Part shown: in pieces, positions 1 through 64,000 of the stretch | Layout: every line of letters starts with the position of its first letter | How positions within the stretch are numbered: position 1 is the stretch's first letter | DNA from: Planctomycetota bacterium | GTDB lineage: Bacteria; Planctomycetota; UBA8108; SXIK01 | Reading direction: 5' to 3' | NCBI GenBank assembly: GCA_965223845.1 | Contig: CBDCXR010000004.1 | Location: 1,024,001-1,088,000 of the forward strand | DNA length: 64,000 nucleotides | Translations under genes and position numbers: made by a program | Notes under the pieces: generated by a model | What the model saw: only the letters and a program-made list of their open reading frames with translations | Told to the model about the DNA's origin: nothing | The model's database searches: none

Positions 1-1
1 T

Positions 2-1984
2 GGTCTCATGGCCAAGCCGTCGGGAAAGATCATCGAAACTCCGATCAAGGCGAGCTTCCGCGAAGGCTTGCGGGTCCTCGAGTACTTCTCCTCCACCCAC
101 GGTGCCCGGAAGGGACTCGCGGACACGGCGCTCAAGACGGCCGACTCCGGTTACCTCACGCGCAAGCTCGCGGACGTCGCTCAGAACGTTGTGATCACCG
201 AGCACGACTGCGGCACGCTCAACGGCATCACGAAGGGCGTGATCTACAAGGGCGACAAGGTCGAGATCCCCCTCGTTCGAAGCATCACCGGGCGGGTCGC
301 TCGCGACAAGATCGTCGATATCGTGTCCGACGAGGTGATCGTCGAGGAAAACCAGCTCATCACGGAAAAGGTCGCGCAGCGCATCGAATCGATGCGCTAC
401 GACAAGATCCGCGTGCGCTCGCCGCTAACCTGCGAGAGCGCTCTCGGCGTGTGTCGGTGCTGCTACGGCATGGACCTGTCCACCGGGCGCACCGTCGAGA
501 GCGGGCTCGCGGTCGGAATCATCGCGGCGCAGTCGATCGGCGAGCCGGGAACGCAGCTCACGATGCGGACGTTCCATATCGGCGGAATCGCCTCGAAGTC
601 GGTCGAGGAGACCGGCGTAACCGCGAAGCGTAAGGGTCGCGTTCAGTTCAGCAACTTGAAGGTGATCGCCAACGACCAAGGTCAGACGATCGTCCTCAAC
701 CGCACTGGCGAGATCGCGATCCTCGACGCGAAGGGAATCGAGCTCGAGCGCCACGAGGTGCCGGCGGGAGCCGTCGTCCTCGTGAACGAGGGCGACGAGA
801 TCAAGTCCGGAACGGAGATCGCGCAGTGGGATGCGCACATGATCCCGATCATCGCGGACAAAGGCGGAATCGCGGAGTACGACGACATCGTCGACGGCGT
901 CACGATGAAGCTCGAGGAAGATCCGGTGTCGAAGACCATGCGACGCCAGATCATCGAGCACAAGGGCGAGCTCCATCCGCAGATCGTCATCAAGGACACG
1001 AACGGCGAGCCCCTCGCCATGTACCCGATTCCGGAGAAGGCCTACGTCGAGGTCGAGCCCGGGCAGAAGGTCGGTGCGGGAACGCTCCTCGCGAAAACCC
1101 CTCGCGAGATGAGCGGAACGCAGGACATCACGGGAGGTCTGCCGCGCGTCACTGAGCTTTTCGAAGTGCGCCGGCCGAAGAATCCATCCGTGATTGCAGA
1201 AATCGACGGCTCGGTCGAGCTCGGCGAGAAGAAGCGCGGGAAGGCGACCATCCTCGTCCGCAACGATTCGGGCATGGAGGTCTCACACGTCATTCCGCAC
1301 GGCAAGCACTTCCGCGTTCACCGCGGGGACGTCGTCGAAGCCGGAGACGCCCTCGTCGACGGGCCACTCGTCCCGAAAGACATCCTCCGGATCAACGGAG
1401 AGGAAGCCGTCCAGCAGTACCTCCTCCGGGAAATCCAGAACGTCTACCGCTCGCAGAACGTGACGATCGACGATAAGCACATCGAGATCATCATCGCGCA
1501 GATGCTGCGGAATATCGAAGTCGTCGACTCCGGCGATACGGAGCTGCTGCCGGGGACGGTGATCGACAAGTACCGCTTCCGGAAGATCAATCAGGAGACC
1601 GTCAAGCTCGGGAAGAAGCCCGCGACCGCGGAGCCGCTCCTTCTCGGGATCACCAAGGCGTCGCTCCACTCGGAGAGCTTCATTTCGGCGGCGAGCTTCC
1701 AGGAGACGACCAAGGTGTTGACCGAGGCTGCGCTCGCGGGTAAAACCGACAGCCTTGTCGGCCTCAAAGAGAACGTCATCCTAGGGCACCTCGTGCCGGC
1801 TGGCACCGGGTTCAAGGAGTTCCTCGGGCGAACCGTCAAGAAGCTCGGCGAGCCCGTCGCGCGACGTGTGGAAAGCGTCAGGTTCGAGGAGGTCGACGCA
1901 CCCGCGGAGGTCGGGATCGCCGAAGGCGACAGCCCGACTCCGTCCGATGCGGTCGTCGCGCCTACCGATGAGATCGGTTCGTAG
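2..1984 (+). CDS. rpoC: RNA polymerase beta' subunit, C-terminal part (5' truncated by window)
   Basis: Motifs [69 protein letters not shown]. Confidence 0.99.
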
Positions 1985-2060
1985 CTTCGGAGCGAACGTG
2001 TCCAGCCCATCCCCCAGGGGAATCTCAGAGAGGCGCGCGTAGGGAATTCAGAGAGGATCG

Positions 2061-2429
2061 ATGCCGACCTTCAACCAGCTGGTCCGCAAGGGCCGAAAGA
2101 AAGTTCCCCGAAAGAGCAAGGCGCCAGTCCTCGACCAGTGCCCGCAGCGGCGTGGCGTGTGCCTTCAGGTGCGCACCATGACCCCGAAGAAGCCGAATTC
2201 GGCCCTTCGGAAGATCGCTCGCGTTCGACTCACGAACGGGAAAGAGATCACGGCGTACATCGGCGGCGTCGGACACAACATACAGGAGCATTCGATCGTC
2301 CTGGTCCGCGGGGGCCGCGTGCGCGACCTCCCCGGCGTTCGGTATCACGTCGTGCGCGGGACGCTCGACGCGACGGGTGTCGACGGTCGGAAGCAGGGTC
2401 GATCGAAGTACGGAACTAAGGCCAAGTAG
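2061..2429 (+). CDS. rpsL: 30S ribosomal protein S12
   Basis: [36 protein letters not shown]. Confidence 0.99.
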
Positions 2430-2447
2430 ACGTAAGCGCAGGGACGA

Positions 2448-2960
2448 ATGGCGTTTAGAGGATCTCGGAAAAAGAAAGACGAAAAGAAGAAGTTCAAGTT
2501 CAAGTCGACTGAACGCTTCTTGAAGCCCGATCCGAAGTGCGACAACTTGGTCGTCGCGAAGCTGATCAACAAGATCATGCTCGACGGTAAGAAGTCTGTC
2601 GCCCGCCGCGTCGTCTACGACGCCCTCGATATCATCGAGAAGCGCGTCAAGGACCAGGTTCCGCTCGACGTTCTCCTCACCGCCATCAACAACATCAAGC
2701 CGCGCCTTGAGGTGCGTTCTCGGCGGGTGGGCGGCGCGACGTACCAGGTCCCCATGGAGGTGAGCGCGCGGCGCCAGCAGACCCTGGCGATCCGGACGCT
2801 CGTGGGGAACAGCCGGTCGAAGAAGGGAAAGCCGCTCTCGGTGCGACTCGCTGACGAGCTGATCGACGCTTACAACCACCAGGGAGCGTCGATTCAGTGG
2901 CGGGAGAATACGCACAAGATGGCGGAGGCGAACAAGCTGTTCGCCCACTTCGCCTGGTAA
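2448..2960 (+). CDS. rpsG: 30S ribosomal protein S7
   Basis: MLDGKKS, RRVGGATYQVP, HKMAEANK..AHF; follows rpsL. Confidence 0.98.
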   Translation: MAFRGSRKKKDEKKKFKFKSTERFLKPDPKCDNLVVAKLINKIMLDGKKSVARRVVYDALDIIEKRVKDQVPLDVLLTAINNIKPRLEVRSRRVGGATYQVPMEVSARRQQTLAIRTLVGNSRSKKGKPLSVRLADELIDAYNHQGASIQWRENTHKMAEANKLFAHFAW

Positions 2961-3390
2961 GTCGGTTCCTCTCGGGGGCGTCGCGAGGCCCCTCTGCGCT
3001 CGGCCCGCCGGAACGAATGTACCCCGGCGATGCGCTCGGTGTGTCGGTGCGCACTCGGGAACATTCCGTCGCCGCGGCGGTGAGTCTTCTGCGCCGTCGC
3101 ACGCGTACGAGCTCGGCTTCACCTCGTCGGTTACGAGCGTGGGCGGGCGGGGTCCCCAAGTGATCGGTGGAGCGCGCGAGCCTGGCTTCGACCGGTTCGC
3201 CGGATTGTGGCCCGGCTTCCGCTTCGTTCGCGCGTTCGCGGGACCTCGTGGTGGAATCCTCGCACCAACGGACGCGGGTTCGGCCTGGGGATGCCCGCAA
3301 ATCAACGGTCGCGCGAGCGCCGTCGACGACCGTTCGAGGGGTGATTCTGACCGGTCGAAGTTTGCGGGCGAGGTTGGTGTCAGTTCCCTG

Positions 3391-3418
3391 TTGACAGCCG
3401 ACCCCGAAAATCTATAAT
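3391..3418 (+). promoter_or_regulatory. Sigma70-type promoter of the S10 operon
   Basis: TTGACA (3391-3396), 16 bp spacer, TATAAT (3413-3418); consensus hexamers in a GC-rich background upstream of rpsJ. Confidence 0.85.
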
Positions 3419-3863
3419 TTCAATCTTTACCCTCCGAGCCGGGTAACCCTTAGTTTAAGCACCATAAGGGTTTACGTGGATCGGCCACGGCGAGATCAGG
3501 CGCCTTTCGGCACCCTTCGGGGTCGATCGAGGGGTGATTTTGTCTCTGAACCGTTCGGGCTGATCCCATTCGGCGGGGGTGCCCACCGCGAATTGGCGTT
3601 GAGCCGCGGTTCCCGCGTCGACCCGCCAGGTGGCAACGACCGGTCGTCGACCCGGCGCGAAGACTCGCGCGGCGACGATTTCACCCGGCGTGTGCCGCAG
3701 CGGCGACGGCCCGAATCGGACGGTGAATTCGGTGTGCCCGCAGATCGGGGGGACGTCGCGGCGCGGAGCCTCGCGCGAGGGCGATCGCCGACCCGCGCGA
3801 GGCGTCGCGGTCAATCACGATGGAGCGCGGCTTCTGCCGCAGCCGGCGAGAGGCCGGAACGGA

Positions 3864-4163
<300 letters not shown>

Positions 4164-4164
4164 C

Positions 4165-4196
4165 GCTCAGCTTTCACCGAGCTGAGCTTTTTTTTT
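4165..4196 (+). terminator. Intrinsic terminator-like hairpin between rpsJ and rplC
   Basis: GCTCAGCT / 7-nt loop / AGCTGAGC followed by a T9 run. Confidence 0.7.
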
Positions 4197-4301
4197 GCTC
4201 GTCCGGGGGCCAACCGGCGCCGGCGGGCCGGTGAGATTCATCGGTTCAGAAGAGATTCGGCAGAGATTCAGCGCCTTGTTCGCTGCCCGCGACTGAGAAC
4301 C

Positions 4302-4976
4302 ATGGCTAGTCAGACACGACAGAACAAGAAATCGCTTCTCGGGAAGAAAGTCGGGATGACCCGCGTGTTTAGCGAGGACGGGAAGCATGTACCCGTCACG
4401 GTCATCCAGGCTGGCCCCTGCACCGTGCTCCAGGTTCGGACGGCGGAGAAGGACGGCTACACGGCCGTGCAGCTCGCGTTCGACGACGTACGGAAGCGGC
4501 GGAAGAAGCCGCAGCAGGCGGTGTACGACAAGCTGGGCTGCGCCCAGAAGCGTTTGGTGCGCGAAGTCCCGCACGTCGATCCGTCGGACATCCAGACGGA
4601 TGGGGAAGACGGCGGCGAGGTCGCCCCCGGTTCGACGGTGAACGTCAGCGTCTTCGAGGGCGTTGCGCGCGTCGACGTCGGCGGCGTCTCGAAGGGACGC
4701 GGCTTCTCCGGCGGTGTTCGTCGCCACGGGTTCTCGACCGGCGACGAATCACACGGTGGGAAGAGCGTGAGGCTTCGCGGAAGTACGGGAATGCACACGG
4801 ATCCGGGTCGCGTTCTCAAGGGAACGAAGATGCCCGGTCAGTACGGCAACAAGAAGTGCAAGGTCAGAAACCTCGACGTCGTGAGCATCGACCCCGAGGA
4901 GAACTTGCTCGTCGTCAAGGGAGCGGTGCCCGGACCGAACGGTGGGTACCTCTACATCGAGGAGAGCCTGTCGTGA
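4302..4976 (+). CDS. rplC: 50S ribosomal protein L3
   Basis: GKKVGMT, PVTVI, DGYTAVQL, SKGRGF, MPGQYG, KGAVPG. Confidence 0.98.
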   Translation: MASQTRQNKKSLLGKKVGMTRVFSEDGKHVPVTVIQAGPCTVLQVRTAEKDGYTAVQLAFDDVRKRRKKPQQAVYDKLGCAQKRLVREVPHVDPSDIQTDGEDGGEVAPGSTVNVSVFEGVARVDVGGVSKGRGFSGGVRRHGFSTGDESHGGKSVRLRGSTGMHTDPGRVLKGTKMPGQYGNKKCKVRNLDVVSIDPEENLLVVKGAVPGPNGGYLYIEESLS

Positions 4977-5659
4977 GTGCTGCCGAACCCGTCTCCGTTC
5001 CGGTGAAAGATCCGTCGGGGAACGACGTCGGAAATCGAGAGCTGCCGACGGCGGCCGTCGACACGCGTATCCGCTACCGACTCCTCAAAGATTCCGCCGT
5101 CATGTATCTCGCCAACCAGCGCCGCGGCACGCACAAGACGAAGTCGCGCAGCGAGGTTGCCGGTGCGACGTCGAAGCCGTGGCGTCAGAAGGGGACGGGG
5201 CGGGCTCGCGCTGGCTCCCGCAAGTCGCCGGTGTGGCGTGGGGGAGGAGTTGCGTTCGGTCCGCGTCCGCGCGACTACTCCTACTCGATCAATCGCAAGC
5301 AAAAGCAGCTCGCCGTGCGTTCGGCGTTGCTCGGTAAGGTTCGTGACGGTCAGGTTCTCGTGCTCGACGGCCTCGAGCTCGACCGCCCGAGCACGAAGAC
5401 GCTCGCGTCCGCACTCCGGGCGTGCGGCGTGAATGGGCGGTGCCTCATCGGTCTCGACACGCACGACCGTACGATCACCCTCTCGGCACGAAACATCCCG
5501 GGAGTGAAGGTGGCGCCGGTGGCTGAATGGAACGCGCTCGATCTCCTCAACGCGCGGTCGGTCGTTCTTTTTCCCGGCGCGGTCGATCGCCTCGGGACGA
5601 CGGTCGGAGCCCGCCGGGCGGCACGCGTCGACGCGGCACGGGCCGAGACGGAGGCGTAG
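4973..5659 (+). CDS. rplD: 50S ribosomal protein L4
   Basis: RGTHKTKSRSEV, KPWRQKGTGRARAGS, GGGVAFGPRPR; GTG start overlapping the rplC stop. Confidence 0.97.
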   Translation: MSAAEPVSVPVKDPSGNDVGNRELPTAAVDTRIRYRLLKDSAVMYLANQRRGTHKTKSRSEVAGATSKPWRQKGTGRARAGSRKSPVWRGGGVAFGPRPRDYSYSINRKQKQLAVRSALLGKVRDGQVLVLDGLELDRPSTKTLASALRACGVNGRCLIGLDTHDRTITLSARNIPGVKVAPVAEWNALDLLNARSVVLFPGAVDRLGTTVGARRAARVDAARAETEA

Positions 5660-5666
5660 GTTCGCG

Positions 5667-5948
5667 ATGGATATTCACGAAGTACTCAAACGTCCCGTTC
5701 TTTCGGAGAAGAGCTCCCGCGGGATGGAGAACCAGAACGCTTACGTATTCGAGGTTCATCCCCAGGCGAACAAGATCCTCGTCCGGAAGGCGATCGAGAC
5801 GCTCTTCGGCGACATCAAGGTCGTCAAGGTCAACATTCGCAATCGCAAAGGTCGTCTGAAGCGAGTCGGCCGGAGCGTCGGTTACACGAAGGACCGAAAG
5901 GAAGCCATCGTGACGCTCCGACCCGGCGACAAGCTCGACGTGTACTGA
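5667..5948 (+). CDS. rplW: 50S ribosomal protein L23
   Basis: PVLSEKS, YVFEV..ANK, KEAIVTL; position in operon. Confidence 0.97.
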   Translation: MDIHEVLKRPVLSEKSSRGMENQNAYVFEVHPQANKILVRKAIETLFGDIKVVKVNIRNRKGRLKRVGRSVGYTKDRKEAIVTLRPGDKLDVY

Positions 5949-5951
5949 TCC

Positions 5952-6776
5952 ATGGGAATTCGCATCTACAAGCCGACGAGTCCCGGGCGCCGCGGCGGGA
6001 GTGTGTCCGATTTTTCGGACATCACGAAGAAGACTCCGGAGAAATCGCTCCTCGTCAAGCTGAAGAAGCACAGCGGCCGGAACAATCGCGGACGCATCAC
6101 CATGCGTCACCACGGAGGTGGGCATAAGCCCGTTTACCGGCTGGTCGATTTCAAGCGGAACAAGGCCGGCGTGCCGGCCAAGGTGGCCGCGATCGAGTAC
6201 GACCCGAATCGGTCGGCGCGCATCGCGCTCCTTCACTACGCCGACGGCGAGAAGCGATACATCATCGCTCCGGCGGATCTGACGGTTGGGAAGACGGTCG
6301 TCTCCGGCGAGGCGGCGGAGCCTGTCGTCGGGAATTCGATGCCGCTCGCGCAGATTCCTCTCGGAATGCAGATCCACAACATCGAGCTCCGGCCGGGCCA
6401 AGGCGGAAAACTCGTTCGCTCGGCGGGGACATCTGCGACGCTGCAGGCGAAGGAGGGGAGCTACGCGCTCATTCTCCTGCCGTCGAAGGAGGTGCGCCGC
6501 ATTCACCTCACTTGCCGCGCGACCATCGGTGAAGTCGGAAACAGCGAGCACCAGAACATCAAGATCGGAAAAGCGGGACGAAACCGCTGGCGCGGCATTC
6601 GTCCGACCGTTCGGGGCTCGGCGATGAATCCAGTCGCGCATCCGATGGGTGGAGGGGAAGGTCGACGTTCCGGCGGACGTCACCCGAAATCGAAGTGGGG
6701 GGTCCCGTCGAAGGGCGGGAAGACGAGAAACCGGCGGAAACAGTCGAGCAAGCACATCGTGAGAAGGCGGAAGTAG
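5952..6776 (+). CDS. rplB: 50S ribosomal protein L2
   Basis: [39 protein letters not shown]. Confidence 0.99.
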
Positions 6777-6779
6777 CCC

Positions 6780-7046
6780 ATGGGACGGTCGCTGAAGAAG
6801 GGTCCGTATATCGACGCGAAGCTCCTCAAAAAGGTGGAGTCGCAGGGTCGAAGCGACGCGCCGATCAAAACCTGGGCGCGGGCGTGCACGATCATCCCCG
6901 AGTTCGTCGGGTTGACCTTCATGGTGCACAACGGCAAGGACTTCAAGAAGGTTTACGTGACCGAGAACATGGTCGGGCACAAGCTCGGCGAGTTCTCCCT
7001 CACCCGCACGTTTCGCGGGCACGGTGGCGGGAGGAAGGGAAAGTAA
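6780..7046 (+). CDS. rpsS: 30S ribosomal protein S19
   Basis: [16 protein letters not shown]. Confidence 0.98.
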
Positions 7047-7076
7047 TCCGAGGAATCGAGTTCGGAGCTCGGCCGC

Positions 7077-7442
7077 GTGCCCACGGACGACGACATGTAC
7101 AAGGCAACTCACAAGTACGCGCGAATCTCGGCTCGGAAGGCCCGGCTGGTCATCGACATGATCCGCGGCGAGCCCGTCGAGTCCGCGCTCAGTAAGCTGA
7201 AGTTTTGTCCGCGCCGCGCCGCGCCGATGATCCGAAAGGTCGTCCAGTCGGCGGTGGCGAACGCGACGCAGAAGGACGGTCTCGATGCGGACGAGCTCCT
7301 CGTCTGGCGGTGTTACGTCGACGAAGGGCCGACGATGAAGCGATGGCGCCCGCGCTCGATGGGGCGCGCGTTCCCGCGGCTCCGGCGGTCGTGTCACCTG
7401 AGCGTCGAGCTGCGACGCGCGGAAGACGTCGCGGAGAACTGA
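7077..7442 (+). CDS. rplV: 50S ribosomal protein L22 (start GTG 7077 or ATG 7095)
   Basis: RISARKARLVIDMIRG, VDEGPTMKR.RPRSMGRA. Confidence 0.97.
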   Translation: MPTDDDMYKATHKYARISARKARLVIDMIRGEPVESALSKLKFCPRRAAPMIRKVVQSAVANATQKDGLDADELLVWRCYVDEGPTMKRWRPRSMGRAFPRLRRSCHLSVELRRAEDVAEN

Positions 7443-7498
7443 CCTGCGGGAAACGGGCGCTCAGCCGGTAACGACAGTACTCAGGAAACGGAAACGGA

Positions 7499-8164
7499 AT
7501 GGGACAAAAGGTTCACCCGACTGGGTTTCGCATCGGGATCACCGAGAACTGGCGCTCGCGCTGGATCGCGAATAAGCAGCAGTACGGCAAGCTGCTGATT
7601 CAGGACCAGCTCATCCGCCGGTACATCAAGCGCGAGTTCGAACAGGCGGGCATCCCGCTCATCGAAATCGAGCGCGATCGCGAGCGGCTGCACGTCTACC
7701 TGCACACCTCACGGCCCGGCGTCATCATCGGCCGGAAGGGAGCGAAGGTCGAGCAGCTGAAGGAAGATCTCGAAGCGATCTGCGGTCAGGAGGTCAAGCT
7801 CGAGATCCGCGAGATTTCGACGCCGGAGCTCGACGCCCAGCTCGTCGCCGAGTCGGTGGCGATGCAGCTCTCGAAGCGCGGAACGTTTCGCCGGGTCATG
7901 AAGATGGCTCTCAAGGCGACGATGGAGCGCGGCGCGCTCGGAGTGAAGCTGCGGGTGGCGGGACGCCTGGGCGGCGCGGAGATGGCCCGGCGCGAGGCGT
8001 TCGCCGAGGGAAAGATCCCGCTCCAAACATTGCAAGCTCACGTCGACTACGGCTTCGCGGAAGCGAAGACGACTTACGGTTCGATCGGCGTCAAGTGTTG
8101 GATTTACCACGGCCAGTACAGCGCGGAGGAACAGAGCCATGGCTCTCATGCCAAAAAGGGTTAA
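7499..8164 (+). CDS. rpsC: 30S ribosomal protein S3
   Basis: MGQKVHPTGFRIG, RPGVIIG, GRLGGAEMAR, PLQTL. Confidence 0.99.
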   Translation: MGQKVHPTGFRIGITENWRSRWIANKQQYGKLLIQDQLIRRYIKREFEQAGIPLIEIERDRERLHVYLHTSRPGVIIGRKGAKVEQLKEDLEAICGQEVKLEIREISTPELDAQLVAESVAMQLSKRGTFRRVMKMALKATMERGALGVKLRVAGRLGGAEMARREAFAEGKIPLQTLQAHVDYGFAEAKTTYGSIGVKCWIYHGQYSAEEQSHGSHAKKG

Positions 8165-8558
8165 GTTCCGTAAGCACCAGCGCGGACGCGCGTACGGTTG
8201 TGCCACGCGCGGCAATTACGTCGCGTACGGCGAGTTCGGACTTCAGTCGCTCGACGCCGGATGGATTCGTGCGAATCAAATCGAAGCCGGTCGCGTGACG
8301 GCGAACCGAGCCGTCGGAGGCGAAGGACGCATCTACATTCGCATCTTCCCGGACAAGCCGATCAGCTCGAAGCCGGCCGAGACGCGAATGGGGAAGGGGA
8401 AGGGCGAACCGGACTACTACGCCGCCGTCGTCCGACCGGGCACGATCCTCTACGAGGTCGGCGGAGTCCCCGAAGACGTCGCGCGTCAGGCGCTCAATCG
8501 AATTTCCCACAAGCTTCCCGTCCGCGTCCGTATGGTGCGGCGACATCCTAAGGTCTGA
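8139..8558 (+). CDS. rplP: 50S ribosomal protein L16
   Basis: MPKRVKFRK.QRG, QIEAGR, RMGKGKG. Confidence 0.98.
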   Translation: MALMPKRVKFRKHQRGRAYGCATRGNYVAYGEFGLQSLDAGWIRANQIEAGRVTANRAVGGEGRIYIRIFPDKPISSKPAETRMGKGKGEPDYYAAVVRPGTILYEVGGVPEDVARQALNRISHKLPVRVRMVRRHPKV

Positions 8559-8594
8559 GTACGAGGCTCCGCCATAGGCGGGAGAGAACGAGCG

Positions 8595-8798
8595 ATGCAG
8601 CTCAAGGAAATCCGGGGACTGCCGGACGACGAGATTCGGGTCGAGCTCGAGAAGGCCCGCGAAAAGCTGTTCCGCATCCGCTTCCAGGCCAAGGGCAAGG
8701 ACGTCGAGAATCCGGGACAGATGACGAATATCAGACGGTCGATCGCGCGGATGCTCACCGTGTTGCGGGAGCGCCAGATCAAGGCCGCGGCACAGTGA
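8595..8798 (+). CDS. rpmC: 50S ribosomal protein L29
   Basis: LFRIRFQ...ENP..IRRSIARMLT; position in operon. Confidence 0.96.
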   Translation: MQLKEIRGLPDDEIRVELEKAREKLFRIRFQAKGKDVENPGQMTNIRRSIARMLTVLRERQIKAAAQ

Positions 8799-8829
8799 GT
8801 GAACGGGCCGCGGTAAAGGGAGTCATAGA

Positions 8830-9102
8830 ATGAGTTCGGAGTCCTCGTCGAGCCGCAAGCAGCCTCGCACCGTGACCGGTGTGGTGAGCAGCGACAAGAT
8901 GAACAAGACCCGGTCGGTGACGATCCAGCGACTAGTGAAACACCCGCTCTACAAGAAGTACATCCGTCGGCGGACCACCTACAAGGTCCACGATGAGAAC
9001 AACACTTCTCGCGTCGGGGACAAGGTGCTGATCGCTCGTACGCGACCGCTGTCGAAGACGAAAAGTTGGCGCTTGGTGGAGGTCCTGGAACGCTCGCACT
9101 GA
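8830..9102 (+). CDS. rpsQ: 30S ribosomal protein S17
   Basis: [28 protein letters not shown]. Confidence 0.98.
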
Positions 9103-9166
9103 TCACGGCGCGGCCGAACGGGCCGTCGCGACGGCGGATACCGCCGGTGCGAGGGGAGATCAAGCT

Positions 9167-9535
9167 ATGATCCAGATGCAGACCAAGCTCGACGTCGCGG
9201 ACAACACCGGCGCCAAGGTCGTCCAGTGTATCCACGTGCTCGGAGGGACGAAGCGGCGCTACGCGCAACTCGGCGACATCATCGTCTGCTCCGTAAAGAA
9301 GGCTCTGCCGTCGAGCGACATCAAGCCGGGAACGGTCGTGAAGGGCGTCATCGTCCGCACGAAGAACGCGGTTCGCCGGGACGACGGCTCGTACGTGCGC
9401 TTCGACAAGAACGCCGTCGTGCTCGTCGACAACGACAAGAATCCGCGCGGCACTCGAATCTTCGGTGCCGTCGCCCGGGAGCTCCGGCAAAAGAACTACA
9501 TGAAGATCGTGTCGCTCGCTCCGGAGGTCGTGTGA
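9167..9535 (+). CDS. rplN: 50S ribosomal protein L14
   Basis: MIQMQT.L.VADNTGA, GTRIFG.VAREL, SLAPEV. Confidence 0.99.
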
Positions 9536-9840
9536 TGAATCTGAAACGTGACGACCTCGTCGTGGTGCTCTCTGGATCGCAAAAGGGCAAGCAGGGTCGA
9601 GTGCTCAAGGTGCTCGAAGGGACGGATCAGGTGCTCGTCCAGGGCGTGAACGTGCGCTACAAGCACCTTCGGAGAAGTCAAAAGCATCCCCAGGGCGGCC
9701 GCGTCCAGCGGGAGATGCCGATTCCCGCGTGCAAGGTGGCGATCGTCGATCCGAAGACGAACCGTCCGACGCGGGTGGGATATCGAATGGAAGGTGGCCG
9801 CAAGGTGCGGTACGCCAAACGGAGCGGTGAACCCGTATAA
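9535..9840 (+). CDS. rplX: 50S ribosomal protein L24
   Basis: KOW-like DLVVVLSGSQKGKQG; ATG overlaps the rplN stop. Confidence 0.96.
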   Translation: MNLKRDDLVVVLSGSQKGKQGRVLKVLEGTDQVLVQGVNVRYKHLRRSQKHPQGGRVQREMPIPACKVAIVDPKTNRPTRVGYRMEGGRKVRYAKRSGEPV

Positions 9841-9843
9841 GCC

Positions 9844-10383
9844 ATGGCGCGCCTCTTAGAGCAGTACAATCGCGAGATCGTTCCGAAGCTGATGGAACAG
9901 TTCGGTTCCGGCAACCGGCTCGCCGTTCCACGCCTTCACAAGATCACTCTCAACATGGGAGTCGGTCGCGCGATCGAGAACAACAAGCGGATCGAAGCCG
10001 CTGTGCGCGATCTCACGACGATCGCCGGGCAGAAGCCCGTCATCACCAAGGCGAGGAAGTCGATCGCCGGCTTCAAGCTTCGCCAGGGGATGAACGTCGG
10101 CGTCAAGGCGACTCTGCGCGGACCGCGCATGTACGAGTTCTTCGACCGCCTCATCGCCGTGGTGATTCCGCGTATCCGCGACTTTCGTGGATTCTCGAAG
10201 AAAGCCTTCGACGGCCAAGGAAACTACTCACTGGGGCTCACGGAGCAGCTCGTCTTCCCGGAGATCAAGATCGACGACGTCGAGTTTCCCCAGGGGCTCG
10301 ACATCACGCTGACGATCGATCGATCGAATCCGGAGCGTTCGCTCGCCCTCATGGAGATGTTCGGATTTCCCTTTAGAAAGTAA
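9844..10383 (+). CDS. rplE: 50S ribosomal protein L5
   Basis: KITLNMGVG, GQKP..TKARKSIAGFKLR, PRIRDFRG. Confidence 0.99.
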   Translation: MARLLEQYNREIVPKLMEQFGSGNRLAVPRLHKITLNMGVGRAIENNKRIEAAVRDLTTIAGQKPVITKARKSIAGFKLRQGMNVGVKATLRGPRMYEFFDRLIAVVIPRIRDFRGFSKKAFDGQGNYSLGLTEQLVFPEIKIDDVEFPQGLDITLTIDRSNPERSLALMEMFGFPFRK

Positions 10384-10449
10384 AACGCCTGAGACGCGGC
10401 GGTGGCCCGTGAGGTCGCGGCACCGCCGATCTCGATCAGGAGGAATGAG

Positions 10450-10635
10450 GTGGCAAAGACTTCCTGGCGCATCAAGCAACAGAGAACGCCCAAGTTCTCG
10501 ACGCGGCGCTACAACCGTTGTCAGCTCTGCGGACGTCGACGTTCGTACTACCGCAAGTTTCAGATCTGCCGCGTGTGCTTCCGCACTCTCGCTCTGAAGG
10601 GCGAGATCCCGGGAGTGCGCAAGGCGAGCTGGTAA
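10450..10635 (+). CDS. rpsN: 30S ribosomal protein S14, zinc-binding type Z
   Basis: 61 aa with CQLC...CRVC and [11 protein letters not shown]; GTG start. Confidence 0.96.
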
Positions 10636-10779
10636 TTCGCGGGCGTCGCAGCTCGGCGGTGATCGTGCGGTGCGCGGCGGTGTTTTAGCGGAAAAAAAAG
10701 ACGGCTGGGAAGAACTTTGCGCCGGGCGCCGGCGCGGCGAATACGGCGTCTTGAGAGACCCTTCGGTGAGACTTGTCGC

Positions 10780-11178
10780 ATGAGTATGACGGACCCGATT
10801 GCGGACCTTTTGACTCGAATCCGGAACGCGAACGCGAACGGATACACCGAGGTCAAGATTCCGTATTCGCGCATCAAGAAAGACATCCTTCGCGTGTTGA
10901 AGGAACAGGGCTACATCACGGACTACCACTCCGAGATGGCTGGGGCGCGGGCGATTCTCCGCATCGAGCTCAAGTACGGCGACGACGGTGAGAAGGTGAT
11001 CCAGCACATCCAGCGCGTCTCCAAGCCCGGCCGACGACTTCACTGCGGAACGAAGGAATTGCCGGACGTCCTCAACGGCCTCGGAATCGCAGTCGTGTCG
11101 ACGTCGAAGGGGGTGATCTCGAACCTCGAGGCGAAGAAGCTCGGCGTCGGCGGCGAGGTGCTCTGCGAGGTTTGGTAG
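10780..11178 (+). CDS. rpsH: 30S ribosomal protein S8
   Basis: TDPIADLLTRIRNA, RVSKPGRR, STSKGV, GGEVLCEVW. Confidence 0.98.
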   Translation: MSMTDPIADLLTRIRNANANGYTEVKIPYSRIKKDILRVLKEQGYITDYHSEMAGARAILRIELKYGDDGEKVIQHIQRVSKPGRRLHCGTKELPDVLNGLGIAVVSTSKGVISNLEAKKLGVGGEVLCEVW

Positions 11179-11256
11179 GCCGGCGAGCGAGCTCGGCGAA
11201 CGAGCTCAGTCGTAGCGGATCGTAGAAACAGTGAGGGCCCTCAAGGGCTAAGAAAC

Positions 11257-11814
11257 GTGTCTCGAATCGGAAAGCTCCCCATCCAGATCCCCGGTGGTGT
11301 CAAAGTCGACCAGCGGAAGACGGACGCCGGGACGACCCTCCAGGTCGACGGGCCGAAGGGGAAGCTCAGCTTCCAGTTCCGGCCGGACGTGAACTTCTCC
11401 ATCGACGACGGTCAGATCCGCGTCGATCGCGTCGGGGACGCCAAGTTTCAGCGTGCCTATCACGGAACGGCGCGCGCGCTCACCGCGAACATGGTTCGCG
11501 GGGTGAGCGAAGGCTTCGAGAAGACGCTCGAGATCGAGGGCGTCGGCTACAGCGCCAAGCTCGCCGGAAAGAAGATCACGCTTCAGATCGGATTCTGCCA
11601 TCCGGTCGATCTCGAGCTTCCCGCGGGGATCGAGGCGGAGGTGCCGAATCAGACGACGATCACCGTGCGCGGGGCCGATCGGCAGGTCGTCGGCGAGTTC
11701 GCCGCGAAGATTCGAAAGATCCGTCCGCCGGAACCGTACAAGGGGAAGGGAATCCGCTATCGCGGCGAGCACATCATTCGGAAGACCGGAAAGACTTTCG
11801 GTTCGGGAGACTAA
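11257..11814 (+). CDS. rplF: 50S ribosomal protein L6
   Basis: MSRIGKLPI, GPKG, RPPEPYKGKGIRY. Confidence 0.99.
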   Translation: MSRIGKLPIQIPGGVKVDQRKTDAGTTLQVDGPKGKLSFQFRPDVNFSIDDGQIRVDRVGDAKFQRAYHGTARALTANMVRGVSEGFEKTLEIEGVGYSAKLAGKKITLQIGFCHPVDLELPAGIEAEVPNQTTITVRGADRQVVGEFAAKIRKIRPPEPYKGKGIRYRGEHIIRKTGKTFGSGD

Positions 11815-11886
11815 CGAGCGATCGGGTGAACGCGTCGGAGCGCGCCGGGTGGCGCGAGACGCGACGAGAGCTGGATCGGACCTAGC

Positions 11887-12258
11887 ATGGCTACGAAGAA
11901 CGAACTCAAGCTGAAGCGCGCGCGGCGGATCCGGCGGAAGTATGTCGTGCGGCGGCGGGTCTTCGGGAACGCCTCGAAGCCGCGGCTGACCGTCTTCCGC
12001 AGCAACAAGAATATCTCTTGCCAGTTGATCGACGACTTCAAGCGTGTGACGCTCGCATCGGCGTCGACGCTCTCGAAGGAATTGGCGGCCGGAGGCGGTG
12101 GCAACTGCAAGGCCGCGGCGGTGGTCGGGGCGAAGATCGCCGAGAAGGCGAAGTCGCTCGGGATCACCGAAGCGCAGTTCGATCGAAACGGCTACAAGTT
12201 TCACGGCCGTCTTCGCGCGCTCGTCGACGCCGCGCGCGAGGGTGGACTCAAGATCTAG
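11887..12258 (+). CDS. rplR: 50S ribosomal protein L18
   Basis: PRLTVFRSNK, FDRNGYKFHGR. Confidence 0.98.
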   Translation: MATKNELKLKRARRIRRKYVVRRRVFGNASKPRLTVFRSNKNISCQLIDDFKRVTLASASTLSKELAAGGGGNCKAAAVVGAKIAEKAKSLGITEAQFDRNGYKFHGRLRALVDAAREGGLKI

Positions 12259-12299
12259 ATCCGTGGGGGCCTTCGACGCACCGGCCCTACGGAAAGGAG

Positions 12300-13064
12300 A
12301 TGGAATTGGCAGACCAATCGACGGGAGCCCCTTCGGGGGGCGGAGCTAAGGACGCCCCGGCCGGGGGCGAGAGCCAGGCGAGTCGACCCGCTCCGAGCCG
12401 GGCCGGCGCTGCATCAGCCGGCGGTAGCGGTCCGGGCGGAGGCGGAGGCGGACGCGGACCCGGTGGGGGTCGCGGCGGACCGGGTGGCGGACGAGGTGGT
12501 CGAGGCGGACCCGGCGGCGGACGCGGACGCGGACGCGGCGGTCCGGGTGGCCGCGATGGCCGCGGCCGCGGCCGAGACCGCGATGATCCCGACGGGCCGC
12601 AGGAAGAGCAGCGCGTCGTCAAGATCAACCGCTGCGCGACGGTCGTGAAGGGCGGGCGTCGGTTCAGCTTCAGCGCCCTGGTCGTCGTCGGCGACGCCGA
12701 AGGCAGCGTCGGCTTTGGATTCGGCAAGGCGAACGAAGTTCCCCCGTCGGTCGAGAAGGCATTCAAGGATGCGCGGAAGAACAAGGTGAAGATCGCCCTC
12801 AAGGGGCATACGATTCCTCACCAGGTCGTCGGGCGCTTTCTGTCCTCGAAGGTCGTCCTCGTCCCGGCCGCCGAGGGTACCGGCGTCATCGCCGGTGCGT
12901 CGGTGCGCGCGGTCGTCGAGTGCGCCGGCGTGAAGAACGTCCTCACGAAGGTTTACGGAAGTACGAATCCGCTCAACGTCGTCAAGGCGACGATGGACGG
13001 ACTGAAGAAGCTGCGCACCGCCGAGCAGGTCTCGCGGCTGCGAGGCGTGGAGGTGGCGTCGTGA
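12300..13064 (+). CDS. rpsE: 30S ribosomal protein S5 with long Gly/Arg-rich N-terminal extension
   Basis: [31 protein letters not shown]; start ATG 12300 or TTG 12306 after an AAGGAG Shine-Dalgarno. Confidence 0.97.
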
Positions 13065-13540
13065 ATCTGAACGACGTTCTCGCTAATTCCGGTAAGCAGC
13101 AACGGCGGAAGCGTCGTGGGCGTGGTCCCGGCTCCGGTCTCGGTAAGACGGCCGGCCGCGGTCACAAGGGCCAGCACGCCCGCTCGGGATTCAGTCGCCG
13201 TTACAACTACGACGGCGGCCAGATGACGCTCGTCCGTCGCTTACCCAAAAGAGGGTTCAACAACGCCCTCTTTCGTAGACGATATGACATCGTCAACGTC
13301 GCGGTGCTGGAGTCTGCGTTCTCGGCCGGTGAGACGGTGAAGCTCGAGACGCTCGCCGAGCGCGGGGTCCTCAATCCGGAACACGGGCGCCTCAAGATCC
13401 TCGGCGCCGGCGAGCTGACGAAACCTCTTACGGTCGTCGCGCATCGTCTGAGCGCCTCGGCGCAGAAGAAGATCGACGCAGCCGGGGGGAAGGTGGAAGC
13501 GCTGGAAACCCCGAAGCGGAAGAAGGGACGTCGAAACTGA
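13061..13540 (+). CDS. rplO: 50S ribosomal protein L15
   Basis: RGRGPGSGLGKTAGRGHKGQ, GGQM.L.RRLPKRGF; GTG overlaps the rpsE stop, no rpmD between. Confidence 0.98.
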   Translation: MNLNDVLANSGKQQRRKRRGRGPGSGLGKTAGRGHKGQHARSGFSRRYNYDGGQMTLVRRLPKRGFNNALFRRRYDIVNVAVLESAFSAGETVKLETLAERGVLNPEHGRLKILGAGELTKPLTVVAHRLSASAQKKIDAAGGKVEALETPKRKKGRRN

Positions 13541-13680
13541 CGCAGAGCCTCTCGCACACTCCCTCGGGGAGGCGCAGCCGCCGGCTGAGGAGGTGCGCCC
13601 CCAGGGCCCGAGTCGACCGCTGACTGCCGAGCTCGGCTCCTACCAAGTGTGCTCCCCGCGCGACGTCCGATAGGAATTCA

Positions 13681-15072
13681 ATGATCAAGATCGTTCGTGA
13701 CATCTGGAACATTCGGGAGCTCCGTTGGCGCCTCGCGGTCACCTTCGGGCTCTTAGCGATCTATCGATTCGGGTTTTTCATCTACCTCCCCGGCGTCGAT
13801 ATTCCAGTCTTCCTTTCGAGTCAGAGCACCGGCGACGACGACATCCTCGAGTGGCTCATGTACACCCGAGCGCTCACCGGGGGATCCCTCACGCCGTTCC
13901 TCTTCTCGCTCGGCATCATGCCGTACATTTCGGCGTCGATCATCTTCAGCCTGATGGTGAAGGTGTTCCCTCGGCTGGAGCAGTTAAGCAAAGAGGGGGA
14001 ACAGGGGCGGAGGCAGATCAACCGCTACACTCGTTACGCGACCGTACTCCTGTGTCTCATACAGGCGATCTTCCTCGTCTCGGCGTGGTCGAGTCCCGGA
14101 CGCGGCGGCGAGACGATTACGGCCGAGCCGGGTTTCTACATCGGATTCATCCAGGTTCTCTGCCTCACCGTCGGCAGTCTGTTCCTCATGTGGCTCGGTG
14201 AGAAGATCACCGAGTTCGGCATCGGGAACGGAACGTCGCTCATCATCATGGCGGGAATCGTCGCCGAGATGCCGGGCGCATTTGCGTTCCTCGTGCAGAA
14301 GGTCATCAACGCCGAGCCGGACCGCGTTCCGTTCGAGGTGGTCACCCTCCTCTCGTTTCTCGCGCTCTACATCGCGGTTGTGGCAGCGGTCGTTTTCGTG
14401 ACGAAAGGACAGCGCCGGATCCCGATCCAGCAGCAACGCTCCGTCAAGGGGCGGCGCGTCTACGGCGGGCAGCGTCAGTACCTGCCGATCAAGGTCGTCG
14501 CGGCGGGCGTGCTCCCGATCATCTTCGCGCAGTCGCTCATGGTGATCCCGACCGGCTTCATCGGTTGGCTGGCGACGAACTCGGGCGACAACTGGTTCGG
14601 CCGCTCGCTGAACGTTCTCGCGACCGCGTTTGGATTCAACGGCTTCCTCTACATCATCGCGTACACGTTACTCATCTTTTTCTTCACGTTCTTCTGGACG
14701 AGCCTGATGTTCAATCCGGCGGAGATTGCGAAGAACATGAAGGAATACGGGAGCTTTATCCCGGGAATTCGACCCGGGAAGCGCACCGCGGAGTACCTCG
14801 AACGGGTCATTCGGCGCATCACGCTCGCCGGCGCAACATTCCTTGCCGTTCTCGCGCTAGCGCCGCAATTGATCTCGCGGGCGATGGATATCGATCTCCT
14901 CGTTTCGACGTTCCTCGGTGGAACGGGAATCCTGATCGTCGTCGGCGTGGCTCTCGATCTCGACGACAAGATCGAGTCGCAGCTGCTCGTCCGACAGTAC
15001 GAGGGATTCGTCCGCGGCGGTGGAGCTACTGGAGGCGCCGGAGAGGGATCGGAGAAGAAGCCGACCATCTGA
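13681..15072 (+). CDS. secY: Preprotein translocase SecY
   Basis: LGIMPYISASII, GIGNGTSLII, FIPGIRPG, GGTGILIVVGV; multiple TM segments. Confidence 0.99.
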   Translation: MIKIVRDIWNIRELRWRLAVTFGLLAIYRFGFFIYLPGVDIPVFLSSQSTGDDDILEWLMYTRALTGGSLTPFLFSLGIMPYISASIIFSLMVKVFPRLEQLSKEGEQGRRQINRYTRYATVLLCLIQAIFLVSAWSSPGRGGETITAEPGFYIGFIQVLCLTVGSLFLMWLGEKITEFGIGNGTSLIIMAGIVAEMPGAFAFLVQKVINAEPDRVPFEVVTLLSFLALYIAVVAAVVFVTKGQRRIPIQQQRSVKGRRVYGGQRQYLPIKVVAAGVLPIIFAQSLMVIPTGFIGWLATNSGDNWFGRSLNVLATAFGFNGFLYIIAYTLLIFFFTFFWTSLMFNPAEIAKNMKEYGSFIPGIRPGKRTAEYLERVIRRITLAGATFLAVLALAPQLISRAMDIDLLVSTFLGGTGILIVVGVALDLDDKIESQLLVRQYEGFVRGGGATGGAGEGSEKKPTI

Positions 15073-15126
15073 ACCGCCACCTGACTCGGCGATCCGTTTA
15101 ACCTTTGCGCGCACGAGGGCGACGGC

Positions 15127-15918
15127 ATGACGGTGCTCAAGTCTCCCGAACAGATCGAAAAGATGCGTGCCGCCGGGGCGGTCGTCGCCGCGGCACTTCG
15201 GATGGCGCGCGACGAGTTGATCCATCCGGGGGTCTCGACCCTCGAGATCGACGAGCGCGTGCGGGATTTCGTCGTCGAACGGGGCGGGACGCTTCTCTTC
15301 TTCAACTACCGCGGGTTTCCTCGAAACACCTGCATCTCGATCAACGAAGAGGTGGTGCACGGAATCCCTCGGAAGCGGCGGAAGCTGCGCGAGGGAGACA
15401 TCGTGAGCATCGACGTCGGCGTGCGGCTCGCCGGTTGGTGCGGCGACTCTGCGTGGACGTTTCCCGTGGGCGAAGTGGCCCCCGAGACCCGGCGGCTGCT
15501 CGAAGTGGGGGAGGAGAGCCTCCGCCGGGGCATCGAGGCTTGCCGCGACGGAGGACGCGTCTCGGACATCGGACGCGCCGTCCAGAGCTACGTCGAATCA
15601 GAAAACTATTCGGTCGTGAAGAGCTTCGTCGGGCACGGCATCGGCACGAATCTGCACGAGGATCCGCAGGTGCCGAACTACGTCGAGCGCGGTGGGATCA
15701 TGCGCAAGGACCCGCCGCTCAAGGCCGGAATGGTGCTTGCGGTCGAGCCGATGGTGAACGTCGGCGGCGAAGCCGTGGAAACCCTCGACGACGGCTGGAC
15801 GGTGGTGACGAAGGACCGGAAACTCTCGGTTCACTTCGAGCATTCGATCGCCATCACCGAGGCCGGCCCGGAGATTCTGACCGCGGTCCCGAGCGGTGTC
15901 GCCCCGGAGCTCGCCTGA
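15127..15918 (+). CDS. map: Methionine aminopeptidase type I
   Basis: CISINEEVVHGIP, D..GDSA, GHGIG..LHEDP, EPM, HFEH. Confidence 0.97.
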   Translation: MTVLKSPEQIEKMRAAGAVVAAALRMARDELIHPGVSTLEIDERVRDFVVERGGTLLFFNYRGFPRNTCISINEEVVHGIPRKRRKLREGDIVSIDVGVRLAGWCGDSAWTFPVGEVAPETRRLLEVGEESLRRGIEACRDGGRVSDIGRAVQSYVESENYSVVKSFVGHGIGTNLHEDPQVPNYVERGGIMRKDPPLKAGMVLAVEPMVNVGGEAVETLDDGWTVVTKDRKLSVHFEHSIAITEAGPEILTAVPSGVAPELA

Positions 15919-16283
15919 GCCCGGTCCGCGCGACGGATCTGTCAAATCGGCAGACGAGCGGCCGGGTGCGCGCCTCGTCCTATCGTTCGGTGCCACCGAG
16001 GGTTCGCGCCGGACCCGCGCGGATTTTTTGCTGAGAAACCACTTTCCATCGCCCTAGCGGATCCGCATAATTCGGGGTTTCGTCGTCCGGCGCATGTCAG
16101 GGGGGAATCCCCGCCTCTCGCGCGGCACTGCGAGTCTCCGCGACGGAGACCGCGTGGAGTCGTGCGTTTAGGTCTCGGCCTCATCGGCCGGCTGGGAGCT
16201 GGACGAGAACGGCGGGCCGCTTCGATTGAGAGCGTCCGTCCGGTCTGCATCGAATGATTCGCTTCAGGAGGTCGCTTGGCCGA

Positions 16284-16511
16284 ATGAGTGTGCGAAGAGC
16301 CGTCCGCTCCGTCGGATTGGTGAAAGAGGTGCTTCCGGGCGAGCTTTTTCGAGTGGAGCTGCAGAGCGGTGAGTCGGTCTTGGCTCACGTCGGAAGTCAA
16401 CTGCGAACGAGCGTCGTCCGCGTCCTCCCGGGTCATCGCGTCTCCGTCGAGCTCTCACCCTACGACCTCAGCCGCGGCCGGATCGTGCGCAAAGTCGCCG
16501 TCGAGTCGTGA
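16284..16511 (+). CDS. infA: Translation initiation factor IF-1 (divergent)
   Basis: LP..LFRVEL, LAH, LPG.RV.VELSPYDLSRGRI; lies between map and rpmJ. Confidence 0.88.
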   Translation: MSVRRAVRSVGLVKEVLPGELFRVELQSGESVLAHVGSQLRTSVVRVLPGHRVSVELSPYDLSRGRIVRKVAVES

Positions 16512-16574
16512 TGGGGCCGCCGTCTTAGCGGGCGAAACGAACAGGAATTGGGGGCAGGGAAAAGAGAGTCGGTC

Positions 16575-16688
16575 ATGAAGGTCCGTTCCTCGGTCAAGAG
16601 AATGTGCGAGAACTGCAAGATCGTGCGGCGAAAGGGTGTCGTCCGCGTGATTTGCACGAACCCCCGCCACAAGCAGCGCCAAGCGTGA
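16575..16688 (+). CDS. rpmJ: 50S ribosomal protein L36 (Zn-ribbon type)
   Basis: Read directly from DNA: [37 protein letters not shown] (too short for the ORF track). Confidence 0.97.
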
Positions 16689-16819
16689 CTGAAGTTCGAG
16701 CGTGACGGCGACTGCCTCACGCGGCGGATCGATCACGCGCAGTTGACCTGGACGGCGAAGCGGCGTGATCGCCCTTCGGTTTGGCTCGGTCGACGAGAGT
16801 TTGGGATCAGGAGCATTAC

Positions 16820-17200
16820 ATGCCACGTATCGCCGGTGTCGATGTCCCCGCCGGGAAAAAAATCGGGATCTCGCTCACGTATATCTACGGCGTGGGAAGA
16901 AAGATCGCGCGCGATGTGTGCACGCAGGCCGGCATCGATCCGGAGGTGCGCACCAAGGATCTGACCGACGAAGAGATCGCCCGCATGGCGAACATCCTCG
17001 GCGAGATTCCGACCGAGGGAAATCTGAAGCGCCTCACGCGCGAGAACATCAGCCGCCTGATCAGCATCCAGTGCTACCGCGGAGTGCGCCACCGCCGCGG
17101 ATTGCCGGTGCGCGGCCAACACACGCGAACCAACGCGCGCACGCGGAAGGGGCCGAAGAAGATTGTCGCGACGAAGAAAAGTATCAAGCAGATGCGCTAG
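16820..17200 (+). CDS. rpsM: 30S ribosomal protein S13
   Basis: [41 protein letters not shown]. Confidence 0.98.
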
Positions 17201-17278
17201 TTAGCGCGCACGCCGCGGGCTGACGAGTTCCACTCGGGGATCCGAGACGACGAACCGCCGGAAGGTCGACGAGTAGAG

Positions 17279-17650
17279 ATGGCGAAAAAGAAGATCAAGA
17301 AGAACGTGATCAAGGGCGTCGTGCACATCAGTGCGACGTTCAACAATACGATCATCACCATCTCCGACAAGAGCGGCGCGACGCTCTGTTGGGATTCCGG
17401 TGGGTCGATCGGTTTCAAGGGCAGCCGGAAGAGCACGCCGTTCGCCGCGCAGCGAGCGGCCGAGCAGTGCGCGCAGAAAGCGAAGAAAATGGGGATGAAG
17501 GAGGTCGACGTGCGTGTCCGCGGACCCGGCTCGGGCCGCGAGTCCGCGATCCGCGCGATCCAGAACGCCGGCCTCGATATCAAGATGATCGAAGACGTGA
17601 CGCCGCTCCCGCACAATGGCTGTCGGGCTCGGAAGCGCCGTCGGGTCTGA
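17279..17650 (+). CDS. rpsK: 30S ribosomal protein S11
   Basis: [39 protein letters not shown]. Confidence 0.99.
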
Positions 17651-17848
17651 GCTGAACGGACCGACTCGCGCCGCACTCGTTGCGTCTCGCCGCCGGGGCG
17701 TACGGAGTGCCAGGCGACTCGCGCGCAATTCGAGCGGGCGACGCCGCGCGCGAGCTCCGAATCGAATCCGAAGAGTGTTTGGAGGGCTACGGTCGGCGAT
17801 CCGACGCGGGTGGCGACCGACGCGAGCTCTCTCCTGAGGAGGTAATCG

Positions 17849-18871
17849 ATGCGAATTCGTTGGCGGGATTTCGAGATCCCCAACTCTGTGGTTTGCGAGG
17901 AAGAAAGTCGCACGGCAGAGTACGGAAAGTTCCTCGTCGAACCGTTCGAGAGAGGATTCGGGACGACGGTCGGCAACAGCCTCCGCCGCATTCTCCTCTC
18001 GTCGCTTGAGGGCGCTGCGGTCGTCAATGTGAAGATCGAGGGCGTCCAGCACGAGTTTTCGACGATCCCCGGGATCTTCGAGGACGTGACGGACATCGTC
18101 CTCAATCTGAAAAACCTCCTCCTGATGATCTTCGATGGCGATTCCGTCGAGTTGAAGATCCGCTCGAACAAGAAGGGCGAAATCCGCGCCGCAGACATCG
18201 AGCACGGACCGGAGGTGAAGATCGTCAACCCGGATCTTCTCGTCGCCACCGCGACGGAGGACGTTCCCTTCAGCGTCGACATTCGGGCGACGAAGGGGCG
18301 GGGATACTCGACGGCGGATGAAAACGCCGAAGGCGATAACGAGATCGGCGTCATCTGGACGGACTCGGCGTTCTCGCCCGTCAGCCGCGTGCGGTACAAG
18401 ACGGAAGACACGCGCGTCGGACAGGTGACGAACTACGATCGCCTCATCCTCGAGATCTGGACCGACGGGACCGTTTCACCGGAGATGGCGCTTGTCGAGG
18501 CGTCGAAGATTCTCCGCAAGCACCTCAATCCGTTCGTGCAGTACCAGGATATCGGCTACGCCCTCCAGCTCGAGGACGGCCTCCTGCAGGACGAGTCGCT
18601 GCCGGAGGATTCCGACGAGCTCAGACGGAAGCTCGAGATGCCGGTGACGAATCTCGATCTCTCGGCGCGTGCACTCAACTGTCTCGAGTCTGCTGCGATC
18701 CAGTCCGTCCGCGACCTCGTCGGTCGAACGGAGAACGACCTCCTGAAGGTGCGGAACTTCGGGCGGACGACGCTCACCGAGATCCGCACGAAGCTCGGCG
18801 ACTTCGGCCTCACGCTCGGCATGAACGTCGGCGGTACCGAGGCACCGGCCGAGCCAGCCGCTCAGAGTTGA
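17849..18871 (+). CDS. rpoA: RNA polymerase alpha subunit
   Basis: EPFERGFGTTVGNSLRRILLSS, HEFSTIPG, LSARALNCL, RNFG. Confidence 0.99.
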   Translation: MRIRWRDFEIPNSVVCEEESRTAEYGKFLVEPFERGFGTTVGNSLRRILLSSLEGAAVVNVKIEGVQHEFSTIPGIFEDVTDIVLNLKNLLLMIFDGDSVELKIRSNKKGEIRAADIEHGPEVKIVNPDLLVATATEDVPFSVDIRATKGRGYSTADENAEGDNEIGVIWTDSAFSPVSRVRYKTEDTRVGQVTNYDRLILEIWTDGTVSPEMALVEASKILRKHLNPFVQYQDIGYALQLEDGLLQDESLPEDSDELRRKLEMPVTNLDLSARALNCLESAAIQSVRDLVGRTENDLLKVRNFGRTTLTEIRTKLGDFGLTLGMNVGGTEAPAEPAAQS

Positions 18872-18875
18872 AGCC

Positions 18876-19325
18876 ATGCGACACCGAGTACACGGAAAGA
18901 AGCTGGGGCGGGACACGGGGCATCGCCTCGCACTCCGCCGCAATCTCGCGCGCAGCTTGATTGCGGAGTACGGACGCCGCGGCTACATCGTCACCACGCG
19001 AGAGAAGGCGAAGTACGTCCGACCGTTCGTCGAGAAGCTGATCTCGCTCGGGCGGACGAAAACGCTTCACAACTACCGACGGGGCCTCTCGCTCCTCGGG
19101 GACGAAGATCTCGTGCACAAGCTGTTCGAGGAAGTCGGCCCCGCGTACCGCGAGCGGCCCGGCGGGTACACCCGGATTCTTCGGACGAGTCGTCGCCGGC
19201 TCGGCGACGCGGCGGTCGAGGTTCTCTTCGGCTTTGTCTCGGACGCGCCGGAGGCCGTCGCCGTCGAGACCGACGGCGAGGAACCGGCGCCCGGCGCCGC
19301 GGCGGAAGAGAAGGCGGACGACTAG
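18876..19325 (+). CDS. rplQ: 50S ribosomal protein L17
   Basis: MRHR...KLGR..HR.AL.RNL, TT..KAK, RPGGYTRI. Confidence 0.98.
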   Translation: MRHRVHGKKLGRDTGHRLALRRNLARSLIAEYGRRGYIVTTREKAKYVRPFVEKLISLGRTKTLHNYRRGLSLLGDEDLVHKLFEEVGPAYRERPGGYTRILRTSRRRLGDAAVEVLFGFVSDAPEAVAVETDGEEPAPGAAAEEKADD

Positions 19326-19351
19326 CCGCACCCGCCCGATTTGTCCGAGCG

Positions 19352-19398
19352 AAGTAGCCCTGCCGGCCGCGACGGAGCGCCGGCAGGGCTACTTTTTT
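19352..19398 (+). terminator. Intrinsic terminator after rplQ
   Basis: AAGTAGCCCTGCCGG ... CCGGCAGGGCTACTT followed by Ts. Confidence 0.85.
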
Positions 19399-19674
19399 GT
19401 CTCCGAAGCAGGAATCTCGTCGACGCGGGAGCTATTTTCGCCCGGGTCGAACGGCCGAAAGGTATAGAGAGAGTCGGCGCTCCGGACCGGGCGTCGTGAA
19501 TGAGACGCCGCGGGGACGCGTCTAATTCGCACGCCAGCGCGGATTTGGTGCGCCGGGCGGCGAGTCACCCCCCGGGCGTCCGCCCTCTCGATCGAGACGA
19601 GCGTACGAAGGAAACGGCGATCCGGTGCGTTGAGCGAGCCAGCGCGCATCGCCGCTCAGACAGGAGGTCGCGAC

Positions 19675-20739
19675 ATGCTTCGACGGACGCGAACGAACCG
19701 GAGGCGATCGTCCGGGCGATCCGAGTCTCGGCACCTCGGAAGGCAGGTTTGGAGATCTGCGATCGCATTCGCAGTGCTCGGTCTGGCCGCCGGCCTCGTC
19801 CGCGCTTCGCCGCAGGAGGCGAACACTTCAGACGAGCAATCGCCCGCTCCGCCGGCGAGCGAGGACGCGAAGAAGTCCGAGCTCCCCGCTGGCGTCCTCG
19901 CGCGACTGAACGGCCGTGACATCTCGGTCGAAGAGTACGCCGGGTATCTCGTGGCGACGATCGGACGCGCGAAGCTCGACGAGTACATCGAGAGGCTGCT
20001 CATCGAAGAGGAGGCCGATCGCGTCGGGGTTCGAATCGCGCCGGACGACGTCGAAGCGATGCTCGCCGAACGGCTCGGAAGGACCGTGCGTAGTCTCTAC
20101 CAAGGAGATCGCGAACGGTTCATCGCGGCCCTCAAGAAGCGGCGCAGCTCGCTCGACGAGTACAAGGCGCGGTGGCGGCAGAAGATCTACTACGAGATGC
20201 TCACTGACTCACTCGTCCGTCGCGATCGAAAGGTCACGCCAAATGCGATCCAAGCCGAGTTCGAGCGTGTCTACGGCGAGGGGGGAGTGCAGCACGTTCT
20301 CCGTCACATTCTCATCTCGAAGCGCCTCCGCGATGAGAACGGTCTCGTGCGCTCGGAATCCGAAGCCCGCGAGCGTGCGAACCGAGTGCGGAAGGAGCTT
20401 CAGGCGGGTCTCGAGTTCTCGCAGGCCGTGAAGCAGTACTCTGACGACGCACTCACCCGTAAGAACGATGGTCGCATCGCACACTATCAACGTGAGTATT
20501 TCGGTGAGGACTTTCACCAGCGAGTGCTTCAGCTTTCGCCCGCGCAGCGGCTGAGTGGCGTGATCGCTTCGGCGCGCGGATTTCACATCGTCGAGCTCAT
20601 CGATCGGCGCGAAACATCCCTCTCGGACGTCGAGTCCCAGCTTTCCGAGCATCTGCGCTCGAAGCCGGCGTCGGCGGAAGAGCGACAGGCGCTGCTCAAG
20701 CGCCTCCGCGGGGCGGCGAAGTTGGAAGGGCTCGAGTGA
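19675..20739 (+). CDS. Exported SurA/PrsA-like foldase with PpiC (parvulin) rotamase domain
   Basis: N-terminal hydrophobic segment; VLARLNGRDI; LRHILI, F...VKQYSDD, GFHIV; GGAGG Shine-Dalgarno before ATG 19675. Confidence 0.8.
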   Translation: MLRRTRTNRRRSSGRSESRHLGRQVWRSAIAFAVLGLAAGLVRASPQEANTSDEQSPAPPASEDAKKSELPAGVLARLNGRDISVEEYAGYLVATIGRAKLDEYIERLLIEEEADRVGVRIAPDDVEAMLAERLGRTVRSLYQGDRERFIAALKKRRSSLDEYKARWRQKIYYEMLTDSLVRRDRKVTPNAIQAEFERVYGEGGVQHVLRHILISKRLRDENGLVRSESEARERANRVRKELQAGLEFSQAVKQYSDDALTRKNDGRIAHYQREYFGEDFHQRVLQLSPAQRLSGVIASARGFHIVELIDRRETSLSDVESQLSEHLRSKPASAEERQALLKRLRGAAKLEGLE

Positions 20740-21761
20740 GCAGAGAGTGTCGACGTCGAGTCCGGCGACTCTCTCTATGCGTCTCCGTTGCGTTCGCCGT
20801 TCTCCCGGGCTGCGAGCACCTGCCGCCGGCGACTCCCGTGCCGCTCCCGCGACCGGCCGATCCCGCCATCGTCGAACCTCTTCGACCGGCACACCCAGCG
20901 TTCGGCCTCGAGTTCGAGCGAATCGGAGAGGGACGCCGCTACGAGCAGTTCCGATGGACGGCCCAGACGTACTCGGAGGGCGCGCAGAGCTTCAAGACCC
21001 TCGAGGGTGAGTACTTTCGTGTGAAGATCCCTCTCGGAGGAGTGCGCGGGCCGGTGACGCCCGCGCCTCTCATCATCGTTGCTCCGATTCTCGGCGGTGA
21101 GGAAACGGAGTATCTGGCCTGCCGGATCTTCAGCCGCTACGCCTGCGAGCGCGGATTCTCCGCGTTCTTTCTCTACCAGGGGCGATCGATCCTCTCCTCG
21201 TCGCGCGACGGGATCGGGCTCGAGGCGCTCCTTCGCGAGGGGAATCGAGACGCGATGAAGGCGCTCGATCTCTTCGCCGCGCTCCCCGAGGTGGACGACG
21301 AACGGCTCGGAAGTCTCGGGATCAGCCTCGGTGCGATTCGAAACGTTCTCCTCATCGCGACGGATCCGCGGTTGCGCGCGAATCTTCTTTGCATCGGCGG
21401 CGCAGATCTCCCCGAGATTCTGCGGACCTCGAATGAGCCCGGTGTGCTCGGTTACTTCCGCCGCCGGCGCCGGCGCGAAGGGATTTCGCGTGAGCGCGCG
21501 TGCGTAGAGATCGAGCGTGCCCTTCAGTCGGATCCTGCACGCGTCGCCGAATCGATCGATCCCCGTCGGGTGACGATGATCCTAGCGCGCTTCGACGACA
21601 AGGTCCCGATCGCGAACGGACGTCTACTCTGGGAGATGCTCGGACGACCCGAGACGTACGTCCTTCCCGCGGGGCACTACACCGCGCTCCTTCTGTCGCC
21701 GTTCGCCGCGCGGGTCGGATTCGACGCGCTCGTCGAGAAGGTCAGTCGAGAGAACTCATGA
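20736..21761 (+). CDS. Predicted lipoprotein alpha/beta hydrolase
   Basis: Lipobox-like LPGC; GISLG nucleophile elbow, DKVP Asp, GHY His; start overlaps the upstream stop. Confidence 0.75.
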   Translation: MSRECRRRVRRLSLCVSVAFAVLPGCEHLPPATPVPLPRPADPAIVEPLRPAHPAFGLEFERIGEGRRYEQFRWTAQTYSEGAQSFKTLEGEYFRVKIPLGGVRGPVTPAPLIIVAPILGGEETEYLACRIFSRYACERGFSAFFLYQGRSILSSSRDGIGLEALLREGNRDAMKALDLFAALPEVDDERLGSLGISLGAIRNVLLIATDPRLRANLLCIGGADLPEILRTSNEPGVLGYFRRRRRREGISRERACVEIERALQSDPARVAESIDPRRVTMILARFDDKVPIANGRLLWEMLGRPETYVLPAGHYTALLLSPFAARVGFDALVEKVSRENS

Positions 21762-22064
21762 ATCGACGCGAGTCCGAGCACTCGCGCGAAACGAATCCGT
21801 CCTCCGGCCGCCGATCCTGCCCGGGAGTGAGCGTCCGGGTTTCGCTCGAAGACGAAGCGCCGACGAGAAACGTCTGGTCTCGAGACGCCCGTTCTCATAC
21901 ATCACCCGACTCTGTGCGCGTCGAGACGCCGCTTGCGCGCCCTCGTCTGTGAACGAATCGAGTGACGATACTCGCGTTCACCCTAACATTGCCCGCAAAC
22001 AGCATGGTACTCGTGGAAGTGAAGTGGTCTCGACTTCGTCTTCGCGTCGCACGAGAGATCTGAG

Positions 22065-22094
22065 TTTGACTCGTCAAAACCCCATCGGTATCAT
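22065..22094 (+). promoter_or_regulatory. Sigma70-like promoter with palindromic operator overlapping the -35
   Basis: TTGACT (22066-22071), 17 bp, TATCAT (22089-22094); TTTGAC-TC-GTCAAA inverted repeat at 22065-22078. Confidence 0.6.
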
Positions 22095-22779
22095 GGCCAG
22101 CTGGGTTTGGGACCCTGTCTGGAACTCTCCAGCCGAATAGAGGAAGGGGTCGCCTCGCTACGAGGCTGTTTCTCCCAGAATCTCGCTTTTCTAGTCGCGG
22201 GTAGGTCGACGCTCGAGTTGCACCCACTGCCTTTCACTGAGCGCAGTGTGCATGCTCGAAAGAAAAGCCGGCAAAAACACTGGTCGAACTTGTTGGGTCG
22301 AACTCGCATTGCGGCCGCTGGTTGTCGGTGCGCAGAGCATGCCGGGCCTTGCTTTCTCGGCTTCGATGCGGCAGTTTAGATCCCAGTGGGTTGCCGAGGG
22401 TTGGGTTACGACGCGGCTGAACCCCCAGGGGACAGATTGAGATCACTGCTTGCGGCGAATCGCACGATTTCGCCTGTGCGAGCCCGGTCGAATGCACGCT
22501 CCGGACTCCGATAGTTCGCCGAACTGTCGGAAGAGTCCGTCGAGCGTACACGGACACGACCGCGGCAAAAGCGCACAAAACGAGGAACACCGAACGCTGT
22601 TTGAACCACTGTTCTTGGTCTGAAGCCTTTTGGATTCGGAGCGATGAGGGCTCCGGGTCAATCGTAAAGGGAGGTGCTGCGTTGCAGGGTTGGGTCAACC
22701 AGCTCGACTTTCCACAGAATGGTCCACAATTCTTGATCCTGAACTAAGGTTGGAATGTGATGCCTCGAGGAGGAAAAAG

Positions 22780-24744
22780 ATGAAACAACTGAGGTATTGG
22801 AGTTTCCTTCCGGCTGCGTGCCTCCTGGCCCTACCGCTCTTCGGCCAGTCGTCGCTGCAGCTTGGAGGTGCCCCGGTTGCGAAGGAGGGAGACGTCACGA
22901 ACGTGACCGTGACCCTCGATGCCGATGGGGAGGTCGAGGGGATCGTCGTCGCTGCGGATTGGAACGGCGGCGTCGGACTGGGCGACAGCCTGACTCCGGG
23001 CGCGGTCGTCGCCGGGGCGGACGTCCTCGTGACGCGCCTCGAACCAGACTACGCGGTCCTCGGTGCCGTCATGGACAATGACGGTGTCGACCCGACCGTG
23101 ATCCCCGCGGGGGAGAGTCTGATCGCGACGATCGGCATCGAGATCCTCGCGGCCGACGAAGTCCTCAGCGTCCAGCTTACCGACTCGACCTACGCGTCGA
23201 TGGAAGGCAGCCCGCTGCTCGACAACATCATCGTCCAGGGCGGACTCTCGATCGGCTCGGAAGAAGGACTCGGTGGCGTCGGCCCGGACGGGAAGTTCGA
23301 CGTCCCGACCGTCGATTGCCTCCCGCGTCTCTTCTTCTCGGGCCCGCTGGCAAACAACAACGAGCCGACCGCAGTCGCGAACGTGATGCTCGAGAATTGC
23401 GTCCCGGTCGAGGGCTACGTCGTCGCCGTTTGTCACGGCCCGGGCGTCGTCCCGATCGACATCGTCCCGGGTTCGGCCGCCGTTGCCGCTCCGTTCGAGT
23501 TCGCGGCGGGTGAGCTGTCCGCGACCGGCGCGACTCTCGGTGTGGTCCTCGACTTCGAGGCTCCGTTCGCGGGACAGACCCTCGATCCCGGCGTGAACCA
23601 GGTCGCGGTGATCACGTACTCCGTCGAAGACGACAGCGTTTCGAGCGTGCCGCTCGAGTTCTGCGACAATGTCCTCGGCGATCCGCTCAAGGAGAACGTG
23701 TACGTGACGGGCGGTCGCTCGATCGGAAGGGGCGAAGGACTCGTTCTCTTCGACGACGCTCTCACGATCACGCCGATTGGCGATCGCCGTGAGATCTGCG
23801 ACAACGGGATCGACGACGACGGGAACGGACTCATCGACAGCGAAGACCCGGCGTGTCAGCAGGGCTTCTACTGCGGCAATCGCGAGCTCGGCGACGACGG
23901 GCTCCCGACTGACGTCGAGATTCCGCTCGGCGGCGAGGCTGAGGTCTGTTTCTTCCTGCTCACGCCGGAAGATAACGCCATCGGTGAAATCCAGCAGTTC
24001 GATCACGTCCAAGGTTTCTCGATGTCGGTCTCGTACTCCTGCAGTCTTTCGGCTGAGGAAGACCTCGACATCAGCGGAACGATCCTCGAGGCCCTCGGGG
24101 CTGAGTTCGTCTCCGTTCAGGCGGACAACGACCCGAACGACGGTGACGGCTGCGAGCTGATCATCGGTGTTCTCGTCGACGCTCTCCCGCCGTTCGATGG
24201 TGCGACGATCCCGCCGAGCGACCTGCTTCAGCGCGTGGGTTGCGTCACGTTCCATGCGTCCGACAGTCCGGATGTGTGCGGCGAGGAAGGCGTATTCGAA
24301 TTCGTCGACGGATTGAAGGGTCGCGGCAACGTGCCGGTCAAGAACCTGATCTCCGTCGAGAACCAGTCGCGTCGGCCTGCGCTCAACAACTGTGGCTACA
24401 CGGTCGTAGGCGCTCGCATCTTCTTCCGCGGCGACTGCAACTTCTCGGGCGAAGGCATGGGAATGGCCGTCAACATCGCGGATGCCGCGACGACGATCAG
24501 CGCCCTCTTCGCGCCGGACGTTCTGAAGCCGGAAATTCAGTGTGAGGACGCGTGTGATTGCAACGACGACGGTCGCTTCGACCTCGCCGATGCGATGTGC
24601 ATTCTCAACTATCTCTTCAAGTTTGGGCGGGTTCCGTCCGCTCCGGGTCCGGGACTCGATCCCGTCACGTGGGAACCGACTCCTCCGGGACCGGATCCCA
24701 CGCCGGACGCGCTCACCTGCGAGATGGGTACCGGCTGCCGTTAG
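22780..24744 (+). CDS. Secreted array protein A: 3 cohesin-like domains, Asp-rich motif, C-terminal dockerin-like domain
   Basis: GAGGAGG Shine-Dalgarno; signal peptide; EICDNGIDDDGNGLID; RGDCN..NIAD and DCNDDGRFDLADA EF-hand-like pair. Confidence 0.75.
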   Translation: MKQLRYWSFLPAACLLALPLFGQSSLQLGGAPVAKEGDVTNVTVTLDADGEVEGIVVAADWNGGVGLGDSLTPGAVVAGADVLVTRLEPDYAVLGAVMDNDGVDPTVIPAGESLIATIGIEILAADEVLSVQLTDSTYASMEGSPLLDNIIVQGGLSIGSEEGLGGVGPDGKFDVPTVDCLPRLFFSGPLANNNEPTAVANVMLENCVPVEGYVVAVCHGPGVVPIDIVPGSAAVAAPFEFAAGELSATGATLGVVLDFEAPFAGQTLDPGVNQVAVITYSVEDDSVSSVPLEFCDNVLGDPLKENVYVTGGRSIGRGEGLVLFDDALTITPIGDRREICDNGIDDDGNGLIDSEDPACQQGFYCGNRELGDDGLPTDVEIPLGGEAEVCFFLLTPEDNAIGEIQQFDHVQGFSMSVSYSCSLSAEEDLDISGTILEALGAEFVSVQADNDPNDGDGCELIIGVLVDALPPFDGATIPPSDLLQRVGCVTFHASDSPDVCGEEGVFEFVDGLKGRGNVPVKNLISVENQSRRPALNNCGYTVVGARIFFRGDCNFSGEGMGMAVNIADAATTISALFAPDVLKPEIQCEDACDCNDDGRFDLADAMCILNYLFKFGRVPSAPGPGLDPVTWEPTPPGPDPTPDALTCEMGTGCR

Positions 24745-24775
24745 TCTCTGACCAAACGGTATCGGCTTCGAGCTG

Positions 24776-24816
24776 AAGAGCACTCGGGACTCTCACGTCC
24801 CGAGTGCTCTTTTTTT
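24776..24816 (+). terminator. Intrinsic terminator after gene A
   Basis: AAGAGCACTCGGGAC / 6-nt loop / GTCCCGAGTGCTCTT followed by a T run. Confidence 0.88.
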
Positions 24817-25124
24817 GTGTGAGCTCGTCGATACTCGGCGAGCCCTTTCGAGCAAGAAAAATGCTCGGCTGGACCCGCGACACGCCGCTCGTCGACGCGT
24901 AAAATAGCTTTCACGCTGTGTTCCGAGCCGCCTCCGGTGGTCGCCAAATGCGGCTGGAGGCATCTCCGAGGAAGCTCGCGCGCTGTCCGTTCGCCGCGGC
25001 CTTCGATCGGAAGCGCGATCTGCGGACCACTGCAGCTTCACGCCTCGACATCTTGAGTTTTGCTTCACGCTTGGCGTGCGCCGTCTGCGCGCGGCACGCT
25101 TGTGGGACCGAGGATTTGTAAAGA

Positions 25125-27104
25125 ATGAACCGTACGAGAGCTACTCTGCACGCGCTCGTCTGGTGTGTGCTCGCAGCCGGCCCGCTCGCGGCGCAAGAGC
25201 GATTCGAGCTCGCGTTGGGCGAAGGCGTGGGAGCGCCCGGGGAACGCGTGACGATACCCGTGAGCATGACGAGCACCGCCGACGTGCAGGGAATCGTCGT
25301 CGCGTTCGAGTGGAACGGCGAAGTCGCGGAAGGCGTCGAGCTGACGCCGACGGCCGCACTCGATGCGGCGGATCTCGTGGTGGCGCGCGTCGAAGCGGAC
25401 TACATGGTTCTCGGCGTCGTCGTCGACACCGACGGCGATGGTCCCGACGCGATTCCCGCTGTCGACGATCAGACGATCGCCGAGGCGAGCCTCACGTGCC
25501 TTCCCATCGGCGAAGGTGAAGTCTCGACGGGCCTCGCGCTCGTCGACGGCAAGTACGCGTCGATCGAAGGGGGACCGATCCTCGACAATCTGCTCGCGAT
25601 CGGCGGGCTGTCGATTCGCATGGTGGACGGCCTCGAGCTTACGGATGGGCTGCTGACCTGTCGCGCACCGGAGTCTACGGTCGAGTTCGCGATCGTTCCC
25701 TCGGGGGCCGCGCCGGGAGCGTGTGTCGACGTTCCCATCGTCATGGCGAGCAACACGTCGATCGAGGGCTATGAGCTGTCCGTCGTTCACCCCGACGGCC
25801 TCGACTTGCAGTCGATCGAGCTCGGTGCCGCGGCGATCGCGAACGGCGCGGACTTTCACCAAGCCGAAGTGTTCGAGTTTGGCGGCACTCTCGGCGTCGT
25901 CCTCGATCTCAGTGCTCCCTTCGCGGGCAATGTCATTCCACCGGGAAGCGATCTCGAGATCGCGCTCTACCGCTACTGCTGCCCGCCGATCGCGGATCCC
26001 GACGTCGTCGAGATTCTCTTCCCTCTCGAATTCGCGGACGACGTGCTCGGCGATCCGCCGAAGGCGAACACGGCGGTTTCCGGTGGCGTCGAAGTCCCCG
26101 TGACGCTCGTCAACGGTTCCGTTCTGTGCAGCCGCGAGCTCGGCGATGAAATCTGCGACAACGGCGTCGACGACGACGGAGACGGACTTGTCGACGAGAA
26201 CGACCCGGATTGCCGCCAGGCGTCGCAGATGTTCGCCTGCGGAGCGCGCGAGAAGGACGCGGACGGGAATCCCGCCATGCCGACCGGACAGGTCGGTCAG
26301 ACGGTTGAGGTGTGCTTCTTCTACAAGTCACCGGAGGACAACGTCGCAGGTGGCGCGCAGTTCGATCAGGTTCAGGGCTTGTCTATGGGAGTCTGCTACC
26401 CCTGCGAGCTCTCGTGCGACGAATCGTCGCTCGATATCGCAGGAACGATCGTCGAAGCGGTCGAGGCGGATTTCGTGAGCCTTCAGTGTGACAACGACGC
26501 GAACGACGGCGACGGCTGCGAGCTGATCCTCGGGATCCTCGTCGATTCTCTGCCGCCCTTCGACGGGCGGACGCTTCCTCCGACCGACGACTTCATGCGC
26601 GTCGGTTGCGTCGACTTCACGATCGCGAGCGACTCGCAGCTCTGTGGTCAGTGCCTCCCCATCTCGTTCTGCGACGGCGTGAACGGTCGCGGCAAGGTGC
26701 CGATCAAGAATTTGATTTCCGCCGAGAACGAATCGCTCAGCCCGATGGTCATGGACTGCGAGGTCTGCGTGACCGGCGACGGAACGTTCCATCGCGGAGA
26801 CTGCAATTTCTCGGACATGGGAAACATGTCGGTCGACATCGCCGATCCCGCGGCGGTGATCAGCTTCCTCTTCATGTCGGGGCCGTGGCAGTTTCAGCCG
26901 CCCTGCCTCGACGCGTGTGACTGCAACGACGACGGGCGGATCGATCTCGCGGACGCAACGTGTATGCTCCACTTCCTCTTCCTCTTCGGATCGTTTCCGC
27001 CGGACCCCGGTCCCGGATTCGACATGATGGGAATGGAGCTTCCGCGCGGTCCAGATCCGACGCCGGATCTTCTCGGGTGTCAGGGTGGAGCGGAATGCCA
27101 GTAA
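25125..27104 (+). CDS. Secreted array protein B, paralogue of A
   Basis: Signal peptide; VTIPVSM...VQGIVVAFEW cohesin-like strand pattern; EICDNGVDDDGDGLVD; shares DGDGCELI and KNLIS.EN with A; dockerin-like C-terminus. Confidence 0.75.
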   Translation: MNRTRATLHALVWCVLAAGPLAAQERFELALGEGVGAPGERVTIPVSMTSTADVQGIVVAFEWNGEVAEGVELTPTAALDAADLVVARVEADYMVLGVVVDTDGDGPDAIPAVDDQTIAEASLTCLPIGEGEVSTGLALVDGKYASIEGGPILDNLLAIGGLSIRMVDGLELTDGLLTCRAPESTVEFAIVPSGAAPGACVDVPIVMASNTSIEGYELSVVHPDGLDLQSIELGAAAIANGADFHQAEVFEFGGTLGVVLDLSAPFAGNVIPPGSDLEIALYRYCCPPIADPDVVEILFPLEFADDVLGDPPKANTAVSGGVEVPVTLVNGSVLCSRELGDEICDNGVDDDGDGLVDENDPDCRQASQMFACGAREKDADGNPAMPTGQVGQTVEVCFFYKSPEDNVAGGAQFDQVQGLSMGVCYPCELSCDESSLDIAGTIVEAVEADFVSLQCDNDANDGDGCELILGILVDSLPPFDGRTLPPTDDFMRVGCVDFTIASDSQLCGQCLPISFCDGVNGRGKVPIKNLISAENESLSPMVMDCEVCVTGDGTFHRGDCNFSDMGNMSVDIADPAAVISFLFMSGPWQFQPPCLDACDCNDDGRIDLADATCMLHFLFLFGSFPPDPGPGFDMMGMELPRGPDPTPDLLGCQGGAECQ

Positions 27105-27221
27105 GTTCGGAGTGTGTGATCGCCAGCGCGCATAGGCGGCTGGCGTAGCGCGAGAGTGGACGGGGGGAAATCCATGATTGGTGCTAGGTCGGAGGGCAGA
27201 GAGAGGGAGAGGAGTTGGGTG

Positions 27222-28721
27222 ATGTCGAGGTTCGTCGGAACTGCCCTCGTTGCGGTCGTGATCGCTGGGGCGAACGTGGGAGCGATCGCCCAGGAGTTCT
27301 CCTTGGCGTTCGATACGCCCGAGGAAGTTCGAGGAGAGGCGGGCAGCACCGTCGGGATCGACGCTGCCGCCGTGCTCGCATCGAGCGCCGCCTCTCCCGG
27401 AGCGAGTGGCTGGCTGGTTGCGATCTCGGCCGAGGGCGCGACCGTAGTCTCGGCGACGACTGCGGGCACGGTCGGAGCGGAGGCGACCGATGGGGCGCCG
27501 GGTATGCGCGACGACGGCTTCGAGTCGACCGAGATCATCGATGCCGGCGGGGGCGTGATCAGCCGCGTCATTCTTTCCGAGTCGCTACCGGTCACTCTTC
27601 CTTCGGACGGGACGTACGACGTGCTCCACCTTCGCCTCGAGGCGGACGTGCCGCCCCCCGGGCGTGACGAAGTCGGAGATTTCGTCTGCGAGCCGCAAGT
27701 GGCGCGGCTTCTCTTCGCGGACGGTCTGATCGGCGCCGAGGGTGCCGCGAACAACTCGGTCTTCTACGGGGAAGGCGCGGAGGGCGCACCGACGATGTCC
27801 GAGTCGGAGATCCGGGTGTGTCCGCAGTTCGAGCAGATCATCGGCTACAGCATCGACGTCCTCGCTCCCGCCGGCGTGCGCGAGCGCGTCGAGGACAACA
27901 TCGCGTACTGGACCGTTCCCGTGCCGGTGTCCGCCAACACAGTGGACGTTACGGCGGGCGTGCGCCTTCACTCGAAGATCGACGACCCGGCCGCGGACGG
28001 AATTCAGGGTTGGTCCTGCTCGATCGTCACCGATCCGAGCTTCTTTCTCCTCTCGGCAACGGTGCAGCAGACTGCCGGGGACGAGGCTCCGATGGGCCTT
28101 CGTGATGGCGGGTTCGAGCGCACGGAGATCGTCGATCCGACCGATCCCGAGAACGCGGGACGCGAGGGCGCAGTGACGGCCGTCGTCCTTTGCTTCGGCT
28201 GTCCGATCACGCTTCCCCTCCAGAGCGAAGAGCTCGTGCTGAGAGTGACCGGTGAGGTCGATGTCTCGAGCATCACCGCTCCCGACCAGACGATCGACCC
28301 GATCACCGTCCGTCCGACGAGCATCGACGAGCTCGGGCTGCGCGGATCCGGGATCCCCGTAAAGACGACGGCGACGATCCTCGGCGATACCCGGACCCCG
28401 GATGTCCAGGGGCTCTCGTTCCAGCTCGTGGGCGCTCGTCAGACCGTGCTTCTTCGGGGCGACGCGAACGCCGACGGACGGGTCAACATCGGCGATCCGA
28501 TCTTCATCGTTCACGACCTCTTCCTCGGCGGCGTGCCGGTCGAATGTACGGATGCCGGCGACGCGAACGACGACGGTTTCATGGACATTTCGGACGCGCT
28601 CTACTTGATCAACTACCGCTTCCGGGCCGGACCGGCGCCGCGCGCACCGTTTCCGAACTGCGGCGCCGACACGAGCGGTGACGATCTCGCGTGTCCGGGA
28701 AGCCAAGCTCGTTGTTTGTAG
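27222..28721 (+). CDS. Secreted array protein C: 2 cohesin-like domains plus dockerin-like domain
   Basis: Signal peptide ending AIA-QE; QGWS, AVVLCFGC; RGDANADGRVNIGDP...DANDDGFMDISDA. Confidence 0.75.
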   Translation: MSRFVGTALVAVVIAGANVGAIAQEFSLAFDTPEEVRGEAGSTVGIDAAAVLASSAASPGASGWLVAISAEGATVVSATTAGTVGAEATDGAPGMRDDGFESTEIIDAGGGVISRVILSESLPVTLPSDGTYDVLHLRLEADVPPPGRDEVGDFVCEPQVARLLFADGLIGAEGAANNSVFYGEGAEGAPTMSESEIRVCPQFEQIIGYSIDVLAPAGVRERVEDNIAYWTVPVPVSANTVDVTAGVRLHSKIDDPAADGIQGWSCSIVTDPSFFLLSATVQQTAGDEAPMGLRDGGFERTEIVDPTDPENAGREGAVTAVVLCFGCPITLPLQSEELVLRVTGEVDVSSITAPDQTIDPITVRPTSIDELGLRGSGIPVKTTATILGDTRTPDVQGLSFQLVGARQTVLLRGDANADGRVNIGDPIFIVHDLFLGGVPVECTDAGDANDDGFMDISDALYLINYRFRAGPAPRAPFPNCGADTSGDDLACPGSQARCL

Positions 28722-29356
28722 GGGAAAAGATAGGGTCCGACCGGGGGCGGCGGCCGCACCGAACTAGACCGCTTCAAACCCGCGTTTCGCCGGCGGAGAA
28801 GCATGAATTCGTCGAAATGGTCCTTTCCTTCGTCCGGGGCGACAGATAGAATTCGTCCTAGCCTTTAGGAGAGGGTCTGCGACGCCACCGGTTTCGAGGG
28901 GCGACGTACTCCAGAGGCGATCAGCTACGACTAGTATCCTGGTGATCACTAACGGGTGGGTGCGTGCCTCGGCTCGATCGAGCGGCGCTAAACAGTGCCG
29001 GCGGAGCAGAGGACCATCGAGTTGCGGGTGCCGCCGCGATCGCTCAGCTCACGCGAGCTTCGCGGTGCGGCTGTAGTTTGGCGACTCGGCCGCATTCCGC
29101 GACAGTGTAGGCGGTCACGGGTTCCTACCGGGTGCAGAGAGTGGACCGACCCGCCGATCGTTCGGCGAATCGGACAACCAAGAATTCCTCAACCGGCAGT
29201 TCCTAGTGGGGTTCGGCCACGACGGTGTTTTAGCGTTTCGGTGTGTTTCGGATTCAAAGGGTCTTTTCGTCCTCTCGCGTCTAGATCGCGAGAGACTTTC
29301 GCGCGCGGCCGGTGAACTTCGTTCGAGCGGTCGCTTCCACGGGAGGAGAATCGAGA

Positions 29357-30775
29357 ATGAAGAAAGTGTGGATTTCCGGTCTCGTCGCCTGCGCGGCGCT
29401 GTGTTTCACGGCCGGCCTCTCTGCTCAGGAATACACCCTCGGCTTTTCGGGCCCCGACTCGTTCAGCGGCGCGGCGGGCTCCACCGTCGGTGCGGATTAC
29501 ACCTGTGATCTCGCGCACTCCGGCGATGGTGTCGGAGCGCAGGGTTGGTCCCTCGGTATCGTCGCCGACGGTGGCACGATTACGTCGATCACCACGGATG
29601 GCACGAAGACCGAAGAGGTCTACGACAGCGGCTTCAACAAGACGCGTCTCGCGACCGGCGACATCGCCGGTGCGGTGAGCGCCGTCGTCCTCTGCTTCGG
29701 TTGCCCCAACGTCATTCCGCCGAACGAGCAGCATCCGATCCTCGCGATCGGCGTCGAATTCGACATTCCCGCCGGAGGTGGCACGGCTACGCTCAGCTAC
29801 CAGGAAGGCCTCGTCGGTGAAGGACAGCCGGTCGATCTCGTCGTCACGGAGAACGGGATCAGTGCTCCTTTCGTTCAGGAAGAGAAAACCATCGCCCTCA
29901 GCGAATCGATGGACTGCTGCTCGGCGGCGTTTCTCTCCGGATTCAACCTCGGGCGCGCCGAGCCGCTGATCACGGACGACGACGATGACGCTTGTACCGG
30001 ATCGGCCACTCTCGTCGCGAGCGGGCCGACTCGCGTGTACGCGGCGGCGAAGTCGAACACCGACGGCGCCGGCATCCAAGGCTGGTCGTTCGGCGTCGAG
30101 TGCCGCGGCGATATCAGCATCGACGACATCTCGGACGTGGGCTCGGCAGCGGCGCCGGTAGCAGACGGCGGGCTCTACGACAGCGGCTTCAACAAGACGC
30201 GTCTCTCGCCGCCCGAGAACAATGACGACGGTCGCCGTGGTGCGGTCAGCGCGGTCGTCCTGTGCTTCGGTTGTGACAACGCGCTCGAGCCGGTCGGCAC
30301 CGAAGCGATGATCGGCATGGATATCAGCGGTACCGGCACGGGCGAGCTTCAGTTCGCGTCGGGCCTCATCGGCGAAGGTCAGCCGGTCGACAACGTCCTC
30401 ACCGTTCTCGGCACCAGCGTCCCCGTTTGTAACTGGGACGAAAACGGCAGCGGCCCGACGCTTACGATCGAGTTCAGAGAGCCGGAGGGTGTCGGCCCGA
30501 TGGTTCGCGGTGATGCGAACGACGACGGTAAGGTGAACATCGCCGACCCGATCTGGATCATCAACGAGCTCTTCCGCCAGGGACCGGCGACGGGTTGCGA
30601 AGCTTCCGCCGATGCCAACGCGGACGACGCCGTCGATCTCGGCGACGCGATGTACATCATCAACTACCGCTTCCTCGCGGGTCCGGCGCCGAGCGCTCCG
30701 TTCCCGGACTGCGGTTCGCTCGAAGTCGGTGCGACGTCGCTGTCGTGTGACACTCCGCACTCGAACTGTCTGTAA
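29357..30775 (+). CDS. Secreted array protein D: 2 cohesin-like domains plus dockerin-like domain
   Basis: GGAGG Shine-Dalgarno; signal peptide ending LSA-QE; twice QGWS/YDSGFNKTRL/SAVVLCFGC/GEGQPV; RGDANDDGKVNIADPIWIINELF. Confidence 0.78.
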   Translation: MKKVWISGLVACAALCFTAGLSAQEYTLGFSGPDSFSGAAGSTVGADYTCDLAHSGDGVGAQGWSLGIVADGGTITSITTDGTKTEEVYDSGFNKTRLATGDIAGAVSAVVLCFGCPNVIPPNEQHPILAIGVEFDIPAGGGTATLSYQEGLVGEGQPVDLVVTENGISAPFVQEEKTIALSESMDCCSAAFLSGFNLGRAEPLITDDDDDACTGSATLVASGPTRVYAAAKSNTDGAGIQGWSFGVECRGDISIDDISDVGSAAAPVADGGLYDSGFNKTRLSPPENNDDGRRGAVSAVVLCFGCDNALEPVGTEAMIGMDISGTGTGELQFASGLIGEGQPVDNVLTVLGTSVPVCNWDENGSGPTLTIEFREPEGVGPMVRGDANDDGKVNIADPIWIINELFRQGPATGCEASADANADDAVDLGDAMYIINYRFLAGPAPSAPFPDCGSLEVGATSLSCDTPHSNCL

Positions 30776-30827
30776 TCGCCGACTGAGCGGGGCCTCCGCG
30801 ACATCGGAACCCGCGAGCGATTCTTAG

Positions 30828-30871
30828 AAACAGGTCTCGAAAGTGCTGCGGCGCTTTCGAGACCTGTTTTT
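30828..30871 (+). terminator. Intrinsic terminator after gene D
   Basis: AAACAGGTCTCGAAAG ... CTTTCGAGACCTGTTT followed by Ts. Confidence 0.82.
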
Positions 30872-31581
30872 CGTTATGGTCTTCCCGCGCCAGGCCGCAG
30901 GCGGTGCGCCTAGCGGATATCGTTCTCCCGTCCGCGTCCTCCTCGGCGACGACGATCCTCGTGTCGTCGCGCCCGGGCGATGCACCGCCGATCTCGAGCT
31001 CGCACCGCACCCAATACGTTGGATGTACGGTAGCGAAGCCTCGGGATACGTTCTTCCCTTCCCGGACCATTCCGGCTTAGAATAGCTGCTGTCTGTGCAG
31101 GGGTTTGGGCCCCTTCGCGGTTTGGGTTTGGAGTCTCCTTCGCCATCGTTCGGCTGGGTAGTCGACGACTGGCAACCTCGCCGTAGCACAGAATCTCATC
31201 AAACAGCGTGACGGCGCACGCGTGGGGTCGGGCACGCGAGGGATCGGAGAGCTAGGGTCGTCGCTGCGACCCGGGCACGCTCGTTTCGCTTCGGGGTTCG
31301 GTGTCTCGAAGCGGAGCCAGTCGAGTGTCCGTGTCGTGTGTGCGGCGAGTGAGCCATCGGCGTCGATCGCGGCGGTCGCTCGATTTGGTCGAAGCGTCCC
31401 GCGCCCCCGCGCGGAGTGCTCGCGTCGAGTTTGCCGTTTTCGAAATCGAATCGAGTTTTCGCAATTACAGATTGCTTTCGGAGTCGGGAATGTGCCCGGG
31501 AGCTGTCTCGGAGGGAGGCGGCGTTTCCCGACGTACGAATCACCAGACTAGATGGAACGAGGACACAACGAGGAGAGAGAA

Positions 31582-33021
31582 ATGAGATACGGTTGGAATA
31601 AGGGCCTCGCGGTCGTCGCCGCGGTCGTCATTTCGACGAGTGCGGCCTTCGCCCAGGAGTACACGATCGGATTCGCCGGACCGGAGTCGCACTCCGGAGC
31701 GGCCGGGGAGACGGTGGTGGGCATCTACGACTGGACTCTCGGTCATTCCGGTGACGGAATCGGTGCGCAGGGCTGGTCGCTCGGAGCAGTCGTGGACGGC
31801 GGTACGATCCTCTCGATCACCACCGACGGGACGAAGACCGAAGAGCTTTACGACAGTGGATTCAACAAGACGCGTCTCGCGACGGGTGATATCGCCGGTG
31901 CCGTGAGCGCGGTCGTCCTCTGTTTCGGCTGTGATGCGGTCATCCCGCCGAACGAGACCCATCCGATTCTCCGCACCGAGGTGGAGTTTCCGATTCCCGA
32001 GGGTGGCGGCGAAGCCACGATGAGTTATCAGGACGGTCTCATTGGTGAAGGTCAGCCCGTCGCGCTCGTCGTGACCGAGCAAGGCCTGAGCTCCCCGTTC
32101 GTGCAGGAGGATCTAACGGTTGCACTCAACGAGATTCAGTCCTGCTGCAACGCGCTCCACCGCATGGGCTTCTCGAGCTCGCCGCTCAACAATACGGTTC
32201 CCGGCGAAGGACTCATCGATGACGATCCCGCGACGTGCAACGGCATCGGCTCGCACGAGATCAGCACGACCGACTCGATCTACGCATCGGTCGCGTCGAC
32301 CGCTCCAGTTCCCGAAGAGGGAATCCAGGGGTTCTCGGTGAGTATCGAAGTCGTCGGTGACATCAGCATCACCGGAATCACGACCGAAGGGACGCTCGCC
32401 GGTCCCGTCGAGGACGGCGGACTCTACGACAGCGGCTTCAACAAGACCCGTGTCGCAGATTCGGAAGCGAGCGGTGGTCGTTCCGGCGCCGTGAGCGCGG
32501 TCGTGTTCTGCTTCGGTTGTGACTCGGTTCTCAATCCGGTCGGGACGTCGTCCTTCAGCAAGCTCACCGTCGAAGGCGAGCCCGGCGCGACGGGAGAGAT
32601 CTTCTACGCCGACGGACTCGTCGGGGAAGGTCAGCCGGTCGACAACGTCATGACCGTCCTCGGTACGAGTGCTCCGGTCTGCAATTTCTTCACCACTCGC
32701 CTCAATGTGAGCGTCAAGCTCGGCCCCGCCGAGCTCGGTCCGTACCTGCGTGGTGACGCGAACGACGACGGTAAGGTGAACATCGCCGACCCGATCTGGA
32801 TCATCAACGAGCTCTTCCGGATGGGACCGCCGACCGAATGCATCGCTTCGGCGGATGCCAATGGAGATCTCACGCAGGATCTAGCGGACGCTGTCTACAT
32901 CATCAACTATCGGTTCCTCGACGGCGAGCCTCCTCCCGCTCCGTTCCCGGGTTGCGGCACGACGATCGATCCGGAGAACGATGTGATCTCGTGCGACACA
33001 CCGCACTCGAATTGCCTCTGA
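31582..33021 (+). CDS. Secreted array protein E: 2 cohesin-like domains plus dockerin-like domain
   Basis: Signal peptide ending AFA-QE; same repeated motifs as D; first half of the dockerin identical to D. Confidence 0.78.
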   Translation: MRYGWNKGLAVVAAVVISTSAAFAQEYTIGFAGPESHSGAAGETVVGIYDWTLGHSGDGIGAQGWSLGAVVDGGTILSITTDGTKTEELYDSGFNKTRLATGDIAGAVSAVVLCFGCDAVIPPNETHPILRTEVEFPIPEGGGEATMSYQDGLIGEGQPVALVVTEQGLSSPFVQEDLTVALNEIQSCCNALHRMGFSSSPLNNTVPGEGLIDDDPATCNGIGSHEISTTDSIYASVASTAPVPEEGIQGFSVSIEVVGDISITGITTEGTLAGPVEDGGLYDSGFNKTRVADSEASGGRSGAVSAVVFCFGCDSVLNPVGTSSFSKLTVEGEPGATGEIFYADGLVGEGQPVDNVMTVLGTSAPVCNFFTTRLNVSVKLGPAELGPYLRGDANDDGKVNIADPIWIINELFRMGPPTECIASADANGDLTQDLADAVYIINYRFLDGEPPPAPFPGCGTTIDPENDVISCDTPHSNCL

Positions 33022-33068
33022 GCCGATCGCCCTGAGGAAGCGTGATCTCGTTTTCGGGATCACGAGGT

Positions 33069-33108
33069 AAAGAGGGCCGCGGGTCTCCTTGATCCGCGGC
33101 CCTCTTTT
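33069..33108 (+). terminator. Intrinsic terminator after gene E
   Basis: AAAGAGGGCCGCGG ... CCGCGGCCCTCTTT(T). Confidence 0.75.
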
Positions 33109-33170
33109 CGTGTCGACTGGTAGTCAGTACCCACACTCCGAACTCGAGGCTGGCTTCGGAGAGGAACGCC

Positions 33171-34598
33171 ATGAGATGCCGTTCGCCATCGTTTCTCGTG
33201 CTCGGCGTCGCGCTCGTCCTCCTGCCCGGTGCGGCGCTTTCCCAGGACTACACGATCGGATTCGACGGACCGGAATCGCATTCCGGCGCGGCCGGAGCGA
33301 CGGTCCGAGGAGTTTACGACTGGACTCTCGGGCACGCCGGAGAGGGAGTCGGTATCAACGGCTGGTCGCTCGGAGCCGTCGTCGACGGCGGTACGATCGT
33401 TTCCATCACCACCGCCGGAACGAAGACCGAGGCGCTCTTTGATTCCGGCCTCAATCAGACCGCCATCGCACAAGGTGACGTGGCTGGCGCGTACAGCTTC
33501 GTTGTGATCTGTCGCTGTGGTTGGGTGGAGATCCCGCCGAACGAAACCCATGCGATCGTCCGAACCGAAGTTGAATTTCGCATCCCTGAGGGTGGCGGCG
33601 AAGCCACTATGCGGTTCGCGCCCGGGCTCGCCGAAGGCGCTCGATTCGAAGAGCTCATGCTGTCTGAGGAGGGCTTGAGTGTTCCATTTGTGCGGGAGGA
33701 GCTCACCATCGCGCTCACCGAGACCGAGTCCTGTTGTGACGCGCCGTACCGTGTGGGCTTCTCGAGTTCACCTCTCAACAACATGACCCCCGGCGAGGGA
33801 CTGATCGAGGACGATCCCGATCTGTGCCACGGGGTCGGCGCGCACGAGATCAGCAGTTCCGACACGATTTACGTCTCCAACGCGTCGAACGTCCCCTCTC
33901 CTGAAGACGGAATTCAAGGGTTCTCGCTCAGCATCGAAATCGTCGGTGACCTGAACCTCACCTCAGCCACGACCGATGGAACGCTCGCCGGGCCGATCGA
34001 GGATGGGGGACTCCTGAGCAGCGGCTTCTCCAAGGCGAGCGTGTTCGATCCGGGCCACGGCGGCCGTCGTGGCGCTGTGGCCGCAGTCGTGTTCTGTTTC
34101 GGCGACTGCGACTCCGTGCTGAATCCGATCGGGACGTCCTCGATGCTCGCGCTCACGGTCGAGGGTGAGCGCGGCGGCGCGGGTGAGATCTTTTTTATGG
34201 ACGGTCTTGGGCGCGGACAGCCCGTCGAAAACATCATTACGGTGCGCGGGGTTTCCGTTCCGGCCTGCAACTTCGACACGGCTCGATTGAGCCTGTCCGT
34301 TCGGCCGGGCCCCGCCACGTTCGTACGCGGAGATGCCAATGATGATGGCAAGGTGAACATCGCTGACCCAATTTGGATCTTGAGCGACCTCTTTCGCATG
34401 GGACCCGCGACGAGCTGTCTCGCGTCCGCCGACGCAAACAACTCGCTCACGGTCGACCTTGCCGATGTCGTATTCCTCATCAACTATTCTTTTCGCCACG
34501 GCGATGCTCCAGCCGACCCGTTCCCCGGGTGCGGCACGATCGGCGATCCGGAGAGGGAGGCCGTCTCGTGCGACAGCGCCCCATCGAGTTGCGTCTGA
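33171..34598 (+). CDS. Secreted array protein F, diverged tandem duplicate of E
   Basis: Collinear with E (GPESHSGAAG, YDWTLGH, GFSSSPLNN) but with altered motifs; RGDANDDGKVNIADP. Confidence 0.75.
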   Translation: MRCRSPSFLVLGVALVLLPGAALSQDYTIGFDGPESHSGAAGATVRGVYDWTLGHAGEGVGINGWSLGAVVDGGTIVSITTAGTKTEALFDSGLNQTAIAQGDVAGAYSFVVICRCGWVEIPPNETHAIVRTEVEFRIPEGGGEATMRFAPGLAEGARFEELMLSEEGLSVPFVREELTIALTETESCCDAPYRVGFSSSPLNNMTPGEGLIEDDPDLCHGVGAHEISSSDTIYVSNASNVPSPEDGIQGFSLSIEIVGDLNLTSATTDGTLAGPIEDGGLLSSGFSKASVFDPGHGGRRGAVAAVVFCFGDCDSVLNPIGTSSMLALTVEGERGGAGEIFFMDGLGRGQPVENIITVRGVSVPACNFDTARLSLSVRPGPATFVRGDANDDGKVNIADPIWILSDLFRMGPATSCLASADANNSLTVDLADVVFLINYSFRHGDAPADPFPGCGTIGDPEREAVSCDSAPSSCV

Positions 34599-34955
34599 AC
34601 GGACTTGGCCTCGAGGCCTGATTCGCGCGACTTAAGACGTAGCGTACGCGAGCGGAGTGTTAGCGGCGTGTTCGAGGCGGATTCCGCCGCGGAACCTCGA
34701 CCGATCTTCCCAATCGACGAGACGATCGGTACAATTCGGGGGGTTGACCTTGGGTGATGAATGTGCTCTCGCGGGGGGAAGAAGGGTCATTCCCGAGGCG
34801 AAGTAGGTCGCGGTTCGGAAGGATCAGGTCCACGGCGTCGCGTCGACGACGCGGTCGCCGACGGACGTGAGTCGGAGCGTGGCCACGTCGTGCGTTTTCC
34901 TGTCAATCGCGCAAACGAGGATCGATTTCCCATTCTCTCGGGGAGGAAAAGCAAC

Positions 34956-36437
34956 ATGAGGACGCTCTGGAGTATCTGTACTGCGATCCCGGTAGCACTC
35001 GGGCTATCGCTGGGCGCCCAGGCGCAGGATGTCTACACGCTGGGCTTCGAAGGACCGAGCTCGGTCGCCGGTCTCGTCGGCGAGGACGTCGGGTTCGACG
35101 TCACCGCCACCCTCGAGCACGCCGAAGGCGACGGTGTCGGTGCGCAGGGTTGGTCGATCGGAATCCGCGTGGATGGCGCGGAGGTCGTCGGTGTGACGAC
35201 CGAGGGCACGAGCGTCGACGGCCTCTTCGACGAGGGCTTCAACAAGAGCAAAGCCATCGACCCCATTCTGAACGACGGGAAGAACGGCGCGACGAGCGCT
35301 GTGGTGCTTTGCTACGGATGCGAGAACGTGCTTCCCCCGTCCGCCACGATCCTCCAGCTGAGTCTTTCCGCCACGATCGCCGAAGACGCGGATCCGATTT
35401 CTGTCGAGTACGAAGAGGGACTGATCGGCGAGGGACAGCCGGTTCGTCTCGTCGTCACGCAGCTCGGTCAGTCGATCGCTCCGATGCTCGAGGCGCTCTC
35501 CGTTCCCGTGCGGGCGCTGAAGAGCTGCCTGAACGACAAGTACTCCCTCGGCTTTGCGACGGAGAACCTCGTCTCGGATACCCCGTTCGCCGAAGGTTCG
35601 GTGGGCACGGGCGAGCCGTCCGGCCACGCGAGTGGTGAGGGCATGACGATCGCCGGAGCACCGGGCGAGATCGCCTCCGCACCGGTGTGGGCGACGATCA
35701 TCACGAACGAATCCGATCCGGAAGCGGCCGGTGTCCAGGGTTGGTCGCTTTCGATCGAAGCGCTGGGCGCAGCCAACATCACCGGCATCACCTGGGAGGG
35801 AACGGTGACAGCTCCGGTACCCGACGGTCTTTTCGACTCGGGATTCGAGAAAACGCTCCTCGCCGCCGCTGAAGACAATGACGGTCGGAGTGGTGCGACG
35901 AGCGCCGTCGTGCTCTGCTTTGGCTGCGACACGACCATCGGGCTCGTCGGGACGACCGCTGTCGCTGAGCTCACGGTCGAGTCGAGAGATCCGCTGTCCG
36001 CGGATGCTCCGCAGTCGGGGCGCCTCGAATACAACCCGCTCCGCAGCATCGGGCAGCAGGTCGACATCGTCCTTACGGTCCTCGGAACGAGCGTGCCGGT
36101 CTGCAATCTCGATTCCGTCGGACTCGACATCGAATTCGAGGAGGTCCAGGGTAAGGGACCGTACATCCGTGGCGACGCCAACGACGACGGCAAGCTGAAC
36201 ATCGCCGACGGGATCTGGATCATCAACGAACTGTTCAAGATGGGTCCGGAGAGCGTGTGTCAGACCGCAGCGGATGCGAACAACAGCAACACGGTCGACC
36301 TCGCGGACGCCGTCTTCATCTTCGAGTATCGTTTCCTAACCGGCCCGGCCCCCGAGGCGCCGTTTCCGGATTGTGGATTCATCCCGATCGACGCCGGCGG
36401 CGACCTGACCTGCGGAGGGAACTCGTCCTGCCTGTGA
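34956..36437 (+). CDS. Secreted array protein G: 2 cohesin-like domains plus dockerin-like domain
   Basis: GGAGG Shine-Dalgarno; signal peptide ending AQA-QD; SAVVLCYGC and SAVVLCFGC; RGDANDDGKLNIADG. Confidence 0.78.
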   Translation: MRTLWSICTAIPVALGLSLGAQAQDVYTLGFEGPSSVAGLVGEDVGFDVTATLEHAEGDGVGAQGWSIGIRVDGAEVVGVTTEGTSVDGLFDEGFNKSKAIDPILNDGKNGATSAVVLCYGCENVLPPSATILQLSLSATIAEDADPISVEYEEGLIGEGQPVRLVVTQLGQSIAPMLEALSVPVRALKSCLNDKYSLGFATENLVSDTPFAEGSVGTGEPSGHASGEGMTIAGAPGEIASAPVWATIITNESDPEAAGVQGWSLSIEALGAANITGITWEGTVTAPVPDGLFDSGFEKTLLAAAEDNDGRSGATSAVVLCFGCDTTIGLVGTTAVAELTVESRDPLSADAPQSGRLEYNPLRSIGQQVDIVLTVLGTSVPVCNLDSVGLDIEFEEVQGKGPYIRGDANDDGKLNIADGIWIINELFKMGPESVCQTAADANNSNTVDLADAVFIFEYRFLTGPAPEAPFPDCGFIPIDAGGDLTCGGNSSCL

Positions 36438-36839
36438 TCGCCGGTCGAATCGCAGGAGCCGCGCGTCCGTTCGGGCGCTGAACGGGAGCGAGCCACGCGG
36501 GGAACACTCTCCGCGTGGCTCGCTTCATTCTCCGACCGGGTCGAGGCCCCGGCGTTCGGAATCCTCGGGCGCCGACCACCGGTCGGGCACCCGGACAAGT
36601 GTCGGGATCGACCTGTCCGCGAACGCAAACGCCGATCTTTACGAGTCGATCCCCCGGGAGACTCGGCTACAATAGACGCTCGTCACGCGCGGTCGGCGCG
36701 TGAGTCCTCGGTTTGGGTTTTCGCCTCCCCGGAGTGGGTCTGAGATCGGATCCGACGCGTGGCGCCGTCAGAAGATGGGGGCCAGCGCCGAGATCGTATG
36801 CACTCGCCCGGAGAGTTTTCGATTGCGGGGAGTAGACGA

Positions 36840-38309
36840 ATGAAGACGCGGCGATGGATGGCGGGCGTCGTGCTCGCGACTTGGGGTCTCACCTCCGGTG
36901 CATTCGCGCAGTCCGACGCGGATGTGTTCACGCTCGGCGTTCGCGGGCCGGACGCCGTCGCGGCCAAAGCCGGCGAGCTGGCGAGTGCCGACTACGAGAT
37001 TACGCTCACGCACGACGGCCTCGGCGTGGGCGCGCAGGCCTGGTCGTTCGGTGTCATCGGCGTCGACGCCGACATCGTTTCGATCACGACCGAAGGCACG
37101 AACGCCGCGGCTCTCTTCGACGGGGGATTCCAACGGAGCGAGCTCACCGACGGCGAAGGGAATCGCGGTGCGATTAGCGCGATGACTTTGTGTCAGGGTT
37201 GCCCCGCGACGCTGCCTCCGAACGAGACGTCTTCGATCGCCGTCATCGGCCTCTCCGTGCCGGTCGGCCTAGAGGATAGCGTGGCGGGGATCGAGTTCGC
37301 GGAGGGACTCGTCGGTGCGGGACAGCCCGTCCAAATCGTCGTCACGCAGGAGGGATTTACCATCGAGCCCGATCTCGCGGCGAAGGGAATCGAAGTGCTC
37401 GCGCTCCCCGATTGTTGTGCGCCGGGACTGAACTACGCGTTTTCCGGGCAGCGCGTCCAGAGCCCGGATCCGCTCCTCCCGACCGATTCCGACCCCGCCT
37501 GCCTCGGAAATACTACCGTTCTCGTCAACGAGGTCAGTCCCGGCGAGATCGGCCGCGGCAAGGTCTTCGTCAACGTGTCGTCGAATGTCGAAGGGGACGG
37601 CGTCCAAGGATGGTCGGTCGGCGTCGCCGTCGACGGCTTCCGCGTCGTCGAGGACAGCGTCTCGCTCGACGATACGGCGGGCGCGCCGATGCCGGACGGT
37701 CTCTACGACAATGGCTTCAACAAGACTCAGCGCATCGATCCGGGTGAGAACGAGGGCCAGGAGGGAGCGGTGAGCGCGGTCGTCCTCTGCTTCGGCTGCC
37801 CGACGACTCTGCCGCTCGTCGGCACCGAGTCGATCCTTCAGTTCGAGGTCGAGACGCTGGTGCCCGTGCCCGAGGAGGGCGCGATCGACGGGGTGTGTCG
37901 GGTGGAGGCGGACCTCCTCGGGAACGGGCAGCCCGTCCGGAACGTCCTCACGATCCTCGGTGCGAGCATCCCCGCTTGCAATACGCGGTTCGTCAGCGCC
38001 TCCATTCGGTTCGCTCCCGTCGAGAATCGTCCGTTTCGCCGCGGTGACGCCAACGACGACGGAAAGAACAACATCGCGGATCCGATCTGGATCTTGAACG
38101 AGCTGTTTCGTGACGGTCCGCGGTCGCCGTGCGATCGTGCCGCCGACGCGAACAGCGACGGGACGGTCGACCTCGCCGACGTGAGCTTCGAGGTCACGTA
38201 TCTGTTCGAGCGCGGCGAAGCGCCGGGCGATCCCGGACCGTTTGCGTGCGGGCCGAGTCCGACGACCGATGATGGCCTCAGTTGCGCGGACTTCACTTCG
38301 TGTGAATAG
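36840..38309 (+). CDS. Secreted array protein H: 2 cohesin-like domains plus dockerin-like domain
   Basis: Signal peptide ending AFA-QS; CQGC and CFGC; RRGDANDDGKNNIADP. Confidence 0.78.
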   Translation: MKTRRWMAGVVLATWGLTSGAFAQSDADVFTLGVRGPDAVAAKAGELASADYEITLTHDGLGVGAQAWSFGVIGVDADIVSITTEGTNAAALFDGGFQRSELTDGEGNRGAISAMTLCQGCPATLPPNETSSIAVIGLSVPVGLEDSVAGIEFAEGLVGAGQPVQIVVTQEGFTIEPDLAAKGIEVLALPDCCAPGLNYAFSGQRVQSPDPLLPTDSDPACLGNTTVLVNEVSPGEIGRGKVFVNVSSNVEGDGVQGWSVGVAVDGFRVVEDSVSLDDTAGAPMPDGLYDNGFNKTQRIDPGENEGQEGAVSAVVLCFGCPTTLPLVGTESILQFEVETLVPVPEEGAIDGVCRVEADLLGNGQPVRNVLTILGASIPACNTRFVSASIRFAPVENRPFRRGDANDDGKNNIADPIWILNELFRDGPRSPCDRAADANSDGTVDLADVSFEVTYLFERGEAPGDPGPFACGPSPTTDDGLSCADFTSCE

Positions 38310-38549
38310 CGCGAAGCAACGGTGACGGACTGGTTCGCAGCGACCGAGCACGCGGCGGCGCGACGCATTCGTCCGCGGGCTCGGGTCGTGTTCGGTGCGC
38401 TTCGTCATCCGCGCCACGCCGATTCGCGACGTTGGCGTCGAACGAGCAACCGGGCTCCCCACCTTCTCACGTACAGTCGCGTGTTCTGTACTCGTTCGGC
38501 GCTTGAAGCCGACTTCACCCGCGCATAACTTTTCGCCTCGCTGCTAGCA

Positions 38550-38579
38550 TTGACACGCCGTTTCGAACGCCCCTATAAT
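38550..38579 (+). promoter_or_regulatory. Consensus sigma70 promoter upstream of array gene I
   Basis: TTGACA (38550-38555), 18 bp, TATAAT (38574-38579). Confidence 0.78.
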
Positions 38580-38889
38580 CGACCTCCGAGTGTCTGAGAA
38601 GTGGACTTCCTTCCTTGTCTTGACACCGTTCCGTGTAGGGGTCGGTCTCGCCGGGTCTCACGGCGTTTTTCGAGGGTTTGGCTTGTTCCGCCACACGATT
38701 GGGCGCCTGACCTTCGCCGCCGGTATTGCGGCTGACCGAAACGGAGGCAACCGTCTCCGTCCCACCATTTTCGACTTGATTTCGATCCACTAGAACAACC
38801 GCATTCCCCGCCTCCGCTTGTGCATGTCGGGACCCCGCTTGGGCAAGTCGGGGGGGATTGCTTAGCTTCGGGCTGTGAAGGAGATCACG

Positions 38890-40344
38890 ATGCAAGTGAA
38901 GCTGTCCCGGGTTGGGAGTTGGAGTTTTCTCCCCGCCATCGTTCTGACTCTCTCGGCCGGCGTCGCTTTCGCCCAAGACCCTGCGAATTTCGATCTCGAG
39001 ATCCGCGTGGACAAGGAAGCCTACGCTCCCGGTGAGACGCTCGTCGCGACTCCGGGTGTCGTCGCGCGTGAGGCGGGTATCCAGGGCTGGTCGTACGGCG
39101 TGCGCCACGACCCGAACGTGCTCAGCCTCGACAGTGTCGGCATCGAGAACTCCGACACGGCTGGACTCTTCGACGAAGGTTTCAATCAGACCGAGATCAT
39201 CGTCGAGGGCGGCACCAACGTGGGATTCATTCAGGCGATCGCGCTCTCGCTCGACGGCGACGCCATCGTCGTTCCGGCGAACCCCGACGGCCTCTTCACC
39301 TTCGCCGCGGCGAGCTACACCGTCGCCGCGGACGCGTGTGAAGGAGCGGTCGGAGACATCATGACCGCGATCGAGTTCACCGAGGAGATCGGTGTTCCGG
39401 ACAGTCCCCCCGTCGAGACGAACCTCACCCTCGGCGGCCGCGGCCTCGTGCCGGCGTCGGTTGCCGGTGCGACGGCGACGATCACCTGTGAAGCCCTTCC
39501 CGCGGGACTCAGCATGCACTTTGCGGCTGGCGCGCAGGATCTTGTCGCCGACGAGACGGCGACGATCGACGTGACGGTCCACGGTTCGGCTTCCGGCGCG
39601 GCGTCCGAGGTCCAGGGTTGGTCCTACGGGATCCGGCTCGACACGACGGCGATCGTCGCGACTGCTGCGACTCCCGGCGCCGACGCCGCTGCCCTCAACG
39701 GGGGCAACGGTCCGGACTTCGTCAGCTACGAGCTCAACGATCAGAGCCTCGACGGGAACACGAAGGGTGTGACCGTCGGTGTCGCCGTTACGCTCAATGC
39801 TCCGGCGGCGGAAGTCCTCACGATCGCCGACGGCGAGACGAAGCACCTCGACACGATCACGATCCGCAGCGCCAAGTCGCTCGGCGAAGGTGAAAGCGAG
39901 ACGACCGAGATGGCGTTCGACAACACCCTCGGTGAGACGGCAGATCCCGTTCGCGATCCGATCGAGGCCATCTTCGTGATCGGCGGACGCAGCGTCGAGC
40001 CGACGCTCGGCGGCGCGAAGACGATCAACCTCATCGGCACCGGTGGTCCCGGTGGCGTCCGGTTCATCCGCTCCGACTCGAACAGTGACGGCCGCGTCGA
40101 CATCGCCGACGGCATCTGGACGCTGATGACTCTCTTTGGGGGCGAGCAGCTCTCGTGCGAGATCGCGGCGGACTCGAACGCCGACGACAGCGTCAACATG
40201 ACCGACGCGATGCACACGTTCCAGTGGCGCCTCCAGCCGGGTGCGACGCCGGGGAACCTCTTCCCCGCGCCGACGGCTCCGTTCCCCGCTTGCGGCACGG
40301 TGCAAGATCCGGTGCTCACCTGCGCGAATCACTTCTGCCAGTGA
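38890..40344 (+). CDS. Secreted array protein I: 2 cohesin-like domains (no CxxC) plus dockerin-like domain
   Basis: AAGGAG Shine-Dalgarno; signal peptide ending AFA-QD; twice QGWSYG.R; RSDSNSDGRVDIADG...DSNADDSVNMTDA. Confidence 0.76.
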   Translation: MQVKLSRVGSWSFLPAIVLTLSAGVAFAQDPANFDLEIRVDKEAYAPGETLVATPGVVAREAGIQGWSYGVRHDPNVLSLDSVGIENSDTAGLFDEGFNQTEIIVEGGTNVGFIQAIALSLDGDAIVVPANPDGLFTFAAASYTVAADACEGAVGDIMTAIEFTEEIGVPDSPPVETNLTLGGRGLVPASVAGATATITCEALPAGLSMHFAAGAQDLVADETATIDVTVHGSASGAASEVQGWSYGIRLDTTAIVATAATPGADAAALNGGNGPDFVSYELNDQSLDGNTKGVTVGVAVTLNAPAAEVLTIADGETKHLDTITIRSAKSLGEGESETTEMAFDNTLGETADPVRDPIEAIFVIGGRSVEPTLGGAKTINLIGTGGPGGVRFIRSDSNSDGRVDIADGIWTLMTLFGGEQLSCEIAADSNADDSVNMTDAMHTFQWRLQPGATPGNLFPAPTAPFPACGTVQDPVLTCANHFCQ

Positions 40345-40385
40345 GTTGATGTAGAGAAGGCGATCCGAAGCGGATCGCCGACGCG

Positions 40386-40433
40386 AAACAAAACGGCCCG
40401 ATCGAGCGCGTCTCGATCGGGCCGTTTTGTTTT
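40386..40433 (+). terminator. Intrinsic terminator after gene I (possibly bidirectional)
   Basis: AAACAAAACGGCCCGATCGAG / 5-nt loop / CTCGATCGGGCCGTTTTGTTT. Confidence 0.85.
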
Positions 40434-40829
40434 CGCTTCGTGCCGAGCCGGCGACGAAACGTTCCAGGCGAAACGCCCGGCACCGGCCCCGAGCGCGCCC
40501 GCGACCGAGCACCGAAGGCGCGGAGACTCGCGTCCGACCCGACTTCTCCGCCACGCGGTAGTCGTCTCGGCTCCGCTCAGCCGGGCGGAACGGGCCCGAT
40601 CGAGCGCATCTTTCGTGCCTGTAAGGTTCTACGATCGGGCGATGTTGACTTGCTCGCGGGGCACCTCTAACATCGATCCATCCCCCGTTTGCCCTCCTTC
40701 CCCGACGCTACGAACAGCCTGGTGTTGCTCCCCCCTCTCTGCGTGGAGAAGCCCTCTCCGCGCGGGGATGTCCTCCTTTTTCGGAGGGCTCGGGGAGCGC
40801 GCTCCCGCTCTGGAGGCTGGACTGCTCTC

Positions 40830-43800
40830 ATGCCACTCTCTCATCCCTCCTCTCGCTCGAGTTTCGTGCTTTGCCTGGCTGCGGTGCTCGCCCTCACCGC
40901 GTGCAACGATGGCACGAAGGTTCGCTCCACCGTTCCCTCATCGAACGAATCCGGCGTCAGCGCTCGTGCGCTGATCGCCATTCGCCTTTCGAACACGGTG
41001 AGCTCCGCCGACGACGGCAACATCTCAGACCCGAGCCTGTTCCAGGTGCGCGGCGACTTCACGGACGGGCTCTATCCGGGAACGGTCGCTCTCGCGGACT
41101 GGGACCGCGACGTCCGCCCGGGGATGACCGTCGACGAGTTCTCGCAGGGACTCGCGGACGGGGGCGGGGACGGCGAGGTCGAGCGTGAGCTCGACGCGCT
41201 CGTCTTCCTCCTCAGTCAAGGCGTGAGCTTCAAGCCGGGCGAGACGATCACCGTGATCATCGACCACGATATCACCGCTCACGGCGTTCCCCTCGAGCGA
41301 GGGAAGACGTTCTCGTTCCGCGTCGGCGACTCGGCGACGTCCGAAGGTGCGCTCCGCATCGTCACGACCGACCCGGCTGCGGGCGCGCAGGACGCCCCGC
41401 TCGCCCCCCGGATCCGCGCCAGGTTCAATCGGGGAGTCGCGGGCGCAGGGCTCGCTGAAGCGATCAGCATTCGCGGCGAGCGCTCGTTCTTTCACAGCGG
41501 AATCGACACGCTCTTCACTCAGGAAGTGGGCGCCGGAGTCCTCGAGGTCGTTCAGCGCCTCGCGGCCGGAGACGCGTTCGTTCCGGGCGAGACCGTCGAG
41601 GTCGCGTTCAGCTCGGACATACAAGACGCGCCGGGAGGCGGCGCGCTGCCGATCGCGCTCGCCGCGCACGTCCTCGAGTTCCAGGTGAGCGGAGGGCGAG
41701 TTGCCGGCGGTTGGGACGCGGAGGCGCTACCCTTCGTCGATGGGTCGCCGCGAACGGTCCTCGTCGCGGAGTTCGACGCCGAATTCGACGGTCTCGAGTT
41801 CATGGCCGTGACCTCGCGCACCCTCGAGTACTACGCTCAGACGGCGCCGGGACAGTGGAGTCAGATCGCGGCGACGAGCCTCGCTTCGGACGCCGGGCGT
41901 ACGGTCGTGGGCGGGGCGCTCCTCGATGTCGAGCGCGACGGCCGACCGGAGGTCGTGGTCGTTCGGAGCGGTGACTCCGACAGCTCGATCACCGTCTACG
42001 AATTCGACGAGGCCGGCGATCTCGTCGAGCACGCCGACCTCGCCGAGGAGACGTTCCCCGCCGCCGGTGTCCACGCTGTCGCGGCGATCGATCTCGATGC
42101 CCAGGGTGACCCCGAGATCCTCGCGTTCCACCCCGGAAATCGCGCGATCGGGCACTTGACGGTTTTCGCGCTGACGGAAGTGCCGCCGGACCCGGCGACG
42201 ATCGATCCGCTCGTCCCGGAGACTCTCCAGCCGCGGCCGGGTTGGGAGCGGACCGACAACCCCGTGCCGTCCTTCGACGAAGCCACTCGCGTCTCGGCGG
42301 TGGATCTCGGCGCGGGCGGACTCCTCGATCTCGTCGTCGAGACGGTCGGCGGAGATCTCGTCCTCTTTCAGAACGCTAGCAGCCCCGGTGCACCCTTTGC
42401 GCTTCGTCGAGCCGGCGTCCTCCGCGGACGCTTCGGCGGCTCGGTGGACGCGGCGGCGTGGGCCGACGCCGACTACGACGGCGACGGCGACGCCGATCTA
42501 ATCGTGTGGGACGCGGACGGCGCACTTCTCTTCGAGAACCAGACGGTTCGCGGTGAAGATGGCGCGGTGACCGGCGGTCTCCTCGAGGAACTCGCGCCTC
42601 CGATCGAGCTGCCGGAGCTCTCGGTTGGCATCGGCGCGCCGACGGCCGCCTTCGCGCGCGATCTCGACGGCGACGGCGGACTCGACGTTCTTCTTCGGCA
42701 CGAAGGGGGCGACGCGACGCTCGCACTCCTCACGCCCGAAGGAGTCGAGACCGCGGCGCTGATCGGACCGGTCGGCGGACGCGGACCCGTCGCGATCGCC
42801 GACGTGAACGGTGACTCGGGTCTCGACATCCTCCTCTTTCCCGAGGGCGACTCCGCCCCCGTCCTCCAGTCGGCGCGCGACGTGACGCCTCCCGCCGCTG
42901 TCACGCCGAGCGCGTTTCGCATCGCGCCCGGAGAGAGCGGCATCGTCGACTCGGAGCTCCGGGTGTCGATCCGCGGTGATCTGAGCGAGATCTTCAGCGG
43001 CTACTCGATCGCGCTCGACTACGACAATCGCTTCCTCGACCTCGAGCGATTCGAGCCTCCCGATGATCTCGCCGCGATCGCGACATTCGTGACCTGTCCG
43101 GACGCCAACGGAGTCGGCTGCGCCGGCAACGCGGCTGTGACGATGAGTTACTCCGAGAGTGTTCGCGGCGCCGCGTCCCAGGACGTATTTCTCGGTCGCT
43201 TCGTCTTCTCGATCGCTCCGCTCACCGAAGCCGCGACGACCGAGATCGAGCTCGAGTCGTTTCAGAGTGGAGGGGCGACATTCGAGAACACCCTGGCGAT
43301 CGTCGACGGCGAGGCGACGCTTTCGCTTCCCGTCGACGTGAGCGGCGGGATCTTCTCTGTCGAACTCCAGCCGCCGGCGCCGCCGGACCTCGTCGCGCAG
43401 TGCTTCGTCGACGAGAGGCGCCCCGACGAGACGGTCGTCTCGGTCGAGTGGGTGTCGCCGAGTGAAAAGGAGTTTTCCGGGTTCGAAGTGTTCGTCAGTG
43501 GATCGCGCGTCGCGACGCTCGGTGCGGCCGCGACGGGAGCGACCTTCACCACTCCGCTTACCGGCGAGCTCGCGATCGAGGTCCAAGGGCGGAGCGGCGA
43601 CGAGCTCGCCACCGCGTCTTGCCAGATCGTCGCCGTGCACGAGCCGCTCGTCGAATGCGAGGCGATCTCGGCGGCCGAGAACCGCGTGACGTGGTCGCTT
43701 GGGCATCTCGCCGATCGATTCAACGTCTATCGCAATGGAAATCGCATCGCTCGACTCGGCGGGGATGCGCAGGAGTTTACCGACCGGTCGCCGAGCCAGG

Positions 43801-46664
43801 ACGCCGCCGATCTCTACGAGGTTTCGGCGGAGCTGTCCGGAATCGAAGGCTCGCGCGGTGAGTGCGCCGGCGGTCCAGTGGGCGACCCCAACGTTCAGAC
43901 GACCGAGCCCCCGACGATCACGCAGGCGTCGCTCGTGACTCGAACGTCCGCGCGCCAAGCGAACGTTCTCCGGCTCCGGTGGACGAACGGCGAAGGATAC
44001 TCGTCGATCGCGCTCGCGCTCGCACGCGTCGTCGACGGGGCCGAGCAGATCGTCCTCGAGACGGATCTCGCGGGAACGGCGACGGAGTTCCTCTACGACG
44101 GCGGCGACCCGCTCGCCGGCGGAGTCCCACCCGGTGAGTATCGCTTTACGCTCGTCGGGGTGACCGACGGAATCGAGAGCGATGCGGTTCAGTCCGGTAT
44201 CGTGCCGGTGACGATTCCCGCGCTTTCGGTCGGGTTCGACTGCGCGATCGCCGGAAACGGTGACATCCAGCTCGGATGGGACGCCGTCTGGCCCGGCTAC
44301 GACGACGTCACCCTCCGCATCGAACACCGGATCAACGGTGTGCTCCAGGGCGCTGCGGAGACGGTGTCGGTCGGAACATCGGTGACGGAGTACACGATCT
44401 CTGAGCCGATCGCACTCGGGGTCTACTCGTTTCGGCTGCGAGCCGTGGAAGACACGATCGGACTTCCGCCGTCGGTGATTCCAGCGCCGGAAGCCCTGCA
44501 ACAGAATTGCGAGCTCTCCTTCTCCGCCGGCCTCTCCGTCGGCACGGTGCACGGAGGCATCGGTCTCAGCCAGATCGAGATTCCGATTCGCGCGCAGGTG
44601 TTCGGCGCGATCTCGGCGTTCCACTTCGAGCTCGAGTATCCGGACATCATCGACATCGATTCCGCGACGGGTCTGCTCGTCGACGCCCTCGGAGCGAACG
44701 CGACGCTCGTGATCTCGGCCGGATCATCCCCCGGGACGAATCGCGCGAGCGTTGATGTAACGGGGGTCCGCATCGTGCCCGATGCGGACGGAGATGGGAC
44801 GCTCGACGGCGAGGTGATCGTCGCGCGGCTCGTCGGCGCGGCTCCGTCGGACTTCGCGCTCGCGGGAACCTATCCGCTCACCTTCGTCGGAGCTCCGACG
44901 TTCCGGTTCGGGGTCGCGGATACCCCGGTCGCCGCGGTCGACGGCGAGCTCGAGCTCGTCCAGCGCTACGTGGTCGCCGAGAGCGTCGATCTCCCCCCGG
45001 ATTCCGACGAGCCGTTTACGGTGAGGGTATTCGGGACGTTCGTTGAGACCGTGCCCGACTACAAGCTGAACAGCTTCGCTATCCACATCCGTTTCGATCA
45101 CGAGCTGCTCGAGCTGCTTCCGGTCACGCAATCCGACCAGGCGGGCTCGGCGGTCGAAGGACTCGGGACGACGATCCTCCCGAACGCACAGGTGATCGAG
45201 GCTGCCAACAACCCGGCGTCGGGAACCACGGGGCAGGCGACGATCGCGTGGCTCGGGTTCAACCTGAGGGATCCGAACGTCGGGCTCGAGTTTCTCCACC
45301 CCGGAACGATGCTCAACCTCGTGACGTTCAAGTTCCGGCCGCGCGCCGGAGCGGCCGCGGCCGGCAGCACCGACATCACGTTCGTCACGCAGGCGCCGGG
45401 CGTCAGCAATCCGACCGCTTTCTTCCCTGCCGTCGACGTTCTCGGTGAGCCGGATCTCGAAGCGTTCTTTCCGGGCTCCGTGCGATTCGGTGAATCCGAG
45501 GCCCAGCCGGAGCTCTTCCGCATGGAACCGTCGGTCGGCTCGCTCCTCGGCGGGCAAGAGGCCGCACTCGTGGGAGCCGGGTTCCGCTCCGTCGCGCCGG
45601 AGGACATCGGCGTTCGCCTGCGCCGCACGGACGGCCCGGGTGCACCCGCCGACCTCGACGTGTCGGCGAACGAAATCCTCGAGATTCGCTCGGATCGAAT
45701 CCGGTTCATCGTCCCCGACTCGGGACTCCGGCCGCAGATCGCTCCGCCGTCCGTCTACTCGGCCGACGTGATCCTCGAGATCGCGGGCGCCGAGCTCATC
45801 GTTCCCGACGGCTTCGAGTACGAGTTTCCCCGGCTCGACGGTGGGGATCGAACGGCGGGGTCGTCGGACGGTGGTGATCTCCTCGTCCTGACCGGTGCGG
45901 GCTTCGCACCGGAGACCGAGGTCGGATTCCGTTTCGCCGACGCGACCGTCGACGCCACGGTCGACCGCGTCGACAGCGACGGTCGTCGTGTCCACGTCAT
46001 CACTCCCGCGCTCTCCGGCCGCGAGGGGCAGATCGCGACGATCGAGGTTCGGACTCCCGGGATCGTCGATCTTCAGCTGCAGAACTTCTTTACCGTGCTC
46101 GACCCCGACGCCGGGCCGACGCTCCGGCTCGTCTCGGTGACACCTGGAGTCGGCTCGATCTGTGGTGGGGAAACGGTGACGCTGACCGGTGAGGCGTTCG
46201 CGCCCGGTCTCGCGGTTTCCTTCGGAGGCGTCGCCGCCGAGAGCGTCACCGTCGAGAGCGCGACGAGCGCGACCGTGGTTGTTCCCGCCGTGCTCGAGGG
46301 AACGGGGACGGTCACCGTCACGGCTACGCTCGGGGCGAGCAGCGTGAATCTCGCCGACGCGTTCACATTCATGCATCCCGCGCCGCCCTTCATTCGCGGG
46401 GACGTCAACGAGGACGAATCGGTGTCCGTCGCGGACGTCGTCGTTCTCAGCGACCTCGTCGTTGGCGCCGCGGAGATGTTCCCGGCGAACTTCGACGCGG
46501 CCGACGTGAACGACGATGGGATCGTCGACGGTGGTGACGTGACCGCGCTCATGGACTTCCTCTTCGGAGCGGGGACGGCGCTCCCGCAGCCGCATCCCGA
46601 ACCGGGCCTCGATCCGACCCCCGACGCGCTCAAGTCCTGCACTGAAGTCTCGGACGGAGGTTGA
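40830..46664 (+). CDS. Giant lipoprotein J: Ig-like, FG-GAP repeats, FN3-like, ~3 cohesin-like, 3 IPT/TIG domains and C-terminal dockerin-like domain
   Basis: Lipobox LTAC (Cys codon 40902); DxDxDGxxD repeats (DYDGDGDAD, DLDGDGGLD, DVNGDSGLD); IPT-like PSVGSLLGG..LVGAGF, GGDLLVLTGAGF, PGVGSICGGETVTLTGEAF; RGDVNED..VADV...DVNDDGIVDGGDV. Confidence 0.75.
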   Translation: MPLSHPSSRSSFVLCLAAVLALTACNDGTKVRSTVPSSNESGVSARALIAIRLSNTVSSADDGNISDPSLFQVRGDFTDGLYPGTVALADWDRDVRPGMTVDEFSQGLADGGGDGEVERELDALVFLLSQGVSFKPGETITVIIDHDITAHGVPLERGKTFSFRVGDSATSEGALRIVTTDPAAGAQDAPLAPRIRARFNRGVAGAGLAEAISIRGERSFFHSGIDTLFTQEVGAGVLEVVQRLAAGDAFVPGETVEVAFSSDIQDAPGGGALPIALAAHVLEFQVSGGRVAGGWDAEALPFVDGSPRTVLVAEFDAEFDGLEFMAVTSRTLEYYAQTAPGQWSQIAATSLASDAGRTVVGGALLDVERDGRPEVVVVRSGDSDSSITVYEFDEAGDLVEHADLAEETFPAAGVHAVAAIDLDAQGDPEILAFHPGNRAIGHLTVFALTEVPPDPATIDPLVPETLQPRPGWERTDNPVPSFDEATRVSAVDLGAGGLLDLVVETVGGDLVLFQNASSPGAPFALRRAGVLRGRFGGSVDAAAWADADYDGDGDADLIVWDADGALLFENQTVRGEDGAVTGGLLEELAPPIELPELSVGIGAPTAAFARDLDGDGGLDVLLRHEGGDATLALLTPEGVETAALIGPVGGRGPVAIADVNGDSGLDILLFPEGDSAPVLQSARDVTPPAAVTPSAFRIAPGESGIVDSELRVSIRGDLSEIFSGYSIALDYDNRFLDLERFEPPDDLAAIATFVTCPDANGVGCAGNAAVTMSYSESVRGAASQDVFLGRFVFSIAPLTEAATTEIELESFQSGGATFENTLAIVDGEATLSLPVDVSGGIFSVELQPPAPPDLVAQCFVDERRPDETVVSVEWVSPSEKEFSGFEVFVSGSRVATLGAAATGATFTTPLTGELAIEVQGRSGDELATASCQIVAVHEPLVECEAISAAENRVTWSLGHLADRFNVYRNGNRIARLGGDAQEFTDRSPSQDAADLYEVSAELSGIEGSRGECAGGPVGDPNVQTTEPPTITQASLVTRTSARQANVLRLRWTNGEGYSSIALALARVVDGAEQIVLETDLAGTATEFLYDGGDPLAGGVPPGEYRFTLVGVTDGIESDAVQSGIVPVTIPALSVGFDCAIAGNGDIQLGWDAVWPGYDDVTLRIEHRINGVLQGAAETVSVGTSVTEYTISEPIALGVYSFRLRAVEDTIGLPPSVIPAPEALQQNCELSFSAGLSVGTVHGGIGLSQIEIPIRAQVFGAISAFHFELEYPDIIDIDSATGLLVDALGANATLVISAGSSPGTNRASVDVTGVRIVPDADGDGTLDGEVIVARLVGAAPSDFALAGTYPLTFVGAPTFRFGVADTPVAAVDGELELVQRYVVAESVDLPPDSDEPFTVRVFGTFVETVPDYKLNSFAIHIRFDHELLELLPVTQSDQAGSAVEGLGTTILPNAQVIEAANNPASGTTGQATIAWLGFNLRDPNVGLEFLHPGTMLNLVTFKFRPRAGAAAAGSTDITFVTQAPGVSNPTAFFPAVDVLGEPDLEAFFPGSVRFGESEAQPELFRMEPSVGSLLGGQEAALVGAGFRSVAPEDIGVRLRRTDGPGAPADLDVSANEILEIRSDRIRFIVPDSGLRPQIAPPSVYSADVILEIAGAELIVPDGFEYEFPRLDGGDRTAGSSDGGDLLVLTGAGFAPETEVGFRFADATVDATVDRVDSDGRRVHVITPALSGREGQIATIEVRTPGIVDLQLQNFFTVLDPDAGPTLRLVSVTPGVGSICGGETVTLTGEAFAPGLAVSFGGVAAESVTVESATSATVVVPAVLEGTGTVTVTATLGASSVNLADAFTFMHPAPPFIRGDVNEDESVSVADVVVLSDLVVGAAEMFPANFDAADVNDDGIVDGGDVTALMDFLFGAGTALPQPHPEPGLDPTPDALKSCTEVSDGG

Positions 46665-46668
46665 TGCG

Positions 46669-46998
46669 ATGTCCCGCGTCGATTCACCCTTCGGGCCATC
46701 CTACGGACACCGGCGGAGCTCCGGCGCCCTCGCGGGATTCATCGTTCTCTGGGCCGTCCTTTTTCTTCACCTCGTGCTTCCGCTCGACCCGGACGGGCGC
46801 TTCCTCTTCAGTGCGAACGTGCTCGTCGAGTGGGCCGGCACCGTGTTTCTTCTCGTCGGACCGGTCGCGGCCGTCGTCCTGGCGACCTGGGACTGGTACC
46901 GCACACGTCGTGTGTTCCTCCCGCTCCTCACCTTTTCGCTCGGGGCGTTCGTCTCCCTCGCGACGGCCGGGGCGATGCTGGCCTCGTTTCTCTTCTGA
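46669..46998 (+). CDS. Small membrane protein (about 3 TM), starting 4 bp after gene J
   Basis: 109 aa with three hydrophobic segments. Confidence 0.6.
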   Translation: MSRVDSPFGPSYGHRRSSGALAGFIVLWAVLFLHLVLPLDPDGRFLFSANVLVEWAGTVFLLVGPVAAVVLATWDWYRTRRVFLPLLTFSLGAFVSLATAGAMLASFLF

Positions 46999-47449
46999 TC
47001 GAGCGGAAGGGGTCGGTGCCCGCATCCGGCGGCCTCCGAGCGGTTTCGGATCACGTCCTACCGCCCGAGTTTCGGGGGACGATTCCTATAGATTTTGGTG
47101 TTGCCCCCGCCAAAATATGGCAAGAAGGTAAACGCGCGGGAGTGCGAGGTCCGATCAGAAGGGCTGCGTGCCGCAACGCGGTGTGGCCGAAGTGTTTTCG
47201 GAACCGAGTTGACGCGTCTCGCGGCGTTAGGTCGGAGGATCGGGCCGGAAGACGGGCCGGACGAAGACGGCGGTGAGGATGCGCGATGGCCGGGGGCGAC
47301 GGTGGCCGCGGCGTCCGACTCGAGTGGTCCGACCGACGCCCGGAGTGTCACGCGCGCGGAGCGCGCACCGAGTCGGATGTTCGGTGCCGCGATCGGCCCG
47401 GCGCGGAGTGGCCGCCCCGCGTGATTTCGTTCAGTCGTGAGGATATTCG

Positions 47450-48226
47450 GTGAAGTTTGCTGTCGTCTCCGACATCCACGGAAACCTCGCCGCCTTCGAG
47501 GCGGTGATCGCGGATCTCGAACGGCGCGGCGTCGACCGCATCCTCTGTCTGGGCGACCTCATCGGCTACGGTCCCGACCCTCGCGGGTGCATCCGGCTCG
47601 CGATGGGATTCCCCGTGAACCTTCTCGGCAATCACGAGGAAGCCGTGCTCTTCGGGGCGATCGGGTTCAATCCGAAGGCGAAGGTCGCGATCGACTGGAC
47701 TCGCGAGCAGCTGAGTCTCGAGTCGGAGCCTCAGGAGGACAACCGCGAGCTGTGGAACTTTATCGGGAATCTCGCGCGCCAGTACGAGGAGGACGATTTT
47801 CTCTTCGTGCACGGCTCGCCGCGGGACCCGACGCGCGAGTACATCTTCAAGCAAGACCACCAAGATCGCGGCAAGATGGACGAGATTTTCGCCGCGCCGG
47901 CGAATGCGAAGTGGCGTGCGTGCTTCGCGGGCCACACCCATCACCCCGGGGTGTTCGAGCAGAACAACGCGTATCATTTCTACGAGCCGGCGCAGCTCGA
48001 CAGCGGCCGCTACGATCTCAGTCAGGGCAACGAGCGCGTGCTGATCAATGTCGGGTCGGTGGGGCAGCCGCGGGACGGGGATCCCCGGGCTTCGTTCGTG
48101 GTCGTCGAGGACGGAGTGATTCACTTCTGCCGCCTCGACTACGACGTCGAACGCACGCTGAAACGCTTCGAAGAGTGTCCCGACCTTCCGGATTACCTCG
48201 CGAATCGCCTGCGCGAGGGGAAGTAG
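47450..48226 (+). CDS. Metallophosphoesterase (calcineurin-like, YfcE/MJ0912-type)
   Basis: SDIHGN, GD, GNHE, HGSP, GHTH, NVGSVGQPRDG. Confidence 0.92.
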   Translation: MKFAVVSDIHGNLAAFEAVIADLERRGVDRILCLGDLIGYGPDPRGCIRLAMGFPVNLLGNHEEAVLFGAIGFNPKAKVAIDWTREQLSLESEPQEDNRELWNFIGNLARQYEEDDFLFVHGSPRDPTREYIFKQDHQDRGKMDEIFAAPANAKWRACFAGHTHHPGVFEQNNAYHFYEPAQLDSGRYDLSQGNERVLINVGSVGQPRDGDPRASFVVVEDGVIHFCRLDYDVERTLKRFEECPDLPDYLANRLREGK

Positions 48227-48465
48227 ACCCGGCTCCGGAGCCGGCGCTCGCAAGCTCTCCGGCAGGGGTGAAAGGCGCTCCGGCGCGCGCGGTCCCAGTC
48301 GCACTCGCGTGACGCAACGCCGCGGACCGCCCCGCGCGTTTTTGATAGAAATCGCTCTCGATTGCACTATGCTCTGTCGGTTTCTCTCGGCGTAGCAGCG
48401 AGACGCTCATCGCGACGCGGTATGGCGCCGCGCGTGGTATCGGCGATCCGGATCGGGGACGCGCG

Positions 48466-50505
48466 ATGGCTTGGCGTTACTTCTTGGCGATCTTCCTCTC
48501 GGGGCTCGTCCTTACCGTTTGGATGGTCCTCTACCCGCCGCAGCCGCCGCGGCCGAGACCGCAGCCCGTCGCCCCGGCGCCCGCGGCCGAGGAGCGCGCG
48601 GGCGGCGCCGAGTCTCCTGCCCGCGATCCCGACGAGGCACGCGTCGTCCCCGCCCCCGAGCCCGCGCCGGTGCGGGTCGAGCGGCCCGAGAAGTCGCTCA
48701 CGATCGAGCTCAGTGCGGCACTCCTCCACGCGACGGGATCCGCGGGCCGCTCGGGCGATTCCGACGGCACGCCGCCGCGAATTCGCTACACCGCTCATTC
48801 CACCGGTGGGGTGGTGCGGGATGTTTGGCTGCCTGAATTCGGGCAGCAGAGCGACCGCAACGAGCCGTATCGATTGCTTTACTCGGCGCCGCCCGAGCAC
48901 GGACTTCTCGGTCTCCAGATCGACGGTGTCGACATCGAGTGGCGGGAGAACTGGGAGCTCGAGTCGACCGTCGACAACGGTGTCACCTTCCGCAACGAAA
49001 TCGACGACCTGCGGATTCAAAAGACGATCGGTACGCCGGCGAACGAGATCCCTCTCGATGAAACTCCAGTGCCGGAGATCGGGCTCTACTACGTTCCGAT
49101 CGAGGTCACGTTTACGAACGACTCCGATGAACCGCGCGAGATGCGGTACACGCTCAACGGGCCGGCGTCGATCGGCACGGAGGCGCAGGGCGGCCGATCG
49201 CTCTTCGCGCCCGGCGGAGACATCGCACTCGCTACGGCGAAGTGGGCAGGTGGTCGGGTGGTCGCGGCCTCGGTAGAGGCCGGAGACGTGATCGACCGAC
49301 CGACGCCTGCGCCCGCGTGGGTCGGAGCTCGGAACAACTACTTCGCGGCGCTCCTTTTTCCGCTGCCCGAAGTCGGAAAGACCGCGGCCTACGTCGAGCG
49401 TTCGCTCGGACTCGCCTATACCGACCCGCGGAGCGTCGAAGAGATTCGGCGGGAAGGGGGTGATCCGAGCGAGGCCTACCGGAACGTCGCGACGAAGATC
49501 GAGAGCGCCATCTTCACGCTCCCGGCGGGGGCGCAGGTCGTGCACCGCTACGGTCTCTTCCTCGGACCGCGAGACCGCGAGTCGCTCTCGATCTACGAGT
49601 CGCTCGATCTCAGCGCGGTGAACGACTATTTCGTCCTCACTCGTCTCTTCGTGTGGTTTCTCGACGTCCTCAACAAGCTCGCCTTCGGAAGCTGGGGCGT
49701 TGCGATCATCCTTCTCACCATCATCGTCCGGCTCCTTCTCCACCCTCTGAGCAAGAAGTCTCAGAAGAACATGCATCGCTTCTCGAAGAAGATGCAGAAG
49801 GTGAAGCCGCAGATGACGGAGATCCAGCAGAAGTACAAAGACAACCGCATGAAGCAGAACCAGGAGGTGCACAAGCTCTTCAAAGAGCACGGCATCAACC
49901 CGGCGCAGCAGATGGGCGGTTGCCTCCTGATCCTCCTTCAGATGCCGATCTGGATCGCGCTCTACCGCACGCTCTACTACTCGATCGGCCTCCGGCAGGC
50001 GAGCTTCCTCTGGATCGAGGACCTCACGCGCGCCGACCATTTATTCCCGTTCATCTCGTCGCTGCCGCTCGTCGGCGATATGTTCGCGTACTTCAATATC
50101 CTTCCGGTCCTCTACGTCATCTTTACGATCATCAACCAGCGCCTCCAGCCGAAGCCGGACGATCCGCAGATGCGGGCGCAGTATCAGATGATGACGTTCA
50201 TGATGGTGTTCTTCGGACTCATCTTTTACAACTTCCCGAGCGGCTTCATGCTCTACATCATGACGAGCACGCTCCTCGGCATCTTCGAGAGCAAGATGAT
50301 CAAGGCCGAGCTCGCGCGCGAGGAGGAGGCCGCGGGCACGCAGAGCCCGGAGGACGCGGGCGACGGAACGGCAGCCGTGGCGGCGACCGCGGGCGGAGCC
50401 CTCTACCCGGCGCAGGGCGGAGGCGGAGCCTCCGCGTCATCGGAGCGTTCTCCCGACTGGCGGGCGAAGAAGCGAAAGGGGAAGGGGCGGAAGGGGCGAA
50501 AGTAG
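48466..50505 (+). CDS. yidC: Membrane protein insertase YidC
   Basis: N-terminal TM, periplasmic domain, WGVAIILLTIIVR..L.PL, GGCL..L.QMPI. Confidence 0.95.
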   Translation: MAWRYFLAIFLSGLVLTVWMVLYPPQPPRPRPQPVAPAPAAEERAGGAESPARDPDEARVVPAPEPAPVRVERPEKSLTIELSAALLHATGSAGRSGDSDGTPPRIRYTAHSTGGVVRDVWLPEFGQQSDRNEPYRLLYSAPPEHGLLGLQIDGVDIEWRENWELESTVDNGVTFRNEIDDLRIQKTIGTPANEIPLDETPVPEIGLYYVPIEVTFTNDSDEPREMRYTLNGPASIGTEAQGGRSLFAPGGDIALATAKWAGGRVVAASVEAGDVIDRPTPAPAWVGARNNYFAALLFPLPEVGKTAAYVERSLGLAYTDPRSVEEIRREGGDPSEAYRNVATKIESAIFTLPAGAQVVHRYGLFLGPRDRESLSIYESLDLSAVNDYFVLTRLFVWFLDVLNKLAFGSWGVAIILLTIIVRLLLHPLSKKSQKNMHRFSKKMQKVKPQMTEIQQKYKDNRMKQNQEVHKLFKEHGINPAQQMGGCLLILLQMPIWIALYRTLYYSIGLRQASFLWIEDLTRADHLFPFISSLPLVGDMFAYFNILPVLYVIFTIINQRLQPKPDDPQMRAQYQMMTFMMVFFGLIFYNFPSGFMLYIMTSTLLGIFESKMIKAELAREEEAAGTQSPEDAGDGTAAVAATAGGALYPAQGGGGASASSERSPDWRAKKRKGKGRKGRK

Positions 50506-50538
50506 GCCGCCGGCATCGCGGGGGATTCGCTCTCTACG

Positions 50539-52074
50539 ATGATCCATCCGCCCCTCGATACGATCTTCGCGGTGAGCTCGAGCCGTGGCTCGTCCGCGGC
50601 CGCCGTCGTTCGCCTGAGCGGTCCGAGTGCGGTGATCGTCGTCGCTCGGTGCGTCGCGCGAGCGACGGCTCGCCAGCTCACCGAGAGCGCCGGGTATCAC
50701 GGCATCGCGGTCCGCCTCCAAACGGGCGTGGGCGACGTGCCGGTTTGGGCGACGGTCTTTCGCCCACCGCGATCCTACACCGGCGAGGAGAGCGTCGAGC
50801 TGGCGGTCTGCGGGGGAGCCGTCGTCGTGCGTGCGGTCGCGGCGGCACTCTTCGCTGCGCATCGGGCCGATTCGCGCGAACGGATCGGCGGCGCTGGAGT
50901 GCTGCGGTGGGCGCGCGCGGGAGAGTTCACCGAGCGGGCGTTTCTTTCGGGCCGCATCGATCTCTCCCAGGCCGAAGCCGTCGCCGCTCTCATCGCCGCG
51001 AGCGGAGAGGGGGAGCTCGAATCTGCACGGCGATCCCTCCGCGGCGAGTTGCGCGCCGAGATCGATCGCATCGCGGAGCGCGTCGTCGAGACGACCGGGC
51101 TTCTCGAAGCCGCGCTCGATTTTCCCGACGAGAACCTCCCGAGCGTCGCGCCGGAGGTCCTCGCGGAGCGCATCGCGGAGATCGCGGGGCGGTTGGAAAA
51201 TCTCCGATCGCAGTGCGCGCTTCGTACCTCGGCCGACGGGACCTACCGAGTCGTCGTCGCCGGCTTCCCGAACGCCGGAAAGTCGAGTCTCCTCAATGCG
51301 ATCGCGGGAAGGGACGTCGCGATCGCTACGGAGACCGCCGGAACGACTCGGGATCCGGTGCGGACGACGACGCGAATCGGTGACGTCGCGGTCGAGTGGA
51401 TCGATCTCGCCGGCGTTCGATCCGTCGCGAACCTCATCGGCAGCGAGTCGGGACCCGACCGAGACCTAGCGCTGGGGCTCGACTGGGAACAGACATTCGG
51501 GGAGGCGAATCCCTCGTCGAGCGAGACGTACGGTGACTCGGAGCGGGACGCTTCACTCTGGCGTGTCGTATCGCGGCTCACGCGCGTCGAGCTCGGGAGC
51601 GCCGATCTCGTTCTCTGGGTGGTCGACGGATCGGCGGCGGACGCGGACGCTCAGGCCCGGGAGATCGACTCCCTTCCCGGCGCGGCAGCACTCGTGATCC
51701 AGAAGGCCGACCTTCTGCCCAGCGGGGCGCGGGAGCGCTGGCGGGAAGCCGGCGCCGCGGTCGTCTCCGCTCGGACCGGCGAGGGAATCGCGCGGCTTCT
51801 CGAACGCGCCCGAGCGGCGCTCGCGGGAGGCGGACCGGACGCGCCGGACCGAGAGCCGCCGCGGTTTCTCCTCAGCGTCCACCAAGAGGCGGTGTTCGAG
51901 CTCGCGGCCGAGGCGATCGATCGGGCCCGTCTCGCGCTCGAGGGCGAGCTCGGGTACGAGCTCGTGGCGGCCGACCTCCGGGACGCGCGGGCGGCGTTCG
52001 ACGACTGCACCGGGAGGGCCACCGCCGACGCGATCCTCGATCACGTCTTCTCCCGGTTTTGCGTTGGCAAGTGA
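50539..52074 (+). CDS. mnmE: tRNA modification GTPase MnmE (TrmE)
   Basis: DTIFA, RLSGP, SYTGE, GEFTERAFLSGRIDLSQAEAV, GFPNAGKSS, GTTRD, C-terminal FCVGK. Confidence 0.92.
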   Translation: MIHPPLDTIFAVSSSRGSSAAAVVRLSGPSAVIVVARCVARATARQLTESAGYHGIAVRLQTGVGDVPVWATVFRPPRSYTGEESVELAVCGGAVVVRAVAAALFAAHRADSRERIGGAGVLRWARAGEFTERAFLSGRIDLSQAEAVAALIAASGEGELESARRSLRGELRAEIDRIAERVVETTGLLEAALDFPDENLPSVAPEVLAERIAEIAGRLENLRSQCALRTSADGTYRVVVAGFPNAGKSSLLNAIAGRDVAIATETAGTTRDPVRTTTRIGDVAVEWIDLAGVRSVANLIGSESGPDRDLALGLDWEQTFGEANPSSSETYGDSERDASLWRVVSRLTRVELGSADLVLWVVDGSAADADAQAREIDSLPGAAALVIQKADLLPSGARERWREAGAAVVSARTGEGIARLLERARAALAGGGPDAPDREPPRFLLSVHQEAVFELAAEAIDRARLALEGELGYELVAADLRDARAAFDDCTGRATADAILDHVFSRFCVGK

Positions 52075-52271
52075 CCCGGCGGCCGTTACGATTCTGCTAA
52101 CTCTTTAAGAATCTTGATCTTCGGGCGGATCGGGAGGATGTTCGGATCGCTGGTCGGGGGAGGGGACGGGCGCGTGTTACCGGGCCTTTCCTCCGCCGGA
52201 CCTGGAGCGACCGGGCGTGGTGCCTCCCCGTCCGTGCGGATCGAGGGTGCTGGGCGACGGAGGGTGGACCC

Positions 52272-52820
52272 GTGCGCTGCCCGTACTGCAAGACCGACGA
52301 TGATCGTGTGATCGACAGCCGCTCGATCGGCGAGGGAGCGACAATTCGGCGGAGACGCGAGTGTCTCAGCTGCGAGAAGCGCTTCACGACGTACGAGCGG
52401 ACGGAGGTGGCGCCGCTTCGGGTGGTGAAGAAAGACGGCAGCTTCGAGTCGTTCGATCGCGACAAGATTCTGCGTGGAGTGACGAGGGCGTGCGAGAAGC
52501 GCAATCTGTCGCTCGCGCAGCTCGAGGGGTCGGTCTCGCGGATCGAGGCCCGCATCCTCGAGAAGTGCGACATCGAGGTGAGCACGAAGCAGATCGGTGA
52601 GATCGTGAGCGAGGAGCTCCGCGATCTCGACCACGTCGCCTACGTTCGCTTCGCGTCGGTGTACCGGGAGTTCAAAGACATCGAGCAGTTCCTCCAGGAG
52701 ATTCTTGCGGTAGCGCGGCCGGAGCTCGTCGAGCCGCTCCGCAAGGAGATCTCGGGGAACGCGGAGGGGAAGGGGCGCGATCGAAAGCGCGGGGGCGAGG
52801 AGGCCCTCGCGCGGAACTGA
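52272..52820 (+). CDS. nrdR: Transcriptional repressor NrdR
   Basis: MRCPYC, VIDSR, IRRRRECLSC..RFTTYE, VAYVRFASVY. Confidence 0.97.
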   Translation: MRCPYCKTDDDRVIDSRSIGEGATIRRRRECLSCEKRFTTYERTEVAPLRVVKKDGSFESFDRDKILRGVTRACEKRNLSLAQLEGSVSRIEARILEKCDIEVSTKQIGEIVSEELRDLDHVAYVRFASVYREFKDIEQFLQEILAVARPELVEPLRKEISGNAEGKGRDRKRGGEEALARN

Positions 52821-53017
52821 AACGAAGAGAAACGTCGCCACGCCGGCGGCGAGTGAAGGGATCGTTGAGGGTGAAGAGCGCCTGGTGAATGCACCGGGCG
52901 AAGCGACTCCGGTGGGCGGCGCCCGCCGGCGAAAACGAAAAGAAGTGACCGGTGCGCGGCACGTCCGGAGGAGTTCGGCGAATGCTAGCGCGCTCAGTGA
53001 CGTTCCGTGAGACGACT

Positions 53018-56000
53018 ATGTACTTGAAACGCCTGGAGCTCTTCGGCTTCAAGTCTTTCGCTGACCGCACCGAATTCCACTTCCGCGACGGGACCACCGG
53101 TATCGTCGGACCGAACGGTTGTGGCAAGTCGAACGTCGTCGATGCGTTCAAGTGGATCTTCGGCGAGCAGTCCGCGAAGGGGCTGCGGGGCTCGGAGATG
53201 AAGGACGTCATCTTCAACGGCACCCAACACCGCAAACCCGCGGGCTTCGCCGAGGTGTCCGTCGTCTTCGACAACACCAATCGCTTCCTCGACATCGAGT
53301 TCGCCGAAGTCGCGATCACGCGCCGGCTCTACCGGAGCGGCGAGAGCGAGTACCTGATCAACAAGGAGAAGTGTCGGCTCCGCGACATCAAGGAGCTGAT
53401 CATGGACACCGGGATCGGGCGCACGTCGTACTCGATCCTCGAGCAGGGCCGGATCGACGTTCTCCTCCAGGCGAGCCACTACGATCGGCGCATCATCTTC
53501 GAAGAGGCCGCCGGGATTTCGAAGTACCGCGCGAAGAAAGCGGAAACCCTGCGCGCGCTCGCACGAGTCGAGGACAACCTCACCCGTCTCACGGACATCA
53601 TCGAAGAGGTCGAGAAGCGCGTTCAGAGGCTGAAGCAGCAGGCGAGCAAGGCGCGCCGATTCCGGCGACTCACGTCCCGGCTCAAGGAACTTCGCGTGCG
53701 GGGAGCGGTCGCCGACTACCGCGATTCCCTCGAGGCGCGGGTCGCGCTCGCGTTTCGGCTCCACTGGGCTCAATTCCAAACCGACCGACTGGAGCGAGTG
53801 CTCGCGGCGCTCGGCGATAAGCTCGCCGAGAGGTTGGCCGACCGTGAGGCGATCGCGTCGCGATTGCGCGAGCAGCGAGAGAAGCTCGCCGAGGGGCAGG
53901 TGCTGCTCGAGCGGACGCTCCAGCGCATCGAGCACGGCGAAGAGCGGCTGAAGGAGTGCGAGGAGCAGCGGGCGCGCCGCGAGCATGAGAGCGTCGAGGT
54001 GCGCGAGGCCCTCCTCCGGCTCGGTGAGCAGATCGCCTCGGAGAGGGTTCAGCTCGAGAGTGTCAGCGGCGAGATCGAAGCGGGGCGGCAAGCGCTTGAG
54101 GCACGCGCTGCCGAGCGGGAGTCCGCGCGTCTCGAGAGTGACCGCACGCAGCAGGCACTCCGGGAAGAAAAGGACTCGCTGGTCGAGCTCCTTCAGAAGC
54201 GCTCGCGCGTCGCGAACGTCGTCGTGCAGATGACCTCGGAAATCGAAGGACTCGAAGCGCGCTCGATGCGGCTGCGTTCGAGTCTCGAGCGAGTCGCCGC
54301 CGACCTCGACGCTCAGAACGAGAAGCAGGACGCAGAGACTAAGCGGCTCGAGGGACACCGCGAGACGCTCCGCGAGCTCGAGACGGAACGTCAGGCGGAG
54401 GAAGAAAAGCTCTGCGCGCTCCGCGAGACGGAGAGCGAGCTCGAGGCTCGACTCGAAGCGACGCTTACGGAACTCCATCAGAAGCAGTCGAGATTCGAGC
54501 TTCTCGAGACGCTCGAAACGAACCTCGAAGGCGTCGGCCGGGGCGTTCGCGAGATCCTCCAGCGCGAGGCCGAGAGCGAACTGGCGCGAACCCACGGACT
54601 TCTCGCTTCCGTCGTTCGCACCGAGCGTCCGTACGCGAAGGCGGTCGAGGCGGTTCTGGGAGCTCGCGCGCAGGCGCTCGTCGTCGAGACGCAGGACGGC
54701 GCGATCGAGCTACTCGACGCTGTGCGCACGGAGGAACTCGGCGCGGTCGAAGTGATCTGTCTCGATCGTGTCGACATCGAGAGGTGGGGGCGGTACGCGC
54801 CTCACGAGGGCGTGCGGGGACCGCTCCGCGACTTCGTGAGCGGTCCGCCGTTCTTGAGCGAGCTCCTCGATCGACTCCTCGCGAACGTTCTCCTCGTCGA
54901 CGACTTCGCGACGGCGCTGAGCCTTTCGCGAAACGGCCTCCGACCGTTTCGACTCGTGACGCCGAAGGGCGAGGTGATCGAGCCCTGGGGCGCGCTGGCG
55001 ATCGGCGGCGAGAAGGATCTCGGCTTGATCTCACGGCGAAGTGAGATGGACGAGCTCGCGGTCGCCGTCGACGAGCTCCAGCGCTCCGAGGGCGAGATGC
55101 GCGATCGCCTCGGCGCTGCGCGCCACTCGATCCACGAACGACGCCTCGCCCTCGACGCGATCGGGGAGCGGGTCGCCGTGACATCGCGTTCGATCGTTCA
55201 GTGCGAGGAGAAGCTGACGGCCGGGGCGCGCGACCTCGAGCGGCTCGCGCGTGAGCACGCGATCGGTACGAAGGAACTCGACGAGCTCGCGCGGGACATC
55301 GCCGCCCGAACCGGCGAGAAGGCGGAGCGCGAGAAGGAGCTCGGCGACGTCGACAAGGACGTTTCCGCGTGCGAGCGGTCGATTCGAGAGTCGGAAGACG
55401 CGGTAGCGCGCGCACTCGAGGCGGTACAGGTGAGCGAGGAGACGCTCACGCAGGCGCGGCTCGGCGTCGCCCAGGCCGAGCGGCGCGAGGAGGGCCTGCG
55501 CGAACTGCTGCGACGACAGGAAGCCAACCTCGCCGAGCGCGAGGAGACGCTCGTTTCTCTAGGCGCCGCGATCGACGAGGAAGAGTCGCGACGGAACTCG
55601 ACCGAGGAGGAGCTCGAGGCGGCACGCGGGGAGCTCGAACTCGTCGAACAGCGAGTCGTCGCTCTCAGAGAGCTCGTCGAAGTAGACGAGGGTACGGACC
55701 GCGAGCTCGGCGCACTCGAGCAAACCTATCGCGACGAGATCGAGGAAGTGCGCCGCGAAAAGGAGCGCGTGCACGAGGAGCGGGAGGCGGCGCAGCTCCG
55801 CGACCAGGAGGAGCGGCACCGGCGAAACACGACCCTCGAGCGTCTCGACGAGGAGTACGGCATCGATCTCGTCGAGCTCCTCCGGTGGGAACCAGCCATC
55901 CGGCGTCACGTCGCGGAGCTCGAAGCCCGGGACGCGTCTCGGGAAATCGGCCCCGACGTCGAAGACGAGCCTCGTTCCGTCGGTACCGACTCCGGGACCC

Positions 56001-56860
56001 CGGCGGCCGCTGCCGGCGTGGAGGTCGAGGCGACTCCATCGGGCGAGGCCGACGCGAGCGACGACGCGTCCGCGCCGGCGGAGACGAGCGACGACGCCGC
56101 GCTCGCGCTCCCGCCCGGAATGCCCGAGGAGGCGCGGTGGCTTCTCCCCGACCCGGAGTGGGACCGTCAGGCCGCGCGCTCCGAAACGCGGGAGATTCAG
56201 GAGCGCGTTCGCCGAATGGGAAGCGTGAACCTCGCGGCCCTCGAGGAGCTCGAGGAGCTCGAGGAGCGCTATCGCTTCCAGAAGGCTCAGCGCGACGACC
56301 TCGAGGAGAGCGAACGCAACCTGCGCGGGATCATCGACGAGATCAATCAAACCAGCCGCGAGCTCTTCCTTCGTTCCTTCGAGGACGTGCGGAAGCACTT
56401 CGCCGAGCTCTTTCGCAAATGCTTCGGCGGAGGAAAGGCGGACCTCGTCCTCGAAGAGGGCGTCGACGTGCTCGACGCCGGAGTCGAGATCTTCGCCCGG
56501 CCGCCCGGGAAGAAATCGCTCTCACTCTCCCTCATGTCGGGAGGTGAGAAGACGATGACGACGATCGCTCTCCTCTTTGCGATCTTCAAATCTCGGCCCT
56601 GTCCATTCTGTATCCTCGACGAGGTCGACGCACCGCTCGACGAGGCGAACGTGCGGCGGTTCGTCGTTCTTCTTCGGCAGTTCGCGGACGAATCGCAGTT
56701 TATCGTCGTCACGCACAACAAGGCGACGATGGCCGAGACGGACATCCTCTACGGGGTGACGATGCAGGAGCTCGGCGTCTCGACGCGCGTGGCCGTCGAG
56801 CTCGAGTCGTTCGACGCGGAGCAGATGGAGCGCGAAGCAGCGAGAGTTCGCTCCTCCTAG
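53018..56860 (+). CDS. smc: Chromosome partition protein SMC
   Basis: GFKSFAD, Walker A GPNGCGKSN, hinge, coiled coils, signature MSGGE, Walker B LDEVDAPLD. Confidence 0.97.
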   Translation: MYLKRLELFGFKSFADRTEFHFRDGTTGIVGPNGCGKSNVVDAFKWIFGEQSAKGLRGSEMKDVIFNGTQHRKPAGFAEVSVVFDNTNRFLDIEFAEVAITRRLYRSGESEYLINKEKCRLRDIKELIMDTGIGRTSYSILEQGRIDVLLQASHYDRRIIFEEAAGISKYRAKKAETLRALARVEDNLTRLTDIIEEVEKRVQRLKQQASKARRFRRLTSRLKELRVRGAVADYRDSLEARVALAFRLHWAQFQTDRLERVLAALGDKLAERLADREAIASRLREQREKLAEGQVLLERTLQRIEHGEERLKECEEQRARREHESVEVREALLRLGEQIASERVQLESVSGEIEAGRQALEARAAERESARLESDRTQQALREEKDSLVELLQKRSRVANVVVQMTSEIEGLEARSMRLRSSLERVAADLDAQNEKQDAETKRLEGHRETLRELETERQAEEEKLCALRETESELEARLEATLTELHQKQSRFELLETLETNLEGVGRGVREILQREAESELARTHGLLASVVRTERPYAKAVEAVLGARAQALVVETQDGAIELLDAVRTEELGAVEVICLDRVDIERWGRYAPHEGVRGPLRDFVSGPPFLSELLDRLLANVLLVDDFATALSLSRNGLRPFRLVTPKGEVIEPWGALAIGGEKDLGLISRRSEMDELAVAVDELQRSEGEMRDRLGAARHSIHERRLALDAIGERVAVTSRSIVQCEEKLTAGARDLERLAREHAIGTKELDELARDIAARTGEKAEREKELGDVDKDVSACERSIRESEDAVARALEAVQVSEETLTQARLGVAQAERREEGLRELLRRQEANLAEREETLVSLGAAIDEEESRRNSTEEELEAARGELELVEQRVVALRELVEVDEGTDRELGALEQTYRDEIEEVRREKERVHEEREAAQLRDQEERHRRNTTLERLDEEYGIDLVELLRWEPAIRRHVAELEARDASREIGPDVEDEPRSVGTDSGTPAAAAGVEVEATPSGEADASDDASAPAETSDDAALALPPGMPEEARWLLPDPEWDRQAARSETREIQERVRRMGSVNLAALEELEELEERYRFQKAQRDDLEESERNLRGIIDEINQTSRELFLRSFEDVRKHFAELFRKCFGGGKADLVLEEGVDVLDAGVEIFARPPGKKSLSLSLMSGGEKTMTTIALLFAIFKSRPCPFCILDEVDAPLDEANVRRFVVLLRQFADESQFIVVTHNKATMAETDILYGVTMQELGVSTRVAVELESFDAEQMEREAARVRSS

Positions 56861-57139
56861 CGGTCCATCCAAGAGGGCTTCGAGTCGAGAGCCGACTCGA
56901 TCGGAGTCCGATCGACCGCGGCGGGTGCAGGCGCCTAGTGCGCATTCCCTGACTCCGAGACTTCGTACAAGTCTTGGACAAGGAACGCTCGGCGTACGGG
57001 TTCGAAGCCTGAACGAATCGGGGCAGCGCGGCGTCCATCTCCAAGCCCGGACACGAGATGACTCGACGCCGGACGCCGCTCGCAGCGGACGACGTTCCGA
57101 TTCCGTTCGACGCTGCGTATGAAGAAGCACTCCCTTCGT

Positions 57140-57169
57140 TTGGCGCGTCTCGCGAAGCGATCCTATACT
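57140..57169 (+). promoter_or_regulatory. Possible sigma70 promoter for the pentapeptide-repeat gene
   Basis: TTGGCG, 18 bp, TATACT. Confidence 0.35.
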
Positions 57170-57267
57170 TCTCCGCGTCTGCCTCGACGCAACGGGCGGC
57201 CTCGGGTCGCTCGAACGGGTGACCCTGGAATGTGGAGGGGGCTCCTCACTTCTCAGGGGAAACTCGA

Positions 57268-59493
57268 ATGGCAGAATTGACGCGGGAAGGCGTGCTCCAG
57301 GCCGTCTCCCAGGGGAAAACTCTGCGCGGATTCAATCTGCGTGGGCTCGATTTGGGTCACACGCGACTCGCGAACGCCAATCTAGAGAGTGTCGATCTTT
57401 CGGGAGCGAATCTTCAGGGTACGGATCTCTCCGGCGCGAATCTCTGCGGCGCGAACTTGAAGGGAGTGGACGCAGTCGGCGCAAACTTCGCCGGCGCGAG
57501 CGTCGATCTCGCGAACTTCGATCACGCCGAGCTGCGGCAGTGCGACCTTCGCCGCGTGAGTTTCGATTCGGCTCAGATCGTCGCCTGCGACTTTACCGAA
57601 GCGAACCTCTTCCGAGCGAAGTTCGTCGAGAACGACCTCAACGGCTCTGTTTTCGCGTCCTCGAATCTCGGCGGTGCCTCGTTCTCGAACTGCAACTGTG
57701 CCGGCGTGTTTTTCGCCGGCGCTCAGATGGTGAATACCGCCTTTCGCTACGTCGACTTGAGCGAGGCGGACTTTTCGCAGGCCCTACTTCGCCACACGAA
57801 GTTTCATTCGACCTCGATTCGCGGCGTTCGTTTCCACGGCGCAAAGTTCGTCGACTTCGACTTCAGTCGTATCGACCTCGAAGGCGTGGACTTCGCCGGC
57901 GCTGATCTCAGCGGAGCGACCTTTCTCGAAGGCTCCGTGCGCGGCGCGAGCTTCGAAGGAGCCAATCTCTCCCGGGTGAACCTCGAAGGCATGGACCTCC
58001 GCAAGATGAACTTTCGCGGGGTCGTTCTCTGCCGAGCCAATCTCGCGGGCGCCAATCTCGCGGAAGCGAACCTCGACCAGACTCGTCTCTCGCAGACGAA
58101 CTTCGCCGCCGCCGATCTTACCGGCGCAACGTTCCGTCAGGCGACTGGCAGCGGCGCGACGCTGCGCGGGGCGACGATCCGAGAAGCCGACTTCTCGCAG
58201 GCCGAGCTCGCTCACACCAGCTTTTTCGAAGCCACCGTCGAGGGGGCGAAATTCGACGAGTGCCGCATGGAGAACGCGAACTTCAACTCGGCGACGCTCT
58301 CCGATGTCGCCTTCTCACGCAGCGTCCTTCCGTGCTCCACGTACCTAGACACGCGGTTCGAGAACGCCAACTTTCCGAGCGCGATTCTCGAACGCGGCAC
58401 CTTCCGCGCGACGGTGTTCCAGCACTGCGCATTCGTCGGGACGGAGTTCCGACGTTCGCTGATGGAGGGGATTCGGTTCGAGAACCTCAATCACGAGCGC
58501 GCCGACTTCTACCGCGCGAATCTCACCGACGTCGTGTTTCGGTCCGGTCGACTCGAGGCGGCGAACTTCGACGCCGTCGACTGCCGAGACTGTCGCTTCG
58601 AGTCGGTGCAGATGAACGACGCGCACCTCGTCGCGAGCCGATTCACGAACGTTCGCTTCGACGACGTCTCTTTCCACGGCTCGCTCATCAAGGACAGCGG
58701 CTTTCGCGACTGTCGCCTGAAGTCCTGTGACTTCGGCGGAGTCGACCCGCAGGATCTGGAGTCTTGCGAGGGACTCGACAAGAACAGCTTCGTCGACTGT
58801 TCATTTACGGAGGAAACCGAGAGCGCGCGGGACATCGAAGAGAATACGACGATCCACATCCCGATCACGCCGAAAGATCTCGAGAGCCTCGAGTCGCTCT
58901 CGGCGCCCACCGCGCTGGATCCGTCCGAACAGTGCGCACAAACGCTCGTTCTCGATGGCGGGCCGTCGACCGAGCTCGAGATTCGATTCGAGTATCTGTT
59001 CCTCACCGCGGACGAGCTCGCCCGTTTCCTGCTCGGTGTCGAGCGACTCTACAACCGCGTGCTCCAGGAGATGCGAGACCTCGAGAGCAGCGACGTGCTT
59101 CCGGCGGAAGACCGCCTTCACGTGAAGCGCGTCTCCATCGAAGACGACGCGAGCTTCGTCTTTCGCGGAGTCGCCGGACCGCCGGGATCGGACTCGGTCC
59201 TCGAAGTCATCCGCGCGCTCTGGGAGACCGGTGGGGGGGCCGAGATCGAATCTTGCTTCAAGTCTCTCCACGCGGCGAGTGATGGCGACCCGCTGAATGC
59301 TCGCACCGAAGGAGCGGACGCTTCGCCTTCGGGCGAGCGCGTCGAGGAGCTTCGAGGGGAGCTCGAGAAACGCTGCGCCGAGCTTCTTCCGACCGCCACC
59401 ACAGACGGGGTTGAGGGAGTGGTCGACCTCTGTCTCCAGTTGCCGCGCGAGATCTTTCATCGCCGGCATCTCTGGAATCTCACTACGGCGTAA
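57268..59493 (+). CDS. Long pentapeptide-repeat protein with unknown C-terminal domain
   Basis: About 490 aa of A(D/N)(L/F)xx repeats followed by a non-repetitive acidic domain. Confidence 0.9.
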   Translation: MAELTREGVLQAVSQGKTLRGFNLRGLDLGHTRLANANLESVDLSGANLQGTDLSGANLCGANLKGVDAVGANFAGASVDLANFDHAELRQCDLRRVSFDSAQIVACDFTEANLFRAKFVENDLNGSVFASSNLGGASFSNCNCAGVFFAGAQMVNTAFRYVDLSEADFSQALLRHTKFHSTSIRGVRFHGAKFVDFDFSRIDLEGVDFAGADLSGATFLEGSVRGASFEGANLSRVNLEGMDLRKMNFRGVVLCRANLAGANLAEANLDQTRLSQTNFAAADLTGATFRQATGSGATLRGATIREADFSQAELAHTSFFEATVEGAKFDECRMENANFNSATLSDVAFSRSVLPCSTYLDTRFENANFPSAILERGTFRATVFQHCAFVGTEFRRSLMEGIRFENLNHERADFYRANLTDVVFRSGRLEAANFDAVDCRDCRFESVQMNDAHLVASRFTNVRFDDVSFHGSLIKDSGFRDCRLKSCDFGGVDPQDLESCEGLDKNSFVDCSFTEETESARDIEENTTIHIPITPKDLESLESLSAPTALDPSEQCAQTLVLDGGPSTELEIRFEYLFLTADELARFLLGVERLYNRVLQEMRDLESSDVLPAEDRLHVKRVSIEDDASFVFRGVAGPPGSDSVLEVIRALWETGGGAEIESCFKSLHAASDGDPLNARTEGADASPSGERVEELRGELEKRCAELLPTATTDGVEGVVDLCLQLPREIFHRRHLWNLTTA

Positions 59494-59541
59494 GGAAGCG
59501 CAGTCGCGCGCAGGCCGAGTTGCAATCGGCGCGAAAGAGGG

Positions 59542-60486
59542 ATGAGAGAGGGAAGGATGTTGGAGTCTGAAGTGGTTCCCGTCGAGATCTTGGGTGTGAG
59601 CCAGACGGCCGCGGAGACACGCGAGTTCATCGCGCGAGTCGCGGGCGACCGGCGCCCCGTTCTCCTCTTCGGAGAGCTCGGCACGGGGAAACAACTCGCC
59701 GCGCAGGCGATCCACGAGCGTGGCGGACGTGATCGACCTCTCCTCGTCATCGACTGCTCGCTCTACTACGAGCGGGAGCTCCAACGCGAGCTCTTCGGGT
59801 ACGGCGGCAGCGACGGCAAGGAACGGAAGGGGGTTCTCGAGTACGCCTCGGGGGGGACGTGTTTCCTCTCGCGGATCGAGGAGTTGACTCCGGCGCTCCA
59901 GCGACGCCTGGTCGAGTTCGTCCGCACGGGGAGTTTCCGTCGACTTGGCGACGAGCGGAAGATCCGATCGACGGCGAGGCTCATCGCCGCAACCGAGAAG
60001 AACCTCGACGGGTTCGTGCGCTCGGGTCTCGTCAGCGGTGAGTTCTACGAGGTGATTTCAGAGAACCGCTACGAGTTGACGCCGCTTCGGAAGCGCCGGG
60101 AGGACATCCCTCTAGTCGTCGAAGCACTTGCCGCCAAGTTCGGCTCCTCGCGCGATCCGATCTCGTTCACGCCCGAGGCCATCGAGGCACTTCAGTACTA
60201 TCCTTGGCCGGCGAACCTCGACGAGCTGTGCCGCGAAGTTCAGCGTCTCGTCGAAGCGGGACTGCAGTCCGTCGGGAGCGAGCACCTCGCGATGGAAATC
60301 TCGAGCTACTGGTTCGGGCAACGCGGCGATCAAGAGACGCGCAAGGTGATCGAAGAGCTCGACGGCTACATTCGGGAGTTCGTGATCCTGAGTCGCTTGG
60401 GCTGCGAGTTCGGCGACGAGACGCAAGAGGACGGCTTCGGCTTGTCGAACGACTCGGATCGAAATCTCTACGACGAAGAATTCTGA
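59542..60486 (+). CDS. Degenerate sigma54-activator-like AAA+ protein (no GAFTGA, no clear HTH)
   Basis: GELGTGK, ELFGY, GGTCFLSRIEE, RLIAAT, PLRKRREDI, YPWPAN. Confidence 0.8.
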   Translation: MREGRMLESEVVPVEILGVSQTAAETREFIARVAGDRRPVLLFGELGTGKQLAAQAIHERGGRDRPLLVIDCSLYYERELQRELFGYGGSDGKERKGVLEYASGGTCFLSRIEELTPALQRRLVEFVRTGSFRRLGDERKIRSTARLIAATEKNLDGFVRSGLVSGEFYEVISENRYELTPLRKRREDIPLVVEALAAKFGSSRDPISFTPEAIEALQYYPWPANLDELCREVQRLVEAGLQSVGSEHLAMEISSYWFGQRGDQETRKVIEELDGYIREFVILSRLGCEFGDETQEDGFGLSNDSDRNLYDEEF

Positions 60487-60605
60487 CCGCGCAAAGCCTG
60501 CGCGAAAACGGGGGGCGGAAATCGAGTTTCTCAAGCTTCATCCCATTCGACTCTGATATTTCCCGTGACGTCCGGAGCGGGGTGACGGACGCCGGAAAGG
60601 AACTT

Positions 60606-62030
60606 ATGTCCGACGCGACGATCGGCGATGTGCGCACCGAGGCGACACTCGACGAGAGTGCACCCACCGACGCGGCGACGATCCTCGTCTACAACCGCGA
60701 TCCCGAGCTGCGCATCTTTCTCGACAAGGCCTTCTTCCGTGCTGCGTGGACCGTGATCCAGGCGAGTACGAGTGAAGAGGTCCGCGCGGCGATCGAGCGG
60801 CAGCGGCCGGGTTTGCTCCTCGTTGGAATCGACCGCCCCGAGGCGATGGAGTTCCTCGAGTCGGCGAACGAAGCCTGGCCCACGGTTCCCATCGTGGCGA
60901 TCGCTCGCGCCGCGACCCCGGAGCTCGTGTGTGACGTGATGAAGTGCGGCGTTGTCGATTTCCTGTTCGGGTCGATGAACGTCCGCAATGTCGTCCCGCG
61001 TCTGGACGCGCTTCTCGCCCCGACGGATGCCGAGGTCGAATCGGATGTCGCGCTCCCGGCGGAGGCGGCGACGGAGCTCTCGTCGTCGGCCGACTATCCG
61101 ATCATCACGCAGAGCGAGCGGATGCACCGCATCCTCGAGATCGCGCAGACGGTGGCGCCGACGGAATCGACGGTCCTCATCCAAGGGGAGAGCGGGACCG
61201 GCAAGGAGCTCATCGCGAAGCGCATCCACGTTCGTTCGAAGCGCGAGCGCCGGCCGTTCGTCGAGGTCAACTGCGGCGCACTGCCGGAGAATCTCCTCGA
61301 AAGCCAGCTGTTCGGCCACGAGAAGGGATCGTTCACCGGGGCTTCACAGCGTCAGATCGGGCTCTTCGAGGTCGCCGACAAGGGGACGATTTTCCTCGAC
61401 GAGATCGGCGAGATGAGCCTCGACATGCAAGTGAAGCTCCTCCGCGTACTGCAGTTCAAGGAGTTTCGCCGCGTCGGTGGTTCGGACGTCGTCAAGGTCG
61501 ACGTGCGCGTCATCGCCGCGACGAACAAGGATCTCTCGGAAGCGGTGAGCGACGGATCCTTCCGCGCGGACCTCTTCTACCGTCTGAACGTGATCTGTCT
61601 CCAGGTGCCGCCGCTCCGGGAGCGACTGGAAGATGTCTCCGCGCTCGTCGAGCACTTCCGCGAGCGCCTCTCTCGCGACCGGGATTACGTGCCGAAGCGC
61701 TTCCCGAACGAAGCGATCGCGCAGCTCCGGAAATACCGCTGGACCGGCAACATTCGCGAGCTGGAGAACGCCGTCGAGCGACTGATTCTCCTTGCGAAGG
61801 GCGACGTCGTCGAGGTTTCGGATGTCGCCGAACACCTCGGAAAGATCTCGGGAAACTCGCTCGAAAGCCCGTTCGCCACGCATCTCACGTTGAACGAGGT
61901 CAAGCGGATTCACATCGAGAACACGCTCCGCGCGAACGGCGGCAACAAGATGAAGACCGCTCGCATTCTTCAGATCAACGTGAAGACGCTCTACAACTTG
62001 ATCAAGAGCCTCGACATCGAGACGCCTTGA
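60606..62030 (+). CDS. Sigma54-dependent activator (NtrC family) with atypical receiver domain
   Basis: GESGTGKE, LFGHEKGSFTGA, FLDEIG, DLFYRLNV, WTGNIREL, C-terminal Fis-type HTH. Confidence 0.92.
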   Translation: MSDATIGDVRTEATLDESAPTDAATILVYNRDPELRIFLDKAFFRAAWTVIQASTSEEVRAAIERQRPGLLLVGIDRPEAMEFLESANEAWPTVPIVAIARAATPELVCDVMKCGVVDFLFGSMNVRNVVPRLDALLAPTDAEVESDVALPAEAATELSSSADYPIITQSERMHRILEIAQTVAPTESTVLIQGESGTGKELIAKRIHVRSKRERRPFVEVNCGALPENLLESQLFGHEKGSFTGASQRQIGLFEVADKGTIFLDEIGEMSLDMQVKLLRVLQFKEFRRVGGSDVVKVDVRVIAATNKDLSEAVSDGSFRADLFYRLNVICLQVPPLRERLEDVSALVEHFRERLSRDRDYVPKRFPNEAIAQLRKYRWTGNIRELENAVERLILLAKGDVVEVSDVAEHLGKISGNSLESPFATHLTLNEVKRIHIENTLRANGGNKMKTARILQINVKTLYNLIKSLDIETP

Positions 62031-62062
62031 ACGGGAGCGGGATCCGCGCGCGGAGAATCCCG

Positions 62063-62668
62063 CTAGAGCTTGAACTCGAGATGGAGCGGGATCTTGTTCC
62101 GCGTGATCGTGATGCTGATCGCGCCGCCGCTCCGCAGCGTCTCCATCTTGTCTTTGAAGAGACTGAGGTACGTTGAGTTCGCTCCTTCGCTGAACTCGAC
62201 GACCTCACCGTCGATGAGCTCGATGATATCGTCGTCCTGGAATCCGAATCTCCGGAGCAGGGAGTCGTTCGAGATCCCGTAGACCTTGAGCCGCGTTCCG
62301 CCGATGAGCTGACTGCGAGCTTTCTTGAGCTCCCGCGTGTAGTTCGCCGGCTTCTTGATCTCCTCGTAGAGCTCGGCGGGTACGGCGTAGCTCTTTCGCT
62401 CGAGGCGAGTCGCAGCGATTCGGCTGCGCGAATTCGCTTTCAGCTTGTCCAGAACGGCGCGATCGGGCTGCGTGAGCGGAGCGGGCGCGGGCGTCGGTGT
62501 GCCGCCACTCGCCGCTGTCCGCCGCGGGGCGGGGATTTCCCGCACTCCGGGAAGAAACGAGGTCGCGCTCGTCGACGGCGCCCCGCCCATGATGAAGTAG
62601 CCGCCGAGAAGGGCGACGACGATGAGGCCACTCAGGCCGACCATGACCATCTCGACGCGGTCGAGCAT
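62063..62668 (-). CDS. Membrane-anchored PDZ protein resembling the GspC C-terminal domain
   Basis: N-terminal TM, Pro-rich linker, G.RLKVYGI..DSLLRRFGFQDDDIIELIDG, ITITRN. Confidence 0.6.
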   Translation of the reverse strand: MLDRVEMVMVGLSGLIVVALLGGYFIMGGAPSTSATSFLPGVREIPAPRRTAASGGTPTPAPAPLTQPDRAVLDKLKANSRSRIAATRLERKSYAVPAELYEEIKKPANYTRELKKARSQLIGGTRLKVYGISNDSLLRRFGFQDDDIIELIDGEVVEFSEGANSTYLSLFKDKMETLRSGGAISITITRNKIPLHLEFKL

Positions 62669-62993
62669 TGCGCGAAACTCCTGCTCAGGTCAACGATTCC
62701 AGGGAGGCGGCCGGGGGGGCGGGGAATGCGCGCCGGGCCGTTCCCTTCCTCTTTTCTTTTCGGATCGGCGAGACGCGCACGAGAGGAGTCCACGGATTAC
62801 CCGTCAGTTGCGCCGCCGTTTCCCGAACTAGGTATCGGCTAAGCCTCGAATTCGGTGAGGAATCCGGCGCAGCTAGGTTCGGGCGCCCGCCTCGAATCCG
62901 GATTCGCTCGCCCAGCATCATTGGGCCGATAAGGCGGCGTCGCAAGTCCTCGGACGAAAGCGAGCGGCCGGGGGAGGTCGGCTCGCCGATGCG

Positions 62994-63722
62994 TCAGTGA
63001 CCGGACCGGCGCCAGAGAGCGCTCGGGAGTCCGATGTCGACGACGAAGACCTCGCCACAGAGCTCGGGCCCGCGTGCTCGCTCGAAGCCGGTCTTCCGCG
63101 CCGCGAACGTGATCGTCGCTCGAGCGGCGAGAGCGGCGCCGAGCACTTCGCCCGTCTCGGCGTCGAGTCCGGAAGGGATGTCGAGCGCGATGACGGGCAG
63201 ACCCGCGCGCGCGAGCGCATCGATCCATTCGGCGAACGGCGAGGCGACGCGCCGGGAAAGCCCGGTCCCAAAGATCCCATCGATGACCGTTCCGCGAGCG
63301 GGGATGTCATCCGGTCCGGGCGGGGCCGCGGTTTCTCGGAAGCCGATCCCCATCCTCTCGGCGACGTCGCGATGAATCCGCGCGTCGCTTCCTTCCGGGT
63401 ACGGTCGATCGCCGAGGACGATGACGTCGACCGCCTCGCCCGCATTGTGGAGGTGCCGCGCGACGACGAAACCGTCGCCACCGTTGTTCCCGGGTCCACA
63501 AACGACGGTGTAGGGCGCTTTCAGTCCGCTGTCACCGCGCGCCGCGAGCCGGCGAATGATCCGCGCCGCGCCGGCGCCGGCGTTTTCCATGAGGGTGATG
63601 CTCGGAAGTCCGTAGCGCTGGGTCGCGTCCCGGTCCCACGCCCGGATGACCGCCGGGGGAAACGCCCGGTCGGGGACGGCGCCGGAGACCGACGCGGCGT
63701 CCGCGGGCGGTTGTCGATTCAT
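62994..63722 (-). CDS. nnrE: NAD(P)H-hydrate epimerase (stand-alone YjeF N-terminal domain)
   Basis: LMENAG, CGPGNNGGDG, DGIFGTG, DIPSG, DIG. Confidence 0.9.
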   Translation of the reverse strand: MNRQPPADAASVSGAVPDRAFPPAVIRAWDRDATQRYGLPSITLMENAGAGAARIIRRLAARGDSGLKAPYTVVCGPGNNGGDGFVVARHLHNAGEAVDVIVLGDRPYPEGSDARIHRDVAERMGIGFRETAAPPGPDDIPARGTVIDGIFGTGLSRRVASPFAEWIDALARAGLPVIALDIPSGLDAETGEVLGAALAARATITFAARKTGFERARGPELCGEVFVVDIGLPSALWRRSGH

Positions 63723-64000
63723 CGCTTCACCGTGGGAATGTAGCGGTAGTAGGTCTCGAGCGTCAGGACGTTGATCGCAGTCGCGTACACGCGACCGCCG
63801 CTGTACCCGATCCAGCTCGGCTCGGGAGGCCAGCTGCCGTCCGCGTGCACCGCACCGCTCTGCGTCGCACGAAGCTCGCGCACCACGAAGTGGTTCCAGG
63901 CCTGCCACGCCTCGGGATGGGACTCGGCGCCGAACAGAAAGAGCGCGAGCGTTGCCGTGTACCAGTAGTAGTACGACTGAAACGTGTCGCTCCAGCGACC
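63719..64000 (-). CDS. Prenyltransferase/squalene-cyclase repeat protein, C-terminal fragment (5' truncated by window)
   Basis: Translated from DNA: ...YYYWYTATLALF...GSWPP...GGRVYATAINVLTLETYYRYIPTVKR*; ATGA overlap with the nnrE start. Confidence 0.7.
   Translation of the reverse strand, partial: GRWSDTFQSYYYWYTATLALFLFGAESHPEAWQAWNHFVVRELRATQSGAVHADGSWPPEPSWIGYSGGRVYATAINVLTLETYYRYIPTVKR

Follow-up and report, generated by a model that had tools for sequence, protein, structure and literature searches.

A ten-gene cohesin-dockerin array in a planctomycete as a candidate lipoprotein-rooted envelope scaffold

Genes and features of the locus

The stretch of planctomycete DNA analysed here (the window, 64,000 nucleotides) contains ten genes, A to J, that span positions 22780-46664 and are all co-oriented on the + strand; the re-derived coordinates agree with those of the initial annotation, which had described the region as an enzyme-free cohesin-dockerin surface system of nine secreted subunits and one lipoprotein. 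This is the largest cohesin ('socket') locus of the host genome. The products of A-I are acidic, with pI values of 4.05-4.24 (4.05 for A), and their N-termini, by inspection, run from a basic n-region through a hydrophobic core to an A-x-A/Q-type end, a signal-peptide-like layout in line with the annotation of these proteins as acidic and exported. The repeat numbers given there are likewise recovered by our HMMs, which delineate two homologous modules in each of C-I and, in A and B, two such modules plus a divergent third.

Gene A (22780..24744, 654 aa) is predicted to encode a signal peptide, cohesin 1 (22843-23310), cohesin 2 (23332-23784), a third, divergent cohesin-like module (23845-24408), a dockerin (24412-24645; Pfam Dockerin_1 E 0.025) and a Pro/Cys tail, the module boundaries being domain HMM envelopes; it also contains an acidic double-disulfide linker (NCBIfam acid_disulf_rpt, 8.3e-8). 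Its paralogue B (25125..27104, 659 aa; 46% identity) has the corresponding signal peptide, predicted cohesins (25197-25670 and 25674-26144), third module (26211-26774), dockerin (26778-27008) and tail. In gene C (27222..28721, 499 aa) a signal peptide is followed by predicted cohesins at 27285-27833 and 27849-28448, a dockerin at 28443-28655 (Dockerin_1 2.8e-5) and the tail, and gene D (29357..30775, 472 aa) repeats this plan with cohesins at 29420-29914 and 29933-30490 and a dockerin at 30494-30706. The same predicted cohesin-cohesin-dockerin layout recurs in E (31582..33021, 479 aa; 60% identity to D), F (33171..34598, 475 aa), G (34956..36437, 493 aa) and H (36840..38309, 489 aa), and in divergent form in I (38890..40344, 484 aa), in which HMMs built from the locus itself find two cohesin modules (1.7e-12 and 3.7e-6) and a dockerin (2.7e-19). 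Pfam searches of A-J at E <= 1 yielded no catalytic family, as the initial annotation had held, and no carbohydrate-binding (CBM), SLH or sortase-signal family; LTD, HYR and P-domains were also absent from the Pfam results for A-J.

Gene J (40830..46664, 1944 aa) differs in scale and composition. It is predicted to encode a giant lipoprotein that combines a propeller with Ig-like domains and has its own dockerin (46386-46598), followed by the tail; the Pfam matches are FG-GAP_3 (3.4e-11), TIG (4.5e-11), Big_5 (1e-6) and Dockerin_1 (1.6e-5). Assignment as a lipoprotein follows from the sequence motif, a lipobox (LALTAC, residues 20-25); at least 90% of the homologues in an alignment of 26 retain its Cys25, and 78 relatives were found at E <= 0.001. 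The lipoprotein part of the earlier description thus stands, whereas that of a plain anchor does not, given the dockerin, the tail and probably three cohesin-like modules. Directly after this Cys, the predicted site of lipidation, J has Asn where the family consensus has Asp. In Escherichia coli, Asp directly after the lipidated Cys leads to retention in the inner membrane; by this rule, the family consensus leaves a cell-surface location of the J system not assured.

With respect to transcription, the gaps among A-J reach 806 bp, a strong terminator-like hairpin (16-bp stem and T run, 24775..24812, +) lies 3' of gene A, and a sigma-70-like site with 12/12 positions matched (38550-38579) lies upstream of gene I; for these reasons A-J need not be one operon. 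An all-against-all comparison of the intergenic regions revealed no common element, and neither Rfam models nor a tRNA scan gave a match anywhere in the window. The sequencing runs listed with the stretch are four DNA runs from one study, with no RNA run among them. The cluster is flanked by a gene for a SurA-like chaperone and by yidC. Four open reading frames next to the array (21895-22227 and 22234-22698 on the - strand, 46661-47131 on the + strand and 47348-48367 on the - strand) belong to no family and have Arg/Ser/Pro-rich translations, and were taken as non-coding frames; beneath the last of them lies a real + strand gene, which encodes a metallophosphoesterase.

Fold and homology of the cohesin and dockerin modules

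The AF2 models of D (pLDDT 93.9, pTM 0.72) and B (pLDDT 93.0) were matched to solved structures domain by domain with VIA-align, which replaced a Foldseek search of the PDB with the full-length D model, the outcome of which (a mixture of multi-domain entries such as integrins, AgI/II and, at rank 7, the cohesin dyad 3l8q, TM 0.2) was too blurred to be of use. The first module of D (residues 25-184) superimposes on cohesin 4uyp_A with Z 14.2 and an rmsd of 2.5 over 138 of 144 residues, and its best 19 rows are all solved cohesins (Z 14.2-10.5); cohesin 2xdh_A matches it at Z 13.5. Similarly, residues 25-181 of B match cohesin 2vn5_A (Z 17.9, rmsd 1.8, 136 of 142 aligned) and residues 184-341 match 2xdh_A (Z 16.2). 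With top Z scores of 14-18, the models uphold the earlier suggestion that the repeats are cohesins, and we regard the tandem modules of A-I as cohesins by predicted fold and remote homology. An HMM of cohesin position 1 run on C-H detects position 1 at 1e-38 to 1e-64 and position 2 at 1e-22 to 1e-38. Across these paralogues the two positions stay distinct from each other, and each C-H subunit may therefore offer two or more socket specificities. The cohesin-2 HMM matches the third module in both A (E 9.3e-6) and B (6.5e-5), and in B this module aligns by VIA-align solely with pilin-type sandwiches (Z 8-9.4).

The Pfam search for Cohesin (PF00963) that accompanied the initial annotation as a proposed check went the other way: no locus protein reaches the cut-off of 24.1 bits, and B alone has a match at E <= 1 (E 0.88, 10.2 bits), which scores 14.2 bits in a whole-genome search. 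Moreover, the D-family profile retrieved dockerins only, and zero cohesins, from the PDB sequences, so that sequence alone does not allow the modules to be called cohesins.

The three modules that J probably holds are candidates at 42897-43409, 44511-44984 and 44967-45524. Profile comparison with hhalign gives weak matches for them (E 1.5e-4 to 5.9e-4, probability 29-52%), including residues 690-860 against cohesin 2 of B (E 1.5e-4, probability 51%); single-sequence hhalign reaches a probability of about 53% over one 50-residue stretch, and the cohesin HMMs of the locus have no significant match on J. In the ESM Atlas, the nearest named clusters of the candidate modules are Cohesin, with scores of 0.92 and 0.90.

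As for the C-terminal modules, each of the ten proteins ends in a region that Pfam Dockerin_1 matches at E <= 1 (1.7e-6 to 0.94). The corresponding Pfam check is therefore divided: C (24.7 bits), D (28.5), E (25.6) and J (25.4) exceed the curated cut-off of PF00404 (22.9 bits), and the other six, at 10.2-20.3 bits, fall below it. A profile from 85 D-family proteins finds the solved CelS dockerins at E 2.9e-5. The duplicated Ca loop (D-x-N-x-D-G-x5-D) that had been ascribed to all of A-I is canonical in both copies in C-H and near-canonical in I, as it is in J; in A and B this holds for the second loop, whereas the first is atypical (GDCNFS plus an insertion). The D model has the two dockerin helices (396-406 and 428-439 by DSSP), and VIA-align places residues 379-455 of D (Z 10.1, rmsd 1.7, 70 aligned) and 552-628 of B (Z 9.5, rmsd 1.6, 71 aligned) on dockerin 5m2o_B. 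Together with the CelS match, this bears out the annotated identity of these modules, which, as modelled, fold as dockerins. The AB-type and D-type dockerins match one another best, along with the dockerins of their paralogues elsewhere, and form subgroups apart from the bulk. A three-chain complex prediction for D (cohesin 1, cohesin 2 and dockerin-tail, with alignments and without controls) scored 0.17 against a mark of 0.32 and is uninformative either way.

Downstream of the dockerin lies a stereotyped tail of 13-30 residues, P-x-P-F-P-x-C-G-x-D-P-T-x-D-x-L-x-C. It has no hydrophobic segment, and the NCBIfam sorting-signal models gave no match at E <= 0.1 on A, B, C, D, I and J.

Genomic context and possible roles of the array

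The host genome encodes 309 ORFs with 332 dockerins, and in 277 of these ORFs the dockerin lies within 60 residues of the C-terminus; Pfam's dockerin model yielded 145 matches over the 150 candidates scored. As 299 of the ORFs lie outside the locus, the anticipated dockerin-tagged proteins encoded elsewhere are abundant. Cohesin modules number 47 in 30 ORFs, with 20 of the 47 at the A-J locus. Each of these 30 has a dockerin as well, leaving 279 dockerin ORFs with no detected cohesin. A Pfam survey of 40 ORFs drawn at random from the 299 found LTD (9), CotH (6), FG-GAP (4) and Laminin_G_3 (4), besides F5/8C, PKD, HYR, VWA and beta-helix domains; catalytic domains of glycoside hydrolases (GH), polysaccharide lyases (PL) or carbohydrate esterases (CE), called at Pfam E <= 1e-4, and of peptidases occurred in 0 of the 40.

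Comparative genomics indicates that the array is a stable feature of one lineage. The AB family is present in 58/59 genomes of the host's class (31/31 of the high-quality ones); in a sample of the phylum it was found in 15/15 members of the class and in 0/285 genomes of other classes. Even class genomes of 2.6-3.0 Mb hold 7-12 AB-family matches, and small relatives have 37-42 Pfam dockerin matches each. In 75 related loci, none of the 265 family ORFs is on the opposite strand; with the same families co-oriented in so many loci, the A-J arrangement is far beyond chance. AB- and D-type genes occur together in 52 of the 75. Gene order is kept as well, the point on which synteny had been proposed as a check: in 19/19 loci with a J-type gene it comes last with a D-type gene just before it, the slot immediately 5' of J that gene I occupies here. 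The flanking genes recur too (SurA-like in 5 related loci, a 341-aa lipoprotein gene in 8, yidC in 11).

We propose, giving the idea slightly better than even chances, that A-J encode the main scaffoldin-like set of a non-cellulolytic cohesin-dockerin system, a lipoprotein-rooted, multi-level scaffold of the envelope that displays non-cellulolytic proteins. J, lipid-anchored in an envelope membrane, would be the root; dockerins would fit cohesins in a Ca-dependent manner, such that the ten proteins could assemble adaptor on adaptor in several levels; and surplus cohesins might then take up part of the approximately 300 dockerin-tagged exported proteins from elsewhere, including those of LTD, CotH, FG-GAP, lectin-like and Ig-like types. 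Counting against this proposal are the sub-threshold Pfam Cohesin scores, the atypical first Ca loop of the A and B dockerins, the weak matches of the J modules, the absence of enzyme domains from the 40 surveyed dockerin ORFs and the Asp of the J family consensus. As dockerin and Pro/Cys tail together tag C-termini across the genome (277/309 ORFs), such a display scaffold is at least as likely as the enzyme-free polymer favoured by the initial annotation.

Self-polymerisation of the A-J subunits alone, the reading of the initial annotation, is possible but in our view rather unlikely. A-J would then mainly bind each other and build, from J as the root, a branched lattice that depends on Ca and contains no enzymes, with one-plug, two- or three-socket monomers yielding an S-layer-like coat, fibre or matrix and with display as a secondary role. 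It would account for the observation that no socket protein lacks a plug (30/30) and for the absence of client or enzyme genes from the locus, and the conserved core position beside the envelope-biogenesis genes (SurA-like, yidC) would suit it, as would retention in 58/59 class genomes and the investment of 7-12 AB matches in genomes of 2.6-3.0 Mb, which befits a structural layer. The separate subgroups of AB- and D-type dockerins also point this way, although they may merely mirror whole-protein descent. However, the 279 cohesin-free dockerin ORFs need partners and only 47 sockets are detected, and the 37-42 dockerin matches of the small relatives exceed what their own cohesin proteins would need for self-assembly. 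Classical planctomycete envelopes, in the relevant passages of the literature, consist of almost pure protein that is Pro- and Cys-rich and disulfide-stabilised (PMC3035269), with which the Pro/Cys tails of A-J would agree; nevertheless, the AB family, found in 0/285 genomes outside the class, is thereby excluded as the envelope protein of those classical planctomycetes.

More speculative, and in our view improbable, is a class-specific envelope lattice that combines both roles: A-I would polymerise, their tails locked by disulfides and the whole rooted on J, and the lattice would double as a docking board for about 300 proteins. A lattice of this kind, if real, would resemble a cell wall or S-layer made purely from cellulosome parts, a new way for bacteria to construct an envelope and a molecular counterpart of the long-reported Pro/Cys-rich, disulfide-stabilised planctomycete envelopes; protein engineering could also draw on it for orthogonal plug-and-socket pairs stabilised by disulfides.

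An equally doubtful explanation is that the dockerin-like module and Pro/Cys tail form a lineage-wide C-terminal sorting or wall-attachment tag that does not pair with the cohesin-fold modules. The tag would be read by machinery for export or anchoring, or would attach to an envelope component other than protein, and the cohesin-fold modules would serve ordinary adhesins as Ig-like spacers or in ligand binding. C-terminal placement in 277/309 ORFs, followed by a stereotyped tail of 13-30 residues, indeed matches the arrangement of known C-terminal sorting domains, and the tagged proteins are large, adhesin-like and of many unrelated kinds. Against this, C-H and J retain an intact pair of Ca loops and an intact two-helix dockerin fold, the genome is itself predicted to encode true cohesin folds, each on a protein that also bears a dockerin, and the tail lacks a hydrophobic segment and, in A-D, I and J, a match to the sorting-signal models. 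The excess of plugs, more than six per detected socket, could be taken in favour of a sorting tag, but such ratios are normal in cellulosome producers.

Relation to known cohesin-dockerin systems

What is understood about cohesin-dockerin pairs comes almost solely from the cellulosomes of Gram-positive anaerobes, which they hold together, and the role of many non-cellulosomal cohesin and dockerin modules is a long-standing question; Peer and colleagues reportedly described, in 2009, such modules outside cellulose degradation. The A-J genes, a compact enzyme-free set with at least 20 sockets and 10 plugs in a fixed order beside envelope-biogenesis genes, make this question directly testable. 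Among the solved structures, 2xdh is a cohesin of Archaeoglobus fulgidus, and 2w1n and 2vo8 those of Clostridium perfringens GH84C/GH33; in contrast to these single modules on enzymes or small proteins, A-J form a conserved multi-gene array with a lipoprotein.

The closest proposal is the 'planctosome', a hypothesised non-cellulosomal cohesin-dockerin complex of freshwater Nemodlikiaceae, to which the initial annotation had correctly pointed (Andrei et al., ISME J 2019, PMC6461901). As modelled in the relevant passages of that paper, it comprises an LTD/P-domain anchor with one cohesin, one dockerin-HYR-cohesin adaptor and dockerin-tagged peptidase clients. An anchor, adaptors with both dockerin and cohesin, and dockerin-tagged clients are thus common to that model and A-J. 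Set against the model so described, A-J comprise ten genes, at least 20 cohesins and a lipoprotein root, with no LTD, HYR or P-domain, and a peptidase catalytic domain was found in 0/40 sampled clients; LTD and HYR are present on host dockerin proteins outside the locus. Among the literature matches listed for cohesins or dockerins in planctomycetes, only the 'planctosome' is described and the A-J locus is not, although supplementary figures 13-14 of that paper may show related architectures.

Membership in a cellulosome can be rejected, with no CAZymes in the 40 sampled clients and no CBM or SLH in A-J. The comparators, namely the sca cluster of Ruminococcus flavefaciens (ScaA/ScaB/ScaC/ScaE), the ScaA adaptor of A. 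cellulolyticus (PDB 3l8q) and the scaffoldins of B. cellulosolvens, nevertheless share with A-J clustered genes for secreted, non-catalytic proteins with tandem cohesins, some of them dockerin-ended, and the predicted A-J folds match solved cellulosomal modules. Those scaffoldins come from Bacillota, whereas the A-J host is a diderm planctomycete; A-J lack CBM, SLH and sortase signals and are anchored, as predicted, by a lipoprotein, their cohesin sequences lie below the Pfam cut-off, every detected cohesin protein of the host bears a dockerin, the dockerins are Cys/Pro-tailed, and the sampled dockerin proteins, unlike those of cellulosomes, carry no CAZyme catalytic domain (0/40). In the host, as in cellulosome producers, dockerin proteins far outnumber cohesins: by the counts given in the relevant passages, R. 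flavefaciens has 222 dockerin proteins (PMC2930009) and B. cellulosolvens 78 cohesins and > 200 dockerin ORFs (PMC5590126), and the 309 dockerin ORFs of the host exceed both dockerin counts.

Organization and conservation of the gene cluster

The genes A–J constitute a class-conserved core-genome cluster whose products carry cohesin and dockerin modules only, together with a giant lipoprotein that itself bears a dockerin. The ten + strand genes (A, 22780-24744; B, 25125-27104; C, 27222-28721; D, 29357-30775; E, 31582-33021; F, 33171-34598; G, 34956-36437; H, 36840-38309; I, 38890-40344; J, 40830-46664) occupy window positions 22780-46664, bearing out the ten co-oriented genes of the initial annotation. 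The DNA is chromosomal (GC of the window, 62-69%), with a gene order running from rpoC through a ribosomal-protein/secY block to yidC, mnmE and smc. Proteins A–I (472-659 residues, 6-29 cysteines each) are acidic, with a pI of 4.05-4.24, and by inspection their N-termini are basic, then hydrophobic, with an A-x-A/Q-type site at the end, in agreement with the Sec-type signals originally described; likewise, no catalytic Pfam family was detected in A–J at E <= 1. The genes are spaced by 117-806 bp, and the D–E gap (30776-31581, 806 bp) shows no family match and no similarity to other intergenic regions. Because a strong hairpin and T run lie 3' of A and a sigma-70-like site (12/12) precedes I, the co-oriented genes need not form a single operon.

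Searches of a 5.8-billion protein set, scoring for each query those 8000 candidates with the most words in common, returned at least 203 matches for the D family and at least 91 for the B family (E <= 0.001); all named sources are Planctomycetes or Planctomycetota MAGs, and the annotations read 'hypothetical' or 'dockerin ... protein'. Among the genome contigs searched, 459 stretches encode a B relative. In the 75 loci kept, the ORFs of which were classed with module HMMs, genes of the A/B (AB) and D-like (D) types occur together in 52, often alternating, all 265 family ORFs are co-oriented, and a J-type gene, present in 19, is invariably the last family member with a D-type gene directly before it (19/19). 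The flanks are conserved as well, with yidC downstream of the cluster in 11 related loci. In a phylum sample of 300 further genomes (E <= 1e-20), the AB family was found in 15/15 genomes of the window's class and in 0/285 Planctomycetota genomes outside it; within the whole class it is present in 58 of 59 genomes, including 31/31 high-quality ones, with 7-12 matches each in genomes of 2.6-3.0 Mb.

Upstream of the cluster, two genes at 19630-21761 overlap by 4 bp. The first encodes a PPIase resembling SurA (Rotamase 1.2e-14, SurA_N_3 6.2e-5), the second a 341-residue protein in which LPGC resembles a lipobox and an esterase match is very weak (AXE1, E 0.34). Since both recur immediately upstream in related loci (the first in 5, the second in 8), they may act as a dedicated pair for chaperoning or processing. 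Between J and yidC lies a calcineurin-like metallophosphoesterase gene (47450-48226, +; Metallophos_2 9.4e-17); a longer opposite-strand ORF at 47348-48367 was rejected as its shadow frame, the apparent BLAST conservation of which in 14 loci is that of the gene beneath. Downstream of smc, a 753-residue pentapeptide-repeat protein is encoded at 57232-59493 (+; Pentapeptide 2.9e-71, 10 stretches).

Cohesin and dockerin modules

Structural comparison identifies beta-rich repeats of B and D as cohesins, as had been supposed. AlphaFold2 models of D (alignment of 85 D-family proteins; pLDDT 93.9, pTM 0.72) and B (63 B-family proteins; pLDDT 93.0, pTM 0.53) were compared by VIA-align with 48,161 representative chains. 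The best 19 rows for D were all cohesins (weakest Z 10.5), headed by 4uyp_A (Z 14.2, rmsd 2.5, 138 aligned, model residues 25-184); B module 1 (25-182) matched cohesin 2vn5_A (Z 17.9, rmsd 1.8, 136 aligned) and module 2 (183-341) cohesin 2xdh_A (Z 16.2). The only structural matches of B module 3 (364-550) were pilin-type sandwiches (Z 8-9.4). The Pfam Cohesin model, which the initial annotation proposed as a check, has only 4 places above cut-off in the genome and none in the window. Module HMMs were cut from the same two alignments; because these include the window's own proteins, only cross-module matches are informative. In C–H, module 2 is homologous to module 1 (E 1e-22 to 1e-38), and each cohesin position lies nearer to its counterpart in the paralogues (1e-38 to 1e-64). 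In A and B, module 3 is remotely related to cohesin 2 (9.3e-6 and 6.5e-5, respectively). Between cohesin 2 and this third module lies an acidic Cys-rich linker, EICDNGxDDDGxGLxDxxDPxC (A, 23788-23865; B, 26142-26219; both +), matching the NCBIfam 'acidic double-disulfide repeat' at 8.3e-8 and 1.7e-8, both below the family cut-off.

In line with the original assignment, all ten proteins have a C-terminal Dockerin_1 match in Pfam (E 1.7e-6 to 0.94), which exceeds the curated cut-off in four of them (C, D, E and J). The D-family profile matched CelS dockerins (E 2.9e-5) and no cohesin among the sequences of solved structures. In the structural searches, D residues 379-455 matched dockerin 5m2o_B after the cohesin rows (Z 10.1), and the B dockerin matched a solved dockerin structure (Z 9.5). 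The A and B dockerins are closest to each other and to their counterparts in three AB-type paralogues encoded outside the locus, and the C–H dockerins to each other and to that of one D-type paralogue. These dispersed paralogues lie at G000:C4:654253-655686, 2394469-2396412, 2040443-2041867 and 7348487-7349965; the D-type one (477 residues) is 53% identical to D, and two of the three AB-type ones lack the second cohesin.

The giant lipoprotein J

Read from its ATG (40830), J has 1944 residues; it carries the lipobox LALTAC and the Pfam families FG-GAP_3, Big_5, TIG and Dockerin_1. Searched exhaustively with the middle region of J, a set of 1.84 billion representatives yielded 78 relatives at E <= 0.001 (36 at E <= 1e-30), most of them 1,900-2,350 residues long. 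The lipobox Cys hardly varies across an alignment of 26 of these relatives, which end in a dockerin and G-x-D-P-T-P-D-x-L-x-S-C. The proposed role as lipoprotein anchor is supported by the lipobox, but J also bears a dockerin of its own. The position following the lipidated Cys holds Asn in J, where the family consensus has Asp; in E. coli, Asp at this position would mean inner-membrane retention. Three stretches of J are candidate cohesins, as suggested by weak profile matches to the B cohesin modules (hhalign E 1.5e-4 to 5.9e-4, probability 29-52%) and by Cohesin-named nearest ESM Atlas clusters for residues 690-860 and 1228-1565 (scores 0.92 and 0.90; at 0.92, 28/30 matches fall in the Cohesin-named set). 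As a single-protein query, the middle region is detected in 23/59 class genomes, namely 19/20 other genomes of the window's order and few beyond it; more distant J-type genes are visible solely by weaker whole-protein scores.

Putative genome-wide partners and assembly

Among 27,138 ORFs with a length of 100 residues or more, our dockerin HMMs detected 332 dockerins in 309 ORFs, located no more than 60 residues from the C-terminus in 277, N-terminally in 20 and internally in 12, with a stereotyped Pro/Cys tail following the C-terminal ones; the Pfam model gives at least 145 matches (150 of 421 candidates scored). By the same model, four small relatives have 37-42 matches and a 9.2-Mb relative at least 109 (150 candidates scored). 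The anticipated dockerin-tagged proteins encoded elsewhere are represented by 299 ORFs outside the locus. Among 40 of these drawn at random, we found LTD (9), CotH (6), FG-GAP (4), Laminin_G_3 (4) and F5/8C (2), single cases of PKD, HYR, VWA, beta-helix, TIG, FGE-sulfatase-like and other families, 11 ORFs without any Pfam family, and no catalytic domain of glycoside hydrolases, lyases, esterases or peptidases. At E <= 1e-5, 47 cohesin modules were detected; they are spread over 30 ORFs, and 20 of them belong to the A–J locus.

The observations of the initial annotation stand, and its interpretation is supported in part. We lean toward a scaffold in which the modules would pair in the cellulosome manner, J would anchor the assembly in a membrane, A–I would be stacked as adaptors on J and on one another, and unoccupied cohesins would carry dockerin-tagged adhesin-like proteins. 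A pure self-polymer of the ten proteins, as originally envisaged, appears unlikely; its best support is that every cohesin-bearing ORF also has a dockerin (30/30). That the dockerin is a sorting or attachment tag that binds no cohesin is still less probable.

The adaptor scaffold rooted on J would work in the manner of a cellulosome scaffold. However, it is no cellulosome because CAZymes are absent from the 40 sampled clients, and CBM, SLH and sortase signals from the locus. The richest cellulosome producers compared by count have fewer dockerin ORFs than this genome. The sole PVC bacterium mentioned in excerpts of a cellulosome survey has a two-cohesin scaffoldin (PMC11557425). The 'planctosome' proposed for Nemodlikiaceae differs in its parts, which in the excerpted account are an LTD/P-domain anchor, a dockerin-HYR-cohesin adaptor and peptidases (PMC6461901). 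Our full-text literature search found no published description of the locus. The Pro/Cys tails fit the planctomycete envelopes that old chemical data, as excerpted, portray as almost pure protein, Pro/Cys-rich and disulfide-stabilised (PMC3035269); as the AB family was not found outside the window's class, this link is by analogy only.

Six of the 40 sampled ORFs encode giant LTD + CHB_HEX_C + Fn3_assoc + CotH-kinase-like proteins with a short, distinct tail, xGxxCVRIxGCPxxC, which seems to mark a dockerin-tail subtype of its own. A second protein of lipoprotein type, encoded outside the window (G000:C4:1163672-1166950, -; 1092 residues, lipobox VSSC), combines two cohesin modules with a C-terminal dockerin; the sole cohesin ORF besides J with a lipobox, it may be a further membrane root of the same network.
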